From positions 15,004,001 to 15,068,000 of the forward strand of contig CM059449.1 of NCBI GenBank assembly GCA_030390025.1: a stretch of 64,000 nucleotides of DNA. The letters run 5' to 3'. Source of the DNA: Squalus acanthias. Taxonomy: Eukaryota. The notes under the pieces were generated by a model. It had not been told where the DNA came from and did no database searches. It saw only the letters and a program-made list of their open reading frames with translations. Positions 1 through 64,000 of this stretch are shown piece after piece. Within the stretch, counting starts at the first letter, position 1. Each line of letters starts with the position of its first letter. Both the position numbers and the translations under genes were made by a program.

Positions 1-215
1 TTTACTGAGGGACACCTGCCGCATTATGGAATGTGGAATAGTTCGGATTATACTTTAACAATGTAAATTGAACAATTTGTTCATCCATTAGTAATGCGGA
101 AAGATAAATATCACACTAACCCACCAAAGGTACATTTCCCACTGGCATTTCATAGCCTATTCAAGCAAAACGTGTTCAGAGTGGTAAAACCGAGCGATTT
201 GAACGAGTCACTTAC

Positions 216-382
216 GATCTAAAGGGATGCCTTCATAAAATCGATTATTCATTCTAAATCTCAAAGAAAAAAGGCGCATTATCGAACAGTACACACATGT
301 TATATACGTCAATTTTGGAAAAAAGTTTTTTGTGGGTAGGGGGGGTGGAGATTTACCAACCTCTGAAATTGTAGGCGGCGAA
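216..382 (-). CDS. Gene X cytoplasmic exons (382-361, 22 nt; 253-216, 38 nt)
   Basis: Acceptors attcctacag| and gagatttag|; donors |gttggt and |gtaagt. Phases 1/2 and 2/1 chain to VRRLQFQR-MNNRFYEGIPLD. The 22-nt exon matches the size and phase of the N1/N2 tail exon. Confidence 0.7.
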
Positions 383-1990
383 CTGTAGGAATCAAAAGTA
401 ACAATAAAAGTAACAATTTGAATATAAACATCACTAAAAAGAACCAAGATTATCTGGCCATTATCACATTGTTGTTTGTGGGATCTTGCAGTGCGCAAAT
501 TGGCTACCGCGTTTCCTGCATCACAACAGTGACTACACTTCAAAAAAGCACTTCATTGACTGTAAAGCGTTCTGAGGGCGTGAAAGGCGCTGTGTGAATG
601 CAAGACTTTCTTTACAACAACATCAAAGGCGAACCAAATGTCACTGGCGTTTGAATGCATGCATCTACTTTATGGTTATATTCGGAAGCGCAATATTGCT
701 CTTTCAAATAGTTACCTTTTGTCAGACCATAACCTGCGGAGAACAGGAGGAAAGCGACTAAAACTCCGGCAGCGGTGTACAACAAGCTGTTGCTTAGCGA
801 CGATTCGCTGGTTGGCTCTGTGGTCGGTTGTACTGGGAGCCGGCCGAGCTGAAGACAAAATAAGAGATTAGTTTCACCCAGAACATCACTTACTGACTCC
901 CGCTCTCCACTGCTGGTGAATGTACAGCGTGCCCCGACACCAGCCAATAGGTAATGCTATTTCAATGGGTGATGAGAACTACAGGTGCAGCGGTGCTGAT
1001 TTTTTCCATCTCCCCTCCATTTGCTAATTGGGCTTGTGATATTTGTTATTTATATTTTTGAATTTAACAGCTAATGCTTTTTTTCAAATTGATACAAAAT
1101 CAATTGTTATCGAAAATATATCGTGACAAAACACCTAACGATTATAATCTCGTCATTGAATTATCTGTTCTCAATATTCTATGGAAGAGGGGTTGGTTGT
1201 GTATGTACAGAGGGACCTGGGTGTCCTTGTACACCAGTCACTGAAAGCAAACATGCAGGTGCAGCAAGCAGTTAGGAAGGCAAATGGTATGTTGGCCTTC
1301 ATTGCAAGTGGATTTGAGTACATGAGCAAGGATGTCTTACTACAGTTATACAGGGCCCTGGTGAGACCACACCTGGAGTACTCTGTGCAGTTTTGATCTC
1401 CTTACCTAAGAAAGGATATACTTGCCACAGAGGGAGTGCAGTGAAGGTTCACCAGACTGATTCCTGGGATGGCAGGACTGTCGTATGAGCAGAGATTGGG
1501 TCGACTAGGCCTGTATTCAGTAGAGTTTAGAAGAATGAGAGGGGATCTCATTGAAACGTATACACTTCTGACAGGGCTAGACAGACTGGATGCAGGGAGG
1601 ATGTTTCCCCTTGCTGGGGGCTCTAGAACGAGGGGTCACAGTCTCAGGATACGGAGTAGGACATTTAGGACTGAGACGAGGAGAAATTTCTTCACTCAGA
1701 GGGTGGTGAACCTGTGGAATTCTTTACTACAGAAGGCTGTGGAGGCCAAGTCACTGAATATATTTAAGAAGTAGATAGATTTCTAGACACAAAAGGCATC
1801 TAGGGGTATGGGGAGAGAGCGGAAATATTGTATTGAGATAGAGGATCAGCCATGATCATATTGAATGGCGGAGCAGGCTCAAAGGGCCTAGTGTCCTACT
1901 CCTGCTCCTATTTTTCTATGTTTCTATGTGTCAGAGTGTATGCACATGTGTTCAGGTAGGCGTGTTAGAGAGACAGAGAGAGAGGTGGGA

Positions 1991-2021
<31 letters not shown>

Positions 2022-5000
2022 CGAGCGGTAGAACATGGTACAAGTTATGATGGCGAGGTAGCGAGATCAGAGTTGCTTTTTCTTTTCTTTACGCTGGACA
2101 ATATATTTAATTTGAAAGGTCTACCTCTATCTTGTCCTGCACTTCATACACTCTACGTGTGTGTCTATGTGTGACTGTGTATGTGTGTGTGTGTGTATGT
2201 ATGTTTGTCTATGTACGTATGTGTGTGTGTGTATGTATGTATGTGTATGTATGTGTGTGTATGAATGTGTGTATGTNNNNNNNNNNNNNNNNNNNNNNNN
2301 NNNNNNNNNNNNNNNNNNNNNNNNNNNNNNNNNNNNNNNNNNNNNNNNNNNNNNNNNNNNNNNNNNNNNNNNNNNNNNNNNNNNNNNNNNNNNNNNNNNN
2401 NNNNNNNNNNNNNNNNNNNNNNNNNNNNNNNNNNNNNNNNNNNNNNNNNNNNNNNNNNNNNNNNNNNNNNNNNNNNNNNNNNNNNNNNNNNNNNNNNNNN
2501 NNNNNNNNNNNNNNNNNNNNNNNNNNNNNNNNNNNNNNNNNNNNNNNNNNNNNNNNNNNNNNNNNNNNNNNNNNNNNNNNNNNNNNNNNNNNNNNNNNNN
2601 NNNNNNNNNNNNNNNNNNNNNNNNNNNNGTGTGTGTTTGTTTGTGTGTATTTGTGTGTGTGTTTGTTTGTGTGTGTGTGTTTATGTGTGTGGAAACTATC
2701 ATAACTGCTTAATAAACGTTTTGGTGATCAAATGGGAATAGTTATTAAACACACAGGGGGAATGTTTATAACCCATGCATCCAGACATAGAAATAGAAAT
2801 AAAAACAGAAAACTCTGGAAATACTCAGCAGACTAGGCAGCCTCTGTGGAGAGAGAAACAGAGTTAACGTTTCAGGTCGGTGACCTTTCCTCAGAACTGG
2901 AAAAAGTTAGAGATGGAACAGATTTTAAGCAAGTGCAGGGGCAGGGAAAGGGAGGTGGGGAGGAAAGAACAAAAGGGACGGTCTGTGATAGGGTGGAAGG
3001 TAGGAGAAATTAAATGACAAAAGGGATGTTAGTACAAAGCAAAAGTCATCAAAATAGAATGTTATGCTAATTTTCACTACATTAATCTATTTTCTTTACA
3101 TGTAAGACCCTCCATGCTCAGTCCGCCGTTCTATAGTAAGGGACCGGCCGAGCCAGGGATTATCGTGGAACAGTCCGTTAGTAATAATCAGACAACTCAC
3201 GCACTATGTCAAGCTTTGTTCCTTGTCCACTTTTTTCCGCCGATCCGAATAGTTGCACTTTGCAGTAGTAGAGCCCGGAATCGTAATGTCTCACGTCTTT
3301 TATAGTAATGGAAGCGTCCCTCCTTTGTGTGAAATCCTCGGCACTTGCCCGCGATAGCCGTCCGCTGAATTCATTGCTTTGGGTGGTGACTTCAGGTCCG
3401 TTGACAGAGTTTTTGTGCCACTTGAACCTACCGACCCCCCCCGGGGGCCCTTCATACGTGCAGTTGAGGAGCACCGACTGCCCCTCCGTGGCGTTAATGA
3501 AGGACGGGACTTGAATTACTGTAATGTTCTCTGCAGCAATTCCTGCCAAGGGATGGTTTCTGATTAGCGAGATGCACCAAGTCTTTATTTCACCTTAACC
3601 AAACGCTGAAGATGCTGGAGGCCGCTAGTGAAGAACGGACAGGGACCGTGCCTCTCCAGACAGCCAGCGGTGGAGGGACATTGTAAATGTAGCAAAGCTC
3701 ATCCTGCTGGGTGTAAATTTCCCAGACCCCTGCCACAGTTGGGGCCCGAGGAGCAGTGGAGGGATTATTGGAACACCACGGGTGCAGAGACGGACAGACA
3801 TTTCCCATCAATTAACTTTAGCCGTTTTCCCATAATCCGTCCCGCTGCAGGGGTGGTGGCACGGGGCCTCGGAAAATTGACTGGTTTGGCTACAGCATGG
3901 GGAGGAGGCCATTGGGCCCGTCGAACCCGTGCCGGCTCTCTACAAGACCTCTTCAGCTAGTTCCACTCCCCCGCCCTTTCCCCGTAGCCCTGCGAATTTT
4001 CCCCCTTCAGGTACTTATGCAACTCTCTTTTTGAAAACCGAGATTGAGTCTGTCTCCACCACCCTCTCAGGCAGTGCATTCCAGATCCTAACCACTCGCT
4101 GCATAAAAAGTTTTCCCTTATGTCGCCTTTGGTTCTTCTGCCAATCACCTTAAATCTGTGTCCTCGGGTTTGCAACCCTTCCGCCAATGGGGACAGTTTC
4201 TCTCTATCTACTCTGTCTAGACCCCTCATGATTTTGAACAGCTCTATCAAATCTCCTCTCAACCTTCTCTGCTCTAAGGAGAACAACACCAGCTTCTCCA
4301 GTCTATCCACAGAACTGAAACCCTCATCCCTGGAATCATTCTCGTAAATATTTTCTGCACCCTCTCTAAAGTGCGATGCCCAGAATTGGACACAGTACTC
4401 CAGTTGAGGCACAACCAGTGTTTTATAAAGACTCATCATAAATTCCTGGCTTTTGTACTCTATGCCTCTAGTTATGAAGGCCAGGATCCCGTTTGCATTC
4501 CCCCCCGCCCCACCCCATGTCGCCTCTGGTTCTTAATCACCTTAAAACTGTGTCTTCTGTTTCTCGAACCTTCCGCCAGCGGGAACAGTTTCTCTGTATC
4601 TACTCTGCCCAGACCCCTCAATTCCACCCATTGGGGTAGATTTCCGTCTTTACCGCCTGGGTACTACACGTCTTGTGACGGAAGGAGAAAGGAAAACCCA
4701 GAGTGAGATTCCCACTCTTCTCATAGAACCCAGCGGATTTCCTTCCAGTGGATTGAATGGGAAGAAAGTCGGGCGAGTGCTGTTAGCACCAGATTGTCTT
4801 TCCTGCGTTCCACCCAGGCCATGCCTAAAGCCCACGTGGTAAAGGCGAAGATTTACACCTTAATCACAGCAAGCATGATTGAGCTCTCTCTCAGTATCGC
4901 AATCAGATAACGGAACAAAATCATTCATTTAAAAAAAAATATCGCACATTCATGGCCAAGTCGTTAACATCCTCGCCTCTGCGTCAAGCTTATGGTTTGG

Positions 5001-5740
5001 AGCCTCACTCCAGCATTCCATCATATCATTCTGGCCCATACCCCAGTGCAGCGCTGCATGCTGCAGTTACGGTTCTGTCGATCAGGCATAAAGTTGAACA
5101 TAAGAAGATAAGAAATAGGAGCAGGAGTCGGCCATTCGGCCTTTCGAGCCTGCTCCGCCATTCAATAAGATAATGGCTGATGTTCTACCTCATCTCCACT
5201 TTCCCACACTATCCCCATATCCCTTGATGCCCTTCATATTCAAACATCTATTCATCTGTCTTGAATATACTCAATGACTGAGCCTCCACAACCCTCTGGA
5301 GTAGAGAATTCCAAAGATTCACCACCCTCTGAGTGAAGAAATTTCTCCTCATCTCAGTCCTAAATGGCCGACCCCTTATTCTGAGACTGTGACCCCTGGT
5401 TCTAGACTCCAGCCAGGGGAAACATCCTCCCTGCACCTACCCTGTCAAGGGCCCTCTCTGTCTGTTCAGTTGATTCAAGTGGCCGTTAAAATTTTCATGT
5501 TACTAATCTAAGAAGTCCTGGCCAACTGTCCTTTCCAATTAACATCAGCGCCTCGTTTCTGTTTGATCCCTAGCGCCTTTGTTTTCAACTAAGCCCCGCC
5601 ACTGTTAGCTTTGTATGCGAGGCGCTGTGATATCGTTCCGAGCGAGCGTTGAAGGCGCAGCATTCTCTGACTGAAGTATGGTACAGTCGGTACTTACCAG
5701 AGACAAGGGTCAGTGCCCACATAACGCATCGGGAATCCAT
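216..5740 (-). CDS. Gene X: NKp30/NCR3-like single V(J)-domain type I receptor with a Tyr-containing tail; 3' end probably outside the window. Exons 5740-5698, 3542-3201, 832(or 848)-716, 382-361, 253-216
   Basis: GT-AG exon chain with matching phases gives MDSRCVMWALTLVS-GIAAENITVIQ...C...W...DSGLYYCKVQLFGSAEKSGQGTKLDIV-stalk-LLYTAAGVLVAFLLFSAGYGLTK-VRRLQFQ-RMNNRFYEGIPLD. The V domain has NKp30 hallmarks (GPEV..QSNEFSGRL, DF...ASITI, YYCKV..GxGT). Confidence 0.8.
716..832 (-). CDS. Gene X stalk/transmembrane exon
   Basis: QPTTEPTSESSLSNS-LLYTAAGVLVAFLLFSAGYGLT-K, donor G|gtaact. In frame only from the AG giving exon start 832; the upstream AG (start 848) is out of frame. Confidence 0.75.
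1200..1927 (+). mobile_element. CR1 LINE 3' fragment
   Basis: ORF2 C-terminal motifs LYRALVRPHLEY, RRMRGDLIE, FFTQRVVNLWNSL; CR1 tail (ttctatg)n. Confidence 0.9.
1960..2690. repeat. (GA)n and (GT/AT)n microsatellites flanking an assembly gap (N 2277-2628)
   Basis: Directly visible. Confidence 0.95.
2795..3045 (-). mobile_element. Penelope-derived terminal-repeat fragment with a minimal hammerhead motif (2862-2897)
   Basis: Minus strand GTT-CTGAGGA-A-AGGTC-ACC-GACCT-GAAA-CG-TT-AAC. Same repeat family at ~20070-20750, 31475-31780, 46285-46915 and 59172-59470. Confidence 0.65.
3201..3542 (-). CDS. Gene X Ig V(J) exon, NKp30-like
   Basis: Within ORF 3178-3549. Acceptor cttggcag|, donor C|gtgagt, 342 nt, phase 1/1. 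Canonical C, W, D-x-G-x-Y-x-C and GQGT. Confidence 0.93.
3905..4622 (-). mobile_element. CR1 LINE 3' fragments
   Basis: ORF 3957-4439: LYKTLV.PQLEYCVQFW, RRLRGDLIE. Confidence 0.88.
5098..5450 (-). mobile_element. CR1 LINE 3' end
   Basis: TRGHSLRIRGRPFRTEMRRNFFTQRVV plus the 3' tail. Confidence 0.88.
5698..5740 (-). CDS. Gene X leader exon
   Basis: ATG..MDSRCVMWALTLVS G|gtaagt: 43 nt, phase 1. Same length and MxxxxVxWAxxxxS pattern as the N1 leader. Confidence 0.8.
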
Positions 5741-6459
5741 CTGGTCCTTCACTGCACGGATAGTGAACTCAGAAATAAACGGATGCACCAAGCTGTCGGG
5801 GGACTGGCAGTGCGAGTTGAAAAAAGTAACTCTTTCCGTCAACGTGAAAGTGACGCAATGGAAAAGGGGAGTGAGAGTTGGGTTTGTGTGTGTCCGCTCT
5901 TTGCTCTCTCCCTCCCTCGTGTGCACATGCGTTTGCGCATTTCATAACAAGCTAAATGTTTTCTCTCGTATACGTAGCGTGAATAACTCCGCACCTCCGG
6001 GATTCTGAAATCTAGGAATGAAGGCATTGCAATCTATTTCAGATCCTGAAGATTGTTTCACACGAAGCTTGAAAAAGAAGTTGGGTCGCTTCATGATTTC
6101 CTGTTGCCACTCAGAGCGCTCGCGCTGCTAATTATTGGGTTGACGCCCCGACTCTCAAATATGCAATTCAGCCACTTTTCCCACACATATCACAAAGGTT
6201 TTAGTTTCATTAAGATGTGGATATAACGTTTTCAACTCAATGCATTGTCGGCTGAGGACTCGTGTGACGGTCTGCAAAACCTTAGCGACATCAGTAGACA
6301 AGATGAAACCCATTGCTAGTGTTGATAAATACAGAGTGATGTGAAGGTCAGCAATGTAAAAATTCTGATATATATACACACATATATATAGACCAAAATT
6401 TACACCCTGCATATTACAGCACACATCGCTGATCATATATATGTGTATGTGTGTGTAAA

Positions 6460-8015
6460 ATTATGAAGCGCCTAGATAGAGTGGATAGGAAGGGCCTATT
6501 TCCTTTAATCAGTAACCAGGGAGCATAGTTAGGCCTTAGCTAAAATACTGTGTACAGTTCTGGTCACCACATTACAGGATAAATGTGATTGCACCAGAGA
6601 GGGTACAGAGAAGATTTACGAGGATGTTGCCAGGACTGGAGAATTTTAGCTCTGAGGAAAGATTGGATAGACTGAGGTTGTTTTCTTTGAAACAGAGGAG
6701 GCTGAGGGGAGATTTAATTGAGGTGTATAAAATTATGAGGGGCCAAGATAGAGCGAATATTTCCTTTAGCAGATAGGTCAATAACCAGGGGGCACTGGTT
6801 TAAGGCAATTGATGGAAGGATTACAGGGGAGTTGAGGAGAATGTTTTTCACCCAGAGGGTGGTGGGGGTCTGGAACTCATTGCTTGAAAGGTTGTTAGAT
6901 GCATTTAAAAAGTACATTTAAAATCACATCACATTTAAAAAGTACTTGGATATGCACTTGAAGTGCTGTAACTTACAAGGCTACGGACCAACAGCTGGAA
7001 CGTGGGGTTAGGCTGGATAGCTCTTTTTCGGTCGGCACGGACATAAGAACGTAAGAAATAGGAGCAGAATTCGGCCATTTGGCCCTTCAAGCCTGCTCTG
7101 CCATTCAATAAGATCTTGGCTGATCTTCTACCTCATCTCCGCTTTACTGAGCTATCCCCATATCCCTTGATCCCCTTAATATTTAAAAATCTATCGATCT
7201 CTGTCTTGAATATACTCACGACTGAGCCTCCACAGCCCTCTGGGGTAGAGAATTCCAAAGATTCACCACCCTCTGAGTGAAGAAATTTTTCCTCATCTCA
7301 GTCCTAAATGGCCAACCCCTTGTTCTGAGACTGTGACCCCTGGTTCTAGACTCCCCAGCCTGGGGAAACATCCTCCCTGCATCTACCCTGTCGAGCCCTG
7401 TAAACATGTATGTTTCAATGAGATCACCTCTCATTCTTCTAAACTCTAGAGAATATAGCCCTAGTCTACTGAATCTCTCCTCATAGGACAATCCCCCCAT
7501 CCCAGGAACCAGTCTGGTGAACCTTCGTTGCACTCCCTCTATGGCAAGTAGATCCTTCCTTAGTTAAGGAGACCAAACTGGTCTCACCAGGGCCCGATAT
7601 AATTGCAGTAAGACGTCTTTACTTTTATACTCAAATCCTCTTGTAATAAAGGCCAACATACCATTTGCTTTCCTAATTGCTTGCTGTACCTGCATGTTAA
7701 CTTACAGTGATTCGTGTATAAGGACACCCAGGTCCCTCTGAACACCAACATTTCCCAATCTCTCACCATTTAAAAAAAACTCTGCTTTTCTATTTTTCCT
7801 ACCAAAGTGGATAACTTCACATTTCTCCACATTATATTCCATTTGCCCATTCACTTCGCCTGTCTATATCCCCTTGAAGCCTCCTTGCATCCTCCTCACA
7901 ACTTACATTCCCACCCAGCTTTGTTTCATCAGCAAACTTGGATATATTACATTTGGTCCCCTCACGAGGCGTTGAATGGCCTCCTTCTGTGCCGTAAATC
8001 TTTATGATTCTATGA
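6460..8015. mobile_element. Adjacent CR1 fragments (+ 6460-7040; - 7042-7962)
   Basis: ORFs 6585-6776, 7216-7533 and 7832-8035 (ISKFADETKLGG). Confidence 0.88.
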
Positions 8016-8049
8016 GATAAAATCAACATTTTCACTTTATTATGCAGCG

Positions 8050-8413
8050 GGTCGATTTTGATCTACACTGCCTGAGCGTTAGCTATCGCCGGGGAGGAGT
8101 GCAGAGAGGAAAGTCGGACTGGGAAAATCCTTCTTGGTAAGGGAGCTCGTCCTGCATTCTTTCCATTTAGCGAAATGGAATTAGAATGGGTGTGGGGAGG
8201 AATGGAGGTGGTGACTGGTGTGCGACCCTCTTACTCCCAAGTACTCCCGTCCCCAGTTTGTCCTTTGCACACTGCCCAGACAGTACTTAACGCTCAGGGG
8301 GTCAAGACCAGACACTACACCCACAGAAGCTACACCATAGTTATGACAACTCAGAGTAATTGCCTGTTTATAAAGCGCTTCCAGATGTTTTCGAAGCCCT
8401 GATAGGGTTCTAT
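8050..8413 (-). pseudogene. Possible decayed V exon
   Basis: tttag| acceptor, phase 1: DRTLSGLR...QAITLSCHNYGVASVG...EYLGVR...KDF...LLPGDS. No intact W or second Cys. Confidence 0.3.
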
Positions 8414-8607
8414 CTAAATTCAAGTAGTTACATTGGTTTTGGTTACACAAGATTGCTTTCGTTGTGGCTGCTGTTTACATCAGATGAATAATTGCTGTTT
8501 CATTAATGACCTGATTGGTATTTGAGTCCAATCCTATTGCACTTTGAATGCAATTTGGAATTGTGCGCACTGGCATTAACTTTGCTGAAACTCAGTGGTG
8601 AAGACAG

Positions 8608-9012
8608 GGGAACGGTAGCGTAGTGGTTATGCTACTGGACTAGTAATCCAGAGGCCTGGACTAATAATCCGGAGATAGGAGTTCAGAATCCCACCATGGC
8701 AGCTGGGGAATTTAAATTCAGTCAATTAAATAAATCTGGCATAAAACGCTAGTATCCATACTGGATAGTTGTAAAAACCCACCTAGTTCACTAATGTCCT
8801 TTAGGTAATCCTTACCTATATGTGACTCCAGACCCACGGCAATGTGGTTGACATCTTCTGAAATGGCCGCGCAAGCCACTCAGTTGGACCAAACCGCTAC
8901 AATCCAAGTCACTGTTGGAATGACCTTCACCACATGGGAGGCGGCTCAAGGGCAATGAGGGATGGGCAATAAATGCTGGCCTTGCCAGCGACGCCCACAT
9001 CCCAGGAATGAA
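8608..9012 (+). mobile_element. tRNA-derived SINE with a LINE-shared tail; further copies on - at ~9855-10308, 25755-26211, 50880-51249
   Basis: Head GGTAGCGTAGTGGTTA...GTTCA.AATCCC with A/B-box-like motifs. Tail gggcaataaatgctggccttgccagcgacgcccacatcc is shared with the LINE at 11715-12375. Confidence 0.7.
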
Positions 9013-9262
9013 TAGTAATACCGCTGTGTTCTGGCTCACGATGGCGTGTGACAAAGGACAAACGCCATTCCCGCGGGGCTTCGAGCGGTCTTCAGACCGG
9101 AGATCCAGAGACCCCCCCCCCCTCCCCGTCCCGCGGAATTTGTCTTGTTTGCACCCTGTGCGGTGAACTGCAAACTGACGCTGAGACGTGTTTTATTTGG
9201 TTGCTGCAATTGAGCAATTGCAACATAACAGAGACGAGAGTCAACTGCAAATGCGTGCTTAC

Positions 9263-9537
9263 CATTTGACAGTCTGAATTCCGAGCAGAGTATTTAAAGC
9301 ACCTCGGATGCAGGCTGTCAAAAATACTCAGCGAAGCTAACACGCTCAGCAATTCTGAGAAATTAGAAGCGCTTTCAACGCTCCAGCTTATTTAAACATA
9401 CGAGATACGTGCAAAATAGCACCTGTTCTCTGTTCCATGGTTACCGTGGTATTTACAGCTAAAGGAAGCGGAACGAAGAAACATTCTGGTGCAAATTAGT
9501 AAGCCAGGCGTGCAGTAGTCGAACCCGAATGGAATGC
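9263..9537 (-). pseudogene. Possible decayed Ig exon
   Basis: Phase 1 acceptor; starts GI with a Cys at residue 28 as in gene X; ASFSCKY...ASLSIFDSLHP; strong gtaagc donor. Needs one stop and one frameshift. Confidence 0.3.
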
Positions 9538-9854
9538 CTATTGAGGCCAGTCGAAAGAGAAACACGTGGGTTTCCATCATTTTACATGGGAGCGAGAAAT
9601 AAGGAAAGTATTTAACCGGGAAAGACCATGAGGTGTGTCAGGCCCGCTGGTCCCACGGCCCTATCATATTGCGGATGCGATCCCACACATTTCATCTCCT
9701 GAGAGAGAGAGAGAGAGTTCGTCATAAATAATCCTTATTCCCATTGTAAAAACTGAAGTATAGTTATCCATTCACTGCGCACATTGTCCTTATCAACACC
9801 CACTAGCACAGGAACCACGCTGTCCACTCCCAGCTTCCGAACAGTTATTTTTTT

Positions 9855-10685
9855 TATTCATTCAGGGGATATGTGCATCGCTGGCAAGGCCAGCATTTAT
9901 TGCCCATCCCTAATTGCCCTTGAGAAGGATGGTGGTGAGCCGCCTTCTTGAACCGCTGCAGTCAAGGTACATCCACATTGCTTTTCGTAGCAGTTCCTTA
10001 CATTTTAGAGGACAGCTGATAGACAAACACAATGCTGTGGGTCTGGAGTCACATATAGGCCAGGCCACATAAGGACGGCAGATTTACTTCCCTAAAGGGG
10101 CATTCGTGAAGTAGATGGGTTTTTCAGGAGAATCCAATAGTTTTGTGTCACCATTACTGATACTAGCTTTTTATTCCAGATTTATTTAATTCAATTGAAT
10201 TCAAATTCCCCAGTTGCCGTGGTGGGGTTTGAGCTCACATCACCAGAGCATTAGTCCAGGTCGCTGGATTACTAGTCCAGTAGCATAACCACTATGCTAC
10301 CGTTCCCTAAATATGTTTGTGCATGCACCTGATTATTTGTGTGTGGCTATATGTATTTGCGAGTGTCTGTGTGAGTGTTTCTTTCTATGTGTGCAGGTGT
10401 TTGAATTCTGGGACTGTTAGGTTTCATTTCATGCCTTTCCTGGTTGGCTTTCTGTTGAATTATAACTAATATTTTAGTCCCAGCTCTATTGAATTTCGAT
10501 TTTCAACTTGCCGCGCCTGTGTGTAAACCTGGTATTTGGGATGGGCCGCACCTGTGTGGCAAGTTGAGAATGTACCGCACATCTTCAAGAAAAAAAGTTG
10601 GGCCGTCCAACCTCGTTTCTGCTTTAGATTTTTACATCCAACAGAGCGAACTTTTTAAATGATAATCTACCTGGAAAAGTAAATC
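9855..10685. repeat. Third, partial copy of the duplicated unit (SINE plus candidate terminal-exon/3' UTR segment)
   Basis: 10310-10685 matches 26212-26600 and 54162-54459, and has the same adjacent SINE as copy A. Confidence 0.8.
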
Positions 10686-10932
10686 TATCTCCCACTGTTG
10701 ATGCCTCTCTCTATCACAACACTCACTCTCACTATTATCTATCTCCCTCTGCTGGTGTCTCTCTGTATCACAGCACTCACTCTCACCTTTACCTATCTCC
10801 CTCTGCTGGTGTCTCTCTGTATCACAGCAACACTCAGTCAGGCACTAAACTGATGCACAGGTACATTGCTCAGACCGGCAGCCAATGAGTACAGCCAGAC
10901 ACTGAGCTGATGCACAGGTACATTGCTCAGAT
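10686..10932. repeat. Short tandem repeats (~56-bp unit x3; ~33-bp motif x2); related motif at ~63700-63845
   Basis: tatctccctctgctggtgtctctctgtatcacagca is repeated; ctgatgcacaggtacattgctcaga occurs twice. Confidence 0.75.
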
Positions 10933-11714
10933 CTTCCTTTCATTCAATCACTTGCATTTTCCTATTTCCTAATTTCCTTTTAATCTGCCCTTTGTATTTT
11001 ATGTGACCTCTCTTGTTTATAACCTCTCTTTCGGATGACCAACCCCCATCTGTCCTGCCTTTCCTTTTGTTTGTTTCGCCCCATCTCCCTCATTTCCTTT
11101 ACAATTATCAGATTGCCCCATTGCCATGTCCTGGCTTTGAGCACCGTGCACTCTGTGTGTGAGTCCCTGAGCTTCAGTCAGCCTCAGTCTCTCTGGCCCT
11201 GTGTCCCTGTCAGTCCCTCTCCCTCACTCAGGCAGTGTTTAATCGGCCCTCACATTCTCCATTTGTGTTACACACAACAGTTCCCATCCCTTTACCCCAA
11301 TGCATGGCTTCAGGGGTGATTCAAAATGGGGAAGAGTAAGCACAACCCTTATTAAACTGTTGCCATTCTGTGACTTTACAAATACACAGCTCTGCCTTTC
11401 TCCCTCTGCTGGTCACTTTTGTGGTCACTTCGTGGTCACTTTCACCCAGTGACCACGAAGGAATAGCGATTGAGGGTAAATTTAACCAACCTCGCTGGGC
11501 GGGAATCCCAGGGTGGAATGCCAGTTTTACACCCCGCCCAATATTACACACCATTGACTTCAATGTAGAGTAAAAGCGGATGGGTTGTAAAAACCCATCT
11601 GGTTCACTGATGTCATTTTGGGAAGGAAATCTGCCGTCCTTACAGGGTCTGGCCTATATGTGACTCCAGATCCACAGCAATGTAGTTGACTCTTCACTGC
11701 CCTCTGAAATGGTG

Positions 11715-12375
11715 GCTCATCAACATCCCGGGGGTCACCATTGAACAGAAACTTAACTGGACCAGCCACATAAATACTGTGGCAACAAGAGCAGGTCGGA
11801 GGCTGGGTATTCTGCGGCGGAGTGTTTCATCTCCTGACTCACCAAAGCCTTTCCACCATCTACAAGGCATAAGTCAGGAGTGTGATGGAATACTCTCCAC
11901 TAGCCTGGATGAGTGCAGCTCCAACAACACTGAAGAAGCTCGACACCAACCAAGACAAAGCAGCCCACCCACCATCTTAAATATTCACACCCTCCAGCAC
12001 CAGCGTACTTTGGCTGCAGTGTGCACCATCTACAAGATGCACTACAGCAACTCACCAAGGCTTCTTCGGCAGCACCTCCCAAACCCGCAACCTCTACCAC
12101 CTAGAAAGACAAGGGTAGCAGGCGCATGGGAACACCACCACCTCCAATTTCCTCTCCAAGTCACACAGCATCCTGACTTGGAAGTATATCGCCGTTCCAT
12201 CATCGTCACTGGTTCAAAATCCTGGAACTCCCTCCCTAACAGCACTGTGGGAGTACCTTCACTACACGGACTGCAGCGATTCAAGATGGCGGCTCACCAC
12301 CACCTTCTCAAGGGCTATTAGGGGTGGGTAATAAATGCTGGTCTTGCCGGCGACGCCCACACCCCAGGAATGAAT
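11715..12375 (+). mobile_element. Non-LTR retrotransposon 3' fragment (second CR1-group family); more copies on - at ~12465-12765, 15775-16306, 19330-19648, 30010-30302, 41970-42480, 45535-45862, 58278-58570
   Basis: GVTIEQKLNWTSHINTVATRAGRRLGILRR ... SKSWNSLP ... FKMAAHHHLL, frameshifted. Confidence 0.8.
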
Positions 12376-13032
12376 TAAACAAGCAACATTGCTCCCGATC
12401 CCGTCGATTTCCCGATGGGTGGGTTAGGGTAAAATTGCGGAGTATTATATGTGTCTAAGACAAGGAGGGTGTGTGACTTGCAGGAGAACTTGGAGGTGAT
12501 GGTGTTCCCATGCACCTACTGCCCTTCTAGGTGATGGAGGCCATGGGTTTGGGAGGTGCTGCTGAAGAAGCCTTGCCAGTGCATTCAGGAGATCGGACGC
12601 ACTGCAGCTGCCCTACGCCTGGGTGATGGAGGGGGTGAATGTTTAGGCAAGTGGATAAGGTGTCAATCAAGCAAACTTCTTTGTCCTGGGTGGTGTGGAG
12701 CTTCCTGAGTTTTACTGCAGCTGCATCCATCAGAGCAAGTGGAGAGTACACCAACACTCCTGAGTTGTTATTCTATTTAGATATCTTCTACTTCATTTCA
12801 GCTGCTGCCTGGATTGCGGTGGAATGCTCGACTTCCGCAGGGCACAAAAACGGGCGGTGGCTTATCGGCATTGATATGAAAAAGAAAATTAGGTGGGGTT
12901 TATTACAGGCTGCCGATCCGCCACTGCCCGTTTTCCGCTCCCAAAGGAAGTTGAGCTTTGACCCTGCTGTTCTTTTTCCAGGTGCTCTCTCCTATTTGTA
13001 ACTACAGTGTTGATTTATCCCAGTATAGGCTC

Positions 13033-15007
13033 CAGAAAAAGCAGCAAACCTGAGGATTGGGAGCAGTTTAGGATTCAGCAAACGAGGACAAAGGGATTAA
13101 TTAAGAGGGAGGAAATAGAATATGAGAGTAAGCTTTCAGGGAACATAAAAACTGACTGTAAAAGCTTCTATAGATATGTGAAGAGAAAAAGATGTGTGAA
13201 GTCAAGCATAGGACCCTTGCAGTCAGAATCAGGGGAATTTATAATGGGGAACAAAGAAATGGCTGACAAATTAAATACATACTTTGGTTATGCCTTCACA
13301 AAGGAGGACACAAATAAACTCCCAGAGATGTCGGGGAACATAGGGTCTAATGAGAGGGAGGAATTGAATGAAATCAGTATTTGTAGGAATATGGTGTTAG
13401 GGAAATTAACGGGATTGAAGGCCGATAAATCCCCAGGGCCTGATAATCTACATCCTAGGGTACTTAAGGAAGTGGCCCTAGAAATAGTAGATGCATTGCT
13501 GGTCATCTTTCAAAATTCTATAGACTCTGGAACAGTTCCAATGGATTGGAGGTTAGCTAATGTAACCCCACTATTTAAAAAAGGTGGTAGAGAAAAAACG
13601 GGTAATTTTCGACCGGTAAGCCTGACATCGGTAGTGGGCAAAATGCTAGAGTCCATTATAAAAGATGTTATAGCAGAGCACTTGGAAAACAGTGACAGGA
13701 TCGGACAAAGTCAACATGGATTTACAAAAGGTAAATCATGCCTGACTAATCTACCGGAATTTTTTGAGGATGTAACTGGTAGAATAGATAAGGGAGAACC
13801 AGTGGATGTGGTGTATTTGGACTTTCAGAAGGCTTTCGATAAGGTCCCGCATAAGAGATTAGCGTGCAAAGTTAAAGCACATCGGATTGGGGGTAAGGTA
13901 CTGATTTGGATAGAGAACTGGTTGGCAGACAGGAAGCAAAGAGTTGGAATAAATGGGTCTTTTTCCGAGTGGCAGGCAGTGACTAGTGGGGTACAGCAGG
14001 GATCAGTGCTAGGACCCCAGCTATTCACAATATATATTAATGATCTAGACGAGGGAACTAGATGTAATATCTCTAAATTTGCAGACGACACAAAGCTGGG
14101 TGGGCGTGTGTGCTGTGAGGAGGATGCAGAGAAACTCCAGTGTGATTTGGACAGGTTGGGTGATTGGGCAGGTGCATTGCAGATGCAGTATAATGTAGAT
14201 AAATGCGAGGTTATCCACTTTGGTGGCAAAAACAGGAAGACAGATTATTATCTGTACGGCAATAGATTGGGAAAAGGGGAAGTGCAACGAGATCTGGGAG
14301 TCCTTGTGCACCAGTCACTGAAGCTAAGCATGCAGGTGCAGCAGGCGGTTAAGAAAGCAAATGGTATGTTGGCCTTCATAGCGAGAGGATTCGAGTACAG
14401 GAGCAAGGATGTCTTGCTGCAGTTGTACATGGCCTTGGTGAGACCACACCTTGAGTATTGTGTGCAGTTTTGGTCGCCTTATCTGAGGAAGGATGTTCTT
14501 GCCATGGAGGGAGTGCAGCGAAGATTCACCAGACTGATACCTGGGATGGCAGGAATGACGTATGATGAGAGATTGGGTCGATTAGGCTTATATTCGCTAG
14601 AGTTTAGAAGAATGAGAGTGGATCTCATTGAAACTTATAAAATTCTAACAGGACTAGACAGACTAGATGCAGGAAGGATGTTCCCGATGGCGGGGGAGTC
14701 CAGAACCAGAGGTCACAGTCTAAGGATAAGGGGTAAGCCATTTAGGACTGAGATGAGGAGGAATTTCTTCACCCATAGAGTGGTGAACCTGTGAAATTCT
14801 CTACCACAGAATGCAGGTGAGGCCAATTCATTAAATATATTCAAGAAGGAGATATATTTATTTCTTAAGCCTAAAGGGATCAAGGGATATTGGGGGAAAG
14901 CAGGGACAGGGTACTGAATTTGGATGATTAGCCATGATCTCATTAAATGGCGGAGCAGGCTCGAGGGGCCGAATGGCCTACTCCAGCTCCTATCTTCTAT
15001 GCTTCTA
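13033..15007 (+). mobile_element. 5'-truncated CR1 LINE with a long open RT frame; copy-A-specific insertion
   Basis: ORF 13007-14794 contains KSPGPD, NFRPVSLTS, YLDFQKAFDKV, QGSVLGP and FADD. Copy B has the empty site ataggctc|tggtcgtcc at ~41188. Confidence 0.95.
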
Positions 15008-15529
15008 TGGTCGTCCTACCGCAGCATTACAGTCTCTTGGGTCAGATAACTCTTAAAAGTACACGTTGTTTAAAAAAAAGGTTGGGCTGGAATAAGTAGC
15101 AAAAAGCTGATCATGTAGATCCCGTCGAAAGCGCTCTGAAAGTGAAAAGCATGCTGTTGCATTTACACAACTGGGCTCAGCACCATTCCGTGACATGTGG
15201 CCAACACATGATCATATTTCAGACAATTGCCAGGCACTATTCATTTAAATCAAACCCGAGTACTATCGCCGGTTTTCATTTACAAACTCTGCGCCCTTTA
15301 ACTTCAGTCTAACATGTTTGTCATTTTTTAAACAGGTGCAAGATGAGTTTCAATCCCCCGGGTGCGTAAACACCCACTGAAATTAGTGAAGGATGAAACT
15401 GAACTGTGAGGCGTTATTCCTTTGTTTCAATGTACCGCTTGTGTAATGTTAAAGTAGTGCTTCTTTCTTAAATATTCTTAAAATATGACTTTTCCGACTA
15501 CAATTGGAAAACGTGCTGAGTGAACAGAA

Positions 15530-15580
15530 TTCCTCTGTGTGGTGTTAAACCACCAGAGGGGTTCGTCATATAAGTCAGCG
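15530..15580 (+). promoter_or_regulatory. Candidate P1 proximal promoter (RUNX-like TGTGGT, TATA-like TATAAG)
   Basis: Motifs lie ~100-135 nt upstream of the ATG; TATAAG is also present in copy B. Motif match only. Confidence 0.35.
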
Positions 15581-15671
15581 TCTGTTGTGGGATGTTTGTT
15601 ACACTTAATAACACTTTGGGACGCTGCAGGTCAGATGTTAGCTCGTAGTGTCCTGCGGAGCAAGAATCAAA

Positions 15672-18600
15672 ATGCAAACTATTCACATGTGGCTGTTCTT
15701 GAATTTACTGACAATACTTTTGTATATCGGTGAGCCGCTGTCTTCTGATGTTCACATTTTAATTTTTTTAAATTTGCTTCTGGGATCTGGGCGTCACTGG
15801 CAAGGCCAGCATTTATTGCTCAGCCCTAGTTGCCCTTGAGAAGGTAGTTGTGAGCCGCCTTCTTGAACCGCTGCAGTCCGTGTAGTGAAGGTACTCCCAC
15901 AGTGGGCTGTTGGGTAGGGGGTTCCAGGATTTTGACCCAGCGACGATGAAGCATCGGCGATATACTTCCAAGCCAGGATGGTGTGTGACTTGGAGGGGAA
16001 CTTGGAGGTGGTGGTGTTCCCATGTGCCTGCAGCCCTTTTCCTTCTTGGTGGAAGATGTCGTGGGTTTGGGAGGTGCTGCCGAAGAAGCCTTGGAGAGTT
16101 GCTGCAGTGCATCTTGTAGATAGTACACACTGCAGCCATGGTACGCTGGTGGTGGAGGGAATGAATGTTTAAGGTGGTGGATGGGGTGCCAATCAAGCGG
16201 GCTGCTTTGTCCTGGATGGTGTCGAGCTATTTGAGTGTTGTTGAAGCTCCACTCATCCAGGCAAGTGGAAAGTATTCCATCACACTCCTTACTTGTGCCT
16301 TGTAGATGTTGGAAATTCTATATTTATTAAGGCATACGATTATTTGGTTGGGCAGGTTGTTTCCTTATGCAGAACTAATATATAACGAAGTTACAGTGTG
16401 TAAAAAAATGTTTTATTTTATTATGCTGTGTTACTTTGCGTTGAATCCACCATTTCAACGGTATAAGCATTTTATCTTTCGGGGAGCTTTATATATATAT
16501 TATACACATTAACGTTCTCCTCCATGCAGATGCTGTGAATTTGCATTATAAAATTAACATAATTAATAGGGCCTACTAAAATCTACTTGTGGAAATAAAT
16601 GAATTCACGGGCTCCTAACCGACTGTGTTACACATGGAATTATCTGACATATTATACCTTCTACTCGACAATTCAACGTCTTTGCGTTCGACACAATTTA
16701 TTCCATTAGCAAAAAGTTGATATTCAACACGTTTCCAAAAGTTCCCATACTTACACTTGACATAATAGAAAGGACAGATTTCCTTCTTAAATGATTAAAG
16801 ATGACAGAAGTGAAATCTGTCCCAAGTAGGATGGTGAAATAGAAATGAGTTGGGAAGTGGTGATTATATAATGTTAATACAGTTTTACAAAGAAAACAAA
16901 CTGCGTGAAAACACAACAGATCCGCCTTTATAAAGTGACAATTGCCTATAATTTTTGCACTATAAAGGTTCTGAATATATACAGCTGTTCAATCTGATTA
17001 TGGACTGCAATTTCCCAAAGTTGCGTTGAGAAACTGGAAAAGGACCCAATGTAATGACAGCTGAATACCGGTTTGTAGCTCAATGATTGATGGATCAATC
17101 AGCATTTTAAATTCTTCATAATAGCTTGTAAATTGTGGGACACATGAGATCATTATGTTAAAAAAAAACCGTAGCTGTTTGACAGATCAATGCTTCTTTC
17201 TCCAGAAACACACATGTTGTATCTTGAATCTATTTGTACTGCCCACTCCCACGGCCGTCTCCAGTAACTTGTTCCACAAATCTCTTACTCTATAGGCGAA
17301 CAGTTTCTGCCTGACTTCCCTTCTTGCAGCTAACCAGTTACCGTCTGAAGTGTGACCCTTGGAAATTAGATCCTTCCCCACAGTGACCGATCTATCTGGG
17401 CTCAATTCATAATAATTGTACAACGTTAATTGACAGGTTGCGGTATTTCATGGACGGATACATTGATCCTAATTTATTCTAACAATAAAGGACACCCAGT
17501 AACATCAATTAGTGATAGTGGAAGATACTTTAATTTGAGCTTCGCCCCTCGTGGCAGATGAAATTTAACGCAGGAAAGTGCGAGGTGTTACATTGAGGGA
17601 GGAAGGACGAGGAGAGGCAAAATAAACTAAAAGGTCCGATCCTAAAGTGGGTGCCTGAACAGAGAGACTTGGGGGTATATGTGCACAAATAGTTGAAGGT
17701 TGAGAAACTGGTTAACAAAGCATATGGGATCCTGGGGTTTATAAATAGAGGCATAGAATACAAAATCAAGTTAGTTATGATAAACTTTTATAAAACACTG
17801 GTTCGGCCTCAAATGGAGTATTGTGTCAAATTCTGGGCACCGCATTTTAGGAAGGATGTGAAGGCCTTAGAGAGGGTGCAGAAAAGATTTACAAGAATTG
17901 TTCCAGGGATGAGGAACTTCAGTTATGTGAATAGACTGGAGAATCCGGGGTTATTATCCTTAGAGCAGAGAAGATTGACAGGAGTTTTGATAGAGGTGTT
18001 CAAAATCATGAGGGGTCTGGACAGAGTCATTGGCGGAAGGTTCCAGAACAGAGGACACAGATTTAAGGTGACTGGCAAAAGAACCAAAGGCGACGCAGTG
18101 AGTGGTTAGGACCTGGAATGCACTGCCTGAAAGAATGGCGGAGGCAGACTCAATCGTAGTTTTCAAAAGGGAATTGGATAAGTACCTTAAGGAAAAAAAA
18201 ATGCAGGGTTAAGCGGAAAGGGCGGGGGAGTGGGACGAGCGGAAGTGCACTTGCAGAGAGCCGGCACTGTCTCGACGGGCCGGGATGGCCTCCTTCTGTG
18301 CTCTAACGATTCTATGATTCTATGCTGGTCTGTAATTCTGTAGGTCACTATTGACAGATTGCATTGTTCCATTTATACTCTAGACAATGGGTTGATGAGT
18401 GAGCTCAGAGTGTTCCAGTCCCCAGATGCCATTAATGTAACAGAAGGAGGATCGGTGCAGCTGAACTGCACTTTTGACGCGAATGGTCCTGTTGGACATA
18501 TTGTTTGGATGCGGGCCTCACAAAACATGGAAGTGTCGGTTCGGAATCCTTTCTATCAGAGCTGGATAACGAAGTCAGGGACGAAATTATTTACCGAAAG

Positions 18601-21600
18601 AATGGTTTTCCTTGAAATCATCAATTTACTGACAATGGACTCAGATTTTTACTCCTGCGAGGTGGATATTGTGGAGTTTGGGAAAGCAGGCGGGACAGGA
18701 ACAAAACTTATAATAACTGACAGTGAGTAGAAAAGATGAGAGTTCGTTTGAAGAATTTACCAATAATTTGGCATTGGTATGGCTGTACATGTGCTATGCA
18801 AAGAGATTTCAGTTCGGTTGCTGAATTGTGTCCGTGCGTCAAGATCACTTTCAAAGTACATCGGGAACAATTGGTCGACAATTAATATCCTGAAAGTGCC
18901 ATATACCTGACTTGAATCTGACTATTCAAGGCGCGGTGCTTTAGGAATAGGAATACACGAGCTTCAGGCTACTCCCCCACCCCACCACCCCACAACCACC
19001 TGAAGGTGAGTGTTATCTCAAAATAATACTTGGCATTATCGCTTGATTTTCTTGCTTGGCACCTTACATATCTCTGTTAGGGCAGCTATGTTCCTCCTTT
19101 TTTACAAAGCTAATGAGTTCGACCTTTTCTGTTTTTTTGTTTTTCTCATAACCTAGCACTAGAACACGAGGGAACAGGCTAGCGTTCACTCCACCTCCGG
19201 GACTTACATGTCTCCCATGAGCCTGAGTGACCAGAAATAAACACAATACTCAAGATGCCATCTGATCAGAGTACTGTACGGTTGGATCCCCACACCATAT
19301 AAAAGGAAACATGCCTTCTATATGTTTTATTCCTTTCTGGGATGTGGACGTCGCCCAGCATTTATTGCCCATCCCTAATTGCCCTTGAGAAGGTGGTGGT
19401 GAGCCGCCTTCTTGAACCGCTGCAGTCCGTGCGCTGAAGGTACTCCCACAATGCTGTCAGGGAACGAGTTCCAGGATTTTGATCTAGCGGCGATGAAAGA
19501 ACGGCCGATATATTTCCAAGTCAGGATGGTGTGTGACTTGGAGGGCGACTTGGAGGTGGTGGTGTTCCCATGCGCCTGCTGCCATTTTCCTTCTAGGTGG
19601 TAGAGGTCGCGGGTTTGGGAGGTGCTGCCGAAGAAGCCTTGGCAAGTTTAATGAAATAGGCTTTAGTTAGAATTTACTGTTTTCGATATAAGCCTTTATT
19701 TTAAACAGGTTAGCGTCTTGGTTAAAATGAAGGGCATGTGGAACGCTAGTATTGCAACAAATAATTATAGTTTTTTTCACTTTCCACGGGGATGCAGTAC
19801 CTTAGATTACATATACAAATAGGAAACGGCTTTTCTTTAACGGATAGAAAGCCACTGGAATGATATTTGAGTTTTCATAACCTATAACCTATATCCAAAT
19901 TTAATTATTAAATTGCGAACTAGTGACCTTCGTTATGTCTATTTCCGATTTACATTGATGGGGGGTGAAATCGGACATGGGTGGATCGCGGATCACATTG
20001 GATCGCCTGTTATACACTCCGCCCAGTATTAGGTCCAATTGCCTTAATATAAAACTGAATATTGGGCGCACCAAACCGAAATACTGCGGATGCTGGAAAT
20101 CTGAAATAAGAAACAGAAAATGCTGGAAATACTCAGCAGGTCGGGCAGTATCTGTGGAGAGAGAAACAGAGTTAACTTTTCAGGTTTCTGACAGAAGGGC
20201 ATCGACCCGAAACGTAAACTCTGTTTCTCTCTCTCCCTGCAGATGCTGCCTGACCTGCTGAGTGTTTCCAGCATTTTCTGCTTTTTATATTGAATATTGG
20301 GCGTGTTGTACAGCAGTCGGCCAATATGATTCTGTCTGCCTTGCGTGCCTGTCCATGTCAAATTTCACCCCTATAACAACACAAAAGCAAAATAATGCGG
20401 AAGCTGGAAATCTGAATTAAAAACAGAAAATGCTGGAAATACTCAGCAGGTCAGGCAGCATCTGTGGAGAGAGAAACAGAGTTAACGTTTTTGGTCGATG
20501 ACCCTTCGTCAGAACTGGAAAAAGTTGGAGATGGAACAGGTTTTTAAGCAAGTGCAGGGGCAGGGAAAGGGGGGAAGGGAGGAAAGAACAAAGGGGAAGG
20601 TCTGTGACAGGATGGAAGGCAGGAGAGATTAAGAGACAAAAGGGATGATGGTGCAAGGCAAAGGGAGATGGTAATGGGACAAGTTAAGAAACAAAAGATG
20701 ACTCTAGATGAAGTGTAAATGGCAATGGCAGAATGATCGACCACCTCACCATTTTCTTGCATTATCTTTCACTTTAACCAAGCACCACCATACTGACTAT
20801 ATTATTGGCCCAAAAATTCGTGAGGAAGCCTTCGTGCGAGGGTAAGGCCTCCCCGCGATCTCTCACTCCGCGTTGGCTTTTTCAGTTCCAGCTCGCACGA
20901 ACTTGATGTTCTGGACAGCAGCTGTGCTGGGCTTGCGTATCCCACCGGCGTAGTTAATTCGTGCGAGCTGTGGGATCACGTGACTCAGTTAGAGCCAATG
21001 GCAGCACAATATCTTCCATTCATAACTTTCACATAAGTGCTGTGAAAGTTATGAATACTATAGCTCCCCAAAAGAACCGCTAAACCTCAATTAAATTAAA
21101 AAAAGAACCATCACATTAATAAAATAAGTATAGTTAAATAAATTAACCATTTTAAATAAAAAATTAAATTTTTGAAAATTTTAAAATCTTTTAAAAAGTT
21201 ATAAAAATAAACTTACCTGTCTTTAAAGTCTCTAAAAAATTTCAAAATAATACTTAATTCACTACTTACCTTGTTAAAAGTGGGTCTTACTCCTTTTTTT
21301 CTGTGTAGAATCTTCCGTACTTACCTGCGCGTTGAAACCACTAAGTGCACAGCGTGCGCGCAGCCTGTAGCGCGCACGCGGTTCACCTAGGACCCGCCCC
21401 CTTTTCCATTCACCAAGTGCCGGTTTTCAGCGCATGCGCAGTGCATGCAGAAAACCGGCAATTGGAGACAGAATACGCGAGAGTACGCAGTGCGTACTCT
21501 CGCGTAGCGGGACTAATTTTTGGGCCATTGTTTCTGTTTCTAACAGGAGCTAGATTCGAGCCGATCTGCCATTTCCCCACGCTCAGCGTTGGATTACAAA

Positions 21601-21668
21601 TTACAAAAACGGTGCTGCTGATCATTCTCATAATCACAGGGCTGACGACGTACCTCTGTCCAACGTAG
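15672..21668 (+). CDS. Gene P1: NKp30/NCR3-like V(J) receptor with stalk Cys, TM Lys and no signalling tail (activating type). Exons 15672-15729, 18384-18722, 21547-21668
   Basis: Leader MQTIHMWLFLNLLTILLYI G|gtgagc. V exon tctag|ACAAT...GGTGTKLIITD A|gtgagt. Last exon taacag|: RARFEPICHFPTLSVGLQITKTVLLIILIITGLTTYLCPT*. All junctions phase 1 and open. Confidence 0.85.
17545..18325 (+). mobile_element. CR1 3' fragment just upstream of the P1 V exon (shared with 43710-44530)
   Basis: ORF 17693-18109 with CR1 motifs and tail. Confidence 0.88.
18384..18722 (+). CDS. Gene P1 Ig V(J) exon
   Basis: Within ORF 18359-18730: ELRVFQSP...VQLNC...IVW...DSDFYSCEV...GTGTKLII. Confidence 0.92.
20069..20291. 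mobile_element. Fold-back Penelope-derived insertion with 13-bp flanking direct repeats (tgaatattgggcg), shared with copy B (~46284-46510)
   Basis: Inverted arms aaaatgctggaaatactcagcagg.../...cctgctgagtgtttccagcatttt. Confidence 0.7.
20807..21526. mobile_element. MITE, PIF/Harbinger-like (12-bp TIR GGCCCAAAAATT, 3-bp TSD ATT), copy A only
   Basis: att|ggcccaaaaatt...aatttttgggcc|att; copy B has the empty site at ~46988. Confidence 0.8.
21547..21668 (+). CDS. Gene P1 stalk/TM/terminal exon
   Basis: Strong acceptor tttctgtttctaacag. Cys in the stalk, Lys in the hydrophobic segment, stop TAG ending at 21668. Confidence 0.82.
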
Positions 21669-23249
21669 GGAAAAATAGACTTTGATTTATAACAAGATAC
21701 ATCTGCAAACGTTGTTGGAAAAGATGTCCAAAGTCGATGTAAATTTTATCAGGAAGTTCTTTAAGATGCCCGTGTTCGATATCTTTTTGTTACAGCATTG
21801 CATGGATGTGGATTAAAGCATGGGCGAGGATAGATATAGTTCTTATTCCAGAATATTTCAATTAAAGTTACTGCACCGTCAACTTAATAACTAGCAGCTG
21901 CCATTCTGTTTGAGAGACGTGTTTATTTTTAAAAAAATGACAAATCCATAGATTTTTCTAACTGTCATGGTCGGGATAAAATGTCTAGTTTGTGCAAGAT
22001 CTTTCTCGATACTTGCTTGCAATGCCTTTAACTGAATGCTGCACACGATCTATTCAAAATGGATGGATGCTTACGATGTGCTTTTTTATTGGCCCCTTTA
22101 TGCGAGACTTTCTAATATAATGTGACGTATCTGCACCCTGTATGAAAGGGCTCTTGGAATTTTTTCCCCGATTAAAGCGAACGCTTTCTTTCTCGTGTTT
22201 AATCGAAATTGGTCTTTACTTGCTGGGATCAGTAGAAGTCCCATCCTCAGCTTGTCAGCAACAACTTTTATGCACCCCAGTGCGTCCTGTAGGGGATTAT
22301 AGGACTAGGCGTCATAGTTTAAAAATTAGAGTCAGACCTTTCGGGAGTGAAATTAGAAAACACTTCTATACACAAAGGGTGGTAAAAGCTTGGAACTCTC
22401 TTCCACAAACGGCAATTGATGACAGATCAATTGTTAATTTTAAATCCGAGATTGATAGATTTCTGTTAACTAAAGGTACTAAGGGATATTGGATCAAATG
22501 TTGGGAAAAGCGAGAGTGGCCGGAGAGAGAGAGAAAAGAGAGAGAGCGGGAAAAAGTGAGGCCGTGATTGGAGAATCAGCGAGTACCAGGGGAGGTTGTG
22601 TGTGAAACACAACAGCACGTGACAAGAAGGGGAGGAGCCTGGAAAAGGCCGCAGTGCCCCGGGAAAGACCGGCTTTAGAAAATTAGAGTGTTGCAAATTC
22701 ATCAGCCGAGGTTTGGGGAAGGAGTTGGGGTGGGGGGCACTCGGGAAAATCCCCCATTAGCCAGTCGACCTCTGAGGGGATGCTTGCGGGCCGGATGAAA
22801 CTGGTGGACAGGAGAATGTGGGACTATAAATATACAGGAATACCACCAACAGCAATTTCCAGGCCGAAAGTGACCGTAATGTACCTGATGGCACTGCTTC
22901 TGATCTGTGATGTGCAGCTACATCTGGAGTCAGGTTGAGCAGCTAATAGTATCCCATTCATTAAGTTATTCACATATACAGATAGGCACAACCACGATGG
23001 GCCGAACGCCCTCCCTCTGTGCTATATCATTGAATAAGCAGAACTAATGGAATGATGGACGTGTTGATGTCCAGGTGTCCAACTCAGTTCCTGGCAGGCG
23101 TTGTGCAGGACAGGGGCAATGAGAGCATGTGCAGCCTTTGGAATAAAAAGTTGAAATCCGCTCTCATTTCCTTGGCCCAGGGCTGAAACCAGTCACAGAT
23201 GAAAAACGGCTCTTTCTACTGGCTTTGAGGGTCCCCTGAAAAATGCTGA

Positions 23250-23885
23250 ACATAATAAGAAATAGGAGCCGGAGTAGGACATTTGGTCCTTCGAACCAGA
23301 TCTGCCATTCAATAAGATTATGGCTGATCTTCCACCTCATCTCCACTTTCCTGCACTATCCGCATATCCCTTGATTCCCTTAATATTCAAAAATCTATCG
23401 AACTCTGTCTTGAATATACTCAACGATTGAGCCTCCACGGCCCTCTGGGGTAGAGAATTCCAAAGATTCACCACCCTCTGAGTGAAGAAATTTCTCCTCA
23501 TCTCAGTCCTAAATGGCCGACCCCTTATTCTGAGACTCTTACCCCTGGTTTTAGACTCCCCCGCCAGGGGAAACATCCTCCCTGCATCTAACTGGTCAAT
23601 TCCTGTAAGAATTTTGTATGTTTCAATGAGATCACCTCTCATTCTTCTCAACTCGAGAGAATATCGGTTCAGCCTACTAAATCTGTCCTCATAGGACAAT
23701 CCCCCCATCCCCGGAACCAGTCTGGTGAACCTTCGTTGCACTCCCTCTATGGCAAGTATATCCTTCCTTAGGGAAGGAGACCAAAACTGTACACAATACT
23801 CCAGGTGTGGTTTCACCACGGCCCTATATAATTGCAGTCAGACATCTTTACCCTTATACTCAAATCCTCATGTAATAAAGGCCTA
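23250..23885 (-). mobile_element. CR1 3' fragment (almost entirely absent from copy B)
   Basis: ORF 23337-23819. Confidence 0.9.
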
Positions 23886-26725
23886 CAGTCTATTCCCAGT
23901 TACTAGCGGATGTGGTTCCACAGCACAAATCTTCAGCATTTATTGTCACATAAGTGGAAATCTCAACCAATCGGTAAAACCCTTACTACTGGGGTAGAAG
24001 TTTGCGGTTCAAGGGCCACTCCAGGAGTTGCGCACGTCAACTTCGCGAATGTCCACTGCAACACTGAGGGAGTCTGGGAGTTAAGCCTGGGAGGATCAAA
24101 AGGGAACGTTTGGCTGGGAAATTGGCACTGCAGTAACGCTGGATTCTCCTTTTATCAAAATCCATGACGTGCCCCGGCAATGCTGAACGCCTAGACAGTG
24201 AAGAGAAAAAATCTACCCGCATCCGTCGGAAAGTAGTTTGGTGTGCCAAGCTTTGAGACGTCCTGCCAACTAATCATTTCTCGAGGAGGTGGTTCTGCCG
24301 GTCTCCTGCCGTGACATCTCTGGAAGTTCAGCAGAACCCCGCTTTACCTATTACGCGCTTCTCTGAGTTCCGCCGATCTTCCGCCGACGTTACCGCAGGA
24401 GAGCGGGAGAACCCCGCAGAAGTTATTCCCCCCCTTGAGTTTAACAAAAAGCATTCATTTTAATAAAAGGTATAACGGAAAATCAACAGAACAACCTGAC
24501 ATGGGTCAACTGAGAAGAACTTTTATTGCGAAAATATCAAATACTATATCGGATTATGATGAAATGTAAGGAGTTATGTGATGAAACTAGGCTGAGTGAA
24601 CAGTAACGAGTATGAACGCTCAACATGTTGGTTTTCATTTTAACAGCGGCATGAACCAGTTTATTTTCTAGGATAGCACGCCCCTTAAAATAGGGGACTA
24701 ATACATGTCATACAAATGTGATAAATGTTCACAACTAACACAAAGAGTCTGATGTTAAAGCATTGGAGATTCCAAGCCCTTGTTGCTGAATTATGTGTGG
24801 ATAAACCTCACTCACTAAGTTAGAGGACAAAACATTCGCCTGGAAATTCCCATGGAGGGTTCTCTGATCATCCGCCGTTGAAGATCCCACAGAACGCCCG
24901 AGCTTCCGCCCAAGTTACGGCGGGAGAATGGGACAACTCTGCGGAAATTCCACCAGTTCTCCATCGCGGGTGGGGGCAGGTGCTTCTCATCATTGGGGTG
25001 AAATGTCTCGGCTCCTCTTACTTCACCGAAGCGTACAGCACCCCTTCTCGCTTTACACGGCGCTCAGTTTGATTGCTGTCCTGAATATTCAGCGTGGCGT
25101 ATTGCAACTTGTCATCCCCCTCTCTCTATTGAGATGAAAGTGTTTCAGTGTTGAATAAAGTATTGTAAACTGAATATAGCGTAGGGCCTCAAACCCAGCG
25201 CACCAGATGTTGCGCAGTTTCAATGGAATATAATTCAACCCAGTAAACATTCTACATATAATTAGCATATGACTCCACCTGTCAGATATTGTTTCGTTAA
25301 ATAGGATAGATCGCGCCGTCCTAAATATTCCTGTCCTTTTGAATATATTTCAGCTAGTCAACGATTGCACGATTTAAGTAACAAGCAAGGGAAACCGTCG
25401 ACCTAATTAACACATCATTATCACTTTAAAATCCATGCATTTAGAAAAATTCACACTTAATGAATTGAGGAGCAGTGGGTCAGTCAGCATCTGGGAAAGA
25501 CAGATTAACATTTGGGAATAACTGTTCAGTAGCACATTCCGTTGAAGGCAACGTGCCAACCCACGGTTACCCTCTGTTTTCTCTTCCAGGTGCTGCCTGA
25601 CCTACTTTGCATATCCAGCATTTTCTGTTACGGCTTCAGATTTCCTCCTTATCTCGACTTTGTCAAAGTAGGTGTATTTTTGCGTGTGCATGCCTGGGTC
25701 CCCCTATTTTGGGGTCCATTTTAATGTTCCTGGGTGTATCTCGTGCTTTTTGTATTCGTTATTGGGATGTGGGCGTCGCTGGCAAGGCCAGAATTTATTG
25801 CCCATCCACAGCAGCCTTTGAGAAGGTGGTGGTGAGCCGCCTTCTTGAACCGTTGCAGTCAAGATATTCCCACATTGTTTTTCAAAGCGGCTTTTTACAA
25901 CTTAGTGGCTATTTTGGAGGAGAGTTGAGAGTCAACCACATTGCTGTGGGTCTGCAGTCACATATGGGCCAGACCAGGTAAGGACGGCAGATTTCCTTCC
26001 CTAAGGGGCATCAGTGAACAAGGTGGGTTTTTACGACAATCTGATAGTTTCATGTCACCATTACTGATACTAGCATTTTAGTCCAGATTTATTTAATTAA
26101 ATTTAAATTTCCCAGTTGCTGTGGCGGGGTTTGAACTGACGTCGCACGGATCATTAGCCCAGCTCTGATGGATTACTAGTCCAGTAACATAAGCAGTATG
26201 CTACCGTTCCCTATATATGCTTGTGCATGCACCTGCTTATTTGTGTGTGGCTATATGTATTTGCGAGTGTCTGTGAGAGTTTGTCTTTCTGTGTGTGCAG
26301 GTGTTTGAATTCTGGAACTGTTAGGTTTCATTTCATGTCTTTCCTGGTTGGCTTTCTGTTGAACTATAACGAATATTTTAGTCCCGCCTCTCTTCAATTT
26401 CGATTTTCAACTTGCCGCGCCTGTGCGTAAAACTGGCGTTTGGGATGGGCCGCACCTGTGCTTTACGCCTGTGTGGCAAGTTGAGAATCTACCCCACATC
26501 TTCAAGAAGAAAAGTTGAGGCCTTCCAACCTCGTTCCATCTTTAGATTTTTACATCCAACTGAGAGAACTTTTTACATGATAATCTACCGGGAAAAGTAA
26601 ACAAGAGGTCAGGGTTTAAAAATAACAAAAATAGCCCAAGTCGTTGTGGTACATACCCGATTTGTTCTTCTGCACTCAGAGCTGTCATTATTCCTGTCTA
26701 TAAAGCATAGAAAAAAGAAAGAAGA

Positions 26726-27185
26726 AAGACTTGCATTTATATAGCGCCTTTCACCACCTCAGGACGTCCCTAAGCGCTTCACAGCCAATCAAGTACTTTT
26801 TGAAATGTTGTCGCCGTTGTAATGTAGGAAACGCCGCAGCCAATTTGCGCACAGCAAGCTCCCACAATCAACAATCTGACAATGGCCAAATAAACTGTTT
26901 CAGTGATGTTGATTGAGGGACAAACATTGGTCGGGACACCGGGGAGAGCTCCCCTGCTCTTCTTCAAAATAGTGCCAAGTGATATTTTACGTTTAGCTGA
27001 GAGAGCAGACGGAGCCTCGGTCTATTCTCACATCTAAAAGACGGTATCTCTGACAGTGCAACGCTCCCTCAGTACTGCACTGGGAGTGTCAGCCTAGGTT
27101 TTTGTGCTCAAGTCTCTGGAGTGGGAACTTGAAACCCACAGCTTTCAATGTTTCAGAGGCGAGGGTGTTACCAACTGAGCCACGG
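26726..27185 (-). mobile_element. DeuSINE-like tRNA SINE; other copies 39282-39718 (-), 54588-55044 (-), fragments ~440-612 and ~63850-63985 (+)
   Basis: tRNA-like head, Deu-like core (gatgagacgttaaaccgagg in the 39 kb copy) and tail aaggcgctatataaatgcaag. Confidence 0.7.
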
Positions 27186-28393
27186 GAAATGACACTGCCT
27201 AATTTAATTTACTTGAACAGTGTATACAGTACAATACAACATATTGTGCCTTAGATATAGCGCTGTAATACACTGTGGTATAATGCTATAGGATACAACA
27301 TAACATAGTATAAAACAGGAGAACGCAATAAAATAAAGTATACAGTAGGATGTACCGTATTGCACAACAATAAACCGATAAAATTAGTATGGTCCAATAT
27401 ATAATACGCTACCACGCAATATAAAACAGCATAAGGTTCTTCTGTGCGATATAAACGGTGTTCATGTCAGATTCCTACACCCACTATTTTAACTGTTTAC
27501 TTTAAACTAATGCAAAAAGCAATTTGACATGAGTGCGCCAAGCACTTGTACGAGAATAGGGTGATGTCCAGGCTAATCTACTATAATATATGATATATAA
27601 TACAGCATGACATTGAAACGTACTATTAAATATCATGGAATAATTTATCACAAAAAAATCAGCGTGTGGTAAGAAAATATTATAAAATATTGTATTATCC
27701 ATAGACCTTAACACTTCCAATTGACTTTGTGGCCAATATGTGTAACATGTGTCACTCAATAGCGGTTCTGGAAACAAGAGTTATTAAATCATAGACTCAA
27801 ACAGCACAGAAGGAGGCCATTCGGCCCAACCTGCCTGTGCCGGCTCTCTGAAAGAGCAATAATTAGTCCCACGACCCCCTGCTCTTTCCCCATAGCCCTG
27901 AAACAGTTCCCTTGTTAAGCATTTATCCAATTCCCTTTGAAAGGTATTATTGACTCTGTTTCCACCATCCTTTCAGGCAGCGCATTCCAGATCACAACAA
28001 CTCACTGAGTAAATAAAAATTCTCCTAATTTCCCCCTCGCATTTTTTCCCCAGTATCTTAAATCTGTGTCCTCTGGTTGTCGACAGAATAATCAGACAGA
28101 ACAATACTGAACTCATGGTCAACGGATTATACCTGATAGATAAGAAAATTAACCAAATTATCAATTAAAATCAAATTAAATCGAAGGAGTAAGCGTTCGG
28201 AGTTTATTAAAAGTGACAGGTTGCTCACGTTTCTTTCTGTCACCCACCTGTTTCATGGATCACTGAGTAGAGCGGATCTGGACTGAAGCAAAAGAGGACA
28301 TCAGAAAATGTAGGCATCCAAAACAATAAAATACATTAAAGAACAAGAAAGTGGCTTTCTTTAAATAAAAAGTAGATCAATGTAAACAGTTAC

Positions 28394-31300
28394 CTGGTGG
28401 GTTGCTGAAGAGCTACTGTGAGGAGAGAAAGACAAAGACAGAAAAATTAAAGAGCTGAATTTATTGATTATATCTGCAAGAAGCAAATGAAATAATTGGT
28501 ATCGAATGAAGTGAATTAAATTTTGGGGGCAATTTTAACCAAACACGCGGAGAAACGGACGGGATCGGGGGCAACGTCTTGAAGTCAAATGAGAGCAATA
28601 TTGGGCGGGTCTAAACCCGGAGTTCCACCCGATCCCCTGCATTTCCCGCCCGGTGAATTAGGATAAAATTACCAGAGAATTTGCCAACCACATGGAATTT
28701 AGTAGAGGTACACTTAGTGCTGTTACCTCTCTTACGATGCCGGCTGATAATAATAATGACTATGATGATGATGATGATCAGGAGAGGAACCGCTACCGCT
28801 GCATAGACGAGTGATGGGATCATTGGTGCGGACTCGCCGTGGCTGCTCTCTCCACCACCTGTGTGTAAATGTAAAGTTTCTTTTGTGAGACAGAGCAGTC
28901 AAGAACAGGGCAATGGTCACATTGAGATTGAGTATCAGCAAATGTGACACTGATTCCCAATCCTCTTTGACATGCGGGGCTATTTCACACTGGCATACAT
29001 CAAACTAGGCCACCGATCAAAACGCAAAATGTCACCAGTGGACAACTGGAGATATTCCCACCCTGGAAGTAACACTGGGAGAATTTTAATGTAGGGACGC
29101 TTAATGGGTTGGTGCCAGTTTCCTTTCTTTTAAATAGCGGGGGTGGGGTGGGGATCGTGTGAGTTCTGTTAACATAGGAACATAGGAACAGCAGGAGGCC
29201 ATTCAGCCCCTCCAGCCTGTTCCACCATTCAATGAGATCATGGCTGATCTGTGACCTAACTCCATATACCCGCCTTTTGCCCAATATCCCTTAATGCATT
29301 TGGTTAACAAAAATCTATCAATCTCCGATTTAAAATTCACAATTCACCCAGCATCAGTTGTCGTTTGAGGAAGAGAGCTCCAAAGTTTTACCACCCTTTT
29401 GTGTGTGTAGAACTGTTTCCTAATTTCACTCCTGAAAGGTTTAGCTCTATTTTTTACACCATGTCCCCTAGTCCTAAACTCCCCAATCAGAGGAAGTTAT
29501 TTCTCTCTATCTACCATCTCCGTTCCCCTTAATATCTCGAGAGTGTCCCGCCCAGTTTTCTTGAATTCACTAGACCCTGGAGATCCAATTGGATCCTGAG
29601 CACGAACGAGAAAATCTTCCCCTCCTATTTGCTGGATGCTTAAGACAAATCGAACATCTGGAAATTAGACGTGCCGAGACTGGGTGATCAATGCAGTTCT
29701 TCTGCGGACCCATCTTTGCATTTTGTTGGCGCGCAATGTTGTAATTTCCATTTACGCACACAACTATATCCGTCAGTACCTCCATTTACAAGATGACAGT
29801 GAAATCTAACGTATCATAGATGTGTGGAACGGTTTATTCCTAATATTGTCACGCGGTGATTTCAAGGCTCAAGTGTTGCTCTTATTACTGGGCTCTAGTC
29901 TTCGCCTCGCACACTGTAACTGGGTTGACTACTTATCTATAGTCATACCTAAAATTGTATACAGCAACTGAGTGTAATTAATATCCCCTCCATTCATTTA
30001 TTTTAAAAGGTCATTCTCGGGATACGGGCGACGCTGGCGAGGCGGGCATGTTATTGTCCATCTCTGGTTCATCCCTTGAGAAGGTGGTTGTGGGCCGCCT
30101 TCTTCTTGAACTGCTGCAGCCCGGTGTGGTGAAGGTTCTCCCGCAGTGCTGTTAGGGAGGCAGTTCCAGGGTTTTGGAAGGAACAGCGATACAAGTCCAA
30201 ATCAGGCTGGTGTGTGACTTGGAGAGGAACTTGGAGGGGATGGCGTTCCCATGCTTCTGCTGCCCTTGACCTTCTAGGTGGTGGAGATCGCGAGTTTGGG
30301 AGTTCCAATTGATAGAATGGAGAATTTACCGAAACTGACAATATTACCCCCTCGAAAAATCCCATATGATTGCGTGAAATTTCATTGGTAAGAATATCTC
30401 CACCAATCCAAACTTACTGTATTGACGCAGTTCCACGGTCACTTTTGTCCCGGGTCCGTCTGCTGCAGCGAATCCCACGAGCTCCACTTTGCAGAAATAG
30501 AACCCGGTATCTTCCGGTTTCAGCTGGATGATTCTAATCGACGCGTTTCGCCTCTGGCTGAAATCCTCTCCACTTGCCCCGAACACCCTGCCTCTGTATT
30601 CCGCTGTATTGTTGGAAACTTCATTTCCCTGTTTGTTGCCTCGGTGCCACGTGTAGCTGCCAATTCCTGTGGGACCCTCATATCGACAGAGCAGGTCCGC
30701 TGTCTGTCCCGCGGTTTTGGTGAGAGATTGCGGGCTCTGAATTACGGTGATGTTTCCAACAGTAACTGCTGCAAGTGGGTAAAACACACCATTTATAAAT
30801 ATACAGGGTACTTCTTTGCTTCAAAGCACGCCGTGGAAGGGCTGGTGGTGGAGGTCGCGAGTTTGGGAGTTCCAATTGATCGAATGGTGAATTTACCTTT
30901 ACGGACAATATTACCCCCTCGAAAAATCCCATATGATTGCGTGCAATTTCATTGGTAAGAATATCTGCACCAATCCAAACTTACGGTATTGATCCCGTTC
31001 CACGGTCACTGTTGTCCCGGTTCCGTCTGCTGCAGTGAATCCCACGAGCTCCACTTTGCAGAAATAGAACCCGGCATCTTCCGGTTTCAGCTGGATTATT
31101 CTAATAGACGCGTTTCCCCTCTGGCTGAAATCCTCTCTACTTGCCCCGAACACCCTGCCTCTGTATTCCGCTGTATTGTTGGAAACTTCATTTGTCTGTT
31201 TGGTGCCTCGGTGCCACGTGTAGCTGCCGATTCCTCTGGGACCCTCATATCTACAGAGCAGGTCCGCTGTCTGTCCCGCGGTTTTGGTGAGTGATTGCGG

Positions 31301-34300
31301 TCTCTGAATTACGGTGATGTTCCCGACAGTAACTGCTGCAAGTGGGTAAAACAGAACATTTATAAATATACAGGGCACTTCTTTGCTTTAACGCAGGCCG
31401 TGGAAGGGCTGGTTTTAAGCAAATATTATTTCGGAGGATTTTTGATAAGGTATTCCTGATCTTTAACTTGAGGGAATAAAAACAGAAAATACTGGAAACG
31501 CTCAGCAGGCCAGGCAGCATCTGTGGAGAGAGAAATAGAGTCAACGTTTCAGGTCTATGACCTTTCCTCAGAACTGGAAAAAGTTGGAGATGTACCAGGT
31601 CTTCAGCAAATGTAGGGGCCAGGAAAAGGGGGAGGGGAGGAAAGAACAAAAGGGAAGGTCTGTGATAGAGTGGAAGGCAGGAGAGATTAAATAACACAAG
31701 GGACGATGGGGCAAGAGAAAAGGAGATGGTAATGGGACAAGTTATGAAACAAAAGATGGGTCTAGAGGAGCTGTACATGGTTAACTTGAGGGATATTGGT
31801 GCTGGAACTGGAGCGCCTTTGGTTTTTAGGCGCACTCCTACGTCAAGTATAGAATGATGCGGAGATGCCGCTGTTGGACTGGGGTGGTATAAAAGTGAGA
31901 AGTCGCACAAAACCAGGTTATAGTCCAACAGCGTTATTTGAAATCACAAGCTTTCGGAGCGCTGCTCCTTCGTCAGGTGAAGTGAAGAAATACATATGGG
32001 CACAGCATAAATAGTCAGAGAACAATGCCAGACGACTACAGTTAATCTTTCTAACTGCCCTTTATCACACCTCGGCAGAGAGACAATCACGGCAATCAAA
32101 GGTGTGGTTGGTGTCCAACCAGGTCAGTCAGGAAGACATTACATCAAAGACGATAGCAAAATACAACAAAGACAATGAGGTGGGGTCACAATGGGTCAAA
32201 TGTGGCAGCTGCTGGAGTCTGTATGGAAAACAATTTTTTTTTAAACTTTTTTTGCTGGAAATTACAGCAGGCCGCATCTGTTTAGAGAGAACAAGCCAGC
32301 GACGACTCGAGTCTGGATGACTCTACGTCAGGTGGGGTTACAGGTAGCGTGACATGAACCCAAGATCCCGGTTGAGGGCATCCTCATGGGTGCGGAACTT
32401 GGCTATCAGTTTCTGCTCGATGATTTTGCGTTGTCGTGTGTCTCGAAGGCCACCTTGGAGAACGCTTACCCGAAGATCGGAGGCTGAATGTCCTTGACTG
32501 CTGAAGTGTTCCCCGACTGGGAGGTAACAATCCTGCCTGGCGATTATTGCGCGGTGTCCGTTCATACGTTGTCGCAGTGTCTGCATGGTCTTGCCGATGT
32601 ACCATGCTCCGGGGCATCCTTTCCTGCAATGTATGAGGTAGACAACGTTGGCCGAGTCACATGAGTATGTACCATGTACCTGGTGGGTAGTGTCCTCACG
32701 TGTGATGATGATATCTGTGTTAATGATCTGGCATGTCTTGCAGAGGTTGCCGTGGCACTCCAGCAGCTGCCACATTTGACCCCTTGTGACCCCACCTCAT
32801 TGTCTTTGTTGTATTTTGCTATCGTCTTTGATGTAATGTTTTCCTGACTGACCTGGTTGGACACCATCCACACCTTTGATTGCCGTGATTGTCTCTCTGC
32901 CGAGGTGTGATAAAGGGCAGTTAGAAAGATTAACTGGCATTGTTCTCTGACTATTTCTGCTGTGCCCATATGTATTTCTTCACTTCACCTGACGAAGGAA
33001 CAGCGCTCCGAAAGCTTGTGATTTCAAATAAAGCTGTTGGACTATAACCTGGTGTTGTGCGACTTCTCACTCAAGTATAGAATGGATCTGGTACAAAGTA
33101 CCTCTGCCCCGTTCCAAATAATAAGCATTCACTTTAATTTAAGTTCTCCCGATATGCTTTCTGTGCAGCCCCCGGTCTCATTTACACTTTGAGCTAGGGT
33201 GTGAAATGGGCAATCTCGAAGCCCGATATTCTCTTCCATTTGGGGGTCATTTTAACTTTGGGTGCTAAATGGGCGAGGTCGGGTCGGCTGCCTGAAATTA
33301 CAACGGGCGGATGATCCGATGTCGCCCGTTTCAGACGCTCGCGTAAAGTCCAAATCACTTCCAGCAAGTGATGAGAAGTTTAATCTCATTAGTCTGATCA
33401 GATTGGAAGTCAGATAGATGCTAAACCCCAGCACCTTCTCACTAATAATCAGCGGTGACCGGAGAATATGTAAAATTCAAACAGAATATTAATAGTCAAA
33501 ATAATGAATCGATCTGAATGTCCTCAGCTTGTTACATGTAGTGACATTACAAATTGGATGAAAGATTTCCCACTTTGGGTATACCTTGTAAAACCGCCAA
33601 TAACTCTTTAATTTGTTTTAATGATTTTGCTACAACTACGGATCAGATAAAATAGTCAATGCACTTGCGACCTCGTTCCGCGCAGCAAGCAGCGCTACTC
33701 TTGCCCTGTGCTGATAACTAGAGAAAGTTTGTATCCAATTAAACTGCGAGAAATAATATGAATTGAACAATGAAAATGTCATGCCCTCTGGAAACGGGTG
33801 TTTACTTGAACACAGCCAGCACTCCAAATATTCACTCCAAGGACTGTTGTGGATACAGAATCTTGACATTTTTGGTAGATATAATATCATAGAATCATAG
33901 AATAATACAGCAGAGAAGGAGGCAGTTCGGCCCATCGTGTCTGTGCCGGCTGTTTCGAAGAACAATCCAGTTAGTCCCACTCCCCCCTCTCTTTCCCCAT
34001 ATCACTGCAATCTTTTTCTCCTTCAAATATTTGTCCAATTCCCTTTTGAAGGCAAATTGAATCTGTATCTACCACCCTATCAGGCAGAGTACAAGGGCAA
34101 TCTATACTTCAGGGAGCAACATACATTATGCTCTCCTGGACCAGATACAGTAAACCTCTTTACCCGAGAGCTGATCCGTCTCTCACGTTTAGCTCTCTCT
34201 TTCTCGCTCTGTCTTCCTCAGTCTCTCTTTCTGTCTCTCACACACACGCACGATTGGAACCTATTTCTCTCTCTCTCTCTCTCGTTTCCTATTCCTATCC

Positions 34301-34927
34301 ATGACTTCTTGATTTAACTCGTCTTCCCTCCCACTATTTGCAACCTTGATGCTGTCCTTCGCCATGGGCGATTGGCGCTTCACCTAAATGCCTCAATTCA
34401 AAATAAGCAACCTCGAAAGCGTTAGCTTCTCTGTGGCGAGCCCTGGTTAACTGGGAGATTGATTATATTACCAGGACATAATTCATTACCACGGCGCTGA
34501 GATATTAAGATGGTTAATCTCGCGTCTTTGAGAATTTCCGCACAAACCTGATGTTTTATGATTTGCAGGCGAGCTGGTCATGAATATAAAATTGGTTAAA
34601 TCCACAATCTGGTGCTGTGATCAGCAAATATGGTATATCGGAATAAGATTTAACCAGATACACATATAAATAAGAAAAAAGGATGGGAGGACATCGCTTG
34701 GGTATTTAATATCTAATTAAGACACACAATATTTCATTAAAGTCATTCCGAAATAATGGAAATTAAATCCAGTCAATTTCAATAAAATGCAGCCACTCCG
34801 AAACGCCAGCTTAACGCTCAGGCGGCAAGTTGAAAATCTACCCCATATTCTTGAACGGATCTGATGTGTCAGAAATAAGCTTACCGGAGAACATAGCGAA
34901 TGCCCAGGTAACTGCAGCCCAATTCAT
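28394..34927 (-). CDS. Gene N1: NKp30/NCR3-like receptor with two tandem V(J) domains and a neutral TM. Exons 34927-34885, 31335-30985, 30768-30418, 28858-28727, 28415-28394; final tail exons uncertain
   Basis: Leader [15 protein letters not shown]|gtaagc. Two 351-nt phase 1/1 V exons. 132-nt exon [44 protein letters not shown]. 22-nt exon VALQQPT. Confidence 0.85.
28727..28858 (-). CDS. Gene N1 stalk/TM exon
   Basis: Acceptor ttacacacag|, donor G|gtaaca. Hydrophobic run followed by the RHRKR stop-transfer sequence. Confidence 0.85.
30418..30768 (-). CDS. Gene N1 V(J) exon 2
   Basis: Within ORF 30344-30787. Tandem copy of exon 1 (567-bp period) with intact splice sites. Confidence 0.93.
30985..31335 (-). 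CDS. Gene N1 V(J) exon 1
   Basis: Within ORF 30911-31378: IGSYTWHR...[13 protein letters not shown]...[13 protein letters not shown]...GTGT, closely resembling the NKp30 V domain. Confidence 0.93.
31857..33070 (-). mobile_element. Penelope-like element fragment: GIY-YIG remnant between ~320-bp inverted repeats, 14-bp TSD, copy A only
   Basis: ORF 32338-32775 (NVVYLIHC...WYIGKT...LRQRMNGH). TSD TCAAGTATAGAATG at 31843 and 33071; single copy in B at ~59539. Confidence 0.88.
34885..34927 (-). CDS. Gene N1 leader exon
   Basis: 43 nt, phase 1, donor gtaagc; homologous to the gene X leader. Confidence 0.8.
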
Positions 34928-35499
34928 TCTCCCTGTCGGCGGTGATATCATTTCAGAAAGGAAATTCAAGTAGAGTACAGACAGGAATATTTGAGTAATG
35001 CAGTGGGAGAGTGAACCTGAGTCAGAGTCCGGATGTGATGGAATGGAAAACAATGAATTGCAAGCTGTATATACAACCGCAGATATCTCTCGCACATGGT
35101 TCTGTCTCTCTCTCGCTCACACACACACACACACTCTCATTCTCTCTCAAGGACAGTTCGCAGCAGATACTCTATCACGGGTTAGATTCTTGGCTTCACC
35201 TGTAACCTGGGTACGTAACTGACCACGGGATAGGAGGAAGAGAGTCGTAGATGTTGCTGTCACTGGTGAGAAGTAGCGTTAGAGTTCAGGAGGACATAGC
35301 CTGATGAAATGGGCAGGCACATGGCAGATGCAATTTAATGCGTCTAAGTGTGAAGTGATGCACTTTGAGAGGAGCAACATGGAAAGGCACTGTGACCTAA
35401 ATGGTGCTATTTTGAGGGGGTGCAGCTGCACAGGGACCTGGGTGTGCACATTCACAAATATCTGAAGGTGGCAGGGCAAGCTGACAAGGCAGTGAAGAA

Positions 35500-37410
35500 A
35501 GTCATAGAGTCATAGAGTTATACAGCATAGAAAGAGGCTCTTCGGCCCATCGTGTCCGCGCCGGCCATCAAGCCCTGTGTATTTTAATCCCATTTTCCAG
35601 CACTTGGTCCGTAGCCTTGTATGCTATGGCGTTTCAAGTGCTCATCTAAAGGCTTCTTGAATGTTGTGAGGGTTCCTGCCTCTACCACCCTTTTCAGACA
35701 GTGAGTTCCAGATTCCAACCACCCTCTGGGTGAAAAAGTGTTTCCTCAAAACGCCTCTAAACCTCCTGCCCCTTAACTTGAAACTATGCCCCCTGGTTAT
35801 TGACACCTCTACTAAGGGGAAAAGTTCCTTTCTATCTACCCTATCTATGCCCCTCATAATTTTGTACACCTCAATCAGGTCCCCCCCTCAGCCTTCTCTG
35901 CTCTAAGGAAAACAACCCCAGCCTGTCCAGTCTCTCTTCATAGCTGAAGCGCTCCAGCCCAGGTAACATCCTGGTGAATCTCCTCTGCACCATCTCCAAT
36001 GCAATCACATCCTTCATATAGTGTGGCGACCAGAACTGCACACAGTGTTCCAGATGTGCCCTAACTAGCGTTTTGTACAGCTCCATCATAACCTCCCTGC
36101 TCTTATATTCTATGCCTTGGCTAATGAAGGCAAGTATCCCATATGCCTTTTTAAACACCGTATCTACCTGTCCTGCTGCCTTCAGGGATCTATGTACATG
36201 CACGCCAAGGTCCGGCTGATCCTCTGTCCTTCCTAGGGTCCTACCATTCATTGTGTATACCCTTGCCTTGTTAGTACTCCCTAAATACATCACATCACAC
36301 TTTTCAGGGTTAAATTCAATTTGCCATTGTTCTGCCAATATGACCAACCCGTCTATATCCTCCTGTAGCCTGAGGCTTCCCGCCTCGCTATTTACCACCC
36401 CACGAATTTTCGTGTCATCTGCAAACTTACTGATCATACCTCCTACATTCATATCTAAATCATTAATGTACACTACAAACAGCAAAGTACCCAGCACCGA
36501 TCACTGCGGTACACCACTGGACACAGGCTTCCAGTCACAAAAACAGCATTCGACCATTACCATCTGCCTCCTGCCACTAAGCCAATTTTGGATCCAATGT
36601 GCCAAGTTGCCCTGGATCCCATGGGCTTATATCTTCTTGACCAGTCTCCCCTGCGGGACTTTGTCAAATGCCTTACTGAAGTCCATGTAGACCACATCAA
36701 CTGCACTACCCTCATCCACACACGTAGTCACCCCCTCAAAAAATTCAATCAAAATGGTCAGACATGATCTCCCCCTGACAAAGCCATGCTACTATCCTTG
36801 ATTAATCCTTGCCACTCCAAGTGGAGACGAATTCTGTTCCTCAGAATTTTTCCAATAATATCCCTACCACTGATGTTAGGCTCACTGGCCTGTAATTCCC
36901 TGGTTTATCCCTACTACCCTTCTTGAATAATGGTTCTACGTTAGCTGTTCTCCAGTCCTCTGGCACCTCCCCTGTGGCCAGAGAGGTTCTGAAAATTTGT
37001 GTCAGAGCCCCTGCAATCTGCTCCCTTGCCTCACACAGCAGCTTGGGATACCTCTCGTCTGGGCCTGGGGATGTATGCACTTGTAAGCCTGCTAAAACCG
37101 CTAGTACCTCCTCCCTCTCAATACTAATTTGTTCAAGTATATCATAATACCCCTGCCTGATTTCTATGCCTACATCGTCCTTCTCCATAGTGAACACAGA
37201 TGCAAAATATTCATTTAAAACCCCACCTACATCTTCTGGCTCCACAAACAGATTTCCACTTTGGTCCCTAATGGGCACTACTATTTCCCTGGTATCCTCT
37301 TGACCTTAATATACTTATAAAGCACCTTGGGATTTTCCTTTTTTTTGCCCGCCCGTGTTATTTCATGCCCCCTCTTCGCTCTCCTAATTTCTTTTTTAAG
37401 TATCCCCTCT
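35500..37410 (-). mobile_element. CR1 LINE, 5'-truncated and degenerate
   Basis: ORFs 36841-37278, 35871-36497 (FADD) and 35642-35869. Confidence 0.92.
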
Positions 37411-37678
37411 GTGTGGGATACGTGGCTTTGTCAATATGGGCATTGAATACAAAAACAAGGAAGTCAAGCTAAGCCTATTCTAAGCACTGGTTAGGCCTCA
37501 GCTGGTGTATTGTGTACAATTCTGGGCACCACTCTTTAGGAAGGATGTCAAGGCCCTGGAGAGGCGGCAGAGAATATTTGGGGCGAATGACCTGTTTCTG
37601 TGCTGTAAATTACATGCCATTCTCTGCCCAAACATCGCACCATTAGTCTGCTCGCCTTGTACTAACAATCTATAACAG

Positions 37679-37977
37679 TTGCCAGATAATAATTTGCCGT
37701 TCGTACCATTAGCTCTCATTATCCTATCTGTGCTACATCATTGTCCTCATCATTGGTGTCAAGACTGCACATCTGATGGACAAATCTAGGCCCACAGGGC
37801 GAGGAGCTCCTAGAATCAATATACCGTTGATGAGATTGTTAGAGACTCGGAAAATAAGACTTTGTAGGAATGCTGTCTTTAAACGTACGTCTCCTTGAGC
37901 CTGTTGGCAAAGAGAGCATATATGTGTTTATAGTACCGAGACACCTTGGTGAAGGACCAAGTCTCATCGTGGAGAGG
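37679..37977 (+). pseudogene. Possible decayed V(J) exon
   Basis: tactaac...taacag acceptor, phase 1. One frame with several stops reads C-x15-W...QGEE...YR...DF..MLSLNVRLLEP...SIYVF...GEGPSLIVE. Confidence 0.45.
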
Positions 37978-38619
37978 ATCCGCCAAGGCTCAAAGCAATC
38001 GGATGGGAATATTATGGCCTGCAATACCTATGATTTCTAAGGGGTCTGGCTAAATTCATGGGAAGGAAGGTTTTAAAGGCACGGGGCGGGATGGTCAGGA
38101 GAATAGGGTAACAGTAGCTAGCTCCTGTGCAAGAGCTATAGTGGGTGCATGCGCGATGGGGCGAATAAACTCCTAAGCTACAATTTCTATGATTCAGAGT
38201 CCAAACAGACCGTCCACATCCCATGAACAAATCAAAAAAATCAACCAATCTCTAACATGTGCAGAGGTTGCTTGTTGCTCGGCAGAACCCAGCTCTACAG
38301 CAGCAGCAGAACTCGGCTTTCCCAATTTCTCACCGTTCCACAAAGGAATGAGTCTGAAACAAGGTCGTGTGAGAGCTTTTAATGATGAAACTATAGTTAG
38401 CCAAAAGAAGCTCGGCAGAGTAAACATTGCGAGAGCGAAGGTCAGACTCCGGCAAAGGGACAAAGTTATCAATTATGCTTCCGAAAATGAAATCAATCAA
38501 CTCAATAATTCTCCATCGTTCAGCCAGATTAGTCAAACTTTGAATCGGCGATCAATGAAATATTCCCCAAGAAGTAAATCAGTCTTCGGTCTATCGATTC
38601 ATCTGTCTATCTAACTATG

Positions 38620-39020
38620 AATTAGTTAATCAATAAGTGAATAAATCAATCGGACATTCAATCGAGAGATTTGCAGTTAATCGACCAGTCGAATGATCTA
38701 TCGATCAGTCCAGTGATCAGTAAATCAAGCAATGGCTCCTCAAACAATCGGACAAACGCCAATCGGTCAGTTGGCCAATCGGCTGATCGATTAACAGTGA
38801 ATTAATCAATTGGTTTCAGTCAATGAATCAATCTTCCACTTATTCAAAAGATGAATCGTTAATTAATCCTAAATCAATCAAACAATTTTCAACCAATCCT
38901 CAGATGCTCCGACTTTCAGTCTACTAATCAATCCTCAACCGGTCAGTCAATCAATCTATTAATAAGTCAATTAGTGAATTCGTAAGCCAGCAAATAGCTC
39001 AGTCAGTGAATGATTGAAAC
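38620..39020. repeat. Degenerate (AATC/AGTC/GATC)n tetranucleotide-derived tract
   Basis: Recurrent aatcaatc, agtcagtc and atcgatc words. Confidence 0.6.
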
Positions 39021-40429
39021 CACTGTTGTGAGCATTGGATCGCGGATCGGGAGGGGCGAAGCTGTGCGTGTCACAGTCTGAGACAGGACAATTAGCCACC
39101 CAGGAGTTGGTCAGTGTCCCAGTATTAAAACCACCATTACATTGTTGCCAATAATTAACCCACAACATTACTACTTTGGAGTATTAACTGTATAGTTTAC
39201 ATGAAAATTCTTGAGAATAATTAATTGAAAACTCCATCACACAGTAGCCTACCCGCGTTTTCTCGTTTAGGAAGAAAAGAAGGAGTTGCATTTATATAGC
39301 GCCTTTCATCTCCTCAGGACGTCGCAAAGCGATTTACAGCCAATGAAGTACTTTTTGGACTGCAGTCACTGTTGTAATGTCGGAAACGCGGCAGTTAATT
39401 TGTGCTCAGCAAGCGCCCACAAACAGCAATGTGATCAACTGTTTTGTCGTGATGTTGATTGAGGGATAAATATTGACCAGGTCATAGGGAGAACTCTCCC
39501 TGCTCTTCTTCGAAATAGTACCATGGGATCTTTTACCTGAGAGAGCAGACAGGGCCTCGGTTTAACGTCTCATCCGAAAGAAGGCACATCCGACAGTGCA
39601 GCGCTCCATCAGCACTGCCACTGGACTGTCTGCATAGATTTTTGTGCTCAAGTCTCTGGAGGGAGACTTGAACCCACGACCTTCAGAGACTCGGGTGCTA
39701 CCCACTGAGCCACAGCTGAATCGTAAAGGGGTCCTGTTCCTTAATTTTACTTCACACGCACATAGTCAAGAGTTCCCTTTTCAGCTTACCTAATGTGCGA
39801 TGAGGTTTCCTTTCCCGATCGTTGCTCTCTCTGAAGAATTTGTCACATTGCGTGTACACACACACATATAGATATATATATATACATAAATCTAACTGCA
39901 ACAGCAGTGCTGGGCTGACTGGGCGTGTATGAGCGCACGTGTGTGAGAGAAAGGTCTGTACAGATTGTGTACGTGCGAATCAGAAGGATAGTAAGGGCTT
40001 TCTGCACAGTGTATCTGACAGTTTGTCAGGGTCTGCAGCGACCTGCGAGCTATTGACGTTCGTGGCCCTGGTGTCAGTCAACACGTAGACTCGGCTCTGC
40101 GGTCAGCTGCGTGCCAAGACTGAAGCTGTGTGGGCGTCCAGCGCTTCGCTGCCCAGTCCAACCTGTTAACCTCAGCGAGTGTTTTGAAAACTCGCAGATG
40201 AAGTCCTGTAAATTATTCTAGCGAGATCGACAACTGACTGAAATGTGGTTATCGCTGAACGCTACAAGTGGGGAACCACACGGACAGATTATGAGGTTTG
40301 AACTGTGAGTGGGTAACTGCAGAGAATCATCTCGCAAATATTTCCACTGCTTTAGTGTGAGGCCTATTTTGCGTTAAAGCAAATCTAGTGGCCAATGATA
40401 TATTAAATAGGGAATTCAGAAGAAGCTTC

Positions 40430-41027
40430 TTATAGAATCATAGAATGGTTAGAGCACAGAAGGAGACCATTCGGACCGTCGAGCCAGTGCAGGCTCTCAG
40501 AACTTCAGTTAGTAACCCCCCCCTCCCCCCGCGCCCTTTGTCCGTAGCCCCGCATTTTTTTTCTTCTGGTACTTATCCAATTCTCTTTTGGAAGCCACGA
40601 TTAAATCTGCCTCCACCACCCTTTCAGGCAGTGAATTCCAGATCCTAACCACTCGCTGTTTAAAAAAGTTTTTCCTCATGTCGCCTTTGGTTCTTCTGCC
40701 AATCATCTTAAATCTGTGTCCTCTGGTTCTCGACCCTTCCGCCAATGGGAATAATTTCTCTCTATCTACTCTGTCTAGACCCCTCATGATTTTGAACAGC
40801 TCTATCAAATCTGCTGTCAATTTTCTCTGCTCTAGGGAGAACAACCCCAGCTTCTCTGGTCTATCCACGGAACGGAATTTCCTCATCCCTGGAACAATTC
40901 TTGTAAATCTTTTCTGCACCCTCTCTAAAGCCTTTACATCTTTCCTTAGGTACGGTGCCCAGAATAGGACACAATACTCCAGTTGTGGCTGAACCAGTGT
41001 ATCATAAAGGTTCATCATAACTTCCAT
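40430..41027 (-). mobile_element. CR1 3' fragment abutting the left edge of copy B
   Basis: ORF 40509-41027. Confidence 0.9.
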
Positions 41028-41853
41028 TGATATGAAAAGGAAAATCGGGTGGGGTTTATTTCAGGCTGCCGATCCGCCACTGCCCGTTTTCCGCTCCCAA
41101 AGGAAGTTGACATTTGACCCTGCTGTCCTTTTTCCAGGTGCTCTCCCCTATTTGTAACTACAGTGTTGATTTATCCCAGTATAGGCTCTGGTCGTCCTAC
41201 CGCAGCATTATAGTTTCTTGGGACAGATAACTCTTAAAAGTACACGATATTTAAAAAAAAGTTTGGCTGGAATAAGTAGCAAAAAGCACTGATCATGTCG
41301 TGCCCGTCGAAACCGCTCTGAAAGTGAAAGGCATGCTGTTGAATTTACACAACTGGGCTCAGCACCATTCCGTGACATGTGGCCAACACATGTTCATGTT
41401 TTAGACAATTGCCAGGCACTATTCATTTAAGTCAAACCCGAGTACTATCACCGGTTCTCATTTACAAACTCTGCGCCCTCTCAGTTCATTCTAATAAATT
41501 TGTCATTGTTTAAACAGGTGCAAGATGAGTTCCAATCCCCCGGGTTCGTAAACACCCACTGAAATTAGTGAAGGATGAAACTGAACTGCGAGGCGTTATT
41601 CCTTTGTTTCAATGTACCCCTTGTGTAATGTTAAAGTAGTGCTTCTTTCTTAAATATTCTTAAAATATGACGTTTCCGACTACAATTGGAAAACGTGCTT
41701 CGTGAACAGAGCTCTACTGTGCGGTGTTAAAGCACCAGAAGGTTTCGTCATATAAGTGAGCGTCTGTTGTGGGATGTTTGTTACACTTAACAGCACTTTG
41801 GAACGCTGCAGGTCAGATGTTAGCTCGTAGAGTCCTACGGAGCAAGAATGAAA

Positions 41854-44800
41854 ATGCAAACTATTCACATGTGGATGTTCTTGAATTGACGGACCATACT
41901 TTTGCATGTCGGTGAGCCGCTGTCTTCTGATGTACACATTTTAATGTTTTTTCGGGTTTTTTAAATTCGCTTATGGGTTCTGTGCGTCGCTGGCAAGGCC
42001 AGCATTTATTGCCCATCCATAATTGCCCTTAAGAAGGTGGTGGTGAGCCGCCTTCTTGAACCGCTGCAGTCCTTGTGGTGAAGGTACTCCCACAGTGCTG
42101 TTAGGGAGGGAGTTCCAGCTTTTTGATCCAGCGACGATGAAGGATGGTGTGTGACTTGGAGGGGAACTTCGAGGTGCTGGTGTTCCCATGCGCCTGCTGC
42201 CCTTGTCCTTCTCGGTGGAAGAAGTCGCGGGGTTGGGAGGTGCTGCCAAAGAAGCCTTGGCGAGTTGATGCAGTGCATCTTGTAGATGGTACACACTGCA
42301 GCCACGGTACGCCGGAGGTGGAGGGAGTGAATGTTTAAGATGGTGGATGGGGTGCCAATCAAGTGGGCTGCCTTGTCCTGGATGGTGTTCGAGCTTCTTG
42401 ATTGTTGTTGGAGCTGCACTCATCCAGGCAAGTGAAGAGTATTCCATCACACTCCTTACTTGTGCCTTGTAGATGGTGGAAATTCTATATTTATTAAGGC
42501 GTACGATTATTTGGTTGGGCAGGTTGTTTCCTTATGCAGAACTAATATATAACGAAGTTACATTGTTAAAGATAAATTGTTTTATTTTATTATGCTGTGT
42601 TACTTTGCGTTGAATCCACCATTTCAACGGTATAAGCATTTTATCTTTCGGGGAACTTTATATATATATTATACACATTAGCGTTCTCCTCCATGCAGAT
42701 GCTGTAAATTGCATTATACAATTAACATAATTAATAGGGCCTACTAAAATGTACTGATGGAAATAAATTAACTCACGGACTCCTAACCGACTGTGTTACA
42801 CATGGAATTATCTGACATGTTATACCTTCTACTCGACAATTCGACGTCTTTGCGTTCTACACAATTTATTCCTTTAGCAAAAAGTTGAGATACAACACAT
42901 TTCCAAAAGTTCCCATACTTACAATTGACATAATAGAAAGGACAGATTTCCTTCTTAAATGATTAAAGATGACAGAAGTGAAATCTTCCCCCAGTAGGAG
43001 GGTGAAATAGAACTGCGTTGGGAAGTGGTGATTATATTATGTCAATCATTTTGCAAAGAAAACCAAGTGCGTGAAAATACAACAGATCCCCCTTTATAAA
43101 GTGACAATTGCCTCTAAGTTTTGCACCATAAAGTTCTGAATATATACAGCTGTTCAATCTGATTATGGACTGCAATTTCCCAAAGTTCCGTTGAGAAACT
43201 GGAAAAGGACCCAATGTAATGACAGCTGAATACCGGTTTGTAGCTCAATGATTGATGGATCAATCAGCATTTTAATTTCTTCATAACAGCTTGTAAATTG
43301 TGGGACACAAGAGATCATTATGTCCAAAAAAAACCTGTCCCTGTTTGACAGATCAATGCTTCTTTCTCCAGAAACACACATGTTGTCGCTTGAATCTATT
43401 TGTACTGCCCACTCCCACGGCCGTCTCCAGTAACTTGTTCCACAAATCCCTTCTTCTATAGGCGAACAGTTTCCGCCTGACTTCCCTTCTTACAGCTAAC
43501 TAGTTAACGTCTAAAGTGTGACCCTTGGAAATTAGATCCTTCCCCGCAGTGAGCGATCTATCTGGGCTCAATTCATAATAATTGTACAACGCTAACTGAG
43601 AGGTTGCGGTATTTCATGTACGGATACATTGATCCAAATTTATTCTGACAAAAAAGGACACCCAGTAACATCAATTAGTGATGGTGAAAAATACTTTAAT
43701 TTGAGCTTCGCCCCTCGTGGCAGATGACATTTAACGCAGGAAAGTGCGAAGTGATACATTTTGGTCGGAGGAACGAGGAGAGGCAAAATAAACTGAAGGT
43801 TACGATCCTAATGTGGGTGCCTGAACAGTGAGACCTGGGGGTATATGTGCACAAATCATTGAAGGTGGCAGGGCAGGTTGACAAAGCGGTTAACAAAGCA
43901 TACAGGATACTGGGCTTCATAAATAGAGGCATAGAGTACGAAAGCAAGGGAGTTACGATGAACCTTTATAAAACACTGGTTCGGCCTCAACTGCAGTATT
44001 GTGCCAATTCTGGGCACCGCACTTTAGGAATGAAGTGAAGGCCTCAGAAAGGGTGAAGAAAAGATTTACGAGAATGGTTCGGGGATGAGGAACTTCAGTT
44101 ACGTGGATAGACGGGAGAAGTCGGCGTTCTTCTCTTTAGAGCAGAGAAGGTTGAGAAGAGATCTGATAGAGGTGTTCAAAATCATGAAGGGTCTCGACAG
44201 AGTAGATAGAAACTGTTCCCATTGGCGGAAGGGTTGAGAACTAGAAGACACAGATTTTAGGCGATTGGCAAAAGAACCAAAGGCGAAATGAGAAAAACCT
44301 TTTTACTCAGCGAGTGATTAGGATCTGGAATGCACTGCCTGAAAGTGTGGTGGAGGCAGATTCAATCGTGGCTTTCAAAAAGGAGTTAGATAAGTACCTG
44401 AAGGAAAAAAAATGCAGAGCTACGGGGAAAGGGCGGGGGAGTGGGACTAGCTAAAGTGCTCTTGCGTAGAGCCGGCACGGGCTCAACGGGCCGAATGGGC
44501 TCCTTCTGTGCTGTAACCATTCTATGATTCTCTGCTGGTCTGTAAATCTGTAGGTCACTATTGACAGATTGCATTGTTCCATTTATACTCTAGACAATGG
44601 GTTGATGAGTGAGATCAGAGTGTTCCAGTCCCCAGATACCATTAATGTAACAGAAGGAGGATCGGTGCAGTTGAACTGCACTTTCGAAGCGAATGGTTCT
44701 GTTGGACAAGATGTTTGGAGGCAGGCCTCACAAAGCATGGAAGTGTCGGTTCGGAATCCTTTCTATCAGAGCCGGATAACGAAAACAGGGACGAAATTAT

Positions 44801-47129
44801 TTACCGAAAGAATGGCTTTCCTTGAAATCATCAATTTAATGACAATGGACTCAGATTTTTAGTACTGCGAGGTGGAAATTGCGGCGGTTGGGAAAGCAAG
44901 CGGGACAGGAACACAACTTATAATAACTGACAGTGAGCAGAAAAGATCAGAGTTCGTTTTAAGAATTTATCAATATTTTGACATTGGTATGGCTGTACAT
45001 GTGCTATGCAAAGAGATTTCAGTTCTGTGTGCTGAATTGTGTCCGTGTGTCAGTATCACTTTCAAAGTACATCGAGCACATTTGGTCGACAATTAATATC
45101 CTGAAAGTGCCATATATCTGACTTGAATCTGACTATTCAAGGCGCGGTGCTTTAGGAATAGGAATACACGAGCTTCAGGCTACTTCCCCACCCCCACCAC
45201 CCCACCACCTGAAGGGGAGGGTTATCTCAAAATAGAACTTCGCATTATCCCTTGAGTTTCTTGCTTGGCACCTTACATATCTCTGTTAAGGCAGCTATGT
45301 TCGTCCCTTTTTACAAAGCTAACGAGTCCGAACTCTTCTAGTCTTTATTCTCTCTCATAACCTCGCACTGGAACTCGAGGGAACAGGCTAGCGTTCACTC
45401 CACCTCCGGGACTTGCATGTCTCCCTTGAGCCTGAGTGACCAGAAATAAGCACAATACTCAAGATGCTATATGACCAGAGCACTGTACGGTTGGATCCCG
45501 CACCATATAAAAGGAAACATGCCTTCTATATTTTTTATTCGTTCATGGGATGTGGAATTCGCTGGCAAGGCCAGCATTTATTGCCCATCCCTAATTGCAC
45601 TTGAGAAGGTGGTGGTGAGCCACCTTCTTGAACCGCTGCAGTCCGTGTGGTGAAGGCACTCCCACAGTGCTGTTAGGGCGGGAGTTCCAAGATTTTGACC
45701 CAGCGACGATGAAGGATCGGCGATATACTTCTAAATCAAGATGGTGTGTGACTTGGAGGGGAACTTGGAGGTGATGGTGTTCCCATGCGCCTGCTGCCCT
45801 TGTCCTTCCAGGCGGTAGAGGTCGCGAGTTTGGGAGCTGCTGCTGGAGAAGCCTTGGCGAGTTTAATGAAATAGGCTTCAGGTAGAATTTACTGTTTTCG
45901 ATATAAGCCTTTATTTTAAACAGGTTAGCGTCTTGGTTAAAATGAAGGGTATGTGGAACGACAGTATTGCAAAAAATAATTATAGTTTTTTTCAGTTTCC
46001 ACGGGGATGCATTACCTTAGATTACATATAAAAATAGGAAACGGCCTTTCTGTAAGGTATAGAACGCCGCTGGAATGTTATTTCAGTTTTCATGTCCTAT
46101 AACTGAGCAATCCAAATTAAATTATTAAATTGCGAACTAGTGGTCTTCGTTATGTGGATTTCTGATTTCAATTGATGGGCGGTGGTGGGGGGCGTGGGGG
46201 GGGGGTGGGCGGGGTGATCGCCTGTTATACACTCCGCCCAGTAATGCGTCCAATTGCCTTAAAATAAAACTGAATATTGGGCGCACCAAAGCCAAATGCT
46301 GCGGATGCTGGAAATCTGAAATAAGAAAGAGAAAATGCTGGAAAATACTCAGCAGTTCAGGCAGCATCAGTGGTGAGTGAGAAACAGAGATAACTTTTCA
46401 GGTTTCGGAAAGAAGGGCAACGACCCGAAACTTAAACTCTGTTTCTCTATCTCTGCCTGCAGATGATGCCTGACCTGCTGAGTGTTTCCAGCATTTTCTG
46501 CTTTTTATATTGAATATTGGGCGTGTTGTACAGCGGTCGGCCAATATGATTCTGTCTGCCTTGCGAGCCTGTCCATGTCCAATTTCACCCCTATAACAAC
46601 ACAAAAACAGAAAATGTTGGAAATACTCAGCAGGTCAGGCAGCATCCGTGGAGAGAGAAACAGATTTAACGTTTCAGGTAGATGACCCTTCGTCAGAACT
46701 GGAAAAAGTTGGAGATGGAACAGGTTATTAAGCAAGTGTAGGGCCAGGGAAAGCGGGGAGGGGAGGAAAGAACAAAAGGGAAGGTCTGTGATAGGATGGA
46801 AGGCAGGAGAGATTAAGAGACACAAGGGATGATGGTGCAAGGCAAAAGGAGATTTTAATGGGACAAGTTAAGAAACAAAGGATGACTCTAGATGAAGTGT
46901 AAATGGCAATGGCTGAATGATCGACCACCCCACCATTTTTTTGCATTATCTTTCACTTCAACCAAGCGCCACCATACTGACTATATCATTGTTTCTGTTT
47001 CTAACAGGAGCTAGAGTCGAGCCTATCTGCAATTTCCCCACTCTCAGCGCTGGATTACAAGTTACAAAAACGGAGCTGCTGATCATTCTCATAATCACAG
47101 GCCTGACGACGTACCTCTGTCCCACGTAG
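41854..47129 (+). pseudogene. Gene P2: pseudogene paralogue of P1 (exons 41854-41911, 44594-44932, 47008-47129)
   Basis: TGA at 41887-41889 in the leader (TTA in P1). TAG at 44860-44862 replaces the Tyr of the Y-x-C motif. V to E change in the TM. Confidence 0.88.
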
Positions 47130-47354
47130 GGAAAAATAGACTTTGATTTATAACAAGATACATCTGCAAACGCTGTTGGAAAAGATGTCCAAAGTCGATG
47201 TAAATTTTCTCAGGAAGTTCTTTATGTTGCCCATGGTCGATATCTTTGTGTTACAGCATTGCATGGATGTGGATTAAAGCATGGGCGAGGATAGATATCG
47301 TTTTTATTACAAAATATTTCAATTAATTTTACTGCACCGTCAACATAATAACTA

Positions 47355-47564
47355 TGATGTGGAGATGCCGGTGTTGGACTGGGGTGGACAAATGTGAGAA
47401 GTCGCACAACACCAGGTTATAGTCCAGCAGCTTTATTTGAAATCACAAGCTTTCGGAGCGCTGCTCCTTTGTCAGGAGAAGTCACCTGACGAAGGAGCGG
47501 CGCTCCGAAAGCTTGTGATTTCAAATAAAGCTGTTGCACTATAACCTGGTGTCGTGCGACTTCT
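47355..47564. mobile_element. 210-bp fold-back Penelope-derived insertion with 13-bp TSD and two opposed hammerhead motifs, copy B only
   Basis: TSD AACATAATAACTA at 47342 and 47565; empty site at ~21881 in A; same termini as 31857-33070. Confidence 0.85.
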
Positions 47565-47719
47565 AACATAATAACTAGCAGATGTCATTCTGTTTGAGAG
47601 ACGTTTTTAATTTAAAAAATGACAAATGCATAGATTTTTTTAACTGTCATGTTCGGTATAAAATGTCCAGTTTGTGCATGATCATTAATGTTACAGCAAA
47701 TGTTCTTTTACCCTACGAA

Positions 47720-48208
47720 ACTCGGCAGGCCGTGTCCTAACTCGCACCAAGTCCCAGCTCCCCTGTGCTCGCTGACCTACATTGGATCACGGTTAAGCAG
47801 CGCCTCGATTTCAAAATTCTCATCCTTGTTTTGAAATCCCTCCATGGCCTCGCCCCTCCCTATTGCTGTAATGTCCTTCAGCCCCCCAACCCCCCCGAGA
47901 TATCTGCGCTCCTCTAATTCTGCCCTCTTGAGCATCCCTGATTATAATCACTCAAGCATTGGTGGCCGTGCGTTCTGCTGCCTCGGCCCTATGCTCTGAA
48001 ATTCCCTGCCGAAACCTCTCCGCCTCGCTACCTCTCTTTCTTCCTTTAAGACGCTCCTTAAAACCTACCTCTTTGATCAAGCTTTTGCTCATCTGCCCTA
48101 ATTTCTCCCTATATGGCTCGGTGTAGATTTTTTTTGTCTTACAACAACATGGGACGTTTTACTGCGTAAAAGGCGCTATATACATACAAGTTGTTGTTGT
48201 TGTTGTTG
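47720..48208 (+). mobile_element. L2-type LINE 3' end with (GTT)n tail
   Basis: Encodes PVLADLHW..VKQRLDFKILIL..KSLHGLAP ... FKTLLKTYLF, typical of the L2 ORF2 end. Confidence 0.8.
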
Positions 48209-51200
48209 ATGAATCCCTTAAATGTCATTATAACAGCAGTTTTGTGCTGGTCAGGAGTCTTGATTACTCATCCTGTGACTCTAAAGAAGATCCACTTCCA
48301 CTGCCGAAGGATGAAATATCTGTTGGTAAATTACAATTCTCAAAGACTCCAGAACAGGTCCTTGGCTGCTTACATGGTAGAACTCAACTGACTTTACAAA
48401 AGCGACATTCTTATAACGTATTAAATCAACATGGTATTTTTATGCTATTATAAATGTCTTCTGGGACTGCTTTTGTTTATATTGCTAATTATTATGAAAG
48501 TTTTTGCTGTCTTTAATTCAATAGTGCTCGCCATGGGAATAACCTCCATACGTGCTTGCAATGCCTTTAACTGAATGCTGAACACGATCTATTCAAAATG
48601 CATGGATGCTTAAGTTGTGCTTTTTTATTGGCCCCTTTATGCGAGACATCTATTTTAATGTGACGTATCTACACCATGTATGAAAGGGCTCTTGGTATTT
48701 TTTCCCCGATTAAAGCGAACGCTTTCTTTCTCGTGTTTAATCCAAATTCTTCTTTACTTGCTGGGATCAGTAGAAGTTCCATCCTCTGCTTGTCAGTAAC
48801 AACTCGCGTGCAACCCAGTGCGTCCTGTAGGGGATTATAGGACTAGGCGTCACAGTTTAAAAATTAGAGCCAGACCCTGCGTGAGTGAAATTAGGAAACA
48901 CTTCTATACACAAAGGGTGGTACAAGTTTGGAACTCTCTTCTATAAACGGCAATTGTTAATTTTAAATCCGAGATTGATAGATTGCTGTTAACTAAACGT
49001 ATTAAGGGATATTGGGTCAAAAGTTGGGAAAAGCGAGAGTGGCCGGAGAGAGAGAGAGAGAGAGAGAGAGAGCGGGAAAAAGTGAGGCTGTGATTGGAGG
49101 ATCAGCGAGTACCAGGGGAGGTTGTGTGTGGAACTCAACAGCATGTGACAAGAAGGGGGAGGAGGCTGGAATAGGCCGCAGTGCCCCGGGAAAGACCGGA
49201 TTTAGAAAGTTAGAGTGCTGCAAATTCATCAGCCGAGGTTTGGGGAGTGAGTTGGCGGGTGGGGTGCGCTCGGGAAAATCCCCATTAGCCAGTCAGCCTC
49301 TGAGCAGAAGTTTGCGGGCCGGATGAAACTGGTGGAACGGGGAATGTGGGACCATAAATACACACGAATACCACCAACAGCAATTTCCAGGCCTAAAGTG
49401 ACAGTAATGTGCCTGATTCCACTGCTTCTGATCTGTGATGTACACCTACATCTGGACTCAGATTGTGCGGCTAAAGGTATCCCATTCATTAAGTTATTCA
49501 CATATACAGAATGGTACATGCACGATGGGCCGACCGCCCTCACTCTGTGCTGTATCATTGAATAGGAGGAACTAATGGAATGATGGAAGTGTTGATGTCC
49601 AGGTGTCCAACTCAGTTCCTGGCAGGCGTTGTGCACGACAGGGGCAATGAGAGCAAATGCAGCCATTGGAATAAAAAGTTGAAATCCGCTCTCATTTCCT
49701 TGGCCCAGGGCTGAAACCAGTCACAGATGAAAGACAGCTCCTTCTGCTGGCTTTGAGAGCCCCCTGAAAAATGCTGAACATAATAAGAAATAGGAGCCGA
49801 GTGAACAGTAACGAGTATGAACGCTCAACATGTTGGTTTTCATTTTAACAATGGCATGAACCAGTTTATTTTCCAGGATAGCCCGCCCCTTAATATAGGG
49901 GTCTAATACATTTCATACAAATGTGATAAATGTTCACAACTAACACTAAAGAGTCTAAAGAGTCCAATGTTAAAGCTCACTAACTAAGTTAGAGGACAAA
50001 ATATTCGCCTGGAAATTCCCATGGAGGGTTCTCCGATCATCCGCCGTTGAAGATGCCACAGAACACCCGAGCTACCGCCCAAGTTATGGCGGGAGATCGG
50101 GACAACTCTGCGGAAATTCCACCATTGTCCTTCGCGGGTGGGGGCAGGGACGTCTCATCATTGGGGTGAAATGTGTCGGCTCCTCTTACTTCACCGAAGC
50201 GTACAGCACCGCTTCTCGCTTCACACGGCGCTCAGTTTGATGCTGTCCTGAACATTCAGCGTGGCGTATTGCAACTTGTCATCTCCCTCTTTCTAGTGAG
50301 ATGAAAGTTTTTCAGTGTTGAATAAAATATTGTAAACTGAATATAGCGGAGGGCCTCAAACCCAGATGTTGTGCAGTTTCAATGGAATATAATTCAACCC
50401 ATTAAACATTCTACATATAATTAAAATATGACTCCACCTATCAAATATTGTTTCGTTAAATAGGATAGATCGCGCCGTCTTAAATATTCCTGTCTTTTTG
50501 AATATATTTCAGCGAGTTAACGATTGCACGAGTTAAGTAACAAATATAATGTTAAAATTCATGCCTTTAGAACAATTCACACTAAATGAATTCAGGAGCA
50601 GTGGGTCAGTCAGCATCTGGGCAAGGCAGATTAACATTTGGGAATAACTGTTCAGGAGCACTTTCCGTTGAAGGCAAAGAGCCAGCCCACCGGTTACCCT
50701 GTGTTTTCTCCTCCAGGTGCTGACTGACCTACTTTGCATATCCAGCATTTTCTGTTTCGGCTTCAGATTTCCTCCTTATCTCGACTTGTCAAAGTAGGTG
50801 TATTTTTGCGTGTGTATGCCTGGGTGCCCCTATTTTGGGGTCTATTTTAGTGTACTTAGGTGTATCTAGTGCTTTTTTTACTCATTCATGGGATGTGGGC
50901 GTCGCTGGCAAGGCCAGCATTTATTGCCCATCGCTAGTTGCCCTTGAGAAGGTGGTGGTGTGTCGCCTTCTTGAACCGCTGCAGTCAACCTACTCCCACA
51001 TTGTTTTTCATAGCGGTTTTTTAAAACTGAGTGGCCATTTTAGAGAACAGTTGAGAGTCAACCACATTGCTGTGGGTCTGGAGTCACATATAGGACAGAC
51101 CAGGTAAGGAAGGCAGATTTCCTTCCCTGAGGGGCATTAGTGAATAAGATGGGTTTTTACGATAATCCGATAGTTTCATGTCACCATTACTGATACTAGC

Positions 51201-51249
51201 TTTTTAGTGCAGATTTATTTCATTAAATTTAAATTCCCCAGTTGCTGTG

Positions 51250-54150
51250 TCATAGTCATAGAGTTATACAGCAGAGAAAGAGTCCCTTCTGCCCATCATG
51301 TCCACGCCGGCCATCAAGCCCTGTGTATTCTAATCCCATTTTCCAGCACTTGGTCCGTAGCCTTGTATGCTATGGCGTTTCAAGTGCTCATCTAAATGCT
51401 TCTTGTTTGTTGTGAGGGTTCCTGCCTCTACAACCCTTTCAGGCAGTGAGTTCCAGAATCCAACCACACTCTGGGTGAAAAACTTTTTCCTAAAATCCCC
51501 TCTGAACCTCCTGCCCCTTACCCTGAAACAATGCCTCCTGGTTATTGACCCCTCTACTAAGGGGAAAAGTTCCGTTCTATCTACCCTATCCATGCCCCTC
51601 ATAATTTTGTACACCTCAATCAGGTCCCCCCTCAGCATTCTCTGCTCTAAGGAAAACAACCCCAGCCTGTCCAGTCTCTCTTCATAGCTGAAGCGCTCCA
51701 GCCTAGGTAACATCCTGGTGAATCTCCTCTGCACTCTCTGCAATGCAATAACATCCTTCCTATACTGTGGCGACCAGAACTGCACACAGTATTCCAGCTG
51801 AGGCCTAACTACTGCTTGTACAGCTCCATCATAACCTCCCTGCTCTTATATTCTAAGCCTCGGCTAATGAAGGCAAGTATCGCATATGCCTTTTTAAACA
51901 CCTTATCTACCTCTCCTGCTGCCTTCAGGGATCAATGTACATGCACATCAAGTACCCTCTGATCCTCTGTCCTTCCTCGTGTCCTACCATTCATTGTGTA
52001 TTGCCTTGCCATGTTAGTCCTCCTAAAATGCATCACCTCACACTTTTCAGGGTTAAATTCCATTTGCCACAGTGCTGCCCATCTAACCAACCCGTCTATA
52101 TCGTCCTGTAGCCTGAGGATTCCCTCCTCGCTATTTACCACTCCACCAATTTACGTGTCATCTGCGAATTTACTGATCACACCTCTTACGTTCATTTCTA
52201 AATCATTAATATACACTACAAACAGCAAAGGACCCAGCACCGATCCCTGTGTTGCACCACTGGACACAGGCTTCCAGTCAGAAAAACAACCTTCGACCAT
52301 CACCCTCTGCCTCCTGCCACTAAGCCAAATTTTGAGTCCAATATGCGAAATTGCCCTGGATCCCATGGGCTCTTACCTTCTTGACCAGTCTCCCATGTGG
52401 GACTTTGTCAAAAGCCTTACTGATGTCCATGTAGACTATATCAACTGCACTACACTCATCCACAAACCTAGTCACCCTCTCGAAAAATTCAATTAAATTG
52501 GTTAAACATGATCTCCGCCTGACAAAGCCACGCTGACTTTCCTTGATTAATCCTTGCCTCTCCAAGTGGAGACTAATTCTGTCCTTCATAATTTTTTCCA
52601 ATAATTTCCCTACCACTGATGTTAGGCTCACTGGCCTGTAATACCCAGGTTGAACCCTACAAACCTTCTTGAATAATGGTACTACGTTAGCTGTTCTCCA
52701 GTACTCTGGCACATCCCTTGTGGCCAGAGAGGTTCTGAAAATTTGTGTCAGAGCCCCTGCAATCTCCTCCCTTACCTCACACAGCAGCCTGGGATACATC
52801 TTGTCTGGACCTGGGGATTTATCCACTTTTAAGCCCGCTAAAACCGCTAGTACCTCCTCTTTCTCAACACTAATTTGTTCAAGTATATCACAATCCCCCT
52901 GCCTGATTTCTATGCCTACATCGGCCTTCTCCAGAGTGAACCCAGGTGCAATATATTCATTTCAAACCTCACTTACATCTTCCAGCTCTACACACAGATT
53001 GCCACTTTGGACCCTAATGGGCCCTACACTTTCCCTGGTTATCCTCTTGCCCTTAATATACTTGTAAAACACGTTGGGATTTTCCTTTATTTTGCCCACT
53101 AGTGTTTTTTCATGCTCCCTCTACGCTCCACTAATTTATTTTTTAATACCCCCCTGCACTTTCTATACTCCACTAGGGCTTCCACTGTTTTTAGTCCTTT
53201 GTATCTGCCAAAAGCCTCCCTTTATTTCCTAATAAATTTTTGTATATCCCTTGACATCCAGGGTTCCCTAGGCTTGTTGCTCCCACCCTTGACCTTTACG
53301 GGAACATGTTGACGTTGTACTCTCTCTATTTCCTTTCTGAAATACTCCCACTGCTGTGATGTGGATTTTCCTACAAGTAGCTGATCCCAGTCCACTTTGG
53401 CCAGATCCTGCCTTATATTAAAATCGGCCTTCCCCCAATTTAGAACCTTTCTTTCCGGTCCATCTTTGTCCTTTTCCATGACTACCTGAAATCTCACCGA
53501 ATTATTGGTCACCGTCACCAAAATGCTCTCCTACTGACACTTCTACCACTTGCCCGGCTACATTCCCTAGAATTAGGTCCAGCACCGCCCCCTCTCTTGT
53601 AGAACTTTCTACATCCTGGCTCAAAAAGCTCTCCTGGATGCACTTTAAGAATGCGGCACCCTCTAAGCCTTTCACACTCTGACTATCCCAGTTAATATTG
53701 GGGAAGTTGAAATCCCCCCCTATTATTTATATACTTCTCAGGGATTTGCCTACATATCTGTTCCTCTATCTCCCCCTGACTGTTTGGGGGCGTTTAGTAC
53801 ACTCCCAGCAAAGTGCTTGCCCCCTTTTTGTTTTCTAGTTCTACCCATATGGCCTCATTAGAGGAACCTGCTAAGATATCATCCCTCCTTACAGCAGTAA
53901 TTGACTCCTTGATTAATATTGAGACACACGCTCCTCTTTTACACTGCCCTCTGCCTCGCCTGAAGATTCTATACCACGGAATATTGAGCTGCCAGTCCTA
54001 CCCCTCCCTCAACCATGTCTCTGTGATAGCAACAATATCATACTCCCATGTGTTCATCAACACCTTCAATTCATCTGCCTTACTCGCAAGACTCCTTGCA
54101 TTAAAATGAATGCCATCCCACCTTGCCATACTCCCTTGTGCCGTTAGAGA
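51250..54150 (-). mobile_element. CR1 LINE (~2.9 kb, degenerate), copy B only
   Basis: ORFs 53222-53521, 52320-52826, 52151-52366 and 51330-51785; interrupts the SINE shared with A. Confidence 0.92.
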
Positions 54151-56082
54151 TATGCTCTGCCTTGAATTCTGGGACTGTTAGATTTCATTTCATGCCTTTC
54201 TTTGATTGGCTTTCTCTTGAATTATAACTCATATTTTAGTCCCATCTCTATTCAATTTCGATTTTCAACTTGCATCGCCTGTGCGTAAAAGTGGCGTTTG
54301 GGATGGGCCGCACCTGTGCTTTACGCCTGTGTGGCAAGTTGAGAATCTACCCCACATCTTCAAGAAGAAAAGTTGAGGCCGTCCAACTTCGTTTCATCTT
54401 TAGATTTTTACATCCAACTGAGAGAACTGTTTACATGATAATCTACCTGGAAAAGTAAACCAGAGGTCAGTAGGTTTAAAAATAACAGAATTAGCCCAAG
54501 TCATTGTGCTACATACCCGATTTGTTCATCTGCACGCAGAGCTGTCATAATTCCTCTCTATAAAGCAGAGAAAAAGGAAAAAAAGAAAGACTTGCATTTA
54601 TATAGCGCCTTTGACCACCTCAGGACGTCCCAAAGCGCTTCACAGCCAATGAAGTTCTTTTTGAAGTGTAGTCGCTGTTGTAATGTAGGAAACGCGGCAG
54701 CCAAATTGCGCATAGCAAGCTCCCACAAACAGCAATCTGACAATGGCCAGAAAATCTGTTTCAGTGATGTTCATTCAGGAATAAACATTGGCCGGGACAC
54801 CGGGGAGAACACCCCTGCTCTTCTTCAAAATAGTACCAAGGGATATTTTACTTCCAGCTGAGAATGTAGTCGGGGCCTTGGTCTACTGTGTCATCCAAAA
54901 GATGGCACCTCCGGCAATGCAACGCTCCCTCAGCACTGCACTGGGAGTGTCAGCCTAGATTTTTGTGCTCAAGTCTCTGGAGTGCGACTCGAAGGCCACA
55001 ACCTTCAATGTTTCAGAGGCGTGGGTTAACAACGGAGCCACTGCAAATGACCCTGCCTAATTTAATTTACTTGAACAGTGTATACAATACAATAAAACAT
55101 ATTGTGCCGTAGAAAAAGCGCTGTAATGCACTGTGGTCTGATGCTATAGGATACAACATAACATGGAAGAAAACGAGAAGGCAATAAAATAAAATATACA
55201 GTAGGATGTACCGTATTGCACAACAATAAAACGATACAATTAGTATGGTCCAATATATAATACGCTACCACGCAATATAAAACAGCCTAAGATTTTTCTG
55301 TGCGATATAAACGGTGTTCATATCAGATTCCGAGGCCCACTATTTTAACTGTTTACTTTAAACTAATGTGAAAAGCATGAGCGCGCCAAGCACTCGTACG
55401 AGAATAGGGTGATATCCAGGCTAATCTATTATAATAGATGATATATAATACAGCATAACATTGAAACGTACTTTTAAATATCATGTAATAATACGTCACA
55501 CAAAAAAGTCAGCGTGTGGTAAGAACATATTTTAAAATATTATATTAGCCATAAACCTTAACACTTCAAATTGACATTGTGACCAAGACGTCTAAAATGT
55601 GTCACTCAATAGCCGTTTTGGAAGCAAGAGTTATTGAATCATAGAGCCATACAACACAGAATGAGGCCATTCGGCCCAATCTGCCCGTGCCGGCTCTCTG
55701 CAAGAGCTATTAATTAGTCCCACTCCCCCCTGCTCTTTCCCCATAGCCCTGAAACAGTACCCTTTTTAACTATTTATCCAAATCCCTTTTGAAAGTTAAT
55801 GTTGAATCTGCTTCCAGCACGCTTTCAGGCAACGCATTCCAGATCACAACAACTCACTGAGTAAATAAAACATCTCCTCATCTCCCCTTGCCTTTTTTTT
55901 TTACCAATACCTTAAATCTATGACCTCTGGTTAGCGACAGAATAATCAGACTGAACAAGACTGAACTCTTGGTCAACGGATTATACGTGATAGAATAGAA
56001 AATTAACCATATTATCAATTAAAATCGAATTAAATCGAAGGAGTAAGCGTTCGGAGTTTATTAAAAGTGACAGGTTGTTCAC

Positions 56083-56505
56083 ATAGAAACATAGAATCCA
56101 GGAGCAGGAGTAGGCCATTCGTCGAGCCTGCTCCACCATTCAATACGATCATGGCTGATCATCCAAATCCAGTACCCTGTCCCTGCTTTAATCCCCACAG
56201 TACACATATCCCACCCTACCCCCGTAACCCCACGTATTTAATTCCCCCTAACATATCCCATCCTATCCCCATAACCCCACATATTTAATCCCCCCCTAAC
56301 ACTAAGGGTCAATTTATCATAGCCAAATCAACCTAACCCGCACATTTTTGGACTGTGGGAGGAAACCGGAGCACCCGGAGGAAACCCACGCAGACACGGG
56401 GAGAATGTGCAAACTCCACACAGACAGACACCCGAGGTCAGATTCGAACCCGGGTCTCTGGCGCTGTGAAGCACCAGTGCTAACCACTATGCCACCGTGC
56501 TGCCC
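56083..56505 (-). mobile_element. HE1-type V-SINE (tRNA head, V core, CR1-type tail), copy B only
   Basis: GGGCAGCACGGTGGCATAGTGGTTAGCAC...GGGTTCGAATC head; core GTGTGGAGTTTGCACATTCTCCCCGTGTCTGCGTGGGTTTCCTCCGGG; empty site at ~28228. Confidence 0.85.
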
Positions 56506-56670
56506 GTTTCTTTCTGTCACCCACCTGTTTCATGGATCACTGAGTAGAGCGGATCTGAACTGAAGCAAAAGAGGATACCAGAAAATGTAGGCATCCAAAA
56601 CAATAAAATACATTAAAGAAAAAGAAAGTGGCTTTCTTTAAAAAAAAAGTCGATCAATGTAAACAGTTAC

Positions 56671-59034
56671 CTGGTGGGTTGCTGAAGAGCGACTGTGAGG
56701 AGAGAAAGACAAAGACAGAAAAATTAAAGAGCTGAATTTATTGATTATATCTGCAAGAAGCAACTGAAATAATTGATATCGAAAGAATTGAATCAAATTT
56801 TGGGGGCAGTTTTAAACAAACCCGCGGAGAAACGGACGGGATCGGGTGCAACGTTTTGAAGTCAAATGAGAGCAACATTGGACGCGTCTAAACCCGGCGT
56901 TCCACCCGATGCCGTGCGTGTCCCGCCGGGTGAGTTCGAATAAAATTACCAGAGAATTTGCCAACCACATGGAACTCAGTAGAGGTACAATTAGTGCTGT
57001 TACCTCTCTTACGACGCCGGCTGATAACAACTATGACTATGATGATGATGATGATCAGGAGGGGAACCGCTACCGTTGCAAAGACGAGTGGTGGGATCAT
57101 TGGTGCGGACTCGCCGTGGCTGCTCTCTCCACCACCTGTGTGTAAATGTAAAGTTTCTTTTGTGAGACAGAGCATTCAAGAGCAGGGCAATGATCACATT
57201 GAGATTGAGGATCAGCAAATGTGACACAGATTCCCAATCCCCTTTGACATGCGGGGCTATTTCACACTGGCATACATGAAACTAGGCCACGGATCAAAAC
57301 GCAAAATGTCACCAGTGGGCAACTGGAGATATTCCCACCCTGGAAGTAACACTGGGAGAAATTTAATGTAGGGACGTTTAATGGGTTGGTGCCAGTTTCC
57401 TTTCTTTTAAATGCCGGGGGGTAGAGGTGAGGTCGTGTGAGTTCTGTTAACATCGGAACTTAGAAACAGGAGGAGGCCATTCAGTCCCTCCAGCCTGTTC
57501 CACCATTCAATGAGATCATGGCTGATCTGCGACCTAACTCCATATTACCGCCTTTGGCCCATATTCCTTAATACGTTTGGTTAACAAAAATCTATCAATC
57601 TCCGATTTAGAATTAACAATTGATCTAGCATCAGTTGTCGTTTGAGGAAGAAAGTTCCAAACTTCTAGCAGACTTTGTGTGTGTAGAAGCGTTTCCTAAT
57701 TTCACTCCTGAAAGCTCTGCTATAAGTTCTACACCATGCCCCCTCGTCCTAAACTCCCCAACCAGCGGAAATAATTTCTCTCCATCTACCATCTCTGTTC
57801 TCCTTAATATCTCGAGAGTGTCCCGCCCAGTTTTCTTGAATTCACTAGAACCTGGAGATCCAATAGATCCTGAGCACGAACCAGAAAATCGTCCCCTCCT
57901 ATTTACGGGATGCTTAAGACAAAGCGAACATCTGGAAATTAGAAGTGCCGAGACTGGGTGGTCAACGTGGTTCTTCCGCGGACCCATCTTTGCATTTTGT
58001 TGGCGCGCAATGTTGTAATTTCTATTTGCACACACAATTATATCCGTCACTACCTCCATTTACAGGATGACAGTGAAATCTAACTTATCATAGAAGTGTT
58101 TACCGGTTTATTTCCAATATTGGCACGCGGTGATTTCACGTGTTGCTCTCATTACGGGGCTCCAGTCTTCGCCTCGCTCACTGTAACTGGGTTGACTACT
58201 TATCTACAGCCCTACCTAAAATTGTATACAGCAACTGAAGGTAATTAATATCCCCTCCATTATTTTATTTTAAAAGGTCATTCTCGGGATACGGGCGACG
58301 CTGGCGAGGCGGGCATGTTATTGTCCATCTCTGGTTGACCCCTTGCGAAGGTGGTGGTGGGCCGCCTTCTTCTTGAACTGCTGAAGTTCAGTGTGGTGAA
58401 GGTTCTCCCGCAGTGCTGTTAGGGAGGCAGTTCTGGGATTTTGGAAGGAACAGCGATACAAGTCCAAATCAGGATGGTGTGTGACTTGGCGGGGGACTTG
58501 GAGGTGATTGTGTTCCCATGCGCCTGCTGCCCTTGACCTTCTGGGTGGTGGAGGTCGCGGTTTTGGGAGTTCCAATTGATCTAATGGAGAATTTATCTCT
58601 ACGGCCGAAATTACCCCTAGCAAAATCCCATATGATTGCGTGCAATTTCATTGGTAATAACATCTCCACCAATCCAAACTTACTGTGTTGACGCCGTTCC
58701 ACGGTCACTGTTGTCCCGGTTCCGTCTGCTGCAGCGAATCCCACGAGCTGCACTTTGCAGAAATAGAACCCGGTATCTTCCGGTTTCAGCTGGATTATTC
58801 TAATGGTCGCGTCTCCCCTCTGGCTGAAATCCGCTTCACTTGCCCCGAACACCCTGCCTCTGTATTCCGCTGTATTGTTGGAAACGTCATTTCCCTGTTT
58901 GTTGCCTCGGTGCCACGTGTAGCTGCCGATTCCTGTGGGACTCTCATATCTACAGAGCAGGTCCGCTGTCTGTCCTGCGGTTTTGGTGAGAGATTGCGGG
59001 CTCTGAATTACGGTAATATTTCCAACAGTAACTG
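56671..59034 (-). CDS. Gene N2: single-V paralogue of N1 (exons 59034-58684, 57135-57004, 56692-56671); leader not found, functional status unknown
   Basis: ORFs 58469-59077 and 56888-57175. Exon sizes of 351, 132 and 22 nt are identical to N1 and the frames are open. Homology to copy A ends at ~61286, before the leader position. Confidence 0.8.
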
Positions 59035-59604
59035 CTGAAAGTGGGTAAAACAGACCATTTATAAATTTACAGGGCACCTCTTTGCTTTAAAGCACGCCGT
59101 GGAAGGGCTGGTTTGAAGCAAATATTTGTTCGGAGGATTTTTGATAAGGTATTCCTGATCTTTAACTTGAGGGAATAAAAACTGAAAGCACTGGCTACAC
59201 TCAGCAGGCCAGGCAGCATCTGTGGAAAGAGAACCAGAGTTAACCTTTCAGCTCCATGACATTTCGTCAGAACTGAAAGGTTGGAGATGTACCAGGTTTT
59301 AAGCAATTGCAGAGGCAGGGAAAAGGAGGAAGGGGAGGAAAGAAGAAAAGGGAGGGTCTGTGATAGAGTGGAGGCAGGAGAGATTAAATGACAAAAGGGA
59401 TGATGGTGCAAGACAAAAAGAAATGGTAATAGGACAAGTAAAGAAACAAAAGATGGGTGCATAAGGGGTGTGAATGGTTAACTTGAGGGATATTGGTGCT
59501 GGAGCTGGAGCGCCTTTGGTTTTTGGGATCACTCCATGTCAAGTATAGAATGGATCTGGTACAAAGTACCTCTGACCCGTTCCAAATAATAAGCATTCAC
59601 TTTA

Positions 59605-61071
59605 ACGATAGTCCAGTCTCTTCCCACCTACATCCGCGACTCTTCCGATGCCCTCCGCCATTTTAACAGTTTCCAGTTTCCCGGCCCCAACCGTCTCCTC
59701 TTCACTATGGACGTACAATCCCTCTACACCTCCATTCCCCACCAGGATGGCCTGAGGGCGCTCCGCTTCTTCCTTGAACAGAGGCCCAACCAGTCCCCAT
59801 CCACCACCACCCTCCTCCGCCTGGCTGAACTTGTTCTCACATTGAACAACTTCTCCTTTGACTCTACCCATTTCCTCCAAATTAAAGGTGTTGCTATGGG
59901 TACCCGCATGGGTCCTAGCTATGCCTGCCTTTTCGTGGGATATGTGGAACACTCTTTGTTCCAGTCCTACTCGGGTCCCCTCCCTCACCTCTTTTTCCGG
60001 TACATTGATGACTGTATCGGTGCCGTCTCCTGCTCTCGCCCTGAACTAGAACATTTCATTCACTATGCTTCCAATTTCCACCCTTCCCTCACCTTCACAT
60101 GGTCCATCTCCGACTCTTCTCTTCCCTTCCTCGACTTCTCCATCTCCATCTCTGGGGATAGGTTATTGACTAACATTCACTACAAGCCCACCGACTCCCA
60201 CAGCTACCTGGACTACACTTCCTCCCACCCCGCCTCCTGTAAGGACTCTATTCCATTCTCCCAGTTTCTCCGTCTCCGCCGCATCTGCTCTGATGATGCC
60301 ACCTTCCATACCAGTGCTTCCGACATGTCTTCCTTTTTCCTCAACCGAGGATTCCCCTCTACCGTGGTCGACACGGCCCTCGACCGTGTCCGTTCTATCT
60401 CCCGCACATCTGCCCTCACCCCTGCCCCTCCCTCCCGGAACCACGATAGGGTTCCCCTTGTCCTCACCTTTCACCCCACCAGCCTCCACATTCAACGGAT
60501 CATCCTCCGCCATTTCCGCCACCTCCAGCGTGATCCCACCACCAAACACATCTTCCCCTCACCTCCCCTCTCAGCATTCCGCAGGGACCGCTCCCTCCGC
60601 GACACCCTAGTCCACTCCTCTACCACCCCCAGCACCCCTTCCCCTTCGCCCGGCACCTTCCCGTGCACGCGCAGGAGATGCAACACATGCCCTTATACCT
60701 CCCCTCTTCCCACTGTCCAGGGCCCCAAACACCCCTTCCAGGTGAAACAGCGATTTACTTGTACTTCCTGCAATTTAGTATACTGTATTCGCTGCTCACG
60801 ATGTGGACTCCTCTACATTGGGGAGACCAAACGCAGATTGGGTGACCGCTTTGCGGAACACCTCCGTTCAGTCCGTAAGGGGGACCCCGAGCTCCCGGTG
60901 GCCTGTCACTTTAATTCACCGCTTCACTCCCACTCTGACCTCACCGTCCTCGGCCTAATACACTGTTCCACGGAAGCTCAGCGTAAGCTCGAGGAACAGC
61001 ACCTCATCTTTCGTTTAGGCACGCTACAGCCCTCTGGACTCAATATCGAGTTCAACAATTTTAGATCATAA
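59605..61071 (+). mobile_element. Penelope-like retroelement, 5'-truncated, with open RT + GIY-YIG frame (454 aa), copy B only
   Basis: DVQSLYTSIP, GVAMGT, RYIDD, LPFLD, YKPT (PLE RT); NLVYCIRC...LYIGETKR...RFAEH (GIY-YIG). Empty site at ~33138. Confidence 0.93.
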
Positions 61072-61286
61072 TCAGTTCTCCCGGTATGCTTTCTGTGCTG
61101 TCCGCCGCTCTCATTAACACTTTGAGCGAGGGTGTGAAATGGGCAATCTCGAATTAAACGCCTTGCCCGATGTTCTGTTCCATTTGGGTGCCATTTTAAC
61201 TCTGGGTGCTAAATGGGCGAGGTCGGATCGGCTGCCTGAAATCAAAATCGGGGCAGGTGTACAACTGCGGCTGATCCGATGTCGCC

Positions 61287-62900
61287 ATAGCTCTCCATAT
61301 ATCTTTCTACTTCTTTTCTTGATCTGTCTTTGCATTTCTCACTGTCTGCTTTCTGGTTCTCAGTTTCTCTCACTGGTTCTCTGTGAATTTGGGAGTGATG
61401 AAATAGGAGAATGAAAGATGTTTTATTTAAATTTGGAGAGACAGGCGTTGAGGGGCCCTGGGTGACAGTCTGGGACCAGTGGGGCACACACGCAGGCTGT
61501 GCAAAGACTGGTGTCCTGTATCTCTAATTCTTTTCATTATATCACTGTATCTCTACAGTTTTTTTTATATCTCTGTTCCTCTCTCTCTATGTGCCTATCT
61601 GTATGTCGATCTCGCTTTATATTTCTGTATCTCTCTGTACCTTTCCTTTATAACTTTATAATTTTGTATTCCTTGAAATCTCCACACCTCTCTCTTTGAA
61701 ACTCTCAGAATGTCTGTTCTCTTTTTCTCGCAGGATCCCTCTCAGGCCTATTATTTGAGAGAGACATTTTAAACTTAAACAGAACCTGCTCCAAAGACAC
61801 AAGAGATGCGGAACTAGAATGTTTGCCAACACCTTCTGCCTCATCTGGACTGGGAACCTTGGGTTTTGTACATTCCACCATCTCCTGTCCATACAATAAA
61901 CACCTTGCATCCTGTGTAGTTCAGAACAGATTAACAGATCAGGAAAAGCATGTCCCTTGCCAGAGTGCTGCCCTGGGCTATCCATGGATTAGCAGGTCAA
62001 TGGACAGGCCCCCTAGCGAGCAAAGCCAACATGTCAATGGCTCAAGGGGTGGAGTCTGCAATCTGCTCACCTGGTGGGGGCGGGTTGTGGGTGGGAAGAT
62101 CCAAGTCCCAATCCTTCCTCCCTCCAGAATAAGGGACGTCTCTCAGTCTGCTGTGTGTGTGTTTGTTGTGCTGTGTGCAATTTCTCTCTGTCTCAATCTT
62201 TAACTCTTCAGATTCTCTGGTTTCTAAGCGGGGTTTACTTGTAATGTGATGTTGTCGAGAGATTGTCTGTGTAACTGAGAGAGGGAGCCCTGGGCTCTTG
62301 CTGTGCTTTTTTTGCTTTGTTTCTCCACCAATCTCTTTTCTCTCTCTCTTCTCCCAAGGACATATTTTATATTTGCAAAGCTGTAACAAGATGCAGAGAA
62401 AGCGAGAGAGCTTTGGGACAAGGAATACCTTGGACAAGATCTTCCTCCGCAGTGGACAATCCGAGGCCTTCACAAGAGGCTGCACCCAATGGGCCCACGT
62501 GAGTCTGTGTCTGTTTATAACCCCGGGGGTTTCATTTCCTCTCGGGGACCCTGGGTTTCTGGTGCTTCGGGTTAACTTGTTCCTGTTGGATTGTGCGCCT
62601 TGAGTTTTCAACAGGTTTAAAGCCTGGGGTTAAAGTAGCCCCGGCCTTGCAATGTGGCACAAACACGTTAACCCCTGGTGCGGGACAAAGAGGCCCCCAA
62701 AGAGGAAATTAAAGTCCTCAACTTGAACCCGTGTTAAAATTACAGAATAATGCTGGTGTTTTGGGCAGTGCGACTAATTTGACGGTTAAATGAGATGTGC
62801 GGTGTCCATTTTAATTCAGTTTACTGGGGTTCCGAGCGTGGATTTATTACTGTGTCTATTTCACTCCAGCTTTCTCTGTCTCTCTCCATCTTTCTTTTCT
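61287..62900. other. Sequence unrelated to copy A, possibly LTR/ERV-derived
   Basis: Abrupt loss of A/B homology; TATA-like motif on the minus strand; no recognisable ORF. Confidence 0.25.
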
Positions 62901-63036
62901 CTCTCTATCTTTCTCTGTTATGTGTCTTGATGTCAAATTTTGTTTTATAACACTCGTGTGAAGCGCCCTGTTTTTTTTTACTACATTAAAGGCACTATAC
63001 AAATATAAGTTGCTGTTGTTGTTGTTATCTCAGCTG

Positions 63037-63175
63037 NNNNNNNNNNNNNNNNNNNNNNNNNNNNNNNNNNNNNNNNNNNNNNNNNNNNNNNNNNNNNNNN
63101 NNNNNNNNNNNNNNNNNNNNNNNNNNNNNNNNNNNNNNNNNNNNNNNNNNNNNNNNNNNNNNNNNNNNNNNNNNN
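63037..63175. other. Assembly gap
   Basis: N run. Confidence 0.99.
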
Positions 63176-64000
63176 TTCCTTTTGCAAAGCAACCGAATTT
63201 TTCCCCCTTAACATCTAACAAATGCCGCCCACAGCAATGTGATTTGTCATCATTTTAAATGATAGACAGAAACATTTCAAAGTACATTTCAACCAAGATT
63301 AAAGCGGAGAAAAAGAGAAAGAAAGAGTGAGAGAGAGCGGATGAGTGGAATAAAAAGGTCAGAGACGAGGACCTAGATAGGAACAGAGAAAGTTTCCCAA
63401 AGGAATCAACAGCTTAATCCCTGTTTAAAGAGTGAGTTCTGCACTTTCTGGGGAGTGAGGGGATGTCCGCAGGCTTGGAATACACGCCGGGGGAGGGCGG
63501 GTTACAGCGGGCGAGTGGGGGCGGGGGGACGATAGGGAAGGAGTAGGTCCCATTCCCCACTTGCTCCTTTCAGCCTGTCTGTGAGGTTGGGTGTGAGCTG
63601 TGGGTGGAATCGAGCAGTTTCACTGGGGCCTGTTCTTGGCCCCGCTCCCCTGTGTGGGGCCTGAGGGTGGGTTCAGCGTTTGAGATTTTCAAACTGCAGT
63701 AATGTTTCTCTCTCTATCTCCTTCTGCATCACTCACTCCAGAGTTACACACCTATCTCTCCCTCTCCCTCTGTTGGGGTCTCTCTATCACTGCACAGAGA
63801 GTTACACACCTATCTCTACCTCCTCTGCTGGTGTCTCTCTCTCATGTCCTGGGGCCAATATTTATCCCTCAACCAACGTCACTGAAACCGATCATCTGGT
63901 TATTATCACATTGTTGTTTGTGGGAGCTTGCTGTGCACAATTTGGCTGCCACGTTTGCTGTACAGCGCTCCTGAGGTTGTGAAATTAAAGTCCTCCACGT

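Follow-up and report, generated by a model that had tools for sequence, protein, structure and literature searches.

The window, as we call the whole stretch of 64,000 nucleotides of Squalus acanthias DNA analysed here, holds five genes of the NKp30 (NCR3) family. Three of these (X, P1 and N1) are apparently intact and two (P1B and N2) are apparently broken (Table 1). An earlier note on this DNA had placed NKp30-like V(J) exons here and had counted four of them. A tblastn search with the window's own exons as queries recovers the exons at those positions but brings the number of germline-joined V(J) exons to six, whereas a strict motif scan of the window detects four of the six. Each of the six consists of an Ig V-type domain and a J-like G-x-G-T strand in a single germline exon. 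The window's 426 open frames of at least 55 codons contain no further Ig-like exon, and neither a B7-like exon nor an ITAM adaptor gene was found within the window. Ten of the 54 long ORFs were scanned; four matched reverse transcriptase and six gave no match, so that no non-receptor cellular gene was found among these ten. Nine sequencing runs were found, none recorded as RNA, and their reads lie only over interspersed repeats. In all four runs that were compared (none recorded as RNA) the read depth was 0 over the bin of the P1 V exon (18460-18659).

Table 1. Features of the NKp30-family cluster in the window. The V and V(J) exons are those recovered by tblastn.
Feature	Position	Strand	Remarks
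X tail exon, YEGI motif	216-253	-	followed by gtaagt donor
X 22-nt micro-exon	361-382	-	phase 1 in, phase 2 out
X stalk and uncharged TM exon	716-832	-	second of two AGs 16 nt apart used
Assembly gap	2277-2628		in the X V-to-TM intron; TG-rich microsatellite on both sides
X V(J) exon	3201-3542	-	Pfam V-set; best PDB match NCR3, E 3.5e-14
X leader exon	5698-5740	-	14 codons + 1 nt; phase-1 gtaagt donor
Duplication unit A	15005-31856		P1 and most of N1, convergent
P1 leader exon	15672-15729	+	resembles leaders of Stegostoma P0009 and Heterodontus P0154
P1 V(J) exon	18384-18722	+	62% identical to Heterodontus 'NCR3-like' P0007; best PDB match NCR3
P1 last exon	21547-21668	+	one Cys in the short stalk and one Lys in the TM; tail of 3-5 residues, stop
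N1 last exon	25018-25125	-	two ITIMs (LQYATL, VLYASV) and stop
N1 tail exon c2	26657-26697	-	9/13 residues match Chiloscyllium P0004; 0/300 shuffles reach the score
N1 tail exon c1	28248-28282	-	PLYSVI
N1 22-nt micro-exon	28394-28415	-	
N1 stalk and uncharged poly-Ile TM exon	28727-28858	-	
N1 V exon 2	30418-30768	-	71% identical to nurse-shark NCR3 P0001
N1 V exon 1	30985-31335	-	351 nt, in frame; copy of V exon 2 in a 567-bp tandem duplication, with shared splice sites
N1 leader exon	34885-34927	-	
Possible alternative 5' exon of N1	37657-37719	-	no GT donor after the exon
Duplication unit B	41186-59552		second copy of the P/N cassette; 87-94% identical to unit A in blocks
P1B, decayed P1 copy (pseudogene)	41854-47129	+	
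P1B leader	41854-41911	+	stop
P1B V exon	44594-44932	+	stop
P1B TM exon	47008-47129	+	Val to Glu beside the Lys
N2, damaged N1 copy	50186-59034	-	
N2 last exon	50186-50292	-	second ITIM lost through a 1-nt deletion
N2 exon c2	54517-54557	-	in-frame TGA
N2 exon c1	56525-56559	-	
N2 micro-exon	56671-56692	-	
N2 TM exon	57004-57135	-	
N2 V exon	58684-59034	-	

The Pfam V-set cut-off was passed by all five V exons that were scanned, with the broken V exon of P1B lying outside the scan. In searches against the PDB, four chains of human NKp30 (NCR3) were the best matches for the V exons of X, N1 and P1 as well as for a profile of the P lineage. The E values were 3.5e-14 for X (next match 9e-9), 3.4e-13 for N1 (next match 5e-9) and 1.3e-16 for the P-lineage profile (next match 1.2e-11), which gives NCR3 a margin of about five orders of magnitude for X and the profile and about four for N1. 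For the P1 exon itself the margin is only 14-fold (1.4e-6, next match 2e-5). The second-best group of solved relatives was SIRP. The relatives of the window exons include the nurse-shark proteins P0001 and P0075, both deposited as NCR3, and several models named 'NCR3-like' by NCBI. Since NCR3 is the top PDB match and relatives are deposited or annotated as NCR3, the description of the exons as NKp30-like holds.

The V exons fall into three lineages that are 29–45% identical to one another, each of them common to other sharks. P1 is 29–30% identical to the N exons and 35% identical to X. The same three groups form separate clades (support of at least 98/91) in a V-exon tree built without tetrapod NKp30, and each clade joins window exons with exons of other elasmobranch orders. 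The N exons group with nurse-shark P0001, the P exons group with the 'NCR3-like' proteins of Heterodontus and Pristis and adjoin nurse-shark P0075, and X groups with Heterodontus P0127, which carries the NCBI name 'SIRP beta-2-like'. The form seen in mammals, which has a TM Arg and a short tail and couples to CD3-zeta/FcR-gamma, was not found in any of these genes, since P1 has a Lys and N1, N2 and X have uncharged TMs and tails.

The X leader shares 10 of 15 residues with the N-terminus of Heterodontus P0127, the V(J) exon of X is 67% identical to the same protein, and its TM exon resembles the X-type TM of Scyliorhinus P0029 (43% identity, E 2e-5). The micro-exon has the length and phases of the N1 micro-exon and is collinear with residues 130–135 of P0127, a match that is not significant alone (46 of 300 shuffles reach the score). 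The YEGI exon matches P0127 residues 137–148, and here none of 300 shuffles reach the score. Between them, P0127 and P0029 match every X exon of the window, from the leader to the first tail exon. The assembly gap lies in the intron between the V and TM exons, and therefore no reading frame crosses it. As the YEGI exon ends at a gtaagt donor, position 216 is the end of an exon and not of the protein. Going by homology, the X tail very probably continues beyond the start of the window, and P0127 runs about 130 residues further with repeated Y-x-x-I cassettes. With its uncharged TM, X would signal through its own tail of such repeated cassettes, only the first of which lies inside the window.

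N1 combines a neutral poly-Ile TM with a five-exon tail that ends in two ITIMs, and the cluster thereby contains a member with ITIMs in its tail. All N1 exons are collinear with the cDNA-derived nurse-shark NCR3 P0001 and with models from Heterodontus and Chiloscyllium. Two parts of N1 resemble Heterodontus P0002: the last exon resembles its tail end (56% identity), and the possible alternative 5' exon its N-terminus (62% identity over 21 residues, E 0.006). As N1 is built like a nurse-shark cDNA that was deposited as NCR3, it can be assigned to the inhibitory type and, judged by its sequence, is an inhibitory receptor. Its product would have either one V domain or two, followed by the uncharged TM and the tail, and the tyrosines of the two ITIMs, when phosphorylated, would be expected to recruit SHP-type phosphatases. 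No copy of the leader was found in the window for N2. The two V exons of N1 and the V exon of N2 are 85–90% identical, and these are the only near-identical V exons, all of them on the N module.

In P1 all three exons are open and their phases fit, while the duplicate P1B carries two stops. The leader and V exon of P1 match proteins of Heterodontus, Stegostoma, Mustelus, Chiloscyllium and Pristis. The last exon is the sole plausible phase-1 TM exon outside repeats between the P1 V exon and the 3' end of N1, and is predicted to encode a basic TM and a minimal tail. Homologue searches with this Lys-TM exon gave no match. NKp30-like models with a charged TM and a short tail are present in other sharks. 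In Mustelus P0158 the first half combines a stalk Cys with a TM Lys, and in Chiloscyllium P0071 two V domains are followed by a TM Arg and a tail of 18 residues. The tailed P-lineage relatives in other sharks have ITIM-type tails and not a Lys-TM stop exon. From its exon design, P1 is most likely a candidate adaptor-dependent activating receptor. The stalk Cys would permit disulphide dimers and the TM Lys would pair with the Asp of an ITAM adaptor of the DAP12 or FcR-gamma type, in a protein that would itself be nearly tailless.

Both X and P1 could be read in other ways. All that links the two sides of X is an estimated gap within a microsatellite, and the V side and the TM/tail side might come from different genes. 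Such an assembly chimera is very improbable, since the two sides point to the same X-type genes: P0127 and the second half of P0029 are matched by the V and leader on one side, and on the other by the TM (that half of P0029) and by the micro-exon and first tail exon (P0127). Strand, order and intron phases fit as well. For P1, the Lys-TM exon might be a chance frame or a relic, and the gene might be secreted, spliced elsewhere or a young pseudogene rather than a functional membrane receptor. This would agree with the absence of a detectable homologue in our searches with the exon, and with its being no better conserved than its flank (92.6% identity between P1 and P1B for the exon, with 5 replacement and 4 silent changes, and 93.5% for the flank). 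Moreover, the P1 and P1B V exons differ by 21 replacement and 3 silent changes, which fits relaxed constraint, and relatives use other TM/tail exons. On the other hand, the leader, V and TM exons of P1 have stayed open, their phases match at a gtgagt donor and a pyrimidine-rich cag acceptor, and the duplicate gene gained two stops over the same 519 nt. The exon is also the only TM candidate outside a repeat in the 6.3 kb downstream, where no relic of an ITIM tail was detected (a single weak match, E 1.5, inside a repeat), and the design of stalk Cys and TM Lys recurs in the Mustelus model. We therefore consider it unlikely that P1 is not a functional membrane receptor, and keep to the candidate activating receptor.

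The P and N genes converge tail to tail in a cassette of about 17 kb that is present twice. The copy in unit B is decaying, with two stops in P1B and with a stop and a frameshift in N2. The cassette was copied as one unit, and one intact and one decaying copy fit ordinary birth-and-death evolution. Together with the 567-bp copy of the V exon and the two decayed gene copies, this shows clustered genes evolving by duplication and loss, in support of the diversified family proposed in the earlier note. That note also described three different signalling modules. All three exist with AG/GT sites and matching intron phases, so the members do not share one TM and tail, but two of the descriptions need to be changed. 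X does have a neutral TM and a YEGI exon as described, but its tail does not end there. The neutral poly-Ile TM and multi-exon tail ascribed to N1 and N2 are found in N1, where the tail has two ITIMs, but the tail of N2 is broken. Taken together, the window is probably part of a large, duplicating NKp30 (NCR3)-family cluster in which three old V(J) lineages are each coupled to a signalling part of their own.

Whether such genes make up a paired-receptor system, as had been suggested, depends on what is meant by pairing. In the sense used for KIR and SIRP, activating and inhibitory members need closely similar ectodomains. The window does have different signalling modules on NKp30-like V exons, but the ectodomains of P1 and the N genes are only 29–30% identical and belong to different ancient clades. 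Because the activating and inhibitory members differ so greatly in this part, the paired reading finds only loose support. The X, P1 and N1 types would rather be separate receptors with different ectodomains than activating and inhibitory twins for one ligand. A stricter pairing, in which P1 and N1 of one cassette bind the same or related ligands as activating and inhibitory partners and balance each other in the manner of KIR2DS/KIR2DL or SIRP-beta/SIRP-alpha, could be argued from the tail-to-tail arrangement of opposite signalling designs that were duplicated as one unit. It could also draw on the P lineage, which is ITIM-tailed in other sharks and has a Lys-TM here, so that signalling parts were exchanged on one V lineage. 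However, the same low identity and separate clades of the P1 and N V exons, and the fact that the near-identical V exons of the window all carry the N module, make this quite unlikely.

Tentatively, the shark NKp30 family as a whole might be a very old, megabase-scale paired-receptor system that grows by the P/N cassette and swaps modules between V(J) lineages; we regard this as possible but doubtful. The swapped parts would be the Lys-TM stop exon, the ITIM micro-exon tail and the Y-x-x-I cassette array, and P1 would be an activating offshoot from a V lineage whose members bear ITIM tails in Heterodontus, Stegostoma and the nurse-shark sister clade. If true, paired-receptor logic would have been placed on a non-rearranging VJ domain near the root of the jawed vertebrates.

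Few NK-cell receptors are conserved between sharks and humans, and NKp30 is one of them. Being a VJ gene that does not rearrange, it often figures in discussions of the origin of antigen receptors (PMC12227049, PMC10751288). The window adds models at exon level for three signalling designs within a single species. In addition, it identifies the convergent pair of P and N genes as a unit of duplication, and reveals a V lineage with a Lys-TM stop exon here but an ITIM tail in some other sharks. Provided that P1 is expressed and adaptor-coupled, the locus would be a genomic record of activating and inhibitory diversification of the NKp30 family in cartilaginous fish. The earlier note had left undecided whether such a family had been described. 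Multigene NCR3 families with varied tails have in fact been published and annotated in sharks, and hence the gain is one of detail and not a new principle.

Mammalian NKp30 is single-copy and has a TM Arg. It is the best solved relative of all three window lineages and, as in their V exons, its single V-type domain and a J-like strand are encoded together by one exon, but the window has a Lys (P1) or no charge (N and X), ITIM or Y-x-x-I tails, and many genes. NCR3 is described as an MHC-linked, non-rearranging VJ gene (PMC12227049, PMC10751288) and mammalian NKp30 as coupling to CD3-zeta (PMC12272517). The SIRPs are the second-best solved relatives of the window V exons, and several shark relatives are named 'SIRP beta-like' by NCBI. 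The TM Lys and short tail of SIRP-beta, as seen in the rat SIRP-family model P0090, resemble P1. SIRP-beta forms disulphide-linked dimers and couples to DAP12. SIRPs have a V and two C1 domains, whereas no C-type exon occurs in the 426 frames of the window, where the V exon joins a stalk/TM exon by phase and homology. Paired SIRP members also have near-identical V domains, in contrast to the 29–30% identity of the opposite types here.

Clustered germline Ig-type genes in which ITIM-tailed and charged-TM, short-tail members arise through duplication and decay are also known as NITR in bony fish and as KIR, LILR and CD300 in mammals. Their V domains are unrelated or only distantly related to those of the window, and their opposite types usually have very similar ectodomains, which is not so here. 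NKp30-like genes are expanded in Xenopus, where they are named XMIV. Multi-V forms occur among the NKp30-like relatives of P1, with three V domains in Leptodactylus 'NCR3', Bombina and Heterodontus P0046, and with two V domains and a TM Arg in Polypterus P0057. The two in-frame V exons of N1 could likewise give a multi-V form, but the forms of frogs and other vertebrates lie in clades different from those of the window.

Also among the closest known systems is the NCR3 family of the nurse shark (Kinlein et al., 2021, Immunogenetics 73:333), whose entries MT914154-914161 are cited as 'NCR3 genes'. The N1 V exon is 71% identical to P0001 of this family, and the two genes have a common exon build of leader, V(J), uncharged Ile-rich TM and a micro-exon tail with tyrosine motifs. 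The P0075 clade, in turn, is the sister group of the P lineage. Both P0001 and P0075 are tailed forms with uncharged TMs, whereas P1 has a Lys-TM stop exon, and S. acanthias has duplications of its own, with two N1 V exons and a copied P/N cassette of which one copy is decaying.

Six V-type exons with a germline-fused J-like strand are present in the window. A strict motif scan recovered four of them, every one on the minus strand, and the two plus-strand exons were added by tblastn with those four as queries; one of these two, in P1B (a decayed copy of gene P1), has an in-frame stop. The Pfam V-set cut-off was passed by each of the five V exons scanned, namely all but the one with the in-frame stop. 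When searched against the PDB, the V exons of genes X, N1 and P1 and a profile built from P1 and five relatives each gave the same four chains of NCR3 (NKp30) as top matches. The E values were 3.5e-14 for X (runner-up 9e-9), 3.4e-13 for N1 (runner-up 5e-9), 1.4e-6 for P1 (runner-up TCR-alpha, 2e-5) and 1.3e-16 for the profile (runner-up SIRP-alpha, 1.2e-11). As NCR3 chains are always the top solved relatives, the V exons can be classed by homology as NKp30-like, which bears out what the earlier note had proposed; P1 taken alone is the weakest case. A word-seeded search with the P1 V exon returned four candidates, none of which scored, and relatives of this exon were recovered by an index-free HMMER search. 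No further Ig-like or ligand exons were found among the 426 open frames of at least 55 codons in the window.

The phylogeny of the V domains was based on 61 rows, namely the six window exons and 55 domains from stored proteins of at most 480 residues, after removal of three isoform duplicates (P0154-P0156) and of domains that scored below 45 bits or spanned less than 95 positions of the profile. In this short alignment (117 columns, root arbitrary) the window exons fall into three well-supported clades with NKp30-like relatives from other elasmobranchs. The P lineage (99/96) groups with Pristis, Heterodontus, Mustelus, Stegostoma and Chiloscyllium, the N lineage (97/100) with Heterodontus, nurse shark, Chiloscyllium and Scyliorhinus, and the X lineage (98/91) with Heterodontus and Scyliorhinus. 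Since the clades are separate and supported, and the window V exons share 29-45% identity across lineages, the three types are old subfamilies rather than recent twins.

The searches behind the gene models were run exon by exon. The exon borders of the N1, P1 and X models are all AG/GT, and the intron phases are compatible.

Predicted exons of three NKp30-like receptor genes in the window (TM, transmembrane segment)
Gene	Feature	Position	Strand
X	Leader	5698-5740	-
X	V	3201-3542	-
X	Uncharged TM	716-832	-
X	22-nt micro-exon	361-382	-
X	Tail exon with YEGI	216-253	-
P1	Leader	15672-15729	+
P1	V	18384-18722	+
P1	Last exon: short one-Cys stalk, single-Lys TM, 3-5 more residues, stop	21547-21668	+
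N1	Leader	34885-34927	-
N1	V	30985-31335	-
N1	V	30418-30768	-
N1	Stalk and uncharged Ile-rich TM	28727-28858	-
N1	22-nt micro-exon	28394-28415	-
N1	Tail exon	28248-28282	-
N1	Tail exon	26657-26697	-
N1	Last exon, two ITIMs (LQYATL and VLYASV)	25018-25125	-

The exon chain of N1 is collinear with the nurse-shark NCR3 deposit P0001 (71% identity in V) and with models from Heterodontus and Chiloscyllium. Its two V exons stem from a 567-bp tandem duplication (30277-31413, 93.5% identical) and have identical acceptor and donor sites. As each is 351 nt long, both could be included in frame, and a two-V receptor and alternative V use are both possible readings of the gene; multi-V NKp30-like models are present in other species. 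Upstream of the leader, a 21-codon open frame that begins with ATG (37657-37719) is similar to the N-terminal part of a Heterodontus isoform (62%, E 0.006) and may be an alternative first exon; a GT donor was not found directly after the frame. N1 would be expected to inhibit via phosphatases bound to its ITIMs.

The leader and V exon of P1 have counterparts in proteins of Heterodontus, Stegostoma, Mustelus, Chiloscyllium and Pristis. Apart from its last exon, no plausible phase-1 TM exon lies outside repeats in the 6.3 kb up to the 3' end of N1. BLASTP of this last exon against the Mustelus Lys-TM model gave zero alignments, the ESM Atlas gave no usable match, and conservation of the exon between the A and B copies is not above that of its flank. 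In the predicted protein, the stalk Cys would allow dimerisation and the TM Lys would couple to an ITAM adaptor. Downstream of P1, remnants of an ITIM tail were also looked for; the single weak match (23836-23877, E 1.5) lies inside a repeat and was rejected. A search for sequencing runs returned nine, none of the nine on record as RNA, with query-word shares of 0.05-0.11. Four of the nine, compared with 15660-21659, gave coverage on interspersed repeats only (depth 0 at 18460-18659 in each) and zero joints fitting exon borders, which is evidence neither for nor against expression.

For gene X, the earlier note had described a YEGI tail. The exon with the motif exists; it is not the whole tail, as it ends at a gtaagt donor. 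Its phases are those of the first tail exon of N1, and it aligns to residues 137-148 of the Heterodontus protein P0127 (with a score that none of 300 shuffles attains), which continues beyond the aligned part for ~130 residues with repeated Y-x-x-I cassettes. Given the donor, the shared phases, the alignment and these further cassettes, YEGI is therefore very probably the first tail cassette only, with the remainder before the window start, and X would signal via its own tyrosine cassettes.

At the X TM exon (region 716-848) there are two AGs 16 nt apart, and the TM reading frame is obtained from the second only. All three Heterodontus isoforms retrieved (P0127, P0155 and P0156) are without the TM exon; such skipping would result in soluble forms. 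The X-type TM of the Scyliorhinus protein P0029 (residues ~430-450) contains an Arg and the window's X has none, so TM charge is variable within the X lineage too.

An assembly gap at 2277-2628, with a TG-rich microsatellite on either side, sits between the V and TM exons of X and is thus intronic and crossed by no coding frame. X-type shark models are matched both by the exons on the V side of the gap (leader and V) and by those on the TM side (TM, micro-exon and first tail exon), and strand, exon order and phases agree across the gap. The matches are consistent with X being one gene.

Self-comparison showed that 15005-31856 is repeated at 41186-59552, with 87-94% identity in blocks. The duplicated unit comprises P1 and most of N1 in convergent (tail to tail) orientation, and the second copy has decayed. 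In P1B the leader and the V exon are each interrupted by a stop, and the Val next to the TM Lys is replaced by Glu. In N2, the corresponding copy of N1, exon c2 is interrupted by an in-frame TGA, and the second ITIM is lost through a deletion of 1 nt in the last exon. No copy of its leader was found within the window; it could lie inside or beyond a second gap near the window end (63037-63175). Among the three N V exons dN/dS is 0.48-0.66. Between the V exons of P1 and P1B (44594-44932) there are 21 replacement and 3 silent changes (ratio about 2), counts too small to distinguish positive selection from relaxed constraint.

Transposon remains seem to make up the remainder of the window. Ten of the 54 ORFs of at least 110 codons were scanned against Pfam; four match reverse transcriptase, two of these below the Pfam cut-off and one of the two also with a weak GIY-YIG match, and six match no family. 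An open 595-codon ORF at 13007-14794 encodes a reverse-transcriptase domain (E 2e-30) and resembles a LINE-type element, and related fragments are scattered in the window. In a 454-codon ORF at 59707-61071, reverse transcriptase and GIY-YIG are matched weakly and below the Pfam cut-offs; the two are the domain pair of Penelope-like retroelements.

Relatives of the P lineage in other sharks include tailed forms, with a stalk Cys and ITIM-type tails in Heterodontus P0007, Stegostoma P0009 and the nurse-shark sister form P0075; P0007 additionally has a TM Arg. Short-tailed designs with a charged TM occur as well: the first half of Mustelus P0158 combines a stalk Cys with a TM Lys, as predicted for P1, and in Chiloscyllium P0071, a model with two V domains, the TM Arg comes with a tail of 18 residues. 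The Scyliorhinus model P0029 reads through from an N-type gene into an X-type gene, in the order and orientation of N1 and X in the window. In the Polypterus model P0157, an NKp30-like protein with two V domains and a TM Arg is joined to PRRC2A (BAT2). PRRC2A belongs to the MHC class III genes, and the fusion would fit MHC linkage of the NKp30 family in a bony fish.

The earlier note had proposed the cluster as a candidate paired-receptor system. Similar ectodomains, one defining feature of strict pairing, are lacking between the opposite types in the window. The looser form stands: family members are predicted to carry opposite signalling parts, and the V lineages seem to have swapped partners over time.

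A multigene nurse-shark NCR3 family with varied signalling motifs has reportedly been described by Kinlein in 2021. In the literature searched, which did not include the text of that work, we found no description of shark NKp30 signalling types. The accessions of that work, MT914154-914161, are cited as nurse-shark 'NCR3 genes' in one paper (PMC12227049), and another mentions NCR3H paralogues (PMC11999971). The two nurse-shark proteins deposited as NCR3 that we retrieved, P0001 and P0075, probably belong to the MT914154-914161 set. Relatives in several sharks are named 'NCR3-like' or 'SIRP beta-like' in the NCBI annotation. The NCR3 family in sharks is thus already known from deposits and annotation, and the window adds members to it.

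What the first reader, a model, noticed from the sequence alone, without database searches (positions are those of the whole stretch)
12868..61286. A convergent P/N gene pair duplicated as a ~20-kb cassette and then decayed asymmetrically
Seen: P (+) and N (-) face tail-to-tail and the pair is repeated ~28 kb downstream. In copy B the charged-TM gene has two nonsense codons, while the N2 V, TM and 22-nt exons remain open. Inference: birth-and-death evolution at cassette level with preferential loss of the activating member, as described for mammalian paired receptors.
Basis: partly seen in the sequence, partly recalled or inferred. Interest (0 to 1): 0.7.

Follow-up and report, generated by a model that had tools for sequence, protein, structure and literature searches.

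The report
Shark NKp30-like receptor array, dead copy
The gene pair is one repeat of a large array of shark immune-receptor genes related to human NKp30, and in the second copy both genes are broken, so there is no one-sided loss; the likely on/off partners are other genes in the array that share nearly the same binding exon.

Summary
The duplication is real: copies A and B are 89.7% identical over 14.2 kb, each with private retroelements. P and N are shark NCR3/NKp30-family genes, and P2's two stops are confirmed. The asymmetry is wrong. The pair is one unit of an array with 16 P-type and 27 N-type V exons. Across it 3 of 10 P and 6 of 15 N genes are intact (p=0.69), and the broken copies share a few founder lesions. 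P and N V domains are only ~30% identical, so they are not a classical receptor pair. Better pairs lie nearby. Five Arg-TM, short-tailed genes carry an N-type V (up to 95% identical, DNA match confined to the V exon). P-type V also sits on neutral-TM tailed genes and in P-V/N-V/ITIM fusions. This fits birth-and-death plus V-exon homogenisation. Expression and signalling are not shown. This scan noted similar things on other DNA, in this and other genomes.

The parts
12869..33307 (.). Repeat unit copy A (homology to copy B; N1 leader lies just outside)
41025..61286 (.). Repeat unit copy B, 89.7% identical to A over 14,151 aligned bases
15672..15729 (+). P1 leader exon (58 nt, phase 1), homologous to the leader of Stegostoma XP_048376288
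18384..18722 (+). P1 V(J) exon, NKp30-like, open
   Evidence: a relative's contig spans exactly this exon
21547..21668 (+). P1 stalk/TM/stop exon with Lys (21606-21608) and a 4-5 residue tail; predicted activating
   Evidence: Lys invariant in 10 of 10 whole copies; 8 of 13 variants synonymous
34885..34927 (-). N1 leader exon
30985..31335 (-). N1 V exon 1
30418..30768 (-). N1 V exon 2 (567-bp tandem duplication, in frame; predicted V-V ectodomain)
28727..28858 (-). N1 uncharged TM exon
28394..28415 (-). N1 22-nt cytoplasmic exon
28248..28282 (-). N1 cytoplasmic exon 2 (membrane-proximal Tyr motif)
26657..26697 (-). N1 cytoplasmic exon 3
25018..25125 (-). N1 last exon with two ITIM-consensus motifs (LQYATL, VLYASV); N1 is an open 360-aa frame
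41854..41911 (+). P2 leader exon with TGA at 41887-41889 (shared by 5 P copies)
44594..44932 (+). P2 V exon with TAG at 44860-44862
47008..47129 (+). P2 Lys-TM exon, open, with a Val-to-Glu change inside the TM
58684..59034 (-). N2 V exon, open, no leader exon upstream
57004..57135 (-). N2 TM exon, open
56671..56692 (-). N2 22-nt exon, open
56525..56559 (-). N2 cytoplasmic exon 2, open
54517..54557 (-). N2 cytoplasmic exon 3 with premature TGA at 54526-54528, upstream of both ITIMs
50186..50292 (-). N2 ITIM exon with 1-bp deletion after the first ITIM
13033..15004 (+). LINE fragment (reverse transcriptase) inserted upstream of P1, only in copy A
20808..21525 (.). 718-bp insertion just before the P1 TM acceptor, only in copy A
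51250..54161 (-). LINE fragment (reverse transcriptase) in N2's last intron, only in copy B
59606..61073 (+). Retroelement with weak RT and GIY-YIG hits (Penelope-like by inference) in N2 intron 1, only in copy B
   Evidence: both Pfam hits below cut-off

Best explanation
The two copies are neighbouring repeats of an alternating array of shark NKp30-family receptor genes, and copy B is broken in both genes; the array likely grows by block duplication that copies live and already-broken genes alike, with no detectable bias against the predicted activating gene. Shown: P1 is a leader, one V exon and a Lys-TM with almost no tail; N1 is a leader, two V exons, a neutral TM and a tail with two ITIM-consensus motifs. 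Inferred: P signals through an ITAM adaptor via the Lys, and N recruits SHP-type phosphatases. The likely on/off pairs share a V type, not a cassette. N-type V sits on ITIM tails (N) and on Arg-TM short tails (five 'A' genes). P-type V sits on the Lys-TM (P), on neutral-TM tailed genes 1.4-1.5 Mb away, and in front of N-type V on an ITIM tail (four fusion loci, two fully open). V-exon-limited gene conversion likely keeps the binding domains alike.
For: N2's three lesions. Intact fractions P 3/10 vs N 6/15, p=0.69 (models). Lesions shared among copies: leader TGA plus TM Val-to-Glu in 5 P copies; donor loss plus V frameshift in 2 P; identical leaderless junction in 4 N. Nested duplications at 94-99% with breakpoints that ignore the P/N unit, including N1+P2 copied 492.8 kb away at 97.6%. 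A genes: own leader, Arg-TM, V 95.4% identical to an N V, DNA match only the V exon +15/+4 nt, dS 0.07-0.11. A bamboo-shark protein with the A-type leader groups by its V with bamboo-shark N, and an A-orthologue clade is rejected, p-AU 0.0008. P V versus neutral-TM genes: V dS 0.10-0.13, leader dS 0.35, leader region 71%. Adaptor coupling through TM Arg/Lys: PMC6514059 passages.
Against: No transcript from this species covers any junction, so all gene models rest on splice sites and homology. The Lys-TM exon has no detected homologue outside the array, and P orthologues in other sharks have a different TM and a Tyr tail, so 'P is activating' is inferred. Counts are small and copies are not independent, so a modest bias either way cannot be excluded. 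Blocks at 98-99% may include falsely duplicated haplotypes. The bamboo-shark A protein lacks a TM in its record, so its class rests on the leader alone. The group for the AU test was named from leader identity before the tree was built, but it has only 3 rows.
Confidence: 0.82

Rival explanations
1. One reading: cassette duplication followed by preferential loss of the activating P while N2 stays useful, for example as a tail-less decoy.
For: P2 has two stops; N2's V, TM and first two tail exons are open. Fewer P than N are intact, 30% vs 40%. N V exons show more constraint than P V (intact N w=0.44, CI 0.25-1.00; all P w=0.89, CI 0.60-1.61).
Against: N2 lacks a leader and both ITIMs are cut off by a stop. 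Three sister copies with the same junction have further lesions (V frameshifts in 2; stop and missing last exon in 1). The difference is not significant. At least 7 distinct founder lesions are seen in N and 3 in P, though N has more exons to hit.
Confidence: 0.07
2. The A/B duplication is an assembly artefact (two haplotypes laid in tandem).
For: The contig has gaps nearby (500 N at C26:15242542, 200 N at 17028863) and some blocks are 98-99% identical.
Against: A and B differ by 10% and carry private retroelements. The A|B junction itself recurs at 97.6% elsewhere, and some blocks occur three times. Read depth was not tested.
Confidence: 0.03
3. P is not an activating receptor: the Lys exon is a non-functional or secretory end, and the array's P genes are V-exon donors or relics.
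For: No homologue of the Lys-TM exon outside the array. P orthologues elsewhere have another TM. 7 of 10 P are broken and 6 more copies of the exon are internally deleted.
Against: The exon is open in 10 of 10 whole copies with no gap columns. It has 13/122 variable sites against 44/213 in the flank (p=0.023), and 8 of 13 variants are synonymous (p=0.008).
Confidence: 0.15

Closest known systems
Shark NCR3 (NKp30) multigene family, e.g. nurse shark QTT61898 and QTT61901; Heterodontus XP_067865593; Stegostoma XP_048376288; Chiloscyllium XP_043533718; catshark XP_038671257
   Same: Single-exon VJ-type V domain; N V is 72% identical to nurse shark QTT61898 and has the same tail exons and Tyr motifs as the Chiloscyllium and catshark proteins; P V is 64% identical to the Heterodontus protein.
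   Different: Much larger expansion here (16 P-type and 27 N-type V exon hits; nurse shark is cited with eight accessions); P V on a Lys-TM with no detected orthologue; V-V and P-V/N-V forms. Kinlein et al. 2021 (PMC8273117) could not be read, so overlap with it is unknown.
Human NKp30 (NCR3)
   Same: Best solved-structure hit for P V (E 2e-6) and best single-domain hit for N V (E 1e-11); charged TM and short tail in P and A.
   Different: Human NKp30 is one activating gene (recalled); here there are many copies, including ITIM-bearing ones.
Mammalian paired receptors with ligand-domain homogenisation ('merohomogenization': KLRC, KLRI, KLRB, Ly49, PIR; Fossum et al. 2011, PMC3210942, abstract and first part of Discussion read)
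   Same: Near-identical binding exon on opposite signalling ends, unrelated flanks, within-species grouping of V domains (N/A pair).
   Different: Different gene family and a cartilaginous fish; the P/N pair of the finding does not fit (30% V identity); shared ligand untested.

Membership tests
NCR3/NKp30 family | Single-exon, non-rearranging VJ-type V domain with GxG in the G strand | tested here: met
   One phase-1/1 exon per V with GxGT near the end; Pfam V-set above cut-off
NCR3/NKp30 family | Closest named relatives are NCR3 proteins | tested here: met
   tree
NCR3/NKp30 family | Charged TM residue and short tail (mammalian NKp30) | tested here: inconclusive
   Met by P (Lys) and A (Arg), not by N (neutral TM, ITIMs), as in other shark members
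NCR3/NKp30 family | Linkage to the MHC | tested here: inconclusive
   16 of 50 MHC class I exon matches lie on the same contig, 15-23 Mb away; the best class I matches are on other contigs; the class II search rang nowhere
NCR3/NKp30 family | Binds B7-H6 | not testable with these tools
   no binding assay; not modelled
Paired receptors (P with N) | Highly similar ectodomains | tested here: not met
   P1 vs N1 V 29.6-31.5% identity
Paired receptors (A with N) | Highly similar ectodomains with opposite signalling ends | tested here: met
   V 85-95% identical; Arg-TM with short tail vs neutral TM with two ITIMs; signalling itself inferred
Paired receptors (A with N) | Homogenisation limited to the ligand-binding exon | tested here: met
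   DNA match limited to the V exon +15/+4 nt, apart from repeats; AU test p=0.0008
Paired receptors | Shared ligand and opposite signals in cells | not testable with these tools
   needs cell assays
Paired receptors | Preferential loss of the activating member | tested here: not met
   P 3/10 vs N 6/15 p=0.69; P+A 5/15 vs N+fusions 8/19 p=0.73; low power

The most novel reading that the evidence does not exclude
In this shark the NKp30 family has become a KIR/Ly49-like paired-receptor complex. Two V lineages are each wired to both activating and inhibitory ends by V-exon conversion and exon shuffling, including a new two-domain P-V/N-V ITIM receptor, and P and N may be co-regulated from head-to-head promoters (11 of 12 N leaders face a P leader 3.4-9.3 kb away).
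Probability: 0.45. Interest if true: 0.6.

Novelty: new member of a known kind. Interest (0 to 1): 0.36.

Why it matters
The asymmetric-decay claim fails, and a dead duplicate in an immune gene array is ordinary. The surroundings matter more. They suggest that the oldest jawed-vertebrate lineage with adaptive immunity builds on/off receptor pairs from NKp30-like genes by the same exon-limited homogenisation seen in mammalian NK receptors, and they give defined gene pairs (A/N, P/neutral-TM P, P-N fusion) for ligand and signalling tests.

Tried and rejected
Reads: no RNA holder listed for the N V-V stretch; DNA holders had 24-33% of the words, not interpreted. Laying four RNA-guess runs on copy A was swamped by repeats. 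Only two relative-species contigs over V exons were informative; no splice junction was shown among the listed rows. A 124-nt candidate exon at 19157-19280 was rejected: in-frame stops in 12 of 12 copies, at the same early codon in 11. Pairwise dN/dS was uninformative: P1/P2 V w=2.0 on 3 synonymous differences, N1/N2 V 0.43-0.65. The word-indexed search with P V at near length found nothing, and the Lys-TM search found nothing (weak). MHC class II search rang nowhere. The tail-to-tail cassette as the unit of duplication was rejected: 7 of 10 P TM exons have an N last exon 3.1-4.4 kb on, but 11 of 12 N leaders also face a P leader, and block ends fall anywhere. Literature: 8 searches listed no paper on inhibitory or paired shark NCR3 genes. 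Kinlein 2021, Flajnik 2012 and a 2023 Immunogenetics paper were not held, so absence from print is not shown. C26 15.258-15.398 Mb and most of 13.7-14.9 Mb were not fetched; the V searches listed no P- or N-type hit in the former.
Full report
Setting. The window is C26:15,004,001-15,068,000 of a 3.7-Gb genome. It holds six NKp30-like V exons: five found by motif plus P2's broken one. Human NKp30 is the best solved-structure hit for P V and the best single-domain hit for N V. The nearest named proteins are shark NCR3-family members.

Observation. Copy A (12869-33307) recurs at 41025-61286, 89.7% identical over 14,151 aligned bases. Each copy has private insertions: 1,972 and 718 bp in A, 2,912 and 1,468 bp in B, three of them with reverse-transcriptase hits (other, smaller indels exist). 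P1 is leader 15672-15729, V 18384-18722 and a TM exon 21547-21668 with a Lys and almost no tail, 172 aa open. P2 has TGA 41887-41889 and TAG 44860-44862. A contig from a relative (run X13, RNA only by guess) covers exactly 18384-18722 with 39 differences. This fits the exon ends but does not say which P-type gene it comes from. Using catshark and bamboo-shark tails as probes, N1 resolves into eight exons with canonical splice sites and an open 360-aa frame: leader, two V, neutral TM, four tail exons ending in two ITIM-consensus motifs.

N2 is broken. Exon c3 has TGA at 54526-54528, ahead of both ITIMs, and the ITIM exon has a 1-bp deletion. There is no leader: 12 N-leader copies were found in the fetched DNA, none between N2's V and the next N V 21.6 kb on. 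The same leaderless junction is shared by three other N copies. Copy B is therefore dead in both genes.

Array. Genome searches gave 16 P-type loci and 27 N-type V exons at high identity on C26 (lower bounds). I fetched 1.0 Mb in 100 stretches around them. The unit repeats many times in both orientations, by nested duplications of 94-99% identity whose ends ignore the P/N unit. The A|B junction (N1 with P2) is itself copied 492.8 kb away at 97.6%, and some blocks occur three times, which argues against a haplotype artefact for A/B. Read depth was not tested. Head-to-head adjacency is as regular as tail-to-tail: 11 of 12 N leaders face a P leader at 3.4-9.3 kb, and 7 of 10 P TM exons face an N last exon.

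Asymmetry test. Genes with leader, V and Lys-TM: 3 of 10 intact (P1, 15.166, 15.501 Mb; the last has lost DNA just upstream of its leader). N genes with a V exon, fusions set aside: 6 of 15 intact; one of the nine broken differs from an intact twin only by an AG-to-AA acceptor. Fisher p=0.69; with 6 P and 4 N remnants, 3/16 vs 6/19, p=0.46. Copies are not independent. Five broken P share the leader TGA and a TM Val-to-Glu, two share a donor loss and frameshift, and six share one TM deletion, so three founder events. N shows at least seven distinct lesions over more exons. V-exon dN/dS is not decisive. No bias is detected; power is low.

What pairs with what. P and N V domains are 30-32% identical. 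Five N-type V exons (14.973, 15.430, 15.641, 15.732, 17.109 Mb) belong to other genes, 'A', with their own leader, an Arg-bearing TM and a short tail; three have a 4-bp insertion after the TM that alters the tail. A V is up to 95.4% identical to N V. The DNA match covers only the V exon plus 15 and 4 nt, apart from repeats, dS 0.07-0.11. Bamboo shark GCC38509 has the A-type leader, but its V groups with bamboo and nurse shark N (92/94), and holding it with our A genes is rejected (p-AU 0.0008). This is the pattern Fossum et al. describe for mammalian pairs (PMC3210942; abstract and first part of Discussion read). P-type V likewise occurs at 13.47 and 13.63 Mb on the neutral TM and tailed form seen in Stegostoma (the Heterodontus TM carries an Arg). 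There, V dS is 0.10-0.13 against leader dS 0.35 and 71% identity around the leader; only one of the two keeps an ITIM-like motif, and their middle tail exon was not found. At four loci a P leader and V exon lie 3-4 kb upstream of a leaderless N on the same strand. Two give an open 358-359-aa P-V/N-V/TM/ITIM frame with canonical splice sites, and two have a broken tail donor.

Mechanism. Shown: gene structures, lesions, duplication map, exon-limited identity. Inferred: splicing, adaptor coupling through TM Lys/Arg (as for NCRs; PMC6514059 passages), phosphatase recruitment by ITIMs (general knowledge), gene conversion as the cause, and shared ligands. The Lys-TM exon shows purifying selection but has no detected homologue outside the array, so P's activating role is the weakest link.

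Comparison and verdict. These are members of the known shark NCR3 family. Kinlein et al. 2021 was seen only as a title in a reference list, and an eight-accession range as a passage in PMC12227049; its text and supplements may already cover inhibitory forms. Same-contig MHC class I exons lie 15-23 Mb away. Earlier scan notes, seen after the analysis, report similar features elsewhere and one gene of this array. The finding as written is an ordinary dead duplicate with a wrong asymmetry claim; the surrounding paired-receptor architecture is a new instance of a known kind. Interest 0.36.

Noticed in passing
window 5740-~700 (-): A third NCR3-like gene (leader 5698-5740, V 3201-3542, TM-like exon near 700-835), head-to-head with P1. 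Its TM lacks the Arg of the catshark relative, and the TM exon's frame was not resolved. Copies at C26 15.128 and 15.461 Mb.
   Followed up: partly
G000:C26 15,079,293-15,091,337 and 15,219,483-15,232,264 (-); also 15.75-15.76 and 17.13-17.14 Mb: P leader and V exon fused upstream of a leaderless N gene; open P-V/N-V/TM/ITIM frame in 2 of 4.
   Followed up: yes
G000:C26 14.973, 15.430, 15.641, 15.732, 17.109 Mb: Arg-TM, short-tail genes with an N-type V exon; the likely activating partners of N.
   Followed up: yes
G000:C26 13.47 and 13.63 Mb: P-type V on a neutral TM with a tail, matching Stegostoma and Heterodontus proteins.
   Followed up: partly
window 30418-31335: N1's V exon is tandemly duplicated in frame (567 bp, 93.5%); 3 of the 6 intact N genes have this V-V form.
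   Followed up: partly
G000:C26 13.5-14.1 and 14.77-14.95 Mb: About two dozen further, more divergent NKp30-like V exons of other subtypes.
   Followed up: no
G000:C26 30.7-38.4 Mb: Cluster of 16 MHC class I-like exon matches on the same contig.
   Followed up: no
G000:C26 15.55-15.78 Mb vs 17.02-17.16 Mb: A block of over 100 kb is repeated 1.4-1.5 Mb away at 96-99% identity, near an assembly gap; real or haplotypic is untested.
   Followed up: no
window 59593-61071 (+): 492-codon stop-free frame with weak RT and GIY-YIG hits; the insertion is absent from N2's three sister copies.
   Followed up: partly
window 9849-10683: An ~830-bp piece of N's last intron (85% to 25747-26601) lies upstream of P1.
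   Followed up: no

What the first reader, a model, noticed from the sequence alone, without database searches (positions are those of the whole stretch)
21547..21668. P1 membrane module is Cys-stalk/Lys-TM rather than the Arg-TM of NKp30
Seen: ICHFPTLSVGLQITKTVLLIILIITGLTTYLCPT*. Known: a TM Lys pairs with acidic TM residues of DAP12 or CD3 dimers, and TCR chains also combine a connecting-peptide Cys, a TM Lys and a minimal tail. Inference: P1 is a disulphide-linked dimer with a non-rearranging VJ domain on a TCR-like or DAP12-coupled anchor, relevant to models of the ancestral antigen receptor.
Basis: partly seen in the sequence, partly recalled or inferred. Interest (0 to 1): 0.7.

Follow-up and report, generated by a model that had tools for sequence, protein, structure and literature searches.

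The report
Shark NKp30 copy with swapped anchor
This is the last exon of one gene in a large shark cluster of NKp30-like immune receptors; a recent exon swap likely gave it a short, tail-less anchor with a lysine where sister genes have arginine, so it is likely an activating partner of an inhibitory-type receptor and not a relic of the ancestral T-cell receptor.

Summary
21547-21668 is a phase-1 last exon (stalk Cys, Lys, stop) that reads in frame after a leader exon and a single VJ exon whose best sequence and fold matches are NKp30. The genome holds 10 full and 6 truncated copies; 3 of 10 lie in intact genes. The exon shows an excess of silent changes.

The Lys aligns with the Arg of sister NCR3 anchors and is followed by 16-19 apolar residues, like Arg anchors (15-19 in 8 of 9), not like a SIRP-beta Lys control (12). 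Stalk Cys with a basic residue and a short tail also occurs in bichir NCR3-like proteins. The same V subfamily carries a different anchor exon, with a tyrosine-motif tail, in horn shark, zebra shark and at least one of two such genes here. The Lys-exon genes nest inside them, so the anchor is derived, not ancestral.

Best reading: a young, adaptor-coupled activating member of a paired receptor set, more likely on FcR-gamma/CD3-zeta than DAP12. A GPI anchor or decay remain open. Splicing, dimerisation and adaptor binding are not shown.

The parts
15672..15729 (+). Leader exon of P1 (19 codons + 1 nt, split leader)
   Evidence: matches the leader of horn shark NCR3-like XP_067865589.1 (P0009) and zebra shark P0033
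18384..18722 (+). Single VJ-type Ig exon, NKp30-like; two N-glycosylation sequons; Trp replaces a nearly invariant Arg at residue 60
   Evidence: a 340-nt contig of run X2 (another organism, RNA status a guess) covers exactly 18384-18722 with 39 differences
20806..21525 (.). 720-bp repeat with terminal inverted repeats, inserted 22 nt before the acceptor in P1 only; it displaces a branch-point-like TACTGAC that the other copies keep
21547..21668 (+). Last coding exon: stalk with Cys (residue 8 counting the split codon), Lys (residue 21), hydrophobic run, Cys-Pro-Thr, stop
21669..21870 (+). Putative 3' UTR with ATTAAA at 21812 and 21861
   Evidence: inferred, no RNA
41854..47129 (+). Pseudogene copy in the window: stop in leader (41854-), stop in V (44594-), last exon at 47008 with Glu two residues after the Lys

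Best explanation
P1 is an intact-looking NKp30 (NCR3) family gene whose last exon encodes a short stalk with one Cys, a hydrophobic helix with a Lys near its outer end and no signalling tail; it likely arose recently by joining a V exon from a tyrosine-tailed gene to this anchor exon, and it likely works as the activating half of a receptor pair by recruiting an ITAM adaptor, probably FcR-gamma or CD3-zeta, through the Lys. Shown: exon structure, family, copy number and state, Lys in the Arg register, nesting of these V exons among genes with the other anchor, and presence of zeta/gamma-type anchor exons in the genome. Inferred: splicing, membrane insertion, adaptor choice, Cys-linked dimer, shared ligand with the tailed genes.
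For: NKp30 is the top 4 of 22 PDB sequence hits and the top 4 fold hits. 67 of 69 V-exon hits lie on one contig, which also carries 16 of 50 MHC class I exon hits, 15-23 Mb away. Of 16 loci of this V subfamily, 10 carry the Lys exon, 2 carry a different anchor exon and 4 show neither within the fetched 8.5 kb. That different exon is the one used by horn shark P0001 (51-55% identity; there with a TM Arg) and, by eye, zebra shark P0033, both with Tyr-motif tails. A tail-exon homologue follows L016. In the tree the Lys-exon and no-anchor V domains form one clade (97/93) inside the other-anchor genes. The Lys aligns to Arg in L038, L040, L045 and to Lys in L037. Apolar run after the basic residue: P1 19 (16 to the last Leu); 8 of 9 Arg anchors 15-19 (one 24); L037 17; lizard SIRP-beta2 Lys control 12. 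Published rule: zeta/gamma partners have the basic residue in the upper third, DAP12 partners at position 7-12 (PMC1440944, passages; PMC13107469, passages). Two zeta/gamma-family exons with TM Cys and Asp exist in the genome.
Against: In human receptors FcR-gamma prefers Arg: R3K in Fc-alpha-RI greatly reduced assembly and gave none with DAP12 (PMC1440944), so a Lys in this register may couple poorly. Kyte-Doolittle windows put the Lys at 7-9, inside the DAP12 range. No basic residue follows the helix, so its inner end is not fixed. Homology to the Arg exons is only marginal: local-shuffle p 0.014-0.08, 16 tests, and not significant in DNA. 7 of 10 full copies are pseudogenes. P1 has Trp at a nearly invariant V-domain Arg and a repeat inserted at its acceptor. 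The tail motifs of the partner genes are only partly ITIM-like (consensus recalled), and no tail exon was found behind L017 in 20 kb.
Confidence: 0.45

Rival explanations
1. The exon is a GPI-attachment signal. P1 would be cleaved near Ser14 and become a lipid-anchored, non-signalling decoy, with the Lys lying in the spacer.
For: The order small residues (S-V-G or S-A-G), polar spacer, 18-residue hydrophobic end and no basic tail fits the rule in PMC2064130 (passages). Stop codons in TM exons repeatedly created GPI-linked CEACAMs (PMC2832619, passages). The 11 sister anchor exons compared end in a donor with G at -1; P1 stops instead.
Against: The Lys sits where sister anchors have their basic residue. 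A bichir NCR3-like protein has Cys, Arg and a 4-residue tail (P0141). The Glu variant that would favour a polar spacer occurs only in pseudogenes (5 of 5). The stretch before the putative site is rather hydrophobic. No GPI predictor was available.
Confidence: 0.2
2. The helix starts earlier (Leu13-Ser14), the Lys is central, and P1 couples to DAP12 or DAP10.
For: Kyte-Doolittle windows place the Lys at 7-9. Type I DAP12 partners use Lys at 7-12. Nine uncharged residues precede the Lys.
Against: The approximate insertion-energy scale places it at 3-6, and 16-19 apolar residues follow, against 12 in the SIRP-beta2 control. Gln and Thr lie just before it.
Confidence: 0.17
3. P1 is a decaying by-product of birth-and-death duplication and makes little or no working receptor.
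For: 7 of 10 full copies are broken and 6 more are deletion fragments. V-exon replacement/silent ratio is 0.97. P1 has the longest K-type branch (0.15), an Arg-to-Trp change and a repeat at the acceptor.
Against: Leader, V and last exon and their splice sites are intact in P1, L012 and L013. The last exon shows a silent-change excess. A ratio near 1 in a ligand-binding domain also fits mixed selection.
Confidence: 0.14
4. P1 keeps an ancient TCR-like module (connecting-peptide Cys, CD3-binding Lys) and models the pre-RAG antigen receptor.
For: The VJ exon, Cys, Lys and short tail are present. One TCR chain has a similarly long run after its Lys (recalled, not tested). L037 is a second Cys+Lys anchor.
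Against: No C1 domain. The anchor is attached to a young V clade. No TCR hit for either Lys exon in the PDB or in the genome. The current precursor candidates are UrIg/UrIg2, described as closer to Ig/TCR than NCR3 (PMC12227049, passages).
Confidence: 0.04

Closest known systems
NKp30 / NCR3 (human; shark NCR3 family, e.g. nurse shark QTT61901.1 and QTT61898.1; horn shark XP_067865593.1)
   Same: Single non-rearranged VJ exon, split leader, best sequence and fold match, one basic residue in the upper part of the anchor, MHC class I genes on the same contig.
   Different: Lys instead of Arg, a stop right after the helix, no tail exon. The horn shark relative has another anchor exon with Arg and a long Tyr-motif tail.
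Bichir NCR3-like XP_039594836.1 (P0141)
   Same: VJ domain, stalk Cys 10 and 15 residues before the basic residue (P1: 13), 19-residue apolar run, tiny tail without basic residues.
   Different: Arg, not Lys; distant V domain.
Paired receptors (KIR, LILR, Siglec, CEACAM)
   Same: Near-identical ligand domains on different anchors, made by duplication and recombination, with many pseudogenes (PMC2832619, PMC1440944, passages).
   Different: A different gene family; pairing of P1 with L016/L017 is inferred from sequence only.
DAP12-coupled V-type receptors (NKp44, TREM2, SIRP-beta)
   Same: V domain and TM Lys.
   Different: Their Lys is central (12 residues follow in P0134); P1's is followed by 16-19.
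TCR chains
   Same: VJ domain, membrane-proximal Cys, Lys, short tail.
   Different: No C1 domain, no rearrangement, no sequence match of the anchor, young origin.

Membership tests
NCR3/NKp30 | V domain closest to NKp30 | tested here: met
   Top 4 of 22 PDB sequence hits; top 4 fold hits; nearest named relatives are annotated NCR3-like
NCR3/NKp30 | V and J in one exon, no recombination signals | tested here: met
   G-x-G-T J motif inside 18384-18722; no nonamer in 15500-22000; heptamers only in the intron at 15898 and 17379
NCR3/NKp30 | MHC linkage | tested here: inconclusive
   16 of 50 class I exon hits on the same contig, 15-23 Mb away; the strongest hits are on other small contigs; class II search uninformative
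NCR3/NKp30 | TM Arg (mammalian form) | tested here: not met
   Lys in the same register. The family is variable here: 5 of 16 sister anchors have a clear basic residue (6 with L032), the rest none, and the two nurse shark NCR3 fetched are uncharged, so this is not taken as defining for sharks
NCR3/NKp30 | Binds B7-H6 | not testable with these tools
   No assay
FcR-gamma/zeta-coupled receptors | Basic residue in upper third of the helix | tested here: inconclusive
   Position 3-6 by approximate insertion energy, 7-9 by Kyte-Doolittle; aligned with Arg of sisters
FcR-gamma/zeta-coupled receptors | The residue is Arg | tested here: not met
   Lys; rule from human receptors
DAP12-coupled receptors | Central Lys at helix position 7-12 | tested here: inconclusive
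   the run after the Lys is longer than in the control
TCR chains | C1 constant domain and rearranging V-J | tested here: not met
   No C1 exon was noticed between V and last exon (Ig searches found none; no dedicated C1 scan); V and J are joined in the germ line
TCR chains | Anchor homologous to TCR connecting peptide/TM | tested here: inconclusive
   No hit, but the query is 39 aa and no TCR anchor was fetched for a direct alignment
GPI-anchored proteins | Small-residue site, spacer, terminal hydrophobic run, no tail | tested here: inconclusive
   Fits by eye against the rule; no predictor run

The most novel reading that the evidence does not exclude
Shark NKp30 genes form a KIR-like paired-receptor system that swaps anchor exons under one V subfamily. 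P1's tail-less Lys anchor either shows that shark zeta/gamma adaptors lack the mammalian Arg preference (two separate subfamilies here use Lys in the Arg register) or makes it a GPI-linked NKp30 decoy.
Probability: 0.3. Interest if true: 0.55.

Novelty: new variant of a known kind. Interest (0 to 1): 0.33.

Why it matters
NKp30 is a single Arg-anchored activating receptor in humans. A cluster with Arg, Lys, uncharged and tailed anchors, and a datable anchor swap, gives comparative immunologists natural test cases for how adaptor specificity and paired receptors evolved in the oldest vertebrates with adaptive immunity. It does not advance models of the ancestral antigen receptor, because this anchor-V combination is young.

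Tried and rejected
RNA: no run on record as RNA holds the stretch. Contigs of 4 runs from other organisms gave no cover of the last exon at 80% likeness; this is no evidence either way. Complex prediction of the P1 anchor with two FcR-gamma-like anchors gave no answer (0.02). DAP12/DAP10 were not located: PF07213 gave one sub-threshold hit that does not look like an adaptor, and the ITAM and MHC class II searches rang nowhere; absence is not shown. Word-indexed protein searches with the V frame and the last exon (7 candidates, none scored) found nothing, which is weak evidence. None of the short proteins (up to 720 aa) from the profile and homologue searches carried this exon; best anchor scores were 39. 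The three most relevant papers (Kinlein 2021, Flajnik 2012, Ohta and Flajnik 2015) and Memmer 2016 are not held, so Lys anchors in shark NCR3 may already be in print. Searches listed no paper describing them. Rejected: the K-T-E variant as support for GPI (pseudogenes only); truncated copies as a separate stalk exon (they are deletions that rejoin at 21977, 6 of 6); an alternative anchor or tail exon downstream (0 hits from 21 sister or homologue queries in 18723-28500). The ESM Atlas gave only generic V-set clusters. Earlier scan notes: none.

Full report
Setting. The window is G000 contig C26 15,004,001-15,068,000 in a 3.7-Gb genome. Its closest named protein relatives are from sharks and rays. 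A search with the P1 V exon scored 150 of 164 candidates and found 69 matches, 67 of them on C26 between 13.47 and 17.14 Mb. 16 of 50 MHC class I exon hits lie on the same contig at 30.7-38.4 Mb.

Gene anatomy. Leader exon 15672-15729, VJ exon 18384-18722 and last exon 21547-21668 join in phase 1 to a predicted 172-residue precursor (length by arithmetic). The leader matches horn shark P0009. The V domain is V-set, with NKp30 as the top 4 of 22 PDB sequence hits and the top 4 fold hits for a model of mean pLDDT 85. A 340-nt contig from another organism covers exactly the V exon, which supports its borders but not the joint. The last exon is the only hydrophobic phase-1 candidate on + up to 28500. 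A possible donor overlapping the stop lacks the G at -1 that all 11 compared sister anchor exons have.

Copies. Protein and DNA searches find the exon 16 times, all in this cluster: 10 full and 6 truncated (the seventeenth DNA hit is a 3' flank match on C2). The truncated copies are deletions from about exon base 55 to 21977 (6 of 6). Of the 10 full copies, P1, L012 and L013 have intact leader, V and splice sites. Five have a stop in the leader, and all five carry Glu two residues after the Lys. Two have a V frameshift and a mutated leader donor. The exon shows 8 silent to 6 replacement changes (ratio 0.28, naive p 0.017), while V over 7 indel-free copies gives 0.97. So the exon has been under coding constraint, but the copies are too alike for the unchanged Cys and Lys to count as evidence.

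Where the Lys sits. I fetched 20 loci around the other V hits and compared 16 anchor exons, 14 from those loci plus L016 and L017 (L033 and L035 resemble L031 and L034 and were left out). L038, L040, L045 and L050 have Arg, L037 has Lys, L032 has an Arg where its sisters have Gly, and the rest are uncharged. Five have a stalk Cys. In 4 of 5 printed alignments P1's Lys pairs with that basic residue; the fifth (L016) has none. Best scores were L038/L040 (shuffle p 0.003; hydropathy-preserving shuffle p 0.014-0.029; DNA p 0.12-0.14), so homology is suggestive only. After the basic residue P1 has 19 apolar residues to its end (16 to the last Leu). Eight of nine Arg anchors have 15-19 and one has 24; L037 has 17; the lizard SIRP-beta2 Lys control has 12, and the rat SIRP-like control has its Lys at helix position 9-13. 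An approximate insertion-energy scale (values recalled) places P1's Lys at position 3-6, Kyte-Doolittle at 7-9. Human rules: DAP12 partners have Lys at 7-12, FcR-gamma partners Arg near the top, and Arg to Lys weakens gamma assembly without gaining DAP12 (PMC1440944, passages). NKp30 uses zeta/gamma through an Arg in the top half (PMC13107469, passages; PMC6514059, passages). P1 therefore has the DAP12 side chain in, most likely, the zeta/gamma position. The genome has two zeta/gamma-family anchor exons.

Age. Sixteen loci share this V subfamily. Two, L016 and L017, carry a different anchor exon, which is the one in horn shark P0001 (51-55% identity) and, by eye, zebra shark P0033; both proteins have Tyr-motif tails. 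A tail-exon homologue lies behind L016; none was found behind L017. P1's V exon is 89.6% and 89.3% identical in DNA to these two, and similarity ends about 150 bases into the intron. In a 20-row tree (three frameshifted copies left out; midpoint root, with three distant subfamilies on the other side) the 7 Lys-exon V domains and 4 no-anchor V domains form a 97/93 clade next to L016 (89/87), among the other-anchor genes (no formal one-clade test). The simplest reading is a recent exon swap followed by tandem amplification. The age of the anchor exon itself is unknown.

Cys and tail. A Cys 13 residues before the basic residue is matched by bichir P0049 (13), P0141 (10, 15), horn shark P0001 (17) and L037 (16). 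P0141 also ends four residues after its helix. The V domain has only the two canonical Cys, so Cys8 is free for a dimer; this is inference.

Rivals. A GPI signal fits by eye (rule: PMC2064130, passages), with precedent in CEACAM TM exons cut by stop codons (PMC2832619, passages). DAP12 coupling needs the longer helix. Decay is suggested by the pseudogene load, Trp at a nearly invariant Arg and a repeat that displaced the branch-point-like motif. The ancestral-TCR reading has no positive test; the present precursor candidates are UrIg genes (PMC12227049, passages; PMC10751288, passages). PMC10450919 and PMC12272517 were opened for references and short passages only. No supplements were read. 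That nurse shark has eight divergent, MHC-linked NCR3 subtypes is recalled from Kinlein 2021, which I could not open; one search shows eight NCR3 accessions.

Verdict. A real exon of an NKp30-family gene and a modest variant: a Lys in the Arg register, no tail, a derived anchor. Interest 0.33.

Noticed in passing
L037 (G000:C26:13,505,783-13,505,893, -): A second, single-copy NCR3 subfamily with stalk Cys and TM Lys followed by 17 apolar residues and a splice donor; a cleaner Lys-anchor test case than P1.
   Followed up: partly
window 30434-31327 (-), L038, L043, L047: Tandem VJ exons ahead of one anchor exon (four in L043): multi-domain receptors or alternative V exons.
   Followed up: no
L011, L015, L020, L021: P1-type leader and V exon with no anchor exon found, followed about 4 kb later by a V exon of another subfamily; possibly V-V chimeras or soluble forms.
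   Followed up: partly
L032:2441-: An Arg appears in the anchor where sister genes L031/L033 have Gly: a possible independent gain of a basic residue.
   Followed up: no
window 20806-21525: 720-bp element with terminal inverted repeats, present at 79-94% identity at several other fetched loci.
   Followed up: partly
P0001 (horn shark XP_067865593.1): Combines a TM Arg with an ITIM-like tail, a dual-signal layout; the counterparts here (L016, L017) lack that Arg.
   Followed up: no
window 3181-3594 and 715-832 (-): Another NCR3-like gene with an uncharged anchor exon.
   Followed up: no
L050:1574-: Arg-anchor exon that seems frameshifted near its end relative to L045.
   Followed up: no
window 12962-14791, 59593-61068: Long reverse-transcriptase-like open frames of retroelements (recognised by eye, not scanned).
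   Followed up: no
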